This document shows, piece after piece, positions 1 to 32,000 of a stretch of DNA of 32,000 nt. The DNA lies in the NCBI GenBank assembly GCA_965230905.1, contig OZ246396.1, positions 900,001-932,000 of the forward strand, given 5' to 3'. The stretch comes from Candidatus Saccharimonadota bacterium. Lineage in GTDB: Bacteria > Patescibacteriota > Gracilibacteria > UBA1369 > 2-02-FULL-48-14. Position numbers and translations under genes: made by a program. How positions within the stretch are numbered: position 1 is the stretch's first letter; each line of letters begins with the position of its first letter. The notes under the pieces are model-generated. The model had not been told where the DNA came from. It saw nothing but the letters and a program-made list of their open reading frames with translations, and made no database searches.

Positions 1-155
1 TTCGGCGCGGAGTTAACAATGATTGGGCCGAGGAGTCCAAAACGTCTTATGCTCTCTTTAATTTGTTCGAAGGCATCTGCTGAAATCTTACGTGGATTAT
101 ACTGTGCTACATTCAGCTCGGTGATAGAGACGGAAACGACTTTTAAGGCGGACAT
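1..155 (-). CDS. ParB/Srx-like N-terminal domain protein, 5' end only (gene continues past window start); possibly a ParB-domain DNA methyltransferase or nuclease
   Basis: Minus-strand ATG at 155-153, open to position 1. Translation MSALKVVSVSITELNVAQYNPRKISADAFEQIKESIRRFGLLGPIIVNSAP shows the YNPR...SI..FG...PIIV pattern of ParB N-terminal domains. Absent from the ORF track because it has no stop in the window. Confidence 0.55.
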   Translation of the reverse strand, partial: MSALKVVSVSITELNVAQYNPRKISADAFEQIKESIRRFGLLGPIIVNSAP

Positions 156-241
156 AGGATAGGGTTAAAGTGCTTCAACCCTACGTAAATTAGACTAATT
201 AATTCGATTAATTATTTAATATTATTTGTATTAATTCTCAC

Positions 242-1072
242 TTATTCTCTTATAAGAAAGATGCCATCGACTATGATTTTATTGTTCGGTTTTCTCACTA
301 TGAAGCTTTCCTCGATTCGCTTCTCTACTTGCGGCATTTTTTCTAAGTGCTTTTTTAGATCTGACTTAAAATTACGGATTCCAATCTCGATATCGTCGGC
401 GCTATATCCCTCTAAAACATTGATAGGGATACCTTCCTTAATCTCTGCCCATTTTTGCAGAAGAACGAAGGGAAACTTCGATTTAGTCATTTTCTTCAAT
501 AGTTTACCCCTGTATAAAAGTTCTCCTTTTTCAAGGTCGACAAGGATATAACTTCCATCATCTGATGCTAACGGTCGAGGTACTTCATAATCAAGATTTT
601 CAGTCTTTACTAGACTGAGCAGATGAAAGATAACTGTATTTACCTCTTTTACTTTTCTTTTTGCCTCAAATGCAGCCGTATTTAAACTTTCATGACCACC
701 AATCGCCATCTCATATTTACCTTCCTGTACGAAAATGAACTTTTTAATAGGACGATACCTTTTGTTTTGCTTGGGGTCGGTAGATTCCATGAAACGTTCT
801 AGCCAGTACCATGCTGGAGTTTTCAATTTAATTTTGTGCTCGAGCTTAATCCCACGTGCTAGAGGCGTCACGCAGAGGCTTGTAAGCAGATTGAAATAAT
901 CTCGCACCAGATGGTGGAATTCAGACACTTCACTCAACTCCAGACTTAGATCTTCAGGGAAACTGAAGCTTAAAACAAGCTGACACTTGTCATCCATGAT
1001 CTTGAGAAAAGTACTTTTGGATACCGAAGTCATGTGCCTTTCAATATAAATGTTGTATTTTGATACTAACAT
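242..1072 (-). CDS. hypothetical protein; C-terminal third resembles an OmpR/PhoB-type winged-helix DNA-binding domain
   Basis: 276-aa ORF. The segment VDLEKGELLYRGKLLKKMTKSKFPFVLLQKW...IRNFKSDLKKHLEK...IVRKPNNKIIVDG resembles the trans_reg_C layout. I recognised no family for the N-terminal part. TAGACT lies 7 nt upstream of the ATG. An alternative start is at 1033. Confidence 0.5.
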   Translation of the reverse strand: MLVSKYNIYIERHMTSVSKSTFLKIMDDKCQLVLSFSFPEDLSLELSEVSEFHHLVRDYFNLLTSLCVTPLARGIKLEHKIKLKTPAWYWLERFMESTDPKQNKRYRPIKKFIFVQEGKYEMAIGGHESLNTAAFEAKRKVKEVNTVIFHLLSLVKTENLDYEVPRPLASDDGSYILVDLEKGELLYRGKLLKKMTKSKFPFVLLQKWAEIKEGIPINVLEGYSADDIEIGIRNFKSDLKKHLEKMPQVEKRIEESFIVRKPNNKIIVDGIFLIRE

Positions 1073-1084
1073 GAATCCAAGTCT

Positions 1085-1684
1085 ATGGACGTCCTTGAAG
1101 ACAATCTAGATCTACAAATTAGTCCTACGTACATACTTAGAGATTTAAAGGATGCAAGAGATTCCTACGACATGCGAGTGAAAATATTTGAAGACCGTAC
1201 AAAAGGTTGGTTTTTTGACCACGCTAAAAGTTTAACTAACAGTGGCAATCAACATGTTGGATTTGCCGTTCTAAAACTTCTATTTAGTTACTTCGAAATG
1301 ATTGCTCAATACATGGAGGGCATGTCTAGCAGAGGAAATTCAGGACCTTTTTTCAAGAGAGGGGTAGTTTACGTTTTCCCGGAGTTGTCTGATGACCCTT
1401 GGAAGGATGATCTCTTAAACCTGTTATGGATTTCTGCCAGAAATGGTTTTTTCCACAGTGGAATGACTCAACATCGAGTTTTTATCCGTGACTCTGATGC
1501 TCCAATCGTTTTTGAAGATGGGAAAATTTATATTGATCGCTTTAAATTCCCTGAAAGGATATACCAGCATTTTGATGAATATATTGAAGAATTGAAGACC
1601 AGTTTTGATCCATTTGTTAGAGATCACTTCAGTTTTATTTGGAGACAGGTTAATGGAGGTAAATTCTACCCAATCTCATATTAA
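1085..1684 (+). CDS. HEPN-like protein (candidate RNase / abortive-infection type)
   Basis: 199-aa ORF, largely helical by eye, with an R-x4-H motif (R119-N-G-F-F-H124, nt 1439-1456) and Asn after the Arg, as in many HEPN families. It is divergent from 242..1072 with start codons 12 bp apart. Confidence 0.45.
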   Translation: MDVLEDNLDLQISPTYILRDLKDARDSYDMRVKIFEDRTKGWFFDHAKSLTNSGNQHVGFAVLKLLFSYFEMIAQYMEGMSSRGNSGPFFKRGVVYVFPELSDDPWKDDLLNLLWISARNGFFHSGMTQHRVFIRDSDAPIVFEDGKIYIDRFKFPERIYQHFDEYIEELKTSFDPFVRDHFSFIWRQVNGGKFYPISY

Positions 1685-1772
1685 GATCATCCAAGTCGAA
1701 GCAGTTAAGAATGAATTTTATTCATGACTTTGTATTAATTGTGCTAAGATATACGTTGTTTTGATCAGGCCT

Positions 1773-1949
1773 ATGCTCAAACGAGCCAAAAGGAATACGC
1801 CTCGAAAACTCCGTTTTATTGTTACTTTTTGTGATGACGAAGAGAAGAACCAAGAGGCTTTTGAAAGAGCGGTTCGTCGTATCTTAGAACTCCCACCCTA
1901 TGACCGTAAAATATCTTCACGATCGGAAGCATTACGAAGATCGATATGA
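1773..1949 (+). CDS. small hypothetical ORF (58 aa from ATG), overlaps the next gene
   Basis: The ORF track gives 1761..1949 from TTG, and an in-frame ATG lies at 1773. It overlaps 1900..2985 by 50 nt in another frame. No motif recognised. Confidence 0.2.
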   Translation: MLKRAKRNTPRKLRFIVTFCDDEEKNQEAFERAVRRILELPPYDRKISSRSEALRRSI

Positions 1950-2985
1950 TCGGGCTACCGTTGAAAAAGCCCGCTGGTATGAAGACCATGCGGAGAAAGC
2001 TGACGATGCCCCAAGAGAAATGCACCGAATATTGAGTAAAGTCATGATTTACTTTCTTACGGGTGATCGTTGGAAGAATCGTGAATCCACGATCACAGAG
2101 TGGATGGAAAAGGATAGAGCCTACGACGATATGTATGAGAATGCTCCTATACCTAAGGACATCTTCTGCTTTATGTGTGATCGTCCGATGGAATTCATGG
2201 ATAAATCTGCCCATTATGGCTTTGGCAAAGAAAGGCACACTATGGACTTCTACTTCCGATGTGACGACTGCCACGTAGGGATTAAGGTTAAGGATGGATT
2301 GAAAGAACGAATAATTCCGTGGATGTGCCCGAAGTGTAAAAGACGAATGAAATCTGAAACGAAGCATACGAAAGATAAGTACACGACAAAGGAGTGGTGC
2401 GAGTACTGTGGCCACAGTGATACCCATGAAATAGATCTAAAGCATCCTAAACCTGAGAAAGTTAAAGTCGATCCGGAGGAAGTAAGGAAGTTTAGAGAGG
2501 ATAAACTTCGGTTTTGTCTTACTGATGAAGAGGGTCATAAGTATCTAGAGGGGGTGAGAAATGTGGAAGCAGCAAATAAGGCTATTGAAGAATCGAAGGC
2601 AAAGGAGGAAAAACGTAAAGAGCAGCTCAAAGATAATCCGAAAGGATTCCCTCTAACTGATGGTCGATATTTTTGCGGAATGTGTGGGCATGACGTGCCC
2701 AGCTTTGATAACTGGTATGACAAATACGGAATCAAGTGCATGGCTTGCCAGCACGCCCTAGAACGAAAGACCGTGCCGCTCAAGTACTTCAAGGATACTG
2801 ATTCTTGGTACTCGCTCTCTGACTTGAAAAGTAAGTTTGGGATTCACTCACAAACAGCATTGAAGCACATAAGACAGGGCAACCTTAAAGCTTATGTGAT
2901 CCCCGGAGAAAACGGCAGTCCTACGTGCTACGTTTTTCCGAAGAAAGAGGCTCAGGCATTTTTAGGTTCTGAATCTAACCCTTAA
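1900..2985 (+). CDS. multi-zinc-ribbon protein with C-terminal helix-turn-helix (excisionase/MerR-like)
   Basis: 361 aa with six CxxC pairs: CFMCDRP, CDDCHVG, CPKCKRR, CEYCGHS, CGMCGHD, CMACQHA. The C-terminal segment YSLSDLKSKFGIHSQTALKHIRQGNLKAYVI looks like an HTH. The antisense 201-aa ORF 1822..2427 is judged spurious. Confidence 0.6.
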   Translation: MTVKYLHDRKHYEDRYDRATVEKARWYEDHAEKADDAPREMHRILSKVMIYFLTGDRWKNRESTITEWMEKDRAYDDMYENAPIPKDIFCFMCDRPMEFMDKSAHYGFGKERHTMDFYFRCDDCHVGIKVKDGLKERIIPWMCPKCKRRMKSETKHTKDKYTTKEWCEYCGHSDTHEIDLKHPKPEKVKVDPEEVRKFREDKLRFCLTDEEGHKYLEGVRNVEAANKAIEESKAKEEKRKEQLKDNPKGFPLTDGRYFCGMCGHDVPSFDNWYDKYGIKCMACQHALERKTVPLKYFKDTDSWYSLSDLKSKFGIHSQTALKHIRQGNLKAYVIPGENGSPTCYVFPKKEAQAFLGSESNP

Positions 2986-2989
2986 TCTC

Positions 2990-3145
2990 ATGAAGCCCAG
3001 GAAAATCGTCTACAAAGATAAGACGGTCATTTACACCAACCGGAGTAAGATTACTTTTACCTGTAAATACGCCGAAAAAACTCCCGATGGGTTTTGGGAA
3101 GACGTTTATAATGCGCTTCTTAGAATGGGAGTATTCAATCCTTAG
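2990..3145 (+). CDS. small hypothetical protein (51 aa), not in ORF track
   Basis: ATG at 2990, 4 nt after the stop of the upstream gene. Translation MKPRKIVYKDKTVIYTNRSKITFTCKYAEKTPDGFWEDVYNALLRMGVFNP, stop TAG at 3143-3145. It is below the track length cutoff. Confidence 0.3.
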   Translation: MKPRKIVYKDKTVIYTNRSKITFTCKYAEKTPDGFWEDVYNALLRMGVFNP

Positions 3146-3155
3146 CTATACAACA

Positions 3156-3842
3156 TTAAGTTTGCTGATATTCATTTATCAGTACCTTTGCATAATTATA
3201 TCCAAAAAATTCGAGTAAAATTTTATTGAAAAGCAATATGAGGACATAAAATATCAACATTGCCGCAGAGAGCTTGAATGCAAAACTATTGTGATGTATC
3301 TCATCAAAAAAAATCAGATTCCAGGTTGCTATGATAGCACCAGTGATTGATCCTCCGAGAAGATTTCTCACAAATCCATATTCAATATTATGCTGTAGCA
3401 CCAATCGGCCATTTTTTACACGTAGTCTTATTTGAGACATGGCCTCTACGATCATTTTTCTAGCATGATGGGGGTTTCTTCTTTCGCTCTGTTCATTTGG
3501 CAGTTGGATATTAAAATCTTCATAAATTTTCTTTCTGAGTTTTTGCTTACAATCATTAGTTAAAAAATTGGTAGAAAACAACAATAGATTGGTTGTCGGC
3601 ATATGCAGTTCATCCTTAAAAATTCGTTTTTCGAATAGTTCTTTAGAAGTGATTCGATTTAGTTGTATGACAAGGTATAAAGCAATCGCAGGAATAGACA
3701 CATTGCTAACCAGTAAGGAAAGATCGTTGAACTTCTCAAGTAAGCCTGCTAAGTATGGGGCTAAATAAAAGTAGTTAAACGTAACTATCGGCAGAATAGA
3801 GATGATTGCTGGAAAGTAACGTGCTTTTAAGGAGTAACCCAT
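3156..3842 (-). CDS. integral membrane protein (about 4 TM: two N-terminal, two C-terminal, soluble middle)
   Basis: The track ORF runs to 3908, but the ATG at 3842 lies 1 nt after the stop of the upstream MBL gene (3844-3846), which suggests an operon. Hydrophobic stretches include YFPAIISILPIVTFNYFYLAPYLAGLL, IPAIALYLVIQL, LLGGSITGAIIATWNLIFF and LSAAMLIFYVLILLF. Confidence 0.6.
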   Translation of the reverse strand: MGYSLKARYFPAIISILPIVTFNYFYLAPYLAGLLEKFNDLSLLVSNVSIPAIALYLVIQLNRITSKELFEKRIFKDELHMPTTNLLLFSTNFLTNDCKQKLRKKIYEDFNIQLPNEQSERRNPHHARKMIVEAMSQIRLRVKNGRLVLQHNIEYGFVRNLLGGSITGAIIATWNLIFFDEIHHNSFAFKLSAAMLIFYVLILLFNKILLEFFGYNYAKVLINEYQQT

Positions 3843-3843
3843 C

Positions 3844-4866
3844 TTATTCAGCAAATGAAGTATGAAATGGCTCAGGACTAATGTCAGACCATCCAAGGCG
3901 TGGAGCATCTTTGTTATACATTATACATTGACCTCTAGTTACATGCACCGTTGTGCCATGTTTATGAAGGGCATTTGTTATTCTTTTCGATGGATGTTTT
4001 GGTGATGCTTTAGCTGCAGATACGCAAGCGTGATTCGCGTGTACTCTTTTTAGCAGCTTACTATTGAGATTCCTTTTACTTCCATGGTGAGGGGCATGGA
4101 TAATATGTAGATCTTTTAGGTCTATTCCTTGTGATTCAGCATAATCTGCGGCGAGGTTCAAAGCTGTTTTACCTGCGTCACCAGTAAAAAGGATTTTATG
4201 TCCTTCAACTTGGAGCAGAGTGATCGTACTAGTGTTATTGGCTGCTGAAGTCGAATCTTCATCATCATCCAGTAGATCAATATGAAAAAAGTCTTGGATA
4301 GATGTTAATGCTTTTTCTAGCATACTAGGAGGACTTGATGGAGTGATCATTTGCGGCAGAAGGCTTTCATAATATTCTCTGGATGGCCCCAGGACTTGTA
4401 CTGCATTCTCAAATCCTGCAGCGCCTTGAAATGGCTCTACTATCGGTATTCCTTTTTTAATTGCTAAAGCTTCAATGTCACTTGCATATTGAAGTGATTC
4501 TTCTAATTTTTTCTCTAACCCTAGTATCGAGATCCTACCATTCTGAAAGGAATTCTTAATATCTGCTGCATGCTCCCACGGACGATGCATAGCGAGTCGA
4601 TTCACAGTAAGTTTTTCCAGCACAACAGTTAGACCGGAAGCGTGGTCGCAATCTGGATGAGTTAAAATAACAAGGTCAACCACATCTGTTCCATAGTGCG
4701 TTTTAACATGTTCTACCAAGGCTTCTCCCGATTCCTTAAATCCGCCATCAATAATAATTACTACTTGTTCAGATCGTGGGCCATTAAGGTTTCCAAAACG
4801 TAACGCAATTGCATCTCCACTTCTCTCTCCATCTCCTACGGCCATGTAATCAATTTGGTATGCCAT
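3844..4866 (-). CDS. ComEC-type metallo-beta-lactamase-fold hydrolase (stand-alone)
   Basis: N-terminus YMAVGDGERSGDAIAL...VVIIIDGG. Metal motif LTHPDCDHASG. C-terminal HAPHHGSKRN, like the HHGS motif of ComEC/Rec2 MBL domains. Confidence 0.8.
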   Translation of the reverse strand: MAYQIDYMAVGDGERSGDAIALRFGNLNGPRSEQVVIIIDGGFKESGEALVEHVKTHYGTDVVDLVILTHPDCDHASGLTVVLEKLTVNRLAMHRPWEHAADIKNSFQNGRISILGLEKKLEESLQYASDIEALAIKKGIPIVEPFQGAAGFENAVQVLGPSREYYESLLPQMITPSSPPSMLEKALTSIQDFFHIDLLDDDEDSTSAANNTSTITLLQVEGHKILFTGDAGKTALNLAADYAESQGIDLKDLHIIHAPHHGSKRNLNSKLLKRVHANHACVSAAKASPKHPSKRITNALHKHGTTVHVTRGQCIMYNKDAPRLGWSDISPEPFHTSFAE

Positions 4867-4875
4867 AGGTTTTTA

Positions 4876-5148
4876 TCATTTTCTGTTTTTCTTTTTACCT
4901 TTCGCCTGGGCAACTACACTAGCCGAAACGCTTCTAACTTTTTTAGATTTAGACGTCTTCATTTTTTCAGAAGCCAGCTTAGCAGTTTTAGAGCTAGTAG
5001 TTTCCTTCCCGGGTTTTCGTTTTTCTCTTTGAGTTAAGCCACTCGCCGCCACACTCTTCGTGGTTTTAGATGTTTTCTTCGAACTCAATAGACGTGATGC
5101 ATTACTTGCTTGCTTTCTACTTGTTACCTTGCTTTTACCTCTTGGCAT
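4876..5148 (-). CDS. Lys/Ser/Thr-rich basic low-complexity protein (histone-H1-like composition)
   Basis: 90-aa ORF, 9 nt upstream of the MBL gene on the same strand. The composition is dominated by K, S, T and A. A low-complexity ORF could be fortuitous. Confidence 0.45.
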   Translation of the reverse strand: MPRGKSKVTSRKQASNASRLLSSKKTSKTTKSVAASGLTQREKRKPGKETTSSKTAKLASEKMKTSKSKKVRSVSASVVAQAKGKKKNRK

Positions 5149-5160
5149 AGATGGTTGTTA

Positions 5161-5187
5161 TTAGCACTTCATATTATAGAGTGCTAA
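5161..5187. promoter_or_regulatory. inverted repeat TTAGCACT-N11-AGTGCTAA flanking a minus-strand TATAAT; candidate operator/promoter of the 5148-3156 operon
   Basis: Perfect 8-bp arms at 5161-5168 and 5180-5187. The spacer contains ATTATA (5173-5178), which is TATAAT on the minus strand, about 25 nt upstream of the ATG at 5148. Confidence 0.35.
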
Positions 5188-5219
5188 ATCTAAACGGCAA
5201 GTCATTTATTCTACTAGCT

Positions 5220-5332
5220 TTTTTATACTGTCTCAAATGTCTCATCTAGCCTGAAACGCCACAATTGTGTCTCACGGCAAGAAACGGTAGGATAAATCCG
5301 TCCCAAGGGTACTAGACCCGAGTGGCCAGCCA
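5220..5332 (+). repeat. long-form repeat, copy A (conserved block 1 + variable 21 nt + 28-bp core)
   Basis: 113 nt aligning without gaps to 22379-22491, with 9 differences by manual alignment. Contains TGTCTCA three times (5229, 5238, 5268), the palindrome CACAATTGTG (5260-5269), TATACT (5224-5229), and the core AAGGGTACTAGACCCGAGTGGCCAGCCA (5305-5332). Confidence 0.9.
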
Positions 5333-5354
5333 ATAATATTTATTAAAATACTGG

Positions 5355-6116
5355 TTGTATAACTATACTTTTACTGGCTTAGTTCATCCCGAACGAGTTA
5401 GCTTTTCCGTAAGTGAAGATTTGCCTTTTCAAATAACACACCCCGGTTTTAAAGTGAACGGTATAAGCAAGTTAAGATTCGACAAATCAAAAATAACACT
5501 TAGTTTTGCATCAGAGATTGATTATAGTAAAAATGCTGACTGTAACTTAGAGACTCTAAAAAATATTTTTGAAGAAAATATAAGGCTTGTTATTGATTCT
5601 TATTGTTATATAAATTCTTACTCTTACGATGTAGAGATCACGAAGGTGGTATGTAAAGAGTTACATATTGATAATACTTTTGGAGTTAGAGGTGAATGGA
5701 ATGTAAACAAAACCAAAGACGAATGTACTGCGGAATTCACAGAAATTTTACGCTTATTTGATCGTCCAGAAAGGATGTTTTTAAAAGATGTTTTTGCAGA
5801 TTTTCGCCGAGCAATCAAATATCCATCTATGACTGCAGGTTTTTGCTTCCGTGCAGTTGAGACAATAAGAAAATTTTATTTTGAAGATCAATCGATTTCA
5901 AATGACGACAAAAGACGCGAACGTGGGTGGAAAGAGCTTGGAGAAACGCTAGGATTTAAAGAAGCTGATTTTAAAGAGATAAAAGATTTTGCTTTACCCA
6001 ATAGGCACGGTGAGCATCGACAGATTTCTTATGAACAGAGGGAAAGGATTATGAACTTCACACGATCCATAATTAATAAGTTAATTCAAATTATTAAGGG
6101 TACTAGACCCGCTTAG
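5355..6116 (+). CDS. hypothetical protein occupying a repeat-bounded cassette
   Basis: 253-aa ORF with a TTG start and no internal Met until late. No family recognised. The last codons KGTRPA and the stop are encoded by the downstream core repeat. Confidence 0.5.
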   Translation: MYNYTFTGLVHPERVSFSVSEDLPFQITHPGFKVNGISKLRFDKSKITLSFASEIDYSKNADCNLETLKNIFEENIRLVIDSYCYINSYSYDVEITKVVCKELHIDNTFGVRGEWNVNKTKDECTAEFTEILRLFDRPERMFLKDVFADFRRAIKYPSMTAGFCFRAVETIRKFYFEDQSISNDDKRRERGWKELGETLGFKEADFKEIKDFALPNRHGEHRQISYEQRERIMNFTRSIINKLIQIIKGTRPA

Positions 6117-6123
6117 CCAGCCA
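6096..6123 (+). repeat. 28-bp core repeat, copy D1
   Basis: AAGGGTACTAGACCCGCTTAGCCAGCCA matches the core at 25 of 28 positions, in the same orientation. Confidence 0.8.
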
Positions 6124-6241
6124 TTGAAATTGGCGATCCCGAAGGGATGGACGGTTTCAAACTGAGAAGATGAGGATGAGAACCCAGGGCTCGTAAAATA
6201 GCGAACGAAGTGAGTGTCATCCCTCACCCCCAGCAATGATT

Positions 6242-6298
6242 TGCATGACAAAGCCTTGTGATCCGCAAAGCTAGCTTGGACGTGCATGCGGAGATACA
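6242..6298 (+). repeat. second conserved module (M2), copy 1
   Basis: TGCATGACAAAGCCTTGTGATCCGCAAAGCTAGCTTGGACGTGCATGCGGAGATACAG aligns to 11311-11369. The 27-nt centre CTTGTGATCCGCAAAGCTAGCTTGGAC (6255-6281) is identical to 11327-11353. Confidence 0.65.
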
Positions 6299-6340
6299 GT
6301 TGAATTTACTCCTTATAGAGTTTTTGGAAATAGCCCCTAT

Positions 6341-6374
6341 TACTAGACCCGTAGAGGTAGCTTGGACTGGCATG
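6341..6374 (+). repeat. hybrid repeat fragment (core centre joined to the M2 3' part)
   Basis: TACTAGACCCG (6341-6351) is identical to the core centre. The following TAGCTTGGACTGGCATG resembles the M2 segment TAGCTTGGACGTGCATG. Confidence 0.4.
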
Positions 6375-6436
6375 ATGGGAAAATCGCCTTTCGATTTTTT
6401 TTGTTTACACTCCAAAGAAGTATTAATCTTATATCC

Positions 6437-6694
6437 ATGTCTAATGAGTATAGAAATAACCATTACATCCCTCAGTGGCATCAAAAACGCTTTATTCCTC
6501 CTGGACAACAGGATCAGGACCTTTACTACCTTGAATTAAAACCAAGAGCATTTATTGATCCCCGTGGTGTCATTCATCAAATTGATCCGTTACATCAGTA
6601 AGGAACTAGGCTTTGTGTTGTTGAGAAGGATTTGTATACCCGTCAGTTTGGGACTGGTCTATCTACAGATGCGGAGAGTTATAGACAACATTAG
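6437..6694 (+). pseudogene. DUF4238-family gene remnant (in-frame stop, 3' truncated)
   Basis: MSNEYRNNHYIPQWHQKRFIP carries the N-terminal HY[IV]PQ signature of DUF4238. An in-frame TAA lies at 6599-6601. The frame continues GTRLCVVEKDLYTRQF to a TAG at 6692-6694. This is far shorter than the roughly 300 aa typical of the family. Confidence 0.55.
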
Positions 6695-6761
6695 AACCGC
6701 CATCGCGGCTAATCATATACAGTTTAAGTGGTTTGCAAAAACAGTGCTGGGCTTGTAGGAC

Positions 6762-7385
6762 TTATTGAATTTCCCTTAGAGATTTGAAGGCTCCTTCAAC
6801 AGAAATCGTCACTGTTACTGCTGAGCCAGTGCGATTTCTCCAAAACCAACCATGTGTTCCGTCGAATGCGGCAGTGATGGTTCCAGACATTTCGGTTTCA
6901 TCTCGCCCATCGTCGTATTCAAAATTTGAGCCTGTAGAGCTTTCGCCATGAACATTGTAGTTCAGGGCTCCTCCTTCTGTTTTCCATGTGTATTCAATTT
7001 CACTGTCTTTAGACATATCGACTTTGACTTCGGCCCATCCATCAGCTGCAATCGTTACCGTAAGTGAATCTTCATTTGCTTCACTACTGTTTTCTTCCTC
7101 TTCTTCCACAGCATCTTCACTTGGGACTTCATCCTCCATCGATTCTTCGAGAGCAAGTTGCTTCTCCTCCTGCATTTGAGCCTCTTCTTGAAGGGACTGT
7201 TTGATCTCACCCATCTCTGTTAAACCAAGCACTCTGCCTACTCTTAAAATGTCGATTCCATATTCAGCAGGCAAAACAATGGTGACAAGAATGACCAGAG
7301 CAATAATCCCTGCTCGTTTAGTAGACTTCTTCAGCTGCTCAGAAGAAGGTAATTCGTCCAAAGTAGGTTTGTGTGAGTTGTTCAT
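6762..7385 (-). CDS. membrane-anchored protein with acidic linker and beta-rich C-terminal domain
   Basis: 207 aa with a single TM (AGIIALVILVTIVLPA), an E/D-rich linker (EEEEENSSEANED) and a C-terminal domain. It starts 3 nt after the stop of the upstream HupE/UreJ gene. Confidence 0.6.
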   Translation of the reverse strand: MNNSHKPTLDELPSSEQLKKSTKRAGIIALVILVTIVLPAEYGIDILRVGRVLGLTEMGEIKQSLQEEAQMQEEKQLALEESMEDEVPSEDAVEEEEENSSEANEDSLTVTIAADGWAEVKVDMSKDSEIEYTWKTEGGALNYNVHGESSTGSNFEYDDGRDETEMSGTITAAFDGTHGWFWRNRTGSAVTVTISVEGAFKSLREIQ

Positions 7386-7388
7386 AAT

Positions 7389-8156
7389 TTAGAAAATATT
7401 AATGAATAGACCTGTAATTTGGTAGCCAACCAGTACAAAGCCCGCCGTCATAAGTGCTACATTAGCGGTGTAGGCATACCTCCAAAAGCTGGATGTGCGT
7501 CGCCAAGCGTTCATGGCAATCAAAATGGCACCCAATGCCAAGAGTTGACCAATCTCCACTCCCACATTGAAGGAGATCAAGTTCGGCAATAGACCATCGG
7601 GGGACAACTCGTATTCCTGTACTTTCGTGGCTAAACCGAACCCATGGAAAAGTCCAAAGATAAGGGTTGCAATCTTTGTATTGGGTTGATAGCCAAGCCA
7701 TCGTTGAAAAGCTCCTAAGTTATCCAAGCCCTTGTAAGCCACCGACAGACCGATGATCGCATCAATGATGTAGGCATTAATGCTGATATTGAAGAACACG
7801 CCTCCGAGCAAAGTAATAACGTGCCCGAGCGCAAAGAGAGAAACGTAAATTCCAATATCCTTATTTTTGTACAAAAAGAAAATGACTCCTAGGATGAAAA
7901 GCAGGTGATCATAACCCGTGACCATATGCTTTGCACCCAGGTAAATAAATGGCAGAATATTCACACCAGAGATTTCTTGAATATACCCTTTGTCTCCTGT
8001 GGTAACACCGTGAGCCAAAGCATCAGGAACAAAAAGTAAAAGCACCGCGAGGAATAAAGATAGAGAGCTTAAAACACGAACCCTCCGATCCGTGAATAAA
8101 AGTGATAAAAGCGTGGTCAAAGTGAGTGGTGTTATTGGTTTGTACGCTAAGGACAT
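7389..8156 (-). CDS. HupE/UreJ-family metal (Ni/Co-type) transport membrane protein
   Basis: The signal peptide ends ...ALAHG. The segment GAKHMVTGYDHLLFILGVIFFL and the multi-TM layout are typical of HupE/UreJ_2. Confidence 0.8.
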   Translation of the reverse strand: MSLAYKPITPLTLTTLLSLLFTDRRVRVLSSLSLFLAVLLLFVPDALAHGVTTGDKGYIQEISGVNILPFIYLGAKHMVTGYDHLLFILGVIFFLYKNKDIGIYVSLFALGHVITLLGGVFFNISINAYIIDAIIGLSVAYKGLDNLGAFQRWLGYQPNTKIATLIFGLFHGFGLATKVQEYELSPDGLLPNLISFNVGVEIGQLLALGAILIAMNAWRRTSSFWRYAYTANVALMTAGFVLVGYQITGLFINIF

Positions 8157-8181
8157 GGACGTGCGAATTTTATGGGACTAG

Positions 8182-8203
8182 TATATGAGCAAGTGCTCAT
8201 ATA
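8182..8203. promoter_or_regulatory. 10-2-10 palindrome TATATGAGCA-AG-TGCTCATATA; candidate ArsR/SmtB operator in a divergent promoter region
   Basis: Perfect inverted repeat between hupE-like (minus) and arsR-like (plus). It overlaps TATAAT at 8200-8205, which lies 10 nt upstream of the ATG at 8216. Confidence 0.6.
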
Positions 8204-8215
8204 ATCAACTCGTTT

Positions 8216-8611
8216 ATGAAGAATCACGACAGCTCGCTTCGTGCGCTAAACCCTGGATCAGTAAAAAAAGCTGCGAATCGCATGCCGGACGAAGCTTTAC
8301 TCTCGGTCGTGGTGGAGTGCTTTAAGGCTTTGGGCGACCCCACGCGTGCAAAAATCCTTTATGCGCTTCGTAGAGGACCTCTTTATGTTCGTGATTTAGC
8401 CATCCTCGCAGAAGTTTCGGAATCCGGAGTCTCCCATCAGCTTCGTTTACTTCGCAACACACAGTTGGTAAAGGTTGAACGTGAAGGAAATAATAAAAAA
8501 TATTCCATCGCTTATGCGCATATCGTTACTCTGCTCAAGGAAGCGGAATACTACGCTGATCATATTCGCAATCATTTACCTGATCATTCCTCTAAACCTC
8601 GATCTAAATGA
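8216..8611 (+). CDS. ArsR/SmtB-family metalloregulatory repressor
   Basis: LGDPTRAKILYAL...VRDLAILAEVSESGVSHQLRLLRNTQLVKVEREGNNKKYSI is the canonical ArsR wHTH. Its stop overlaps the next start (ATGA at 8608-8611). Confidence 0.9.
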   Translation: MKNHDSSLRALNPGSVKKAANRMPDEALLSVVVECFKALGDPTRAKILYALRRGPLYVRDLAILAEVSESGVSHQLRLLRNTQLVKVEREGNNKKYSIAYAHIVTLLKEAEYYADHIRNHLPDHSSKPRSK

Positions 8612-10449
8612 AAATTCTACGCACTTTCTTTAAAGCTCAATATCTTTGGGAGCTCCTGCGAATTGCCGTAGTGGGATTTGCGAGTCTTTTGTTTTACTTT
8701 GATATCCTGCCTTTGATTGGACTTTTAATTGCCATAGCTTTTGGACTTTATTCTCTTCTCAAAGGAGGTGTCCTTGCTCTTATTCATGAGCATAAGGTGG
8801 GAACAGAAATTTTCATATCGGTAGCTGTGGTGGTATCGGTTTTAGGTCAGGAATATTTGGCGGGTTCAGTGGTTTTAATGATTATCCTCATTGCGGAGTA
8901 CATCGCCAGTGCTAGTGGAGAAAGCGCGCGAGCTTCCATTAAAGAGCTGGTTGGTTCTGTGCCCAAAACAGCTCTGCTTATGCGTGGTGATAAAGAAAAA
9001 AATATTGCGATCGAAAGCTTGAAAGTTGGAGACATAGTTCTTGTGCGAGCGGGAGAGAAAATTCCAGTGGATGGCACTGTAGTGGGAGGCACGGCTTCTG
9101 TGAATCAAGCGCCTATTACAGGGGAAAGCACTCCTCAGGAAAAAGCGAAGGGCAGTGAGGTTTTCGCTGGAACGATTCTAGAGATTGGTGCTTTGGATAT
9201 TAAAATGACCAAGGCTGGAAAGGACACAGTGTTTTCGCGCATCATTGCTTTGGTGGAAGAAGCGCAAAGCCACCAAGCACCCATTGAAAAATTCACGGAT
9301 AAAGTGTCTTCTTACCTCATTCCCATCGTTTTTGTCTTTGTAGGTTTGGTCTACTTCTTTACTCGAGACATTCAGCTCGTCATTGCTCTTCTTATTTTTA
9401 CTTCTCCCGCGGAATTGGGGCTTGCTACACCGCTGGTTACCATTGCTGGAATTGCTAGAGGGGCTCGCGAAGGAATACTCATTAAAGGAGGGCTTTATTT
9501 GGAGGAAATGGCGCACATCAAGACCGTGGTTTTTGATAAGACCGGAACTTTGACCCTTGGCCAACCTGCTCTGGAGCGAGTACAGGTTTTGGACACTTCC
9601 CTTACCGAAAAACACATTGTGGAGCTTGCTGCGGCTTTGGAACGTCGTTCGAGTCATCCTCTCGCCAAAGCAGTTTTAGACTATGCCAAGAAAGAAAAAC
9701 TTTCTATCCCCGAACCCAGTGATTTTTTGGTGATTAAAGGGCGTGGGGTTCACGGCAAGGTGAAAGGTGAAAAAGTGATCTTGGGAAATGCAGCTTTCTT
9801 AAAAGAACAGAAGATTTCGATCCCCAAAGATAAAGCCACAGGGAATGAGACACTCGTTTACCTAGCGAATGATGAGAAGGTACTCGGACTTCTTTATTTT
9901 TCAGACACTATTCGGCCCGAAGCAAAAGCCAGTCTTAAACAGCTCACCAAGAGCGGAATTGAACACATCGTCATGCTCACGGGAGACAATGAGGCAACAG
10001 CTACTTTTGTTGCCAAGGAACTCGGAATCAAGGACTTTAGATATGAACTGCTTCCGGAAGATAAAATCCGAATCATTAAAGAGTTACAAAAGAATGGAGA
10101 AAGAGTAGCTATGGTCGGAGATGGGATCAACGATGCCCCGGCTCTTGTTCAATCAAATGTAGGCATTGCCATGGGTGCGATGGGAACAGAAGCTGCGATG
10201 GAGGCCGCTGATATTGTGCTCATGCAGGACCGCTTGGATAAAATTGCTGAGGCACGACTGCTCAGTCAAAAATCTTTCCGCACTATTAAGGAGAATATTT
10301 TTGTGGGCGTTGGGGTTGTGCATATCACTGGAATTATTTTGGTCCTTCTTAAAGTCCTTGGCCCCGTGGAGGCAGCAGCCATTCACCTAGTGCCAGACAC
10401 TTTGGTGTTCCTCAATTCAATTAAACTTTTACGAAAGAAATTGAAATGA
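8608..10449 (+). CDS. heavy-metal-translocating P1B-type ATPase (short form, no N-terminal HMA domain)
   Basis: Motifs DKTGTLT, SSHPLA, MLTGDN and GDGINDAPAL. The TM motif reads FTSPAELGLATP instead of CPC/SPC. Confidence 0.9.
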   Translation: MKILRTFFKAQYLWELLRIAVVGFASLLFYFDILPLIGLLIAIAFGLYSLLKGGVLALIHEHKVGTEIFISVAVVVSVLGQEYLAGSVVLMIILIAEYIASASGESARASIKELVGSVPKTALLMRGDKEKNIAIESLKVGDIVLVRAGEKIPVDGTVVGGTASVNQAPITGESTPQEKAKGSEVFAGTILEIGALDIKMTKAGKDTVFSRIIALVEEAQSHQAPIEKFTDKVSSYLIPIVFVFVGLVYFFTRDIQLVIALLIFTSPAELGLATPLVTIAGIARGAREGILIKGGLYLEEMAHIKTVVFDKTGTLTLGQPALERVQVLDTSLTEKHIVELAAALERRSSHPLAKAVLDYAKKEKLSIPEPSDFLVIKGRGVHGKVKGEKVILGNAAFLKEQKISIPKDKATGNETLVYLANDEKVLGLLYFSDTIRPEAKASLKQLTKSGIEHIVMLTGDNEATATFVAKELGIKDFRYELLPEDKIRIIKELQKNGERVAMVGDGINDAPALVQSNVGIAMGAMGTEAAMEAADIVLMQDRLDKIAEARLLSQKSFRTIKENIFVGVGVVHITGIILVLLKVLGPVEAAAIHLVPDTLVFLNSIKLLRKKLK

Positions 10450-11228
10450 CGCTACTCTCTGCGCTTATCTTAGGTCTTGTTGAAGGATTCACGGAATTTT
10501 TACCTATTTCCTCAACTGCTCACCTCATCCTTACGGGAAAAGTCCTTGGACTGGACCAAAGTGAGTATTTAAAAAGCTTCGAAATAATTATTCAACTTGG
10601 AGCCATTTTGGCAGTGGTTTGTATGTATTGGAAGGAGCTCTTAAAGGTGGAGGTCTTGAAACGACTTTTTGTGGCGTTCGTGCCTACTGGACTTCTGGGG
10701 CTGATTTTTTATAAATTCATTAAACTTTACCTCTTTGAAAGCCTTCCCATTCTGCTGTGGGCTCTTTTAATTGGAGGAATTTTCTTAATCATTTTCGAGA
10801 AAGTCACAAAAGAAAGGTCTGGTGAATTGAGTTTAGAAAAAATTCCTTATAAAGCCTGCCTTTGGATTGGCTTATTCCAGTCCTTAGCTATGGTTCCAGG
10901 AGTTTCTCGTTCGGGAGCTACGATTATCGGGGGTTTGATATTCGGTCTGCCTAAAAAGACCATTGTGGAGTTTTCCTTCCTCCTTGCTGTTCCAACTATG
11001 CTCGCGGCGAGTGGTTTAGACCTTTTAAAGAATTCAAACTCTTTTAGTGCAGATCAAGCATTGTTTTTGATTGTGGGCTTCGTGACTTCCTTCCTAATGG
11101 CTCTATTCAGTATAAAATTCCTACTTTCCATTTTGCGAAAACAGACTTTCACTCTCTTTGGGATTTATAGGATAGCTCTGGCTACACTTTTCTTTTTTAT
11201 ACTATCCTATCTACCTCCTTTAGGATGA
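10446..11228 (+). CDS. uppP: undecaprenyl-diphosphate phosphatase (BacA/UppP)
   Basis: N-terminus LGLVEGFTEFLPISSTAHL, plus PGVSRSGATI and eight hydrophobic segments. Its start overlaps the ATPase stop (ATGA at 10446-10449). Confidence 0.9.
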   Translation: MTLLSALILGLVEGFTEFLPISSTAHLILTGKVLGLDQSEYLKSFEIIIQLGAILAVVCMYWKELLKVEVLKRLFVAFVPTGLLGLIFYKFIKLYLFESLPILLWALLIGGIFLIIFEKVTKERSGELSLEKIPYKACLWIGLFQSLAMVPGVSRSGATIIGGLIFGLPKKTIVEFSFLLAVPTMLAASGLDLLKNSNSFSADQALFLIVGFVTSFLMALFSIKFLLSILRKQTFTLFGIYRIALATLFFFILSYLPPLG

Positions 11229-11232
11229 AGCT

Positions 11233-11310
11233 GCCAAAGTTATGTCTCACGGCAAGAACTAATAGGGTGACACCGTTTCTAAGGGCTAGGCTAAGTGGCG
11301 TGCCATTAGG
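11233..11310 (+). repeat. degenerate long-form repeat, copy C (3' part of block 1 + variable region + diverged core)
   Basis: GCCAAAGTTATGTCTCACGGCAAGAA aligns to GCCACAATTGTGTCTCACGGCAAGAA of copy A. The following AAGGGCTAGGCTAAGTGGCGTGCCATT is a diverged core. It begins 5 nt after the uppP stop. Confidence 0.6.
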
Positions 11311-11369
11311 TGCATGAGGACAAAGTCTTGTGATCCGCAAAGCTAGCTTGGACATGCAAGTAGAGACGG
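11311..11369 (+). repeat. second conserved module (M2), copy 2, directly abutting the core
   Basis: Aligns to 6242-6298, and the 27-nt centre (11327-11353) is identical. Here it sits 5 nt after the core, against 118 nt in the other copy. Confidence 0.65.
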
Positions 11370-11390
11370 GCGGATCACCGCCTCTACTTT
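11360..11390 (+). terminator. GC-rich hairpin followed by TTTGATT (intrinsic-terminator-like)
   Basis: GTAGAG(ACGG)GCGG-ATCA-CCGCCTCTAC, then TTT. It lies between the convergent genes uppP and DUF305 and at the 3' end of the repeat unit. Confidence 0.45.
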
Positions 11391-11404
11391 GATTCAGCCA
11401 ACAA

Positions 11405-11992
11405 CTACTTCAACCAGCCTTTCATCATTTCGATTTCAGCACTTTGCGCATCAATGATCGCGTCAGCCATATTCTTAAGCTCCTGACGCTCGGTAATCAT
11501 TTGAACCCGCATCGCCATCATAATAGCCATTTGGTGATGCTCAATCATGCCTTCAATAAAGGCTTGGTCGAGGGCTTCACCTTCGAGAGTTGAAAGATCC
11601 GGCATCATCTCTTCATAGTCATCGCTGGCTTTGAAGTCCGCTCCGAACCACTCCTCGCCCCACGCTTCCATTTGAGCAATCTCAGCGCTCTGAGCGTCTA
11701 CAATATCCTGAGCCAAAGCCTTCAGATCTGCATTCTTAGACTTGGCCAAAATCACTTCAGCGGTATCAATGGCTTCCTGATGGTGAGGGATCATCATCGA
11801 AAGAAAGTCTTGGTCATCTTGAATCATCATCCCCATCATGTCGTCATCCATCATAGGATCCATGCCTTCCGTTGAGTCATCCATCATGGAGGAATCGTCG
11901 TCCATCATGCGGTCATCGTTGTTTTCGGTTTCGCATGCAGATAGAAGTATGGAACCTGCAAGAACTGAAGAAAGTAACATAAAGTTTTTCAT
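11405..11992 (-). CDS. DUF305-family lipoprotein with Met/Asp-rich N-terminal linker
   Basis: Lipobox LLSAC. Linker DDRMMDDDSSMMDDSTEGMDPMMDDDMMGMM. Two PHHQEAI / EHHQMAI repeats typical of DUF305. Confidence 0.85.
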   Translation of the reverse strand: MKNFMLLSSVLAGSILLSACETENNDDRMMDDDSSMMDDSTEGMDPMMDDDMMGMMIQDDQDFLSMMIPHHQEAIDTAEVILAKSKNADLKALAQDIVDAQSAEIAQMEAWGEEWFGADFKASDDYEEMMPDLSTLEGEALDQAFIEGMIEHHQMAIMMAMRVQMITERQELKNMADAIIDAQSAEIEMMKGWLK

Positions 11993-12057
11993 TAAAAATT
12001 GGGATTAAGAATTAAGTTTAAACCAAGTTTCTTCACCACCCATGCTTTTATAATTGA

Positions 12058-12288
12058 TTAGATAATTTCTCCTTTTTTCTCAAGCATCATGTGGTGAATA
12101 GTGGCAATTTGGATCCAAATTGCGATGAGAATAAGAATTGCAGTGCAAGCTAAAGCGTCTGCCTTTGTAATTCCGAATACAAGGTTATCGGCTCCGCCGA
12201 GGACGGAAGCAGCGAAGGTAACGATTCCAGTGAATCCCACTAAAACGCTGATGATGTGCATCAATTTAGATAGTTTCATATTATTCAA
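12058..12288 (-). CDS. small 2-TM membrane protein
   Basis: 76 aa with two hydrophobic helices, 9 nt downstream of the YHS gene on the same strand. Confidence 0.5.
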   Translation of the reverse strand: MNNMKLSKLMHIISVLVGFTGIVTFAASVLGGADNLVFGITKADALACTAILILIAIWIQIATIHHMMLEKKGEII

Positions 12289-12296
12289 ATAAATGA

Positions 12297-12479
12297 TTAA
12301 ATAAGATATTTTTCCGGTTCACTGACGAATTGATCCTTGCAACCCGTACTACAAAAATAGTAGATGCATCCTTTGTGAGCGACTTGGAGAGTTTCCTCAG
12401 TAGGATTGAGTTCCATGCCACAAACTACGTCCTTAGCTGGAGATGAATTTTTATTACCGCAACATGATGAGTTTTCCAT
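12297..12479 (-). CDS. YHS/TRASH-domain metal-binding protein
   Basis: VCGMELNP...HKGCIYYFCSTGCKDQF is the YHS-domain Cys pattern. Confidence 0.8.
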   Translation of the reverse strand: MENSSCCGNKNSSPAKDVVCGMELNPTEETLQVAHKGCIYYFCSTGCKDQFVSEPEKYLI

Positions 12480-12646
12480 ATATTTAATTGTTATTGATGA
12501 GATAAATAAGCTCTACTAAACTACTGGTTTGCCGGTGTACAACTTTTGCTTTGAATTCTTGATTAAACATGAAGGGGTAGTAAAAGAGTCAAAACTCAAA
12601 GAGGGGAACCAAGGGCATAGTTTTTCTCATAAAATAGTTATAAGTT

Positions 12647-12919
12647 CTAACGATGAGAGGAGGTATAAACTTCTATCAATTCTTTGATAGTTTTATCCTG
12701 TTGTTTTTCGTCCTGCATTTGCTGCTTCACATGAGAGTTGAGGTGATTTTCTAGCAATAGTTTGTCCAGGCTTTTGAGTGAATTCTGTATGGAATAGGAC
12801 TGGTGAAGAAGTGACGTACAATACTCCTCACCTTCTATGCTTCGCATCAATGCCTCAAGTTGGCCTTTTAGGATCTTGGCGCGATGAAGCGCTCTTTTTT
12901 TAATATTCTGGTCGACCAT
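12647..12919 (-). CDS. CsoR/RcnR/FrmR-family (DUF156) metal-sensing repressor
   Basis: RALHRAKILKGQLEALMRSIEGEEYCTSLLHQSYSIQNSLKSLDKLLLENHLNSHV. The candidate ligand positions read Cys...His...His. Confidence 0.85.
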   Translation of the reverse strand: MVDQNIKKRALHRAKILKGQLEALMRSIEGEEYCTSLLHQSYSIQNSLKSLDKLLLENHLNSHVKQQMQDEKQQDKTIKELIEVYTSSHR

Positions 12920-13080
12920 ATTTAGCGGTTAATAGCCAATACCCCTATACCCTATCTATATGAGTCCAGTCAATGCTACAGTCTCTAGGCTGGCCTAAAG
13001 TACAAGCCGTGCAGCCATTCAATTGCTTATCCAACTAGGAATTGTTGCAAATATTGCTTAGGGGACTACTATGCAAGTAT

Positions 13081-14739
13081 ATGAAATCTGTAGCAATTTT
13101 TGGTGCGGGTATTTCAGGTTTGAGTGCTACTCATGAATTTGCACGCTTGGGCTATGCTGTAGCGGTATACGAAGCAAATGCTGATGCAGGAGGATTCTTT
13201 AGAAGTGCACGCATGCCACAAGATCAGGGAATGCCTTCTGAATATTCTTGGCATGGATTTGGACCCTGGTACCACAATGTCTTTGATGTCATGAAACAGA
13301 TTCCTTTTGATGAAAAAAGAACCGTATATGACGCTGCACTTTCTCGCCCTATCAACTATGGCATCGTGGGAGATAGAGACGAAAAGGCTTTCGGCGAAGA
13401 AAATGTCTTTAGTATGTTTCAGCGATTTCGCATGACATGGCTCGATAAGATAACTTGGAGCATCCTACTTTTTAAAACGTGGACTTCAAATATTCGTACG
13501 AAGAAACACTACTCGTCCCTCAACGCTGCAGAAGTATGGCGGCCGCTCATGAGTGAACGTGCTTGGAAAACGTGGAGAGCAACCTTTGGCCCTTGGGTTG
13601 GTTGCGATTGGACGCGTGCATCCCTTCATCATGTAGGGCAATTTTTTAGAAGAAACATCGTGTCGTATCCGTCACACATACACGAAGCAGATGAAGATGG
13701 CGGTGCATGGACACAAGGATCGGGCGATGGATGGCTGTTACTCAAAGGACCGAGTAATGAGTTTTGGTTTGAGAAATGGATTAGCTTTCTTCGTCAGAAG
13801 GGCGTTTCTTTCTTTTGGAAACAATCACTCCAACAACTTAGCTATGACGGTAAGCATATTACTCAAGCACTGCTTGCATCAGGTGAGAAGGTAGAAGCGG
13901 ACATCTACGTTCTTGCTATCAATCCTTTTGCAGCTGCAGAAATTATCGATCGGACTCCTGCGCTTGCCGAGATTGATCAGCTTCGGCTTTTTCGTCCGCT
14001 CATTGCTGACGGCCCGCATACACAGGTATCTTTCCGCATCGCGTTCTCAGAAAAGATCTTATGGCCTAAAGAACGGAGTGCTTTCCTTCTCCCCGATTCA
14101 GAGTTTAATATTACGCTTTTTGCACAAGAACAAGTTTGGCCATCAGACGTTTCTTTAGGAAAAGAAGTAAAGTCACTTTGGACAGGAACCGCGTGTGTTG
14201 CCAGTGAGCCCGGAAAAATATTCAATCTTCCGCTCGAAAATTGCACGCAGGAACAATTCATCGAAGAAATACAATCGCAGCTTCTTCGCTGTGAAGAGCT
14301 GCAAAATCTTCTTCGAGCAGCAAACGAGGGTCATGATCTTCATCATTTTCCGATACTGAGAATCGAAGTGTGGCACGAATGGAAATTCTCCCCTGAAGGA
14401 ATAACTCCCAAACAACCCAAATGGGTCATGAGCAATCACACCCAGCCTTATCTTCCTACGCAAAAGACCCCTGTTCCCAATTTGCTTCTTGCCGGAGCAC
14501 ACACCAAAACCGATGCAGATATTTGGAGTATCGAAGGCGCAGTTGAGAGTGGTCGACGGGCGGCGCAAATAATCGAGCCTAGCGTGCGTGTTATCCCTCA
14601 ATACAAGCCACTGTGGCTCCGTATTATTAGCTCAGTAGATGACGTCTGCTTCTCCCTGCATCTCCCTCACATTTTTGACTTGTTCTTATTTCTTTTGTGC
14701 GCAAGCCTTATCGTAGGAGGTATAAGCATCCTGATATAG
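13081..14739 (+). CDS. FAD/NAD(P)-binding oxidoreductase (amine-oxidase / phytoene-desaturase-like) with C-terminal TM anchor
   Basis: MKSVAIFGAGISGLSATHEFARLGYAVAVYEANADAGG is a dinucleotide-binding GxGxxG-E motif. The C-terminal hydrophobic tail is FDLFLFLLCASLIVGGISILI. I prefer the ATG at 13081 over the track start at 13042. Confidence 0.8.
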   Translation: MKSVAIFGAGISGLSATHEFARLGYAVAVYEANADAGGFFRSARMPQDQGMPSEYSWHGFGPWYHNVFDVMKQIPFDEKRTVYDAALSRPINYGIVGDRDEKAFGEENVFSMFQRFRMTWLDKITWSILLFKTWTSNIRTKKHYSSLNAAEVWRPLMSERAWKTWRATFGPWVGCDWTRASLHHVGQFFRRNIVSYPSHIHEADEDGGAWTQGSGDGWLLLKGPSNEFWFEKWISFLRQKGVSFFWKQSLQQLSYDGKHITQALLASGEKVEADIYVLAINPFAAAEIIDRTPALAEIDQLRLFRPLIADGPHTQVSFRIAFSEKILWPKERSAFLLPDSEFNITLFAQEQVWPSDVSLGKEVKSLWTGTACVASEPGKIFNLPLENCTQEQFIEEIQSQLLRCEELQNLLRAANEGHDLHHFPILRIEVWHEWKFSPEGITPKQPKWVMSNHTQPYLPTQKTPVPNLLLAGAHTKTDADIWSIEGAVESGRRAAQIIEPSVRVIPQYKPLWLRIISSVDDVCFSLHLPHIFDLFLFLLCASLIVGGISILI

Positions 14740-14773
14740 CGTTATGTTTAAAATGGTGGGATAAATTACTTCA

Positions 14774-15409
14774 ATGCATCACGTCTTAAACAGATCACTT
14801 CTCAAGGCTGCCATTCCCCTCTTCATTTTGGCGCTCCTTTTTCTTGCTTCTGCTTATTTTGCACAAACCTACGATCACTATTTCGTAAGCCTTGTAAGTA
14901 ACAGAGGTTTATTGGGTTTGTTGATCTATATTTTTATAGCCGCATTCACCACAGTTTTGGCACCTTTAAGCAGTGTCCCCCTTATGCCGCTTGCTTCTAG
15001 CATTTGGGGGCCTTTTGCAACTGCAGTTGCAAGTATTATCGGGTGGATGATTGGGGCTCTTATCTCCTTCTTCATTAGTAGAAAATATGGAAGAGCCTTT
15101 GTTGAAAGATTCTTCTCACGTGAAAAACTCAGTGAACTAGAAAAAAGAATCCCTGAAGAGAATTTATTTTGGTCGATTGTACTTTTGCGGATGGCCGTAC
15201 CAGTGGATCTTCTTAGTTATGTCTTAGGTCTTTTTAAAAACATTTCCTGGAAAATCTACTTTTGGGCTACTTTGATCGGCATTATCCCATTTGCTTTTGT
15301 ACTGGCTTACCTTGCGCGGCTCCCTTGGGAATTTCAGCTGCTGGGCATCTTATTGATCATTCCAATTCTCCTTATTTCTAGAGCAAGCAGTCGACAAAAC
15401 AAGTTATAA
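14774..15409 (+). CDS. TVP38/TMEM64 (DedA-related) family membrane protein
   Basis: 211 aa, multi-TM, with the layout and the segment ...RKYGRAFVERFFSREKL... typical of the family. Called by eye. Confidence 0.65.
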   Translation: MHHVLNRSLLKAAIPLFILALLFLASAYFAQTYDHYFVSLVSNRGLLGLLIYIFIAAFTTVLAPLSSVPLMPLASSIWGPFATAVASIIGWMIGALISFFISRKYGRAFVERFFSREKLSELEKRIPEENLFWSIVLLRMAVPVDLLSYVLGLFKNISWKIYFWATLIGIIPFAFVLAYLARLPWEFQLLGILLIIPILLISRASSRQNKL

Positions 15410-15447
15410 TCCGGTATCTTTTGCCATAGACATCACTTAAAAAAAAT

Positions 15448-16368
15448 ATGAAAAAACTTTTCCCTTTCTTCCTCTCTCTTTCTTTAATTCTTTCTAGTTG
15501 CGCTCAGACTTCTATACCTGAGGAAGAGGTCGTTAGTACTCAAAGTCATCGGAGTTATGAAATTGAAGTTACTTCTGATCCAAGCACCTTTGAAACTGGG
15601 ATGGACGGAGTATTTACCTACAAGATTAAAAATGACTTAGGTGAAGTGCTTAAAGATTTTGAGGTGGCGCATGAAAAAATCATGCACTTTATCCTGGTGA
15701 GAAAGGACTTACAGGAGTTTCAACATGTTCACCCCACTTATAACGAAAATAGTGGTGAATTTTCTATAAACCTTGTTTTCGCTGAGGCTGGACCTTATCG
15801 TCTTTTCCCTGACTTCACACCTGGAGCGGACAACCTTCAGCAACTACCGGTAACTCTATCTTATGATCTTGATGTGGGAGATACGAGCGCCTATGTGTCC
15901 GAAAATCTTCTAGCCAATACGCTCCCTGTGGATATGGCGGAGTCTTATGAAGTAGAATACACCTTTGATCAGCTGAATCTTGAGCCTCAAGGTCCCGTTG
16001 AATACACTTTAACAATTAAGAAAAATGGGCAAATAGTCGACACTTTGGAACCTTACTTGGGTGCTATGGGACACAGCGTCATTCTTCGTGAAGGGGCGGT
16101 GGATTTCATTCATGCACATGCGGAAAGTGCGGGTCACGACATGAGCAGCATGGGAGAGATGAGCGAGACTTCAAGTATAAGTTTTGCGACGAACTTTCCT
16201 GAAGCAGGAATGTATAAAATATTCACTCAGTTTCAGCACGAAGAGAAAGTAGTCACTACGGAGTATATAATTGAAGTCGGCGGCTTAGAAGAGGCAGCAA
16301 GCCAAGCGGAAACCTCTGATCAAGAAGAACCTGTTCTTGAGATGGACCACTCAATGATGGGGCACTAA
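15448..16368 (+). CDS. lipoprotein with His/Met-rich motifs (candidate periplasmic metal-binding protein)
   Basis: Lipobox ILSSC. Motifs HEKIMHFILVRKDLQEFQHVHP, HAHAESAGHDMSSMGEMSE, and the C-terminal LEMDHSMMGH. Confidence 0.65.
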   Translation: MKKLFPFFLSLSLILSSCAQTSIPEEEVVSTQSHRSYEIEVTSDPSTFETGMDGVFTYKIKNDLGEVLKDFEVAHEKIMHFILVRKDLQEFQHVHPTYNENSGEFSINLVFAEAGPYRLFPDFTPGADNLQQLPVTLSYDLDVGDTSAYVSENLLANTLPVDMAESYEVEYTFDQLNLEPQGPVEYTLTIKKNGQIVDTLEPYLGAMGHSVILREGAVDFIHAHAESAGHDMSSMGEMSETSSISFATNFPEAGMYKIFTQFQHEEKVVTTEYIIEVGGLEEAASQAETSDQEEPVLEMDHSMMGH

Positions 16369-16429
16369 AATAGTATTTTGACAAATTACAGCTTTCCCAT
16401 TAAGGTACCGGCCAAGTACTATAAAAATT

Positions 16430-16822
16430 GTGAAAAAACTTCTTCATATAATTTTCGTTCTCATTGTTGGTTTTTCCCTAGCAGGTAATACTTGCTTTAA
16501 ATCCCATAGTTTTGTTCATACTGCTAATGCACACACCTCTTCTATAGATGTACAGGATCATGAAACGGAAGATTTCGAAGATAAAGAAGTTGTTAAAAGC
16601 CCCCATTGTTGCAATGAAATCGATTCAAGCGTGTCCAATGGTAGGGGTACATCTAAAATTGAAAATACAAATTCATTTAAACATATTCCCGATTTGAGCT
16701 GGTTTACAGCTCAAGATTTTTCCTTCACGCTAAATAATTTCACTACTGAAAATTGGCCATCGACGAGCTCTCAATTCCAGTCAAAAGCCTTCTGGTTAGG
16801 AACTATCGTTAAAAGGGAATAA
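16430..16822 (+). CDS. secreted hypothetical protein (GTG start)
   Basis: 130 aa with an N-terminal signal-like helix KKLLHIIFVLIVGFSLAG and a HCC motif. No family recognised. Confidence 0.45.
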   Translation: MKKLLHIIFVLIVGFSLAGNTCFKSHSFVHTANAHTSSIDVQDHETEDFEDKEVVKSPHCCNEIDSSVSNGRGTSKIENTNSFKHIPDLSWFTAQDFSFTLNNFTTENWPSTSSQFQSKAFWLGTIVKRE

Positions 16823-16900
16823 ATAAAATTCATTTTCATTTCTAAGCTCACCTTTTGATCTTCAGAAATATTAGTTTTTATTCAATTTACTTTTTTTTAT

Positions 16901-17038
16901 ATGTCGTCCAAAAAAATCTTCAGTGTTACTGGTTTAATTTTGTTCTTGCTAATTATTGCCGGATGCTCAGGACAAACAACTCAAAACGTAGATGAAAGTG
17001 AACCGCACGGACATAGTGATGAGGATGCCCATGAATAA
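16901..17038 (+). CDS. small His-rich lipoprotein (45 aa), not in ORF track
   Basis: Translation MSSKKIFSVTGLILFLLIIAGCSGQTTQNVDESEPHGHSDEDAHE. It has a lipobox (IAGC) and the tail HGHSDEDAHE. It lies directly upstream of the RND adaptor gene and overlaps its possible start. Confidence 0.45.
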   Translation: MSSKKIFSVTGLILFLLIIAGCSGQTTQNVDESEPHGHSDEDAHE

Positions 17039-17063
17039 AAGATTATTTTTAACAGATATTATT

Positions 17064-18986
17064 ATGAAAAATCTGAAAGCAATTGTTGTAAAAAATCAGA
17101 AATTAATAGTTGGTCTTCTTATCAGCAGTGTTCTTCTTGTTACCCCATTGGCCTTTGCGAGTCCAGGTCACGATGATGCCGCTGGTGAATCACAAACATC
17201 CGAATCTACTCCTTCATCACAATTAGGCACTATCCAAGAAACAGAATTGGAAAAATTAGGAATTAGTAACGTTTCTTTTGCAGGTGAAGTGCTCTCAACA
17301 GATGATGTACGGGTTCATCCGCTTGTTGAAGGTCAGCTCAATGAATTGAATGTAAAAATTGGCCAGTACGTAGAAAAAGGTCAAGTACTTGGCAGATTAT
17401 CTGTTGCACCAAATCCAGATTTAATTGCCACTTTAGCCGAAAGGGCAAAAAGTGCAGAACGGACAAGGTTACAAGTAATTGTTATCGAAAAAATTGCCAA
17501 TGAAAATAAACAACTGATTGATCAATTAAAAACTGTTCTTGATCGCGCAAAGGATTCGGCCATTCAAACTATTTATGCCCAGTCTGTACAAAATCTTAAT
17601 ATTGCTCAAGGTGCCTCACAGCAATTAACCTCGCAAAACGAAGTTAAAGACGCCGTCATCCAGTCAGCACAAGCCGAATATGAACAAGCACGGACAGCCG
17701 TTGATAGCGAATTGGTGAACGTGCGCACAGCTGCCGAGAAAGCGTATGTTGAATTTACGTCTATAGTATCGGATAACGTTGGTCTAAGTACAAATAGCAC
17801 AATAGATGAGGGTAATTTAAATGAAGCCTATGGGAAGTTTGATCAACAAACACGAAGAAATTTTGTCTCGGCAGTTCAAGCTTTTAAAGATGCATTTAAA
17901 GATGAGACCAAACTTCCAGAAAACGAAATAGCTGTTTTTTTTGATACGGCTGGTGAATTGCTCTTGAGTTCATACCCATCAACCTATGTTTCCGCTGAAA
18001 AACTTGAAGAGCTACGCGGGATTCTTACTGAAAATGAAAGAGATTATTATGAAGCTTTAAAGAATTATAAAGATGCCATTGGTGAATTAGCACAGAAACA
18101 AGCTGACTACGAAACAGTAAAGGCGGAACAGGAAAGAGACATTGTGGGTTTAGAAGTAGACGCTAAAAATGCTCAAAGTGCTTATGAAATAACCGAAAGT
18201 CTAATAGATGCGAAAAAAATCGAAATTGAAACTGATTTTGAGAAGCAAAAATTTGAATACGATAATCAGCTTCTTGAATTACTAAAAGAAAAATTACTTT
18301 ATCAAGCTGAGGCTGAAGCGGCAGAAGTGGCTTACCAGGTATTCGCTTCAAAGATTGGTGGTCAGGAAATTGTCGCTCTGAAGTCAGGATATGTATCGGG
18401 GATATATATGAATCTTGGCGATCATGTAACGCCGGAAACTGCTGTTCTTGCTATCACCGGAGATCCAAAAGCACCTAAGTTTGTCCGTTTTAAAATACCT
18501 GCCGATACTAAATTAGTGAGCGTTGGTGAAGAAGTTGATATCGAATCACCTAATTCTCAATTTGGAAAGACCAAGGCAATAGTGACTGGCGTCTCTCTCT
18601 CTCTGGATTCAAATGGATTTTTCTTAGCTGATGCCGATTTAAATATAGATGCCGATTTACCAGTGCATGCGAATGTACGGATAGTTCCAAACGCTCAAAA
18701 TAAGCTTCTCGTTGTGCCGCTTTCTGCTCTAGTGCTTGATGAAAATGGCAAATATAGTATATGGCTTGTCGATAAAGATAACATCTTACACAAAAAAGAA
18801 TTAACAATTGGAAGAACTTTTGGTGATCAAGTCGAAATTTTTGGGGGAGTTGCATTGAATGATCAATTCATTGTCAAACCTGCTACAGATTTGGTTGATG
18901 GGTCAGTGTGGGAAGGAACTGTACCAACAGAAGAAGTTGAAGAACCTGCTCCAGAGGGTGACGGACATGCTCATTCTCACGATTAA
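17064..18986 (+). CDS. RND efflux periplasmic adaptor (HlyD/CusB-like), unusually long
   Basis: Lipoyl/barrel-like segments (HPLVEGQLNELNVKIGQYVEKGQVLGRL; VALKSGYVSGIYMNLGDHVTPETAVLAI). A coiled-coil region of roughly 300 aa separates the lipoyl-like halves. The C-terminal tail is EGDGHAHSHD. The start is uncertain: the track gives 16992, and ATGs lie at 17031 and 17064. Confidence 0.8.
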   Translation: MKNLKAIVVKNQKLIVGLLISSVLLVTPLAFASPGHDDAAGESQTSESTPSSQLGTIQETELEKLGISNVSFAGEVLSTDDVRVHPLVEGQLNELNVKIGQYVEKGQVLGRLSVAPNPDLIATLAERAKSAERTRLQVIVIEKIANENKQLIDQLKTVLDRAKDSAIQTIYAQSVQNLNIAQGASQQLTSQNEVKDAVIQSAQAEYEQARTAVDSELVNVRTAAEKAYVEFTSIVSDNVGLSTNSTIDEGNLNEAYGKFDQQTRRNFVSAVQAFKDAFKDETKLPENEIAVFFDTAGELLLSSYPSTYVSAEKLEELRGILTENERDYYEALKNYKDAIGELAQKQADYETVKAEQERDIVGLEVDAKNAQSAYEITESLIDAKKIEIETDFEKQKFEYDNQLLELLKEKLLYQAEAEAAEVAYQVFASKIGGQEIVALKSGYVSGIYMNLGDHVTPETAVLAITGDPKAPKFVRFKIPADTKLVSVGEEVDIESPNSQFGKTKAIVTGVSLSLDSNGFFLADADLNIDADLPVHANVRIVPNAQNKLLVVPLSALVLDENGKYSIWLVDKDNILHKKELTIGRTFGDQVEIFGGVALNDQFIVKPATDLVDGSVWEGTVPTEEVEEPAPEGDGHAHSHD

Positions 18987-19006
18987 TAATTGCTCACTAA
19001 TTTTTT

Positions 19007-22000
19007 ATGCTCAACCAAATTATTCTCTGGGCGATCAATCATAAGTGGACAACTATTATTGTCTCAGCCCTGATAGCAGTACTCGGAATCTTCAGTTTGC
19101 TCACTATGAAGGTTGATGTATTACCCAATATAAACAAACCAACGGTCGCTATTTTTACTGAAGGAGAAGGTCTTGCGCCGGAAGAAATTGAACGTCTTAT
19201 TTTAACTCCAATTGAATCAGCAGTTGCTGGTGCCCCAGGAGTTGAGCGTATCCGAGGAACCGCTTCGTTTGGCCTTGCCATCGTTCAAGTCGAATTTAAT
19301 TGGGGGTCAGATATTTATCGTAACCGCCAAATCATTCAAGAAAGAATTGCTCAGTTAAATCTCCCTGAAGGTGCAAAACCAACGCTTGGACCTGTATCTT
19401 CAGTCATGGGAGAGATCATGTGGGTAGGTATATCTTCAAAGGAAGCTAATCTTGATGGTATGGACCTCAGAACTCTTGCTGACTGGACGATACGTCCTGC
19501 TTTATTACGCTTACCTGGAGTTTCGGATGTCATTGTTATGGGTGGTGATGTGCGTGAGTGGCAAATTAATATTAATGCTGAGCGACTTGCTCAATATGAA
19601 CTTACTGTAGAAGATATTGTAGAAAATGTTGAAGGTGCGCTACAGAATCGTGGGGGTGGCATTCTTGTAGAGAATGAACTTGAATACCCGATACGAATCT
19701 TGGTAGCTCCTAGTGAAATTGATGAACTTCAATCTCTTGGCGTGGGTTCTTTCAATGATACGCCTATAGTTTTAGGCGATGTAGCGAGCCTCATAGAAGG
19801 GCCAAGCCCCGTAAGAGGCGCAGCTTCTATTGATGGAAAAGAGGGAGTTGTGATGAGGATTGTTAAGCAGCCTGAAGCAGAGACTCTTGAGGTTACCAAG
19901 CTTGTTGATGAAACACTGGAGTCGCTTGAAAGAAGTCTTCCAGAGGGAATAGAACTTCACAATGACCTTTTTAGGCAAGAATGGTTTATTACTGCAAGCC
20001 TTGAAAATGTTATTGAGGCACTACGAGATGGAATAATCCTCGTGATTATTATTTTGATTCTTTTTTTGGCAAATACTAGAACAACTCTTATTACGCTGAC
20101 AGCGATCCCCATGAGTATTCTGGTCACCGCGATCGTATTCAAGCTCTTAGGTTTTTCGGTCAACGTTATGACTCTGGGGGGTATTGCGGTAGCGATTGGC
20201 GAACTCGTTGATGATGCTATTGTTGATGTAGAAAATGTCTTTACGAGACTTCGTGAATGGAGAAAAAATGGCAAACAAGAACCTCTGGAAAAAGTTGTTT
20301 TTAAAGCATCGAGCGAAGTTCGAAATTCCATAGTCTATGCGACACTGCTCGTAGCAATTGTTTTCTTGCCCATCTTTTTTATTCCAGGAGTAGAAGGAAA
20401 GCTTTTAGCTCCTCTCGGACTTGCGTATCTTACTTCACTTATTGCCTCATTATTTGTTTCTCTTACCCTCACACCAGCACTTTGCGTTCTCCTTTTAGGA
20501 TCAAGCAAAAAAAAGGAAACCCATGAAGAAACAAGATTTGTTCGATGGGTTAAGAAAAATATTACTCCTCTAATAGGCTGGAGCATTAATCATTCGCGCA
20601 CACTTATTACAGGAATTGTAGGTGGTCTTATGATTGCCATCGTGCTTTTCATGGCTGCCGGAAAAGAAGGTGTACCGCCTTTTAATGAAGGAGCGGTTAC
20701 GGTTGGGGTCGTTATGCCTGTAGGGACTGACCTTCAGACATCCAATGATTTTGCTTCTCAAGTTGAAACAAAGATACGTGAAATCCCTGGGATTGTACGC
20801 GTAAGTCATTTGACCGGCCGTGCGGGGGCAGATGCACATGATAGTGGCGCAAACACGAGTGAAATCCAAGTAACTTTTGATCACGGACTTGAAGAAGAGC
20901 GTACACGTCTATTTGGAGAAATTCAAAAGGTACTTGATGAATTTCAAGGTGCAGACTTTAGCCTTGGGCAACCAATTACTCATAAAATGGAAGAGCTCTT
21001 ATCTGGCGTTCGTGCTCCGATCGTCATTAAAGTATTTGGTGATGATCTTGATGCTATGAGAGAAGTAGCGGAACAAGTTCGGGATGAACTAAAACTTCAA
21101 CCTGGAGTTACGAATGCCCAAATTCCAAAAGAAGTACTCATCCCTGAATATCGGATATTTCCAAACCGTGAAAGACTCGGCTCACTTGGTCTGTCTTCAG
21201 GAGAAATCGCAGATGAACTTGAAGCCGGCCTCTTGGGTGTATCGGTGGGTCAGGTACAGCTTGGATCAGCTCAAGTACCCGTTGTAGTGCGCTATGACAT
21301 TTTCAGTAAAGGGAATATGGCCGCAATCAGAAATTTATCCTTTGCAGGAGATCAAGTTACTACATTGAACGACACTTCTGATATTCAAATTCAAGGAGGC
21401 TTAAACCGTCTTAGTCATGAGGGTGGAAAGCGAGTCATAATCGTAAGCGCTAATTATCAGGGAAAAGATATTGTTGGTGCGGTAGAAGAGGTAAAACAGG
21501 ATTTTGAATCCATAGAACTTCCACAAGGGATAACTCTTTCTTTTGAAGGAACATATAAAAGCCAAAAGGAAAATTCCCTGCTTCTTCTAATGCTATTTGG
21601 TGTCGGACTTTGCTTTATTTTTGGAATTTTGTATCACGCCTTTCGGTCAAGCGCTATTGTCATCCTTATAATGCTTAACATCCCAACCGCACTTATAGGA
21701 GGAATAATAGGGGTATGGGTAACTGGTGGTGTAATCAGTTTGGCCCATCTTATTGGTTTCATTTCTTTAGCTGGAATCGTTTCTCGAAATGGAATCATGC
21801 TAATTAGTCACACTATTAACTTAGTGAAAAAAGAAGGCTTACCATTCACACCTGAAACCATGCTGCGTTCAACTCTTGATCGAGTGGTGCCCGTACTTAT
21901 GACATCTTTGACTGCACTCCTTGCTCTTATTCCATTCTTATTGTCATCAGAGGCCCCAGGGAAAGAAATGCTTTATCCGTTAGCTGTTGTTATTTTTAGC

Positions 22001-22111
22001 GGTTTGACTGTATCAACGATTATTTCATTATTCTTAACCCCTTCTCTTTTCTATCGCTTTGGTAAAAAGACAATGCTTGCACATACCACTTCAATCGAAA
22101 GTTCAAATTAA
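19007..22111 (+). CDS. heavy-metal-efflux RND transporter (CusA/CzcA family)
   Basis: 1034 aa with 12-TM RND architecture. The TM4 motif GGIAVAIGELVDDAIVDVEN resembles the CusA segment [20 protein letters not shown]. Confidence 0.95.
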   Translation: MLNQIILWAINHKWTTIIVSALIAVLGIFSLLTMKVDVLPNINKPTVAIFTEGEGLAPEEIERLILTPIESAVAGAPGVERIRGTASFGLAIVQVEFNWGSDIYRNRQIIQERIAQLNLPEGAKPTLGPVSSVMGEIMWVGISSKEANLDGMDLRTLADWTIRPALLRLPGVSDVIVMGGDVREWQININAERLAQYELTVEDIVENVEGALQNRGGGILVENELEYPIRILVAPSEIDELQSLGVGSFNDTPIVLGDVASLIEGPSPVRGAASIDGKEGVVMRIVKQPEAETLEVTKLVDETLESLERSLPEGIELHNDLFRQEWFITASLENVIEALRDGIILVIIILILFLANTRTTLITLTAIPMSILVTAIVFKLLGFSVNVMTLGGIAVAIGELVDDAIVDVENVFTRLREWRKNGKQEPLEKVVFKASSEVRNSIVYATLLVAIVFLPIFFIPGVEGKLLAPLGLAYLTSLIASLFVSLTLTPALCVLLLGSSKKKETHEETRFVRWVKKNITPLIGWSINHSRTLITGIVGGLMIAIVLFMAAGKEGVPPFNEGAVTVGVVMPVGTDLQTSNDFASQVETKIREIPGIVRVSHLTGRAGADAHDSGANTSEIQVTFDHGLEEERTRLFGEIQKVLDEFQGADFSLGQPITHKMEELLSGVRAPIVIKVFGDDLDAMREVAEQVRDELKLQPGVTNAQIPKEVLIPEYRIFPNRERLGSLGLSSGEIADELEAGLLGVSVGQVQLGSAQVPVVVRYDIFSKGNMAAIRNLSFAGDQVTTLNDTSDIQIQGGLNRLSHEGGKRVIIVSANYQGKDIVGAVEEVKQDFESIELPQGITLSFEGTYKSQKENSLLLLMLFGVGLCFIFGILYHAFRSSAIVILIMLNIPTALIGGIIGVWVTGGVISLAHLIGFISLAGIVSRNGIMLISHTINLVKKEGLPFTPETMLRSTLDRVVPVLMTSLTALLALIPFLLSSEAPGKEMLYPLAVVIFSGLTVSTIISLFLTPSLFYRFGKKTMLAHTTSIESSN

Positions 22112-22155
22112 CGGAATTTGTTAAGGTTGTAGCAATTCGGATCAAATTTTTGAGT

Positions 22156-22192
22156 GAGGAGGAATTAGGGTGATTTTCACTAGTTCCTCCTC
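22156..22192. terminator. 13-bp-stem hairpin downstream of the RND gene (no clear U-tract)
   Basis: GAGGAGGAATTAG-N11-CTAGTTCCTCCTC with one mismatch, 45 nt after the stop at 22111. Confidence 0.3.
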
Positions 22193-22378
22193 TACGTCCT
22201 TATATTCCAAGAGTTCCATGACTTTTCCCTGCGTGTCTTTAGCCACCAATAAAACTGCTTCTTCATGTGGCATCAAGTTTTGAAGTTTGATCTAATTTTA
22301 GGATTGTCAGTGGTACCATGTCAGGATGATTACCCCGCAACTTTTTAGCCAATTTAGCAAGTCCGTGACTTCGCCTCC

Positions 22379-22491
22379 TTTTTATACTGTCTCAAATGTC
22401 TCATTTAGCCTGAAATGCCACAATTGTGTCTCACGGCAAGAATAGGTAAGATGAGACAGTCCCAAGGGTACTAGACCCGAGTGGCCAGCCA
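22379..22491 (+). repeat. long-form repeat, copy B
   Basis: Aligns to 5220-5332 at an offset of 17159 nt. The core is at 22464-22491. The variable 21 nt contain TGAGACA, which forms a 7-bp inverted repeat with the third TGTCTCA. Confidence 0.9.
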
Positions 22492-22555
22492 TTACGGGCA
22501 GTTTGAAAGCCTATGACCCACTTTCCTAGGGAGAAATTTGAGGAGTTTTAGGTTC

Positions 22556-22978
22556 TTACTCATCTCTAGCAGTTAGATGAATAATCTCTGGCGGTATTTT
22601 TCTGACACGGATTTTGGATTCTTTATTCAAAAACATTTTCACGAGTCGATGAAGTCCATCTAAAGTGAGCCATTTCCCTTTTTTATTTTTCATAATATCG
22701 ATGGGATAGGACGTGTCACATTCTTTGATTTTATCTCTATGATACGGGTAAGCCTCTAGATTGTTTATAACTTCGTTTGGCGTAATCACAATATTTCCAT
22801 CTTCATCCTCCCAAAAAGGAATATCTAAAATCCATAGAAGTTCATTTATATCCATTACTTCCACCGGCACATCCAGTGCCCACAATTTATTGTTATCTCT
22901 CCAGAAGGGTAAATCGAAAGAATGTTCCTCATGACGAGGATCAACATAGATTTCTTTTTTTGGTTTCTTCTTTTTCAT
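22556..22978 (-). CDS. ParB/Srx-fold-like small protein
   Basis: 140 aa. WLTLDGLHRLVKMF resembles the DGxHR motif of ParB-like nuclease / sulfiredoxin-fold domains. Its start overlaps the upstream stop (TAATG). Confidence 0.55.
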   Translation of the reverse strand: MKKKKPKKEIYVDPRHEEHSFDLPFWRDNNKLWALDVPVEVMDINELLWILDIPFWEDEDGNIVITPNEVINNLEAYPYHRDKIKECDTSYPIDIMKNKKGKWLTLDGLHRLVKMFLNKESKIRVRKIPPEIIHLTARDE

Positions 22979-23901
22979 TAAATTTTGTCAGGTATTTGGA
23001 GCATGAACTCATCATGTAGACCTTTTCTTATGTCTGTCAGTTCCTGGGTCTCAATGGTTTTTTCTAGGGAGACAGCAAAGGCACCTCCTTCTCTTTGAAG
23101 TTTGCTGTAGTGGTCTGCACCTCTTGATTCGGGAGGAGTCTCCGCAGGGAAGAAATAGTCATCTTCTCCTAAAGCAAGAGAAGGATCTCCAGTAAGGACT
23201 TTATCGAGTTTCTCTGCTTCAGATGGATTTTTTGCAGCGTACCCTTGTTCTAATGCCCAAGATACTGTGTCGAGCTGTCTTCCCGGAATGATGAATTGTA
23301 TATTTTTGCCCATTTGGTTTGCTCGTACTTGTGCGAAGGCCTCTGCACCTTTTAAGAGTTCTGTGCCGAGTTCACGGTAGCGACGAACGGCATAGGGTTC
23401 GGGTTCAGTCTCCTCGAAGTGGTCTGATCCCACTTCTACTCTAATGCATGCGACTTCCTCATCGTAAAAATCTCTAGATCTAAATTCCTCCATAAGAGCT
23501 GTTGGATCACTGGCTTTCGGAATTTTTTTCCACAGGAAGAAATGCAGTTCCTCTTTTTTTTCTCCATTTTCATGAGTGAAAAAGGTTTTCGCCGCAAAAG
23601 CGGTAAGAGGGATGTCTGGGTCAAGAACTTTATATTCTAAGGGCACCCATTTTGCACAGCCGGGTCTGCCCATTCTTCCGCCCAATCCTCCAGGAGCATC
23701 TTCAGTAACTTCTGAATAGTTTTGAGCCAAAGTAGTTCCCCATGTTTCCAGCTGTTCTCTCAAGACCGTTTTGTTTTTGATTTCAATCTGCTCAGTGTCA
23801 TACATTTTTGGGTCCGGTCTTGTCGCAACGTAATCCGTCCTTCCTTGGTACAAAGAGTGTATTTCGTCGTAAGCTGGACATCTGATTCTATCAGGAGGCA
23901 T
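22978..23901 (-). CDS. hypothetical protein with GNAT-like acetyltransferase core (tentative)
   Basis: 307 aa. ACIRVEV...YAVRRYRELGTELLKGAEAFAQ...TVSWALEQGYA resembles the GNAT beta4-alpha3 (R/Q-x-x-G-x-G/A) and C-terminal motifs. Recognised by eye only. Confidence 0.45.
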   Translation of the reverse strand: MPPDRIRCPAYDEIHSLYQGRTDYVATRPDPKMYDTEQIEIKNKTVLREQLETWGTTLAQNYSEVTEDAPGGLGGRMGRPGCAKWVPLEYKVLDPDIPLTAFAAKTFFTHENGEKKEELHFFLWKKIPKASDPTALMEEFRSRDFYDEEVACIRVEVGSDHFEETEPEPYAVRRYRELGTELLKGAEAFAQVRANQMGKNIQFIIPGRQLDTVSWALEQGYAAKNPSEAEKLDKVLTGDPSLALGEDDYFFPAETPPESRGADHYSKLQREGGAFAVSLEKTIETQELTDIRKGLHDEFMLQIPDKI

Positions 23902-23958
23902 CTTTCAAATTATTTCTCTTTATTGTATCATAAATTCTCCGATCTTACTATTTTTCCA

Positions 23959-23986
23959 AAGGGTACTAGACCCGAGTGGCCAGCCA
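23959..23986 (+). repeat. 28-bp core repeat, copy E
   Basis: Identical over all 28 nt to the cores of copies A and B, in the same orientation. Confidence 0.85.
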
Positions 23987-23990
23987 ACAT

Positions 23991-24254
23991 ATGAAAGCTA
24001 GATTGATCAAATTGAAGCAAGTGGTAGCTCCAGCCAAGCTCATGGTCGTTACGAAAAAGCGATCGGCAGATGAGATTTATGAGGCTGTTCAATCTGGTGC
24101 AGAATATTTGGGTGAAAACCGTGTTCAAGAGCTAGTAGCAAAATACAGTCCAGGGTTAATGGAAGCGATTTCTTTAGCAGGTGCGGAAATCCATTCCTCA
24201 AATGGAGATGCCCGAAGGCCATTCGGACATGGGCAGGATGATGACTTTTCCTGA
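23991..24254 (+). pseudogene. YggS-family (PLP-binding) gene fragment, N-terminal about 65 aa only
   Basis: LMVVTKKRSADEIYEAVQSGAEYLGENRVQELVAKY matches the YggS pattern LLAVSKTK...GENYVQE. Similarity is lost after about residue 65. Full-length proteins are about 230 aa. Confidence 0.65.
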
Positions 24255-24456
24255 AATGCTCAAAACGAGTGCAGAGGAAGTGCCTGTGTTTTCGTTTATC
24301 GTTTTCAACTCACGCGAACACCGCGATGAAGTGAACGCCAAAGTGATGGCTGATCCTGAAATGACTCCAGATCAATACAAAGACATGGAAATGCCGTTGG
24401 ACATGAATCGCATGGCGTATGGAGGATTCCAGAGTTTTGTGAATCACCAAAGCTAA
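24181..24456 (+). pseudogene. DUF1428-family gene fragment, C-terminal part only
   Basis: FPEMLKTSAEEVPVFSFIVFNSREHRDEVNAKVMADPEM...PLDMNRMAYGGFQSFV matches the C-terminal two thirds of DUF1428. The usual N-terminus (MxYVDGFV...) is missing. The frame differs from the YggS fragment. Confidence 0.6.
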
Positions 24457-24465
24457 TTGATTCGA

Positions 24466-24491
24466 CTAGGGTTCTAGATCCGAGGGGCCAG
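24466..24491 (+). repeat. core repeat, diverged copy F
   Basis: CTAGGGTTCTAGATCCGAGGGGCCAG matches about 22 of 26 positions of the core, in the same orientation. Confidence 0.65.
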
Positions 24492-24494
24492 TTT

Positions 24495-24996
24495 TTATTT
24501 TAAAACATCTGGGCCAAGCTTTTTCGCCTCTTCTATGAAGAAATCTTGCCAAGCTTTTTTGTCGAGATCTTGGATCATATGGGGATAATCTTCGGCTTTG
24601 GTGGCTTTGACAAATTGAGTGCCGAGTTGGATGGGGTCTATGTGCCAGTCGAATTTGATTTTTGCTGTCTTGATCAAATCGTGGATTGAAAGGGTTTCTT
24701 TTTTGCAAATACAATAAAGATCAATGTAATCGCGTGCTTTGCAGCGTTGGTAGATGGTGAAGAGTTTGTTCACAGCAATGTCTAAGAGGCTGTCGACGGC
24801 GACGCCAAATTTTTTCTGACCAGTCTTAATCCTTGGGAATGGGTAATAGGTGAACTCCATCTTCAGAATAACGGTGGAAGAGATAAAAACCCGCGAGTGC
24901 GGTGCCTCCGCTCAAGTAGAAATTTTTCACTAAAAAAGGGTGCCGCCCTATTTCTTCAAGTAAAGCAATTTGTCGTTCAGTGAGGATTTTTTCCAT
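24495..24996 (-). pseudogene. AbiEii/AbiGii-type nucleotidyltransferase toxin gene, frameshifted and probably internally deleted
   Basis: The N-terminal frame (ATG 24996) reads MEKILTERQIALLEEIGRHPFLVKNFYLSGGTALAGFYLFHRYSED and stops at 24826-24828. The C-terminal part (24495..24860) is in another frame and carries VAVDSLLDIAVNKL...RDYIDLY. Confidence 0.65.
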
Positions 24997-25183
24997 TGAG
25001 TAGCAATTGAATGAACTTTGCTCGCGATGGGTCCAGTATGAGTTTGGAGAAGTACTTTTTCACGTCTTTCTTTGCTATTTTCTTTCCGTTCAAACCGAAG
25101 TTGATGGCCTGTTCCAGGCTCCAAATTTTGAACTTTTCGGAGTTTTTATTTAAAGCGGCTGTGTTGGTATTCCAATTGTACAT
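24977..25183 (-). CDS. small protein upstream of the AbiEii remnant (antitoxin-position gene)
   Basis: 68 aa. It overlaps the AbiEii-like start by 20 nt. KIWSLEQAINFGLNGKKI...LDPSRAKFIQLLL resembles small proteins I recall upstream of such toxins. Tentative. Confidence 0.5.
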   Translation of the reverse strand: MYNWNTNTAALNKNSEKFKIWSLEQAINFGLNGKKIAKKDVKKYFSKLILDPSRAKFIQLLLNGKNPH

Positions 25184-25208
25184 GGCTTCATTCTACATGA
25201 TCCCGACA

Positions 25209-25226
25209 AAGGGCACTAGACCCGAG
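25209..25226 (+). repeat. core repeat, left part only, copy G (right arm replaced)
   Basis: AAGGGCACTAGACCCGAG matches 17 of 18 positions of the core left part. The right arm is CTGAATCG instead of TGGCCAGCCA. It overlaps the last codons and stop of the kinase gene. Confidence 0.6.
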
Positions 25227-25974
25227 CTGAATCGTTTGTAATGATCCAAGCGGCTGACTCTGCAGTGGGTTTGACGTGTTCGTAATGCATTCTACGGACG
25301 GTTTCCCATAGATATTTAAGTTCTGTTTCTAAAGTGCGGCCAGCTAGTTTGTTTTCTAGTACGTCGCGGCGAACTCTTCTTCTCATGCACTCGAGGAAAG
25401 GAACGTGTACGTAAACACCCATCCCGGGACTTGCTTGGATTCTGCCGTCCAAAACAAAAAGGCCTTCGACGATGATCAGTCTCTGTGGATCTATCCATTG
25501 TGTCCCGTCCGGCTCATGGGTGGTCTTGCTGTATACCGGAGCCTCTGCTTTTCTACCGGCGGCTAACTCCATAATGACTCTGTTGGCTGAATCAAGATCG
25601 ACAGCAGCGGGATGGTCCCAATTGGGTACGCTTGCCGCAATCATTGCTTTGTCGCCTGTATAAAAATGATCGGTTGAGAGTATAAGAGAGTCTGAAACTT
25701 CGGCTGCTAGTTTTTCTGCGATCACGCTTGTTTTCCCTGAACCGGTTGGGCCGGCTACACATATAACCACAGAATTGCTTTGTGCTAAGCTAGCGTGAAT
25801 GGCTTGGGTCAACGCAGCGACTCCTTCTTGTACCGCAAGAACTCGCTGGTCAGGCCGTGGCTGCATGGTTTCCACTTCATCCAATTGGCCTCGTACCTCC
25901 TGAATTAAAGGATCTAGCTCCGGATGGTGTTCTCCGGCCAGATCGAGGAGTTCACGTAGATTTAATTCTTTCAT
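25216..25974 (-). CDS. uridine kinase / phosphoribulokinase-family P-loop kinase with an N-terminal extension of about 65 aa
   Basis: VICVAGPTGSGKTS (Walker A), ILSTDHFY and LIIVEGLF are typical of Udk-family kinases. Confidence 0.8.
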   Translation of the reverse strand: MKELNLRELLDLAGEHHPELDPLIQEVRGQLDEVETMQPRPDQRVLAVQEGVAALTQAIHASLAQSNSVVICVAGPTGSGKTSVIAEKLAAEVSDSLILSTDHFYTGDKAMIAASVPNWDHPAAVDLDSANRVIMELAAGRKAEAPVYSKTTHEPDGTQWIDPQRLIIVEGLFVLDGRIQASPGMGVYVHVPFLECMRRRVRRDVLENKLAGRTLETELKYLWETVRRMHYEHVKPTAESAAWIITNDSARV

Positions 25975-26025
25975 AAGCGAGTCTTTTTTAGAAGATCCGA
26001 TTTTAACGCATTTGTATTTGAAGTA

Positions 26026-26042
26026 AAGGGTACGAGCCTGAG
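26026..26042 (+). repeat. weak core-like sequence, copy H
   Basis: AAGGGTACGAGCCTGAG shares the first 8 nt and the terminal GAG with the core. Its flank TTGATTTT loosely resembles the right arm of copy G. Confidence 0.25.
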
Positions 26043-26083
26043 TTGATTTTGTCAGGGCTACTCTGCTGTGCTAGTCTTGGTGT

Positions 26084-26464
26084 ATGCAAGAACTTGCCCG
26101 ATCAGTCGCTGAAAAATTTCCCAGCATCAAGCTGGTTTATTTGTTTGGATCCAGGGGGCGGGGAGATGAGGGGCCTTTGAGCGACTATGATTTTGCGGTT
26201 TATCTTGAGGAACAAAAGAAGGAGCGACGCGGCCAGCTGCACTTGGAAATTTTGAATGAACTCACATCGGCGCTCAAAACGGATGCCGTGGATTTGGTGA
26301 TTTTGAATGATCTCGATATGCCTGAGATGAAATACGACATCATTGCCGAAGGAAAGCTTCTGTTTGAAGAAGAGCCCTTTTCACTTTTGGTGGAGCCATA
26401 TATTTTGAATGATTATTTTGATTTTAGGGAAGGCCTGCGGATGAATAACTTAACCAAGGCTTAA
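26084..26464 (+). CDS. mntA: MntA-type nucleotidyltransferase (antitoxin of a HepT/MntA pair)
   Basis: LFGSRGRGDEGPLSDYDF is the minimal NTase GSx(n)DxD motif. The next gene starts immediately after this gene's stop codon. Confidence 0.85.
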   Translation: MQELARSVAEKFPSIKLVYLFGSRGRGDEGPLSDYDFAVYLEEQKKERRGQLHLEILNELTSALKTDAVDLVILNDLDMPEMKYDIIAEGKLLFEEEPFSLLVEPYILNDYFDFREGLRMNNLTKA

Positions 26465-26878
26465 ATGAATGCTGCTCATGTTTTGGAGAACAAAATAAGC
26501 ACCGTACGGAAATACCTGCTTGGTTTGAATGCTTTTCAGACGTATAGCAAAGAGGAAATCCTTTCGGACGACATGAAACTCCGTGCGCTGGAGCGGCAGC
26601 TTTATTTGCTCACTCAATCGACCATTGATCTTGCTGAGGCGGTCCTTTCCAAAAAAAGACTTCGCAAGCCCATGACATACAAAGAGAATTTTGAGGTTTT
26701 GAGTGAAGCGGGTCTCATTTCGAAAGTGCTTCTGGAAAAGATGATCAATATGGCTGGGTTTCGAAACATATTGGCCCATCAGTATGTAGCTTTGGATAAC
26801 GATAAGCTATACGATGTGCTTGTTACGAGTTCGAAAGACATTGGCCTCTTTTTAAATGAGCTCGAGGATAATCTCTAA
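26465..26878 (+). CDS. hepT: HepT-type HEPN (DUF86) toxin
   Basis: FRNILAHQY is the R-x4-H HEPN motif at the usual C-terminal position. 137 aa. Confidence 0.85.
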   Translation: MNAAHVLENKISTVRKYLLGLNAFQTYSKEEILSDDMKLRALERQLYLLTQSTIDLAEAVLSKKRLRKPMTYKENFEVLSEAGLISKVLLEKMINMAGFRNILAHQYVALDNDKLYDVLVTSSKDIGLFLNELEDNL

Positions 26879-26896
26879 GTTTTTAACACTCTTCTT

Positions 26897-27202
26897 ATGA
26901 AAACCTGTATCAGTTGTGGAATGCCTCTGGATGCGGAGCATGGATTCGGAACCGAAACTGCGGTGGGCGGCGTGTGTGATTATTGCATTGGCGACAGTGG
27001 ACTTCCCAAAGATTGCGACACGATTTTTGAAGGAGGGGTGCAGTTTTTTAGCACCGTGGATGGAGTGGATAAGGAGCTTGCGGAGCGTGTTACCCGAAAA
27101 AATATGAACGAGCTGCCTTACTGGAAAGAACACCGCACGGCGTGTTTGGATGGTGAGCAGGCGACGGACGAGGAATTTGGTGCGGTGCTTTCTAAGCTTT
27201 AA
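26897..27202 (+). CDS. zinc-ribbon domain protein
   Basis: The N-terminus carries CISCGMP...CDYC, a pattern seen in small zinc-ribbon proteins. Its 3' end overlaps msrA convergently by 11 nt. Confidence 0.65.
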   Translation: MKTCISCGMPLDAEHGFGTETAVGGVCDYCIGDSGLPKDCDTIFEGGVQFFSTVDGVDKELAERVTRKNMNELPYWKEHRTACLDGEQATDEEFGAVLSKL

Positions 27203-27722
27203 GCAGTTCGCGGAATTTTTCTTTGAGTTTGGAGAGTTTGGGATTGATCACGAACTGGCAGTAGGGCTGCAGCACGTTTCGTGCGTAGTAGTTTTTGTGA
27301 GTGTCTTCGGCTTCGTAAAAAGTTTCCAGCGGCTGGATTTGGGTGACGATGAGGTCGGACACGTCTTTTTGAGCTTCTTGTAGGTAGGCTTCGGCGGCGG
27401 TTTTTTGTTCGGGCGAAGTGGTGAGAATAATGGAGCGGTACTGCGTGCCCACGTCGTTGCCTTGGCGGTTCAGGGTGGTGGGGTCGTGGGTGCCAAAAAA
27501 GACGGCCAACAAGTTTTGGTAGGAAATTTTTGTGGGGTCGAAGGCGATTTTAATGGCTTCGGCGTGACCCGTGCGGCCGCTGCAAACAGCTTCGTAGCTT
27601 GGGTTCGGGGTGGTGCCACCGGCGTAACCGGGCCAGACTTCCACTACGCCCTCGAGTGCTTGGTAAATGGCCTCGGTGCACCAGAAGCATCCTCCTCCAA
27701 AAACAGCGATTTCGGTTTTCAT
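27192..27722 (-). CDS. msrA: peptide-methionine (S)-S-oxide reductase
   Basis: AVFGGGCFWCTEA is the catalytic motif. I prefer the ATG at 27722 (MKTEIAVFGGGCFWC) over the track GTG at 27728. TATAAT lies 6 nt upstream. Confidence 0.95.
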   Translation of the reverse strand: MKTEIAVFGGGCFWCTEAIYQALEGVVEVWPGYAGGTTPNPSYEAVCSGRTGHAEAIKIAFDPTKISYQNLLAVFFGTHDPTTLNRQGNDVGTQYRSIILTTSPEQKTAAEAYLQEAQKDVSDLIVTQIQPLETFYEAEDTHKNYYARNVLQPYCQFVINPKLSKLKEKFRELLKA

Positions 27723-27787
27723 GCGCACATTATAACATAGGCGGGAGCGATTGAAGCAGGGAAGGCTTTGGTGTAGACTCCGAGTCT

Positions 27788-28627
27788 ATGAAAATGCTCA
27801 TCTTTGGAAAGGGGTACATTGCGAACAAGTTCAAGGCGTATTTTGATGGCGCGGAAATTTCGGATGTGCGGATTGAAGATATTTCGGCCGTGAAGGCGGA
27901 GCTGGAGCGGGTGAGGCCGGACGTGGTGGTTAATTGCGCGGGGAAGACGGGGCGGCCCAACGTGGATTGGTGCGAGGATCATAAAATGGAAACCCTGTTT
28001 GGAAATGTGACGGTTCCGCTTATTTTAGCTAAGGCATGCGAAGAACTGGGTGTTTATATGGTGCATATTGGCAGCGGATGCGTGTACGAAGGCTACAAAG
28101 ATGGCGTGGGTTACAGCGAAGACGATGAACCCAATTTCGCCGGCTCGTATTACTCCCGAACCAAGGCGTGGGGTGAGCGCATGCTTAAAGATTTTGCGGT
28201 GCTGCAACTGCGCTTGCGTATGCCGTTTGATAGCATTCCGGGCGAGCGCAATTTCATCACGAAAATTATTAAGTACAAGAAAGTGATTTCAGTGCCGAAT
28301 TCCATCAGCGTGCTGGACGATTTTTTGATGGCCGCCGATGCGCTCATCGCCAAAAAAGCCACGGGCATTTACAATGTGACCAACCCGGGCACCATCGATC
28401 ATCAAGCCATTTTGGATATGTACATTGAACTGGTGGATCCTAGTTATACATACGAACTTTTTTCGCTCGATGAATTGGCAAAGGTCACCAAGGCGGGGCG
28501 GTCCAACTGTGGACTTTCCGTACAAAAACTCGAGGATGCGGGCATTCATTTGCGGCCGGTGGAACTGGCAGTTCGCGAATCGCTGATTACTTATAGAAAA
28601 AATCTAGAGAACGGCGTTTCGATGTGA
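27788..28627 (+). CDS. NAD-dependent sugar-nucleotide epimerase/reductase (dTDP-4-dehydrorhamnose-reductase-like)
   Basis: LIFGKGYIANKF (a variant Rossmann loop), VVNCAGKTGRPNVDWCEDHK, and a YSRTK catalytic YxxxK. Confidence 0.75.
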   Translation: MKMLIFGKGYIANKFKAYFDGAEISDVRIEDISAVKAELERVRPDVVVNCAGKTGRPNVDWCEDHKMETLFGNVTVPLILAKACEELGVYMVHIGSGCVYEGYKDGVGYSEDDEPNFAGSYYSRTKAWGERMLKDFAVLQLRLRMPFDSIPGERNFITKIIKYKKVISVPNSISVLDDFLMAADALIAKKATGIYNVTNPGTIDHQAILDMYIELVDPSYTYELFSLDELAKVTKAGRSNCGLSVQKLEDAGIHLRPVELAVRESLITYRKNLENGVSM

Positions 28628-28652
28628 TACAGTTTGGCTATAAAAACTTTCC

Positions 28653-29774
28653 ATGCCCAAAGAAAAGTTTAATCCAAAGAATTTAGTGCTGCACGATTTT
28701 GCACGCTACTTTTTCCTGGCTGCCGTGGTGGCGGTGCTCGGGCTCTTCTTTTGGGTGATTTCCCCCTTTTTCAATGTGCTGATCTACGCGTGTTTGATTG
28801 TGGTTTTGTTCCACCCTTTCTATTGCTGGATGCTTAAAAAAGTGAAGGGGCACAAGGGTATTTCTGCTTTTCTCACGACTTTTCTGGTGACGCTCATGGT
28901 TTTGGCCCCGCTGTCTTTGTTCGCATTTTTTGTGGTTCAACAAGCCGTGGATGCCTACAATCTGCTCGATCAAAAACTCATGGAAACGAACTTCAACGAC
29001 CTGGAACTTTCCGGTGCGTTTAGTGACTTACCGTTGGTGGGAGAGTGGTGGACGCGTTTTACGGAGCGCTATGGTTTTGATGAGGTTTTTGAAGGCCGCA
29101 TCGATGTGCTCCAAATCATTCAAGATGTGGGGGAAAGTGTGACGACCTTTATTGTGTCGCAAGGAGCCAATATTGTGAAAAGCTTGGGGAACTTTGTGGT
29201 CACGCTCTTTATTTTGCTGCTCACCATGTTCTTCTTCTTTAGAGATGGGGAAGACATCGCCTCTTTTTTGAAAAACATGAGCCCGCTGCCCACCAAATAC
29301 GAAAATGAAATTCAACGTAAACTACGCGCCACCACGCACGCTATTGTGCTCGGGAACTTTGCCACGGCTTTCATCCAAGGAGCGGTGGCGGCGATTGGTT
29401 TTGCTATTGCGGGCGTGAACAATGTGATTTTTTGGGGGACCATTATGGCCTTCACCTCGCTGATTCCTTACCTGGGTGCTTCGCTCATTTGGTTTCCTGT
29501 GGCGCTGGCTTTCTTGCTCCAAGGTGAAATGGGCTGGGGAATTTTCCTTCTTATTTGGGGAGGGGCGGTGGTTTCTATGGTGGACAATGTGGTGCGTCCC
29601 CTCTTTATTGGGAACCGCACTAAAATGCATCCGCTGGCGACCTTCTTGGCGGTGCTCGGTGGAATCTTTGTGTTTGGACTCAAGGGCATTATTTTTGGCC
29701 CCCTCATCCTAAGCTTAACGGTGACGATCATCCATATTTACCAATTGGAATACCGTCACGTGCTACGCCCATAA
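28653..29774 (+). CDS. AI-2E family transporter (PerM/UPF0118)
   Basis: 373 aa, about 8 TM, with a conserved C-terminal region VDNVVRPLFIG...HPLATFLAVLGG. Confidence 0.9.
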   Translation: MPKEKFNPKNLVLHDFARYFFLAAVVAVLGLFFWVISPFFNVLIYACLIVVLFHPFYCWMLKKVKGHKGISAFLTTFLVTLMVLAPLSLFAFFVVQQAVDAYNLLDQKLMETNFNDLELSGAFSDLPLVGEWWTRFTERYGFDEVFEGRIDVLQIIQDVGESVTTFIVSQGANIVKSLGNFVVTLFILLLTMFFFFRDGEDIASFLKNMSPLPTKYENEIQRKLRATTHAIVLGNFATAFIQGAVAAIGFAIAGVNNVIFWGTIMAFTSLIPYLGASLIWFPVALAFLLQGEMGWGIFLLIWGGAVVSMVDNVVRPLFIGNRTKMHPLATFLAVLGGIFVFGLKGIIFGPLILSLTVTIIHIYQLEYRHVLRP

Positions 29775-29785
29775 GGCTCGCGCCC

Positions 29786-31249
29786 TTAACCCGAATGGCG
29801 TTCGGCGAGTTCCAAGAGGCTGCGAATGGCCACGGCGGTTGAGCCGTATTTTGTGCTGGGCGTGGGTTTTTCCACCCAAGCGCTGCCCGCCACATCCAAG
29901 TGAATCCAAGCGCTCTTATCGGTGACGAAGTGTTTGAGGAAGGCGCCGCCCATAATGGACCCGGCACGGATGCCGTCGGTGGAGTTGGCGAGGTCAGAAA
30001 AAGTTCCTTTGCAGGCTTTTACAAAGTCCTCATCCAGAGGGAAAGGCCAGCTGCGCTCGCCGGTTTGTTTGCTGCAGTCCATGTATTCGTCCACAATTTT
30101 TTGTTGATTCCCCATCACTCCGGTGATGTGGTAACCCAGGGCAACGGTCACGGCTCCAGTTAGAGTCGCAATGTCCACCATCACTTTGGGTTCAAAGTTC
30201 TTTTGAGTGTAGGAAAGTCCGTCGGCCAGCACCATGCGCCCTTCGGCGTCGGTGTTGTTGATTTCAATGGTTTTTCCGTTGTAAGCCGTAACCACGTCGC
30301 CGGGGTGAACCGCCAAATGAGAGATGGCGTTTTCGGCGCAGCAGAGCACTCCCACAAAGTAACCGGTCAGCTTGGCTTCCGCGATTCCCTGCATGAGCGC
30401 AATCACGGTGGCGGCTCCGGTCATATCGAGTTTCATGTCTTCAATGTAACCGGTTGGTTTGAGGTTCAATCCTCCGGTGTCGAAGGTGATTCCTTTTCCC
30501 ACAAAGGCCATGTTGGCTTGCTTGGCTTTGCTCTTGTTGCGGTATTCCAAAATCACCATGCGGGAGCCCACTTGTGCGCCTTGTCCAACCGCATAAATGG
30601 CACCGCAGCCCATTTTTTTGAGTTGCTTGTCGTCGAAGACGGTGGCTTTGATTTTGTATTTTTTAGCCATGGCCACGCCGGCATCGGCCACATCTTGCGT
30701 GTTCAAATTTCCCGCGCAGGTGTTCACCATGTCTCGCATCGGTTCCGTCACTTTCATGAAGAGGTTCACTTTATTGAGCGCGGCTTTGGTCTTTGCAGTT
30801 GTGGGGCAAATGAAGGTGAGTTCGTTGGTTAGCACGGCTTTTTTATCTGGAGTTTTGTAGCGTTTGAAATCGTAGGAACCCAGTGCAGCTCCATAGGCCA
30901 AGGTAGAAAAATCTGCTTCGCTGACCCAAGCGGCTGCGCTTTGCGCTTTGGCTGCTTTACATAGGTCAGGCAGGCGTCCGCCCAGGTGTTCAAGGGCTTG
31001 AGGAATTTCTTTTCCCACTTCGCCGCGGCCCACCAAAACGATGCGCTTCCACTTTCCACCGTCTGCAAAAAGAGTGAGGGTCTGCCCTTCTTCACCTTCA
31101 AAATCCTTGGCCTTGAAACGTGCTTCCACTTGCTTGCTCAGCGCGCTGCCCAGAGCGGATTGCATGGCTTTGGAAAGGCCTTCGCCTTTGGCTAAAACCA
31201 AAAAAAGTACATCAGCAGAAACAGGGCTGGCGGAGAGGGCGATTTGCAT
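29786..31249 (-). CDS. pepA: leucyl aminopeptidase (M17)
   Basis: NTDAEGRMVLAD signature, plus VGKGITFDTGG. Confidence 0.95.
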   Translation of the reverse strand: MQIALSASPVSADVLFLVLAKGEGLSKAMQSALGSALSKQVEARFKAKDFEGEEGQTLTLFADGGKWKRIVLVGRGEVGKEIPQALEHLGGRLPDLCKAAKAQSAAAWVSEADFSTLAYGAALGSYDFKRYKTPDKKAVLTNELTFICPTTAKTKAALNKVNLFMKVTEPMRDMVNTCAGNLNTQDVADAGVAMAKKYKIKATVFDDKQLKKMGCGAIYAVGQGAQVGSRMVILEYRNKSKAKQANMAFVGKGITFDTGGLNLKPTGYIEDMKLDMTGAATVIALMQGIAEAKLTGYFVGVLCCAENAISHLAVHPGDVVTAYNGKTIEINNTDAEGRMVLADGLSYTQKNFEPKVMVDIATLTGAVTVALGYHITGVMGNQQKIVDEYMDCSKQTGERSWPFPLDEDFVKACKGTFSDLANSTDGIRAGSIMGGAFLKHFVTDKSAWIHLDVAGSAWVEKPTPSTKYGSTAVAIRSLLELAERHSG

Positions 31250-31326
31250 AAGTCAAAATGTTAAAAGGCGTTGTAGGCAGCTTACAACCGATTGAATTTT
31301 AGGTAAAGCTGTGCGTAAATGAATCC

Positions 31327-32000
31327 ATGCACAAACATCTTTTATATTACTTTTCAGCCTTCATTTGTGGGATGGCGGTTATGGCTGTGGAGGTGAGTGC
31401 GGCGCGCCTGCTCGCTCCGTACTTTGGAAATTCTCTGTATGTGTGGACCAATATTCTTGGGCTGGTTATGGTGGCGCTCGCTGCAGGATATTATTTTGGT
31501 GGACGGCTGGCGGATAAGCATCCGAATCGGGATGCGTATTTTGCGCTCGTTTTTTTGACGGGTGTGTGGACGGTGCTGATTCCGTTTGCTGCACCTGCGT
31601 TGTTTGAAAATTTGACGACCGGGTTTCCTAATTTGGCGCTTACGGTGAAGTGGGGATCTTTTTTTGCGGTGGGGTTTTTATTGACCGTGCCCATGTTTTT
31701 GCTGGGAATGATTGTGCCTTTCACGGTTAAATTGGTGATTAAAAATGTCGCTAGTATGGGCCGCGAGTCGGGGCAGATTTCCACGGTTTCTACGCTGGGA
31801 AGTTTGTTGGGAACTTTTTTGCCGGCCTTTTTGCTGATTCCCACCATGGGGACGACCAAAACCTTTGTGTTCATTGGGCTCGTTTTAATTTTCCTCGCGG
31901 CTTTTGGTTTGCGAAAATGGTGGGCGGGCCTCTTGGCGTTGGCGGGGCTAGGACTTTTTTTGGTGGTGCCGCCGGTATACGCCAATGGCGATGTGATTCA
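31327..32000 (+). CDS. spermidine-synthase-like fused membrane protein, N-terminal membrane domain (3' partial)
   Basis: ATG at 31327, open to the window end. Translation MHKHLLYYFSAFICGMAVMAVEVSAARLLAPYFGNSLYVWTNILGLVMVALAAGYYFGGRLAD is typical of this family. It is absent from the track, and the antisense track ORF 31491..31985 is judged spurious. Confidence 0.75.
   Translation, partial: MHKHLLYYFSAFICGMAVMAVEVSAARLLAPYFGNSLYVWTNILGLVMVALAAGYYFGGRLADKHPNRDAYFALVFLTGVWTVLIPFAAPALFENLTTGFPNLALTVKWGSFFAVGFLLTVPMFLLGMIVPFTVKLVIKNVASMGRESGQISTVSTLGSLLGTFLPAFLLIPTMGTTKTFVFIGLVLIFLAAFGLRKWWAGLLALAGLGLFLVVPPVYANGDVI

Follow-up and report, generated by a model that had tools for sequence, protein, structure and literature searches.

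Tandem islands and gene cassettes of Gracilibacteria bounded by mimics of the tRNA-Gln 3' end, probable attachment-site ends of large serine recombinase elements

Results

The window analysed here, a 32,000-nt stretch of a Gracilibacteria contig (OZ246396.1), is a tandem composite made up of a defence-island end, a pair of metal-resistance islands and cassettes of one or two genes without a recombinase. A perfect 28-nt core at 5305-5332 (plus strand), a candidate attachment-site arm ending CCAGCCA, forms the right end of the recombinase-carrying defence island. It is followed by a plus-strand single-ORF cassette (5333-6095) encoding a DUF8168 protein, whose reading frame (5355-6116) has its last codons and stop inside the next core (6096-6123, plus strand). 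Beyond lie the cargo regions of metal islands C1 (6762-11228; HupE/UreJ, ArsR, a P-type ATPase and UppP/BacA) and C2 (11405-22111; DUF305, YHS, a CsoR-family repressor, an amine oxidase, VTT/DedA, an HlyD-like adaptor and an RND pump).

Two further perfect plus-strand cores, at 22464-22491 and 23959-23986, enclose a minus-strand two-gene cassette (22541-23958) encoding proteins of 140 aa and 307 aa that have no Pfam match. The second of them precedes two fused gene fragments (23987-24465, plus strand), one unassigned but homologous to locus L015 and the other the C-terminus of DUF1428, a cassette that is intact and first in the array at L036. A degenerate core (24466-24494, plus strand) and a decayed AbiE toxin-antitoxin cassette (24495-25208, minus strand), copies of which have other neighbours at L003 and L040, come next. 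The core at 25209-25226 (plus strand) retains its left and middle parts only, its right part being replaced by the 3' end of a PRK/uridine-kinase-family gene (25216-25974, minus strand), whose last four codons are read through the complement of this core. This gene is the last recognisable array unit; a last, heavily decayed core fragment lies at 26026-26045 (plus strand), and G+C climbs to core-genome level from ~26-27 kb. With its flanks included, the order is LA-core no. 0, the recombinase island, LA-core no. 1, a cassette, a core, the metal islands, LA-core no. 2 and cassettes.

The first-pass annotation had described the 28-mer as identical at 5305, 22464 and 23959 and as a 25/28 match at 6096, with all copies on the plus strand and delimiting units of 763, 1467 and 479 bp. 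All of this was borne out: dinucleotide-preserving shuffles gave 0 matches to the 28-mer, the 6096 copy carries 3 mismatches, the spacings are as given, and the minus strand contains no copy even when 8 mismatches are allowed. The diverged copies that it had placed near 24466 and 25209 are present, and a recount gave 21/28 (~24466-24467) and, for the left part alone, 16/17 (~25209-25210). Of its three fragments, the one at 6341 stands as a 12-nt exact match to the middle of the core, whereas those at 11281 and 26026 are heavily degenerate.

An alignment of 137 unique core copies out of 91 public loci defined the conserved unit as 29 nt, AAAGGGTACTAGACCCG(A/C)(G/C)T(A/G)GCCAGCCA, always on one strand. 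Its information content falls from >1.3 to <0.5 bits at both edges and is ~0 past position -3 upstream of the core, where no conserved inverted partner is found. Mismatches grow with distance from the LA-linked copy, which is perfect; left-only and right-only hybrid copies also occur. Genomes have one core locus, sometimes two, and a single matching stretch is seen even on 0.7-1.25 Mb contigs. Scatter in both orientations was not seen, and a REP/BIME-like dispersed repeat does not fit the single stretch per contig and the lack of opposite-strand copies.

The 5305 and 22464 cores each form the 3' terminus of a 115-nt repeat (5220-5335 versus 22379-22494, 91% identical); both this long form and the true 29-nt unit had been overlooked in the earlier reading. 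LA platform no. 1 (5217-5304, plus strand), which forms the inner portion of the right end of an island, contains a conserved T-run, TGTCTCA boxes and an outward sigma70-like promoter (TTGTGT-17 nt-TAGGAT), and it is 75-99% identical to LA elements at >20 other loci, with sharp boundaries. LA platform no. 2 (22376-22463, plus strand) was recognised by its repeat match to no. 1 and its conserved promoter geometry. The -35/17 nt/-10 arrangement is kept in 40 of the 41 unique LA-cores, and this comparative evidence suggests that LA drives cassette expression. A third, decayed copy of the repeat (11191-11300, plus strand) overlaps the uppP stop and accounts for the fragment previously noted at 11281; at L033 an intact LA-core is directly preceded by a uppP homologue of the same orientation. 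LA-core no. 0 of the source genome lies outside the window, before the recombinase island. Genes upstream of LA differ from locus to locus.

The core can be aligned in register with the 28 nt at the 3' end of tRNA-Gln, which comprise T arm, acceptor strand and encoded CCA. The last 7 nt (CCAGCCA) are identical, overall identity is 17/28, and the invariant columns common to both are GGGT.C.A..CC.......CCAGCCA. The core does contain the hairpin GGGT-ACTAG-ACCC that had been pointed out, but its folding is not superior to that of shuffled sequence (z = -0.4), and the core has no Rfam match; the hairpin occupies the place of the tRNA T arm, so that a structural role of its own need not be assumed. 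tRNA-Gln is present in 27 of the 91 core-bearing loci (19 unique) and other tRNAs in only 3. At the tRNA-Gln loci the cores always lie 3' of the tRNA end on the same strand, the first of them 102-5656 nt away. The tRNA acceptor stem is intact without element-supplied sequence. Core arrays headed by tRNA-Gln were found at 19 Peribacteria/Gracilibacteria loci. At L074 and L029 a single ORF is fitted exactly between CCA and core, and a MazF-type cassette begins at most 6 nt past CCA whether beside tRNA-Gln, a core or an LA-core. The site is therefore no orphan motif: the core mimics the 3' end of tRNA-Gln, its chromosomal target. The tRNA-Gln heading the composite island of the source genome should lie left of record position 1,110,162.

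The core at 22464 continues into a proximal P' arm (TTACGGGCAGTTTGAAAGCCTATGACCCACTTTCCTAGGGAGA, 22492-22540, plus strand) that shares 95% identity with the arm behind LA-core no. 0 and differs from the arm after tRNA-Gln at L112 and L113 by one mismatch over ~50 nt. This core and arm together make an attP-like junction. The same P' arm stands behind three different left partners, namely tRNA-Gln(CTG/TTG) at L112, L113, L108, L106 and L117, tRNA-Ser at L115, and LA-core no. 0 and core 22464 in the source genome, and it adjoins the 3' end of a Resolvase + Recombinase + Zn_ribbon gene. This sharing of one arm, beside the recombinase gene, by tRNAs and core implies that cores are element-borne ends. 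All hybrid junctions were seen (tRNA-Gln|P', tRNA-Ser|P', LA-core|P' and core|other), and the synteny between L039 and L070 ends at the last base of the core.

Decayed arms mark the left ends of the metal islands. A second type of left-arm (P') segment (6124-6208, plus strand), consisting of a covarying hairpin ATTGAAA...TTTCAA and then GAGGATGAGAACCCAGGGCTCG, is found at L019 after tRNA-Gln and again after a core. Next to it, local alignment to the tRNA-Gln of L004 and its downstream arm identified a degenerate tRNA-Gln 3' end (GTGAGTGTCATCCCTCACCCCCAGCA, 6209-6236, plus strand), a relic of a tRNA|P' junction. The adjoining P' arm remnant (6237-6400, plus strand) is 85% identical to the arm next to tRNA-Gln at L004; it contains the half-core 6341-6357 that had been listed as a fragment, and no recombinase gene follows. 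Another decayed P' arm (11301-11400, plus strand) is 90% identical to 6247-6294 over 11319-11366.

A large serine recombinase gene of ~425 aa is conserved among these elements. The annotation had noted no recombinase in the window, and tblastn of this recombinase against the window gave no match, but the copy of the source genome lies ~9 kb to the left. Its intact gene has lost its own P' arm. The protein (P0122) combines PF00239, PF07508 and PF13408 (Resolvase, Recombinase and zinc ribbon), the solved structures closest to it are those of the TP901-1 integrase and SprA/YokA catalytic domains, and the family is 57-96% identical across many Peregrinibacteria. Recombinase and core co-occur in other genomes too: in six cases the gene and a perfect LA-core share a contig (source genome, L070, JACCDN010252991 (17.4 kb), JABJMC010000005, CAZFAV010000001 and FLOH01000289). 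Seven recombinase loci have a tRNA on the other strand, 0.2-3.5 kb downstream of the gene (Gln in 6/7, Ser in 1/7), and at L106, L108 and L112-L117 the gene occupies the tRNA-proximal end of the element. An identical recombinase, P0121, is accompanied by defence cargo in one location and by metal cargo in a second.

Discussion

We consider it likely that the 28/29-mer is the element-borne attachment-site half of elements that insert at tRNA-Gln through a large serine recombinase and stack up as islands and mini-units. The core would comprise the P arm and the crossover region ending CCAGCCA, and the elements, a family of Peribacteria/Gracilibacteria, would enter at the encoded CCA end of tRNA-Gln by means of the ~425-aa enzyme. 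In tRNA orientation, a full element would read tRNA-Gln, a P' arm of ~0.2 kb in which the core's middle occurs twice more, the recombinase gene on the reverse strand, variable defence or metal-resistance cargo, terminase-like, methylase and ParB-methylase genes, the LA platform with its outward promoter, the core and the flank. The core presumably mimics the tRNA-Gln 3' end since one protein must bind both. Repeated insertion at one place would then have stacked several such islands together with numerous units of one or two genes that lack a recombinase; each unit terminates in a core, and all have the same orientation. Applied to the window, this would give the right end of a recombinase-bearing defence island at 5305, a one-gene cassette, two metal islands with decayed P' arms as left ends, and four small cassettes decaying with distance. 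The arms, linkages and array anatomy are observed directly; we infer that the recombinase cuts in or next to CCAGCCA and that it also moves mini-cassettes in trans.

Large serine recombinase att sites are ~40-50 bp long, with inverted half-sites around a central dinucleotide. Here the P arm (26-29 nt) and the proximal P' arm (~26-31 nt) are of suitable size; inverted symmetry between them is weak, being confined to GGGT...ACCC, and the core's middle is repeated in direct orientation. It weighs against the preferred reading that canonical enzymes of this class recombine attP with attB only, a reaction that would not by itself build tandem arrays and internal P|P' junctions. Moreover, a recognisable P' arm follows only 12-22 of ~140 cores, which leaves most mini-cassettes without a conserved right half-site.

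This absence of the P' arm at most cassette left ends would fit an arrangement in which the cores are att sites at tRNA-Gln but the small arrays are built by another recombinase, such as a tyrosine integrase encoded elsewhere, the serine recombinase moving large islands only. tRNA 3' ends are usually used by tyrosine integrases (PMC4701971). Nevertheless, we regard this as unlikely: 249 neighbouring ORFs and 72 cassette ORFs include no recurrent tyrosine recombinase family, the identical core closes recombinase-bearing islands and mini-cassettes alike, and some mini-cassettes open with genuine P' arms.

Less probable still is a mainly RNA-level or regulatory role, in which the core would precede every gene of an LA-driven operon as a 5' leader or as a processing or stabilising element, and cassette shuffling would be a by-product of homologous recombination between repeats. 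The conserved promoter ends 12-21 nt before the LA-linked core, 65/79 cassette ORFs (82%) are co-oriented with the cores, and start codons often lie 10-40 nt past a core, all as expected of such an element. However, cores flank reversed genes and 16-kb islands as well, the core's folding and Rfam results and the existence of left-only and right-only hybrid copies speak against it, and the register match to tRNA-Gln and the P' arm shared on the recombinase side have no RNA-level explanation.

In-place duplication by a Cas1/casposase-like integrase, giving leader, repeat, giant 'spacer' and repeat, would account for a sharp-edged repeat unit, a promoter-bearing leader ahead of it and leader-distal decay. 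We hold it very improbable, as positions 14-17 vary inside single arrays (e.g. L021, L026, L042, L053 and L055), which implies that cores are not copied from a neighbour; the core also closes islands beside tRNA-Gln, and Cas1 was not seen nearby. A true integron or integrase-less attC cluster with an unusual attC might be suggested by the array anatomy, with its platform that bears a promoter, its compact cassettes that do not, its toxin-antitoxin and orphan genes and its decay with distance from the platform. It is the least probable reading of all: no IntI-type gene adjoins a platform, no Phage_integrase family recurs among the 249 neighbouring ORFs and none lies within 18 kb of the window ends, R''/R' boxes and a conserved inverted partner 5' of the core are missing, and the site is a tRNA 3'-end mimic tied to a serine recombinase.

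With element-borne att halves as the preferred reading, the repeats are site-specific recombination junctions delimiting short, mostly single-ORF units, as the first-pass annotation had proposed. It had also been right that the site lacks GTTRRRY/RYYYAAC and is no attC, the 29-mer containing no GTT box. Of its two interpretations, tandem site-specific integration survives and an integron array does not, given the tRNA-Gln target and the serine recombinase. Gene-content variation bounded by the motif exists between species; within the Hainich population none was seen, the contigs carrying three window cassette proteins having identical context throughout without presence/absence variants. Excised circles, circular junctions and empty sites were absent among the contigs retrieved, which, like the uniform Hainich context, counts against the preferred reading.

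The closest parallel is offered by the composite islands of the staphylococcal cassette chromosome (SCC), in which recombinase-less modules (ACME, COMER, ars/cop) stand in tandem and are mobilised in trans (PMC7029739; bioRxiv 10.1101/336396). In both systems the insertion point is the 3' end of a single conserved gene, the same short direct repeat bounds each module, recombinase-bearing and recombinase-less modules are combined in tandem (here in the window plus flanks and at the 19 tRNA-Gln-headed loci), and metal resistance and defence genes are carried. Unlike SCC (CcrAB/CcrC), which targets rlmH/orfX, the present elements target the tRNA-Gln CCA end, use one ~425-aa recombinase that shares Pfam domains with Ccr but is probably only distantly related to it, include many single-ORF modules of 0.3-1.3 kb, have an outward promoter at the element end and reside in an uncultured Patescibacteria lineage.

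tRNA-targeting islands normally use tyrosine integrases and are flanked by an exact copy of the tRNA 3' end (PMC4701971). They share with the elements described here integration at a tRNA gene 3' end, a flanking repeat related to that end and the accretion of several islands at one tRNA, but here the recombinase is of the serine type and only CCAGCCA is exact, the other 21 nt being a conserved mimic. Large serine integrases of phages and ICEs typically target protein-coding genes with 2-21-bp repeats (PMC4701971). A118, TP901-1 and SPbeta SprA have the same Resolvase, Recombinase and zinc ribbon architecture and an integrase gene at one element end adjoining attL; whereas those typically integrate singly, the elements described here use a tRNA end and accumulate as tandem units that end in a P arm.

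The resemblance to integrons lies in an outward-promoter platform followed by compact, mostly promoterless single-ORF cassettes in the same orientation, in their content of orphan genes, toxin-antitoxin pairs and small enzymes, and in the best-preserved site adjoining the platform. In contrast to integrons, neither an IntI tyrosine integrase nor a folded attC with R/L boxes is present, all cassettes have the same site sequence and the target is tRNA-derived. The arrays are an integron look-alike with different machinery in tiny uncultured bacteria, and if the recombinase moves the mini-cassettes too, they would constitute a capture system that resembles integrons but relies on a serine recombinase.

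A one-way 29-nt core repeat

Perfect copies of the 28-mer AAGGGTACTAGACCCGAGTGGCCAGCCA are located at 5305, 22464 and 23959, and a copy with 3 mismatches at 6096. Weaker cores were identified at 24467 (21/28) and 25210 (16/17, left part only), along with scraps at 6341, 11281 and 26026, and every copy in the window is on the + strand. None of 100 dinucleotide-preserving shuffles of the sequence yielded a match to the 28-mer. The cores at 5305 and 22464 form the 3' ends of a 115-nt repeat (5220-5335 and 22379-22494, 91% identity), whose decayed third copy (11191-11300) overlaps the end of uppP. Neither Rfam, applied with gathering and E-value thresholds, nor ARAGORN detected a known RNA or tRNA in the window.

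A database search with the exact pattern, tolerating the two variants found in the window, retrieved 35 motif stretches from species-representative genomes and 56 from metagenome contigs, nearly all hosted by Peribacteria, Peregrinibacteria or 'Gracilibacteria' MAGs. Small core-bearing contigs binned as Nitrospirota, Gammaproteobacteria, KSB1 and Bdellovibrionales (L010, L012, L013, L015, L032 and L034) are, on the basis of their sequence, probably mis-binned Peribacteria/Gracilibacteria. Contigs, including those of 0.7-1.25 Mb, carry one stretch each, with two in four MAGs, and all copies of one locus share the same strand, also when 8 mismatches are tolerated. Across 137 unique copies the conserved unit comprises 29 nt, AAAGGGTACTAGACCCG[A/C][G/C]T[A/G]GCCAGCCA, and has sharp edges, the information content collapsing at either end. 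Positions 14-17 vary among the cores of single arrays (e.g. L021, L026, L042 and L053), which argues that cores travel with their cassettes and are not copied in place. A link of these positions to the upstream or downstream cassette was dropped as a candidate because homologous cassette pairs were too few.

A viral origin was ruled out by the absence of both the core and LA, the ~85 nt directly upstream of certain cores, from 2.9 million viral contigs. Likewise, a dif/Xer site was ruled out: the core is without dyad arms, and GC skew keeps its sign across the window. Nearby CsoR, FeoB, CDF and ZIP genes raised the possibility that the core is the operator of a metal regulator; these genes are instead metal-resistance cargo of the islands.

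Cores delimit short cassettes

The proposal of the first-pass annotation that one-way repeats enclose short gene cassettes was borne out far beyond the window: 70 unique inter-core units were extracted, including those of other loci, each locus using one strand, with a median length of ~620 nt and mostly 300-1300 nt long. The ORFs are predominantly co-oriented with the cores (65/79), and a typical one starts 10-40 nt past one core and ends at or inside the next. In 13 of 72 cassette ORFs (18%) the stop codon lies within the core, giving C-termini such as ...KGY* and ...GTRPE*, and about a dozen of the 72 encode lipoprotein signal peptides. The majority had no Pfam match; the remainder comprised toxin-antitoxin parts (AbiEii, MazF, RelB/YafQ, SocA, Fic), small enzymes and SLH proteins, and no recombinase was detected by Pfam among the cassette ORFs.

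The 1,488-bp contig L099 (Logan ERR3858133) corresponds to window positions 22498-23985, i.e. one cassette. An excised circle was ruled out as its source, since short-read assemblies break exactly at cores and the contig is thus an artefact of the repeat. Strain-level cassette variants were not found in the Hainich samples, in which every context was identical.

A serine recombinase gene beyond the left end of the window

No recurrent recombinase family emerged among 249 neighbouring ORFs of 185-700 aa, none was found downstream of the arrays, and tblastn detected no recombinase remnant within the window. The expectation that the array lacks a recombinase holds for the window alone. Beyond its left end, a Hachiman system, terminase-like genes, a methylase and a ParB-methylase are followed by the gene of a 426-aa protein with Resolvase, Recombinase and zinc-ribbon domains. 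A homologue is located 1.2 kb from a core in locus L070, and a database search with the 426-aa protein retrieved a tight family (57-96% identity), many members of which are encoded on core-bearing contigs themselves. The identical recombinase P0121 occurs at two tRNA-Gln genes, with defence cargo beside one of them and metal-resistance cargo beside the other. Catalysis by the serine recombinase is putative.

A probable recombination junction at the 3' end of tRNA-Gln

ARAGORN identified tRNA-Gln in 27 of 91 core-bearing loci (19 unique) and just three other tRNAs. At all 19 unique loci the cores share the strand of the tRNA gene and lie downstream of its 3' end, the first core at a distance of 102-5656 nt. 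Genes situated between the CCA and the core encode a 133-residue lipoprotein in L074, where the core follows 399 nt on, and a 200-residue membrane protein in L029. A single MazF-type cassette starts at most 6 nt from the CCA beside tRNA-Gln (L026), a core (L033) and an LA-core (L033). In two genomes sharing 89% identity upstream of the core, all similarity is gone from the core's last base on. The core and the tRNA-Gln 3' end align in the same columns and have GGGT.C.A..CC.......CCAGCCA in common.

Conversely viewed from the enzyme, tRNA-Gln is located 0.2-3.5 kb past the recombinase stop on the opposite strand (L112, L113/114, L106, L108/109, L116 and L117), and tRNA-Ser takes its place in L115. 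Read in the orientation of the tRNA, its end ...CCCCAGCCA is followed by TTACGGGCAGTTTaAAAGCCTATGACCCACTTTCCTAGGGAGAAGGGGAAGCGAACCC..., an internal half-core AATGGTACTAGACC and the recombinase stop. This sequence between tRNA and recombinase gene, the P' arm, also follows the window core at 22464 with one mismatch in ~50 nt, and a recognisable version follows the tRNA-Ser of L115. A fourth LA-core in this genome, situated ~5 kb past the recombinase gene, is followed by the arm in complete form, which terminates in a C-terminal fragment (51 residues) of another recombinase copy. Significant similarity to a tRNA-linked arm was found downstream of 12 cores. Of 139 cores, 22 have a 'second partial core' at a fixed distance of 23 or 28 nt, which is the proximal P' arm. 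A constant P' arm whose left partner is either a tRNA end or a core constitutes the attL/attP pattern of a single recombination system. This pattern suggests that exchange occurs in or next to CCAGCCA, and the intact tRNA acceptor stem places it at the extreme 3' end.

P' arms contain two extra copies of the core middle in the same orientation, TGACCCGAGT at +23 or +28 nt and GGTACTAGACCCG at +115 to +245 nt (L112 11285-11467; L108 13155-13282; L106 12517-12633; window 6341-6357). They are possible accessory binding sites, which would be unusual for att sites of large serine recombinases. Separately, a hairpin with compensatory changes, ATTGAAA..CCGGC/GCCGG or ATCCC/GGGAT..TTTCAA, followed by GAGGATGAGAACCCAGGGYTCG.AAGCGAAGCG, occurs at window 6124-6200, in L019 after both tRNA-Gln and a core, and in L047, L015 and L078. 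It has no match in Rfam and, together with its downstream sequence, may represent a P' arm of a second type or else an RNA motif that has so far escaped recognition.

LA resembles an outward promoter

The 41 unique LA-cores fall into a short class of ~106 nt and a long class of ~128 nt. In 40 of them a TGTCTCA box provides a -35-like hexamer, TTGTCT or TTGTGT, separated by 16-18 nt (mostly 17) from a TAnnnT hexamer that ends 12-21 nt before the core; the long class has an additional hexamer pair upstream. The hexamers keep promoter-like sequence while the spacer between them is free to change, comparative evidence for LA as a putative outward sigma70-type promoter. A structured small RNA was considered for the LA-core on account of a long hairpin in the 22379 copy (z = -3.1). 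It is missing from the 5220 copy and many orthologues, and this reading was therefore given up in favour of the promoter. The core adjacent to LA is nearly always perfect, and mismatches climb with distance from LA (0,0,1,2,8 in L010; 0,0,2,4 in L035; 0,0,7 in the window).

The TGTCTCA boxes form 2-4 direct repeats with a 9-nt period and serve also as -35 (window 5226-5250 and 22385-22409; L008 2672-2720, with four boxes), an arrangement resembling response-regulator sites of the pho-box type.

Across loci no gene is constantly found upstream of LA, the neighbours being either housekeeping genes (TypA, DEAD helicase, Asn/Asp-tRNA synthetase, M23 peptidase) or island genes. In the window this position is held by a gene on the - strand (4876-5148) for a highly basic, lysine/serine-rich protein of 90 aa without Pfam match. 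In L034, L039 and L070 the gene in this place encodes a CsoR-family repressor and is accompanied by a palindrome resembling an operator; the lysine-rich protein is unrelated to these repressors. A cysteine-rich protein of 361 aa (1900-2985, + strand), with weak matches to a double zinc ribbon and, at the C-terminus, to HTH_17 (excisionase-type), is encoded 1.4-2.9 kb upstream of LA in each of four species (window, L018, L021 and L055). It is a candidate for the directionality factor of the element or for an accessory protein that binds DNA.

Organization of the window

To the left of 5217 lies the final part of the defence island that bears the recombinase gene, and LA-core no. 1 (5217-5332) forms the right end of this island. 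The island ending at core 5305 includes a Hachiman pair (HamA and a DEAD/ResIII helicase), a ParB-N6/N4 methylase, a second methylase and a 137-aa/522-aa pair; its genes map to 6691-9946 (about 9-13 kb left of the window start) and 1951-5939 of L110, the flanking part of this genome. Homologues of the 137-aa/522-aa pair elsewhere match terminase small-subunit-like HTH and Terminase_6C, so that the island backbone looks phage- or satellite-derived. The defence slot looks swappable, with Hachiman here and MmeI-type RM plus SNF2/PLD, Cap4-nuclease or large helicases elsewhere.

A DUF8168 cassette ending in core 6096 is followed by a nest of junction relics (6124-6400), which comprises a second-type P' segment, the degenerate 3' end of a tRNA-Gln gene (6209-6236) and a homologue of the P' arm that adjoins tRNA-Gln in L004. 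The fragment noted previously at 6341 is real as a short match, and its identity is that of the internal half-core of this P' arm. A 54-codon ORF at 6440-6601 (MSNEYRNNHYIPQWHQKRF...) is possibly, by eye, a truncated DUF4238-type N-terminus and thus another decayed cargo gene.

The 15-kb heavy-metal block (6762-22111) contains genes for a 207-aa membrane protein of unknown kind, HupE/UreJ, ArsR, a P-type ATPase, UppP, DUF305 and YHS proteins, a CsoR-family repressor, an amine-oxidase-like flavoprotein, VTT/DedA, a His-rich lipoprotein, an HlyD-like adaptor and an RND pump. Its first island, C1, ends at the decayed LA-core on the uppP stop; in L033 a uppP homologue lies directly upstream of an intact LA-core in the same orientation. 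The second, C2, extends from a decayed P' arm to LA-core no. 2. Comparable metal cargo is found beside the identical recombinase in L113/L114.

Past the attP-like junction at 22464-22540 follow a two-gene cassette, fused fragments, a decayed AbiE pair and the kinase gene, whose last four codons read through the complement of the left-only core. An intact MNT/HEPN (Polbeta nucleotidyltransferase/HepT) toxin-antitoxin pair directly past the last core fragment (26084-26878) may be the oldest cassette of the array. G+C content is 0.38-0.45 and rises to ~0.50 past 26-27 kb.

Proposed tandem accretion and comparison with known systems

The best-supported account is tandem accretion at tRNA-Gln of elements of one serine-recombinase family, the conserved P arm (the core side of the attachment site) ending each unit. 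Textbook large serine integrases recombine attP with attB only, and Ccr recombinases are reported to be permissive in site choice. Arrays could grow by a similarly permissive, Ccr-like choice of sites, through cointegrate circles, or by RecA-dependent exchange between conserved LA-core-P' segments. Since most mini-cassettes lack the conserved right half-site, we only infer their independent mobility.

The closest working analogue is the SCC composite island, in which ccr-bearing and ccr-free modules, among them ars/cop and mercury modules, form a tandem series at a single gene's 3' end; direct repeats flank each module, and CcrAB mobilises them (PMC7029739; 10.1101/336396). In streptococcal ICEs, tyrosine integrases target tRNA 3' ends and serine integrases protein genes (PMC4701971); unlike tRNA-linked genomic islands, the elements described here employ a different enzyme class and a mimic, not a copy, of the tRNA end. 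The layout is like that of integrons, but the system fails on both defining features, IntI and attC. Of the integron-like array proposed by the first-pass annotation, the cassette layout stands, and a recombinase-less, non-attC integron gives way to a serine recombinase whose probable target is tRNA-Gln. A literature search on integrons, gene cassettes or serine recombinases of Peregrinibacteria/Peribacteria returned nothing relevant. The feature is real, and goes beyond an ordinary tRNA island through its enzyme-target pairing, promoter-bearing end and dense single-ORF arrays.

A more far-reaching proposal, which we regard as possible and rather doubtful, is that Peribacteria/Gracilibacteria possess a functional analogue of integrons built on a large serine recombinase, in which circles of one ORF and one 29-nt site are captured in tandem and expressed. 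The minimal circle would consist of one ORF and the 29-nt site that mimics tRNA-Gln, optionally accompanied by a ~40-nt P' arm; it would be captured at the tRNA-Gln CCA end or behind the outward LA promoter and expressed from there, and fusion of the site to the 3' ends of genes may create new cassettes.

Mobile elements are scarcely described in these organisms. The locus represents the main gene-flux hotspot of a bacterial class whose members are ultra-small and uncultured, and its probable driving enzyme and target are identified along with it. The 29-mer and LA can serve as tags to locate accessory islands (defence, metal resistance, lipoproteins) in Peribacteria/Gracilibacteria MAGs, whose assembly breaks are accounted for by these repeats. 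A serine integrase reading the universal CCA end of a tRNA via a 29-nt mimic would have an unusual target for its enzyme class, and such recombination would offer a compact, well-defined att pair for engineering. If mini-cassettes moved in trans, they would constitute an integron-like capture platform on unrelated machinery, which bears on the origins of cassette systems. If the integron-analogue proposal is true, bacteria with ~1-Mb genomes would harbour a second, independently evolved system of gene-cassette capture and expression, which would diversify their surface lipoproteins, toxin-antitoxin pairs and defence genes.

Follow-up and report, generated by a model that had tools for sequence, protein, structure and literature searches.

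The 113-nt direct repeats that bracket a 'metal island' in the 32,000-nt stretch of DNA analysed here (the window) belong to a sequence family that recurs in Peribacteria, a group of uncultivated CPR bacteria, and we consider it probable that they are the conserved right-end attachment sequence of integrative elements that stack at the 3' ends of tRNA-Gln genes, with a large serine recombinase (LSR) as the enzyme that probably moves them. Read in this way, the two repeats, A and B, mark like ends of different elements in a stacked array, and the 'metal island' would therefore be several stacked elements and not one two-ended island.

Direct comparison of A (5220-5332) with B (22379-22491) bears out much of the original prediction. 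Each is 113 nt long, and the two align without gaps with nine differences (at 5246, 5257, 5284, 5285, 5290, 5294, 5296, 5297 and 5299 in A coordinates), seven of which cluster inside 5284-5299 as had been proposed. They are 92% identical and the match ends exactly at both borders. The three TGTCTCA heptamers of A were found where expected (5229, 5238 and 5268, the first two 9 bp apart), as were the palindrome CACAATTGTG of block 1 (at 5260), TATACT at 5224 and the ATG at 5237. The mini-ORF said to open at this ATG, MSHLA*, is present in both A and B but its start is not kept elsewhere, reading ATA in locus L011 and GCG in L016. A third copy, C, had been described as 5'-truncated; it is real but longer than claimed and is a diverged full-length copy, because a hidden Markov model (HMM) of the element matches it (11200-11307) across the whole model length (E = 6e-10).

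These are not the only sites in the window. The 16-mer GGGTACTAGACCCGAG, allowing up to three mismatches, occurs six times, always on the + strand, against 0.06 occurrences expected, and the repeat is therefore far beyond chance. The final 28 nt of A and B, AAGGGTACTAGACCCGAGTGGCCAGCCA, form what we call the core, of which solo copies lie at 6096, 23959, 24467 and 25209, again all on the + strand. These solo cores were absent from the original prediction, as were a tRNA-Gln 3' fragment (6219-6236), a partial motif (6342-6351) and a second repeat family (6238-6374 and 11310-11368). The array comprises at least eight co-oriented sites between 5220 and 25226 (Table 1).

Table 1. Elements, cassettes and attachment-type sequences of the array (window coordinates)
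Feature	Position	Strand	Content and reading
Right part of E0	1..5219		361-aa zinc-ribbon/HTH_17 protein (1900-2985); candidate defence gene (MBL-fold, PDC-M48B-like; 3844-4866)
Long element A	5220..5332	+	85-nt arm (TATACT, three TGTCTCA, variable stretch) and 28-nt core (5305-5332); read as right-end attachment sequence (attR, P side) of E0
One-gene cassette	5333..6123	+	DUF8168 ORF (5355-6116), same orientation as array
'm3' module, then tRNA-Gln 3' fragment ATCCCTCACCCCCAGCaA (6219-6236)	6124..6236	+	Internal attL-type junction; same composite after long element in L045
D5 module	6238..6374	+	Left-end (P') arm of E1; second ACTAGACCCG motif at 6342-6351
Element E1	6237..11307	+	207-aa protein, HupE/UreJ, ArsR, P-type ATPase, UppP/BacA; ends in C
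Long element C	11194..11307	+	Diverged full-length copy; read as right end of E1
D5-type left-end (P') module of E2	11310..11368	+	Immediately 3' of C
Element E2	11308..22491	+	DUF305, YHS, CsoR-type repressor, amine oxidase, VTT-domain protein, RND pump and membrane-fusion protein; ends in B
Long element B	22379..22491	+	Core at 22464-22491; read as right end of E2
'm2' left-end (P') module	22493..22559	+	Directly after B
Cassette with two minus-strand ORFs (140 and 307 aa)	22492..23986	+	Ends in core 23959-23986
Decayed cassette	23987..24494	+	YggS fragment fused to DUF1428 fragment; ends in variant core 24467-24491
Decayed AbiEii/AbiEi cassette (minus-strand genes)	24495..25226	+	Common to L026; ends in truncated core 25209-25226

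Several parts of this array can be recognised in other loci. The D5 module lies directly 3' of an intact tRNA-Gln gene in L047 and L001, UppP is followed by a long element in L017 also, and pieces of E2 are found after cores in L015, L018 and L035. The m2 module occurs beside an LSR gene after the 3' end of tRNA-Gln or tRNA-Ser (L049, L050, L051 and L053) and also after cores or long elements (L026, L027, L036 and L045). An intact DUF1428 cassette is present between the same sites in L024. Within the window, the stop codon of the DUF8168 ORF falls inside the terminal core at 6096-6123 (spacer variant GCTTAG), the 140-aa and 307-aa ORFs have no family match, and the truncated core at 25209-25226, which reads ..CCCGAG and then CTGAATCG, is the right end of the array. 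Across positions 1-25 kb the GC content is 38-45%, compared with about 50% in the flanking core genes, marking this DNA as foreign.

Beyond the window, the element was found in around 30 Peribacteria loci (30 after removal of redundancy), with 65 core-containing copies. In the 19 loci having two or more copies, no case of mixed orientation was seen over 35 comparisons. All copies share one sharp right boundary (..GGCCAGCCA), whilst their left extent varies (28, ~45, ~70 or 113 nt); the long element itself keeps a length of 113 ± 1 nt across 19 distinct copies. All 28 nt of the core are the same in species whose proteins share only 52-68% identity, and a scan of species representatives found only one or two clustered loci per genome. 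Cassettes are shared between loci such that homology begins and stops at the core and the neighbours differ: L024 803-1346 matches window 23987-24494 at 91.5%, L026 869-1765 matches window 24495-25236 at 83%, and L016 1305-2010 matches L024 at 86%. The short cassettes (139-1500 bp) carry a single ORF, on the array strand in 20 and on the opposite strand in three. WTACGGGCA is kept at only about 17 of 63 junctions, most short cassettes having no recognisable P' arm. Neither the core nor the heptamer block had a match in scans of viral contigs. At strain level, the Hainich assemblies showed no empty site or alternative junction, only the same arrangement and contigs broken at the repeats, and no excision or circular junctions were observed.

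A tRNA-Gln gene lies upstream of the array, and in the same orientation, in seven loci (L001, L005, L009, L011, L012, L013 and L047). Left partners are interchangeable in that the same cassette can follow either the ..GCCA of tRNA-Gln or the ..GCCA of a long element or core, as seen on comparing L012 with L024 and, at two sites, L011 with L017. Set against the terminal 28 nt of tRNA-Gln, the core agrees at 16 positions (permutation P ~5e-4), CCAGCCA terminates both, and a colinear alignment joins tRNA-Gln to the 3'-most 75 nt of the long element. With only 16 of 28 nt in common, the repeats do not duplicate the 3' portion of the target tRNA. True tRNA-Gln fragments occur only once per array (window 6219-6236 and L045), and a 3' fragment followed by a P' module is found inside the arrays of the window and L045. 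In the window's own genome no intact tRNA-Gln was seen in the DNA covered, which extends 0.6 kb past the LSR; the left end proposed there for E0 is putative.

What might move these elements? The likely candidate is the LSR, a protein with Resolvase, Recombinase and Zn_ribbon_recom domains whose gene occupies one margin of a phage-derived element. Seven LSR loci were examined, and in each the gene is 0.2-2.3 kb away from the 3' end of a tRNA (tRNA-Gln in six, tRNA-Ser in one); in LSR loci a P' module begins directly after the GCCA of the tRNA; the same module follows B at 22493-22559. In the window's genome the LSR gene is at window -9175..-7895 on the minus strand, about 13 kb to the left of A, and E0 also includes Hachiman genes, terminase genes and methylases to the left of the window. 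A block of terminase, ParB-methylase and zinc-ribbon genes followed by a long element is found in five genomes (the window, L006, L008, L045 and L046), the zinc-ribbon gene and the long element lying within 1.4-2.9 kb of each other; in the window's genome, the LSR sits at the far end of this block. On contig k141_136660 the whole distance from tRNA-Gln to the long element is covered (17.1 kb) and the sole recombinase is the LSR. L049 has an LSR element at tRNA-Gln, yet no long element at the expected place. A search around the LSR that lies at the left edge of L038 found neither core nor long element. A crude regular expression run over the loci found no tyrosine-recombinase motif in any of them, and no tyrosine recombinases appeared among the top 25 Pfam families of 96 ORFs in a batch scan of the loci. 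We also considered the 90-aa and MBL gene pair preceding A as a novel recombinase and rejected it: the pair is not conserved next to other long elements, and the MBL protein has its match in a candidate defence family.

Serine integrases normally use sites of around 40-50 bp that lack arm sites, and they usually target ORFs. The 85 conserved nt before the core and the P' arm of about 120 nt are not explained by this usual model. Within the site, a GGGTACTAG motif at -26 partly mirrors a CTATGACCC motif at +20 to +28, with a dyad symmetry of 8-9/28 that is not above chance.

Taken as a mechanism, our preferred reading would run as follows. Elements would insert at the extreme 3' end of tRNA-Gln genes, the 28-nt core serving as a recombinase half-site that mimics the tRNA T-arm, acceptor strand and CCA, and strand exchange would take place within or beside the common CCAGCCA. 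The left end would be the P' arm, a separate conserved module (WWACGGGCA..TTTGA..CCTATGACCC..CCTAGGG, or the D5 variant). Autonomous members would be phage-derived islands with an LSR, terminase genes, ParB-methylases and variable defence cargo. Newcomers, we infer, would enter at the tRNA-proximal site and displace older elements outward, giving a co-oriented tandem array in which each junction consists of a core and the left end of the next element. On this model the window would read, in order, E0 (LSR, terminase and defence genes) up to A, a one-gene cassette, E1 up to C, E2 up to B, three short, partly decayed cassettes and the truncated core to 25226. No recombinase is found among the genes of E1 or of E2; these elements and the short cassettes, lacking one, would therefore be moved in trans, or be remnants. 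The TGTCTCA heptamers may serve as binding sites for an accessory factor or a directionality factor.

Other explanations of the repeats deserve consideration. The original prediction had taken them for att-like sequences at the ends of a resistance island, and part of this stands: across genomes they lie precisely at synteny breaks and cassette boundaries, and they are linked to a recombinase. A and B are not, however, the two ends of one 17-kb island, the segment between them containing a one-gene cassette, E1 (which ends at C) and E2 (which ends at B). That A and B should bound a single 17-kb metal-resistance island or transposon with an outward promoter and a leader peptide is thus scarcely credible, even though metal genes do lie physically between two sequences that are 92% identical and metal cargo is common beside these repeats elsewhere (cation-efflux (CDF) three times, ZIP transporters twice and multicopper oxidase twice among the Pfam families listed). 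Not only is the segment subdivided by C, a short core, a tRNA fragment and two P' modules, but at least four further co-oriented sites run on to 25226, five genomes tie A to its left-hand element, and in L045 the pair of long elements surrounds argF-argG-argH instead. As to promoter and leader, the mini-ORF start is not conserved and no sigma-70-type promoter is predicted on the + strand at A; the sequence at a distance of 17 nt upstream of TATACT falls outside the conserved block. Transposon termini are unlikely because there are no terminal inverted repeats, target duplications or copies in mixed orientation. An integron-like platform with its own unseen recombinase would have the core as an attC-like site, the 113-nt element as an attI/Pc-like sequence with a promoter and the LSR islands as mere neighbours. 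The tightly packed short single-ORF cassettes (20 of 23 on the array strand), ORF stop codons at or within the core, a cargo of toxin-antitoxin pairs (MazF, RelB/YafQ, AbiE) and many unknown small proteins, the shuffling of cassettes among genomes and the long element that often opens an array (L024, L028, L036 and L011) would all be expected of such a platform. We nonetheless judge it unlikely: no integrase adjoins any long element examined, no sigma-70 promoter is predicted, tRNA-Gln can substitute for the long element or core as left partner, and long elements are found in mid-array after multi-gene elements (B and C of the window, L045 and L016). Moreover, the core has neither R''/R' inverted boxes (RYYYAAC...GTTRRRY) nor the conserved left half needed for an attC hairpin; when 63 distinct junctions were aligned, the conserved part was an asymmetric 28-mer ending in GCCA, with no GTT box at the cassette boundary.

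It is quite unlikely, in our estimation, that the cassettes need no dedicated recombinase, the near-identical 28-113-nt repeats supplying portable homology through which DNA taken up by the cell is exchanged in a RecA-dependent way, and having a job of their own in transcript punctuation, termination or protein binding. A core identical over 28 nt across species with proteins only 52-68% identical would suit such exchange, as would the absence of a P' arm from most short cassettes and the frequency of mosaic or decayed cassettes (for example the YggS/DUF1428 fusion at 23987-24494), but it leaves unexplained the interchange of tRNA-Gln and core, which have only CCAGCCA as common sequence, the fixed LSR-tRNA-P' architecture, and strict co-orientation with one sharp right boundary. 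We regard as very unlikely the proposal that the 113-nt element is a genuine small tRNA-like RNA gene with its own promoter, serving as a chromosomal integration target, with the short cores as displaced 3' fragments. No relevant Rfam match was obtained for the whole window at the gathering threshold or for 22300-22600 at E up to 10, the only hit being a weak one to sR39 at 22325-22349, upstream of B; ARAGORN found no credible tRNA or tmRNA in the window, nor in A, B and C at lowered thresholds, even at 80%; and consensus folds of nine and 19 copies revealed no covariation (the covariation term was positive, with 0-1 compensatory pairs in 19 sequences). The element also occurs in many chromosomal contexts, at two to three copies per array, and is tied to the distal end of mobile elements and not to a fixed locus. 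Set against this are the TATACT box on its 5' edge, the tRNA-sized 3' 75 nt, colinear with tRNA-Gln and ending in GCCA, a single-sequence fold z-score of -2.7 on the + strand, and nested left boundaries with a common 3' end, typical of tRNA-fragment repeats. The constant length of the long element, together with the lack of RNA covariation, fits protein binding better than RNA structure. Some classes could be set aside on anatomy: CRISPR, Tn7-end and IS200/IS605-type sequences; a dispersed repeat of the MITE/REP type (one or two clustered loci per genome, uniform orientation, no TIR or TSD seen); and a diversity-generating retroelement (no RT gene in the window, and A/B changes of C>T, A>T, C>A, G>A, A>G and T>A). 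Xer/dif sites were likewise rejected. The window has no GC-skew switch, all of its sites are co-oriented, and the core is unlike the usual dif consensus; pdif modules alternate in orientation.

How does an LSR-driven, tRNA-anchored array compare with known systems? The closest parallels to our preferred reading include the tycheposons and tRNA-anchored genomic islands of Prochlorococcus, which integrate site-specifically at a few tRNA genes and of which 910 of 937 use tyrosine recombinases (bioRxiv 10.1101/2020.12.28.424599). Points in common are a full-length tRNA proximal to the island (seen here in seven array loci and six LSR loci, the window showing only the 3' fragment of tRNA-Gln at 6219-6236), internal repeats of partial-tRNA type in a single orientation, the outward displacement of older elements (proposed here), degenerate remnants, cargo-only units, metal or nutrient and defence cargo, and streamlined host genomes. 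Here, by contrast, the sole recombinase seen is an LSR, the repeats are a distinct tRNA-like sequence (16/28) carried on the elements within a 113-nt conserved arm, no replication module is seen and there are many single-ORF cassettes of a few hundred bp. The SCC and SCCmec elements of staphylococci use Ccr large serine recombinases to insert at the 3' end of rlmH, with repeats of ~15-18 bp and cassettes from kilobases to tens of kilobases in size. They share with the arrays, as read here, an LSR, a target at the 3' end of one housekeeping gene, tandem stacking between short co-oriented direct repeats, recombinase-less cassettes served in trans and resistance cargo; however, SCC targets a protein gene and not a tRNA, and has no tRNA mimicry, long conserved arm or single-small-ORF cassettes. 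ICE/CIME accretion in Streptococcus thermophilus takes place at the 3' end of fda by means of a tyrosine integrase, with direct repeats of ~27 bp. The likeness lies in tandem accretion between direct repeats and in non-autonomous elements that retain their att sites and depend on a related autonomous one for mobilisation, whereas the tyrosine integrase, protein-gene target, conjugative elements and lack of cassette-sized units set that system apart. The serine integrases of phiC31, Bxb1 and A118 have minimal attP and attB sites of about 40-50 bp and usually integrate within ORFs. Prophages of this kind resemble the LSR elements in the domains of the recombinase and in the location of its gene at the element edge beside the attachment site, but they leave no long direct repeats and build no arrays. 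In the literature on integrons and repeats in Peregrinibacteria and Patescibacteria, and on serine-recombinase prophages of CPR bacteria, we found nothing describing these arrays. On our preferred reading, the system would be tRNA-targeted island accretion in a new variant.

The short cassettes, for their part, look more like integron cassettes than island remnants. Arrays of co-oriented, short, mostly promoterless-looking single-ORF cassettes that each end in a recombination site, toxin-antitoxin cassettes, shuffling between genomes and arrays without an adjacent integrase are all familiar from integrons and CALINs. The differences are that there is here no IntI, no GTTRRRY and no imperfect palindrome with R''/L''/L'/R' boxes; the site is 28 nt, asymmetric and like a tRNA 3' end, and it also serves multi-gene elements of 5-17 kb. 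Tentatively, it is possible that Peribacteria hold a serine-recombinase counterpart of the integron, in which the 28-nt tRNA-mimic half-site would capture, stack and reshuffle units ranging from one ORF to 17 kb downstream of tRNA-Gln, with the 85-nt heptamer arm as a control region, for a directionality factor or for transcription into the cassettes.

The genomes of CPR bacteria are tiny, and little is understood of the routes by which accessory genes reach them. If the accretion model is correct, one tRNA-Gln-anchored site system would collect defence genes (Hachiman, restriction-modification and a PDC-M48B-like gene), metal-resistance, toxin-antitoxin and even arginine-biosynthesis genes at one or two hot spots per genome, and it would do so with a serine recombinase directed to the 3' end of a tRNA, an uncommon target for enzymes of this class. 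Systems that pair a serine integrase with a well-defined and strongly conserved site lend themselves to biochemical testing. For genome analysis, AAGGGTACTAGACCCGAGTGGCCAGCCA offers a sequence-defined marker for flexible regions in Peribacteria MAGs, and one that also flags mis-binned contigs. The range of cargo is apparent from L045, where argF-argG-argH is flanked by two long elements, and from the genes adjoining ten long elements, which include those for FUR, HAD, SLH, DUF6119, Schlafen and CDF transporter proteins amongst others.

Direct comparison of the two long repeats in the window, A and B, shows that they are 113 nt each and align without gaps, with nine differences (seven of them in 5284-5299), and that identity ends exactly at the boundaries assigned to them. 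The three TGTCTCA heptamers, CACAATTGTG, the TATACT motif and the MSHLA frame are likewise present as first described. The third copy, C, is real but is a diverged full-length copy and not, as had been proposed, a 5'-truncated one. The last 28 nt of the element, hereafter the core (AAGGGTACTAGACCCGAGTGGCCAGCCA), also occur alone (see table); these solitary cores and a partial motif all lie on the forward strand in intergenic DNA or at gene ends, and a 16-mer search allowing up to three mismatches gave six window matches against 0.06 expected. The solitary cores share the orientation of A and B, which brings the number of co-oriented sites from 5220 to 25226 to at least eight, A and B included. 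The original prediction of att-like repeats was thus right about the kind of site but wrong about the geometry, in which A and B were the two ends of an island, whilst its ideas of a promoter and a mini-ORF found no support.

Repeat copies, solitary cores and the second repeat D5 in the window
Feature	Position	Strand
Long element A	5220-5332	+
Core alone	6096-6123	+
Second repeat D5	6238-6374	
Partial core motif	6342-6351	+
Long element C, diverged	11200-11307	
Second repeat D5	11310-11368	
Long element B	22379-22491	+
Core alone	23959-23986	+
Core alone, variant	24467-24491	+
Core alone, cut after CCCGAG	25209-25226	+

Searching with a 21-mer of the core identified 18 loci in species-representative genomes and 15 in metagenome contigs, with none found in viral contigs. 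An HMM built from the 113-nt element and run against all loci recovered 65 core-containing copies in 30 loci after duplicate removal; 19 loci have at least two copies, and mixed orientation was seen in none of the 19, over 35 comparisons. All copies share a single sharp right boundary (...GGCCAGCCA) and extend leftwards for 28, ~45, ~70 or 113 nt, the long form measuring 113 ± 1 nt in 19 distinct copies. The taxonomically labelled relatives are Candidatus Peribacteria, Peregrinibacteria or "Gracilibacteria", bar a few short contigs (L003, L004, L015, L016 and L018) binned in Gammaproteobacteria, Bdellovibrionales or Pseudobdellovibrionaceae MAGs, which are probably mis-binned Peribacteria DNA. 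Between GGGTACTAGACCC and CCAGCCA the core has a hexamer (its positions 17-22, for instance at window 6112-6117) that is either GAGTGG or GCTTAG/GACTAG, and several cassette ORFs take their stop codon from the second form. Some short-read contigs (L044, of 1488 bp, L020 and L039) end exactly at repeats and one consists of a single cassette (window 22492-23986); such breaks are an assembly effect and not evidence of circles.

A typical array, meaning a co-oriented series of core-bounded units, opens with the 113-nt element and continues with units of 139-1500 bp (L024, L036, L027, L028, L011, L008, L001). Every unit contains a single ORF of 70-250 aa, which lies on the array strand in 20 cases versus 3 and has its stop codon at or within the next core. 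The cargo includes MazF, RelB/YafQ, AbiE, DUF1428, metal transporters and many unknown proteins. Several cassettes recur with different neighbours, their similarity bounded on both sides by the core: L024 carries, among other neighbours, a DUF1428 cassette with 91.5% identity to window 24190-24494; window 24495-25236 has its counterpart in the AbiE cassette of L026, down to an odd left site (...GGCCAG|TTTTT) common to both; L016 and L024 share the RelB/YafQ cassette; and the MazF cassette is found in L011, L017 (twice) and L025. In L045 (12962-17041), argF-argG-argH, on the minus strand, lie between two full 113-nt elements, so core biosynthetic genes can be cargo between these sites.

The arrays are linked to tRNA-Gln. 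ARAGORN places a co-oriented tRNA-Gln gene upstream of the array in seven loci (L001, L005, L009, L011, L012, L013, L047), all ending in CCCCAGCCA, with foreign DNA directly after GCCA. The cassette adjoining tRNA-Gln in L012 (TGATCTGTACCCCAAAAAG...) is the one that follows the long element in L024, and the MazF cassette stands after tRNA-Gln in L011 and after cores in L017; tRNA-Gln and the core can thus replace each other as left partners of cassettes. As CCAGCCA is the only stretch they share, we infer that strand exchange would occur within or next to it. The core itself reads like a tRNA 3' end (a T-arm-like GGG-TACTAGA-CCC, a 7-nt acceptor strand, G, then CCA), with 16/28 identity to tRNA-Gln (permutation P ~5e-4), and the long element aligns colinearly with tRNA-Gln over its final 75 nt. 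A true tRNA-Gln 3' fragment (ATCCCTCACCCCCAGCaA) occupies window 6219-6236, and D5, a variant of the conserved left-end module P', comes after it; in L047 and L001, D5 stands directly after the intact tRNA. L045 repeats the composite of core, m3 (the module from 6124 onward), tRNA fragment and left-end module. In this genome no intact tRNA-Gln was found, in DNA reaching ~0.6 kb beyond the recombinase gene described next.

The genes next to 10 long elements, the top 25 Pfam families among 96 ORFs and a crude motif search of the loci revealed no integrase adjoining any long element. A 426-aa large serine recombinase (LSR) with Resolvase, Recombinase and Zn_ribbon_recom domains is encoded at -9175 to -7895, negative positions denoting DNA left of the window. 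From there towards the window come Hachiman genes, terminase large and small subunits, two ParB-type or N6/N4 methylases and the window genes up to A. In other genomes, homologues of the 361-aa zinc-ribbon/HTH_17 protein encoded in the window identify this block, and a long element follows within 1.4-2.9 kb of the zinc-ribbon gene in the window, L006, L008, L045 and L046. LSR homologues are abundant in this clade and, in all contexts examined, lie 0.2-2.3 kb from a tRNA 3' end, towards which the LSR 3' end points; the tRNA is tRNA-Gln in L047, L048, L049, L051/L052 and L053/L054, and tRNA-Ser in L050. At LSR loci the tRNA GCCA is followed at once by WWACGGGCA..TTTGA..CCTATGACCC..CCTAGGG or a clear variant, the module of L050 having been identified from the sequence itself, its HMM match being weak. 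This module also stands after B (22493-22559) and after cores and long elements in L026, L027, L036 and L045. On contig k141_136660, covered end to end, 17.1 kb separate tRNA-Gln from the long element, and the LSR is the sole recombinase there.

The remaining 85 nt of the long element form an arm of fixed length and near-invariant sequence whose first two heptamers vary in parallel (both TGTCGGA in L037, 4126-4218; both TATCTCA in L011, 4238-4350) with the 9-bp spacing kept, and on these grounds it is most likely a putative protein-binding region. The concerted change suggests a sequence-specific binding protein co-evolving with the heptamers; the LSR of L037 is 43% identical. A second GGTACTAGACC motif, repeating the outer part of the core, lies in the P' arm ~100-115 nt from the junction (window 6342-6351; L047 ~436-448; L049 ~11623-11648, minus; L053 13166-13183, minus).

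We propose that each element would have P' as its left end and the long element, arm plus core, as its right. Integration at tRNA-Gln would put P' directly behind the tRNA, with the long element at the distal end, and a later arrival at the tRNA-proximal site would push the earlier element outward, leaving a core + P' junction between them. The window would then read, in order, as E0 (the LSR/terminase/defence island, ending at A), a DUF8168 cassette (5333-6123), an attL-like remnant (6124-6236), E1 (6237-11307, ending at C), E2 (11308-22491, ending at B) and three cassettes of increasing decay before the truncated core. The left-to-right gradient, which starts with an intact LSR element and finishes in gene fragments, would fit an order of arrival with the newest nearest the tRNA.

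Several observations fit this model poorly. No serine integrase is known to depend on an arm of 85 nt or a P' arm of 120 nt, the junction shows no significant dyad symmetry, and L049 is without a long element where one is expected. A clear P' arm is missing from most of the short cassettes. Regular in form, with one ORF each and a common orientation, these cassettes recall integrons, a point in favour of an integron-like system with an unseen enzyme, which we nevertheless regard as unlikely. Homology-driven exchange of cassettes is slightly less probable again. Least probable of these three is that the repeat is a genuine tRNA-like RNA gene, and a tRNA search did not call the long element as a tRNA. 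LSR-mediated accretion is the probable explanation. We found no description of such a system in the literature; the nearest are tycheposon-type tRNA islands, SCC composite islands and ICE/CIME accretion. Here an LSR is combined with a tRNA 3' end as target, a tRNA-mimic half-site that recurs along the array, and integron-like mini-cassettes.

The window is part of a 1.3-Mb contig from a Hainich groundwater metagenome. Its housekeeping genes (27-32 kb) have ~50% GC and the DNA at 1-25 kb has 38-45%, which suggests that all of the left 25 kb was acquired. The truncated core at 25226 abuts the 3' end of a PRK-like gene at 25216. Just beyond the array, before GC reaches the core-genome level, is a nucleotidyltransferase/HepT (MNT-HEPN) toxin-antitoxin pair (26084-26878). 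A 35-nt inverted repeat, 80% complementary, in the UppP (10948-10982) and RND pump (19943-19977) genes is probably due to chance.

To the left of the window, at 12874-14867 of L038 (window ~-3833 to -1840), the island has conserved genes for the terminase large (E = 3e-69) and small subunits and for the two methylases. No capsid or tail gene was observed in the island, which may be a phage satellite or prophage remnant. The Hachiman pair (HamA and a HamB-like DEAD-box helicase) adjoins the LSR at L038 15619-20209 (window ~-9175 to -4585). At the equivalent position, L045/L048 and L051 have type I restriction-modification genes, L049 has a Shedu-like SduA_C gene, and L050 and L053 have type ISP/MmeI-like enzymes; the position resembles an exchangeable slot for defence cargo in a single family of elements. 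Within the window, a metallo-beta-lactamase-fold protein (3844-4866, minus), whose gene overlaps that of a 250-aa membrane protein (3156-3908), matches the candidate defence family PDC-M48B (E = 1.6e-78) and, more weakly, LmuA and DRT-associated MBL models.
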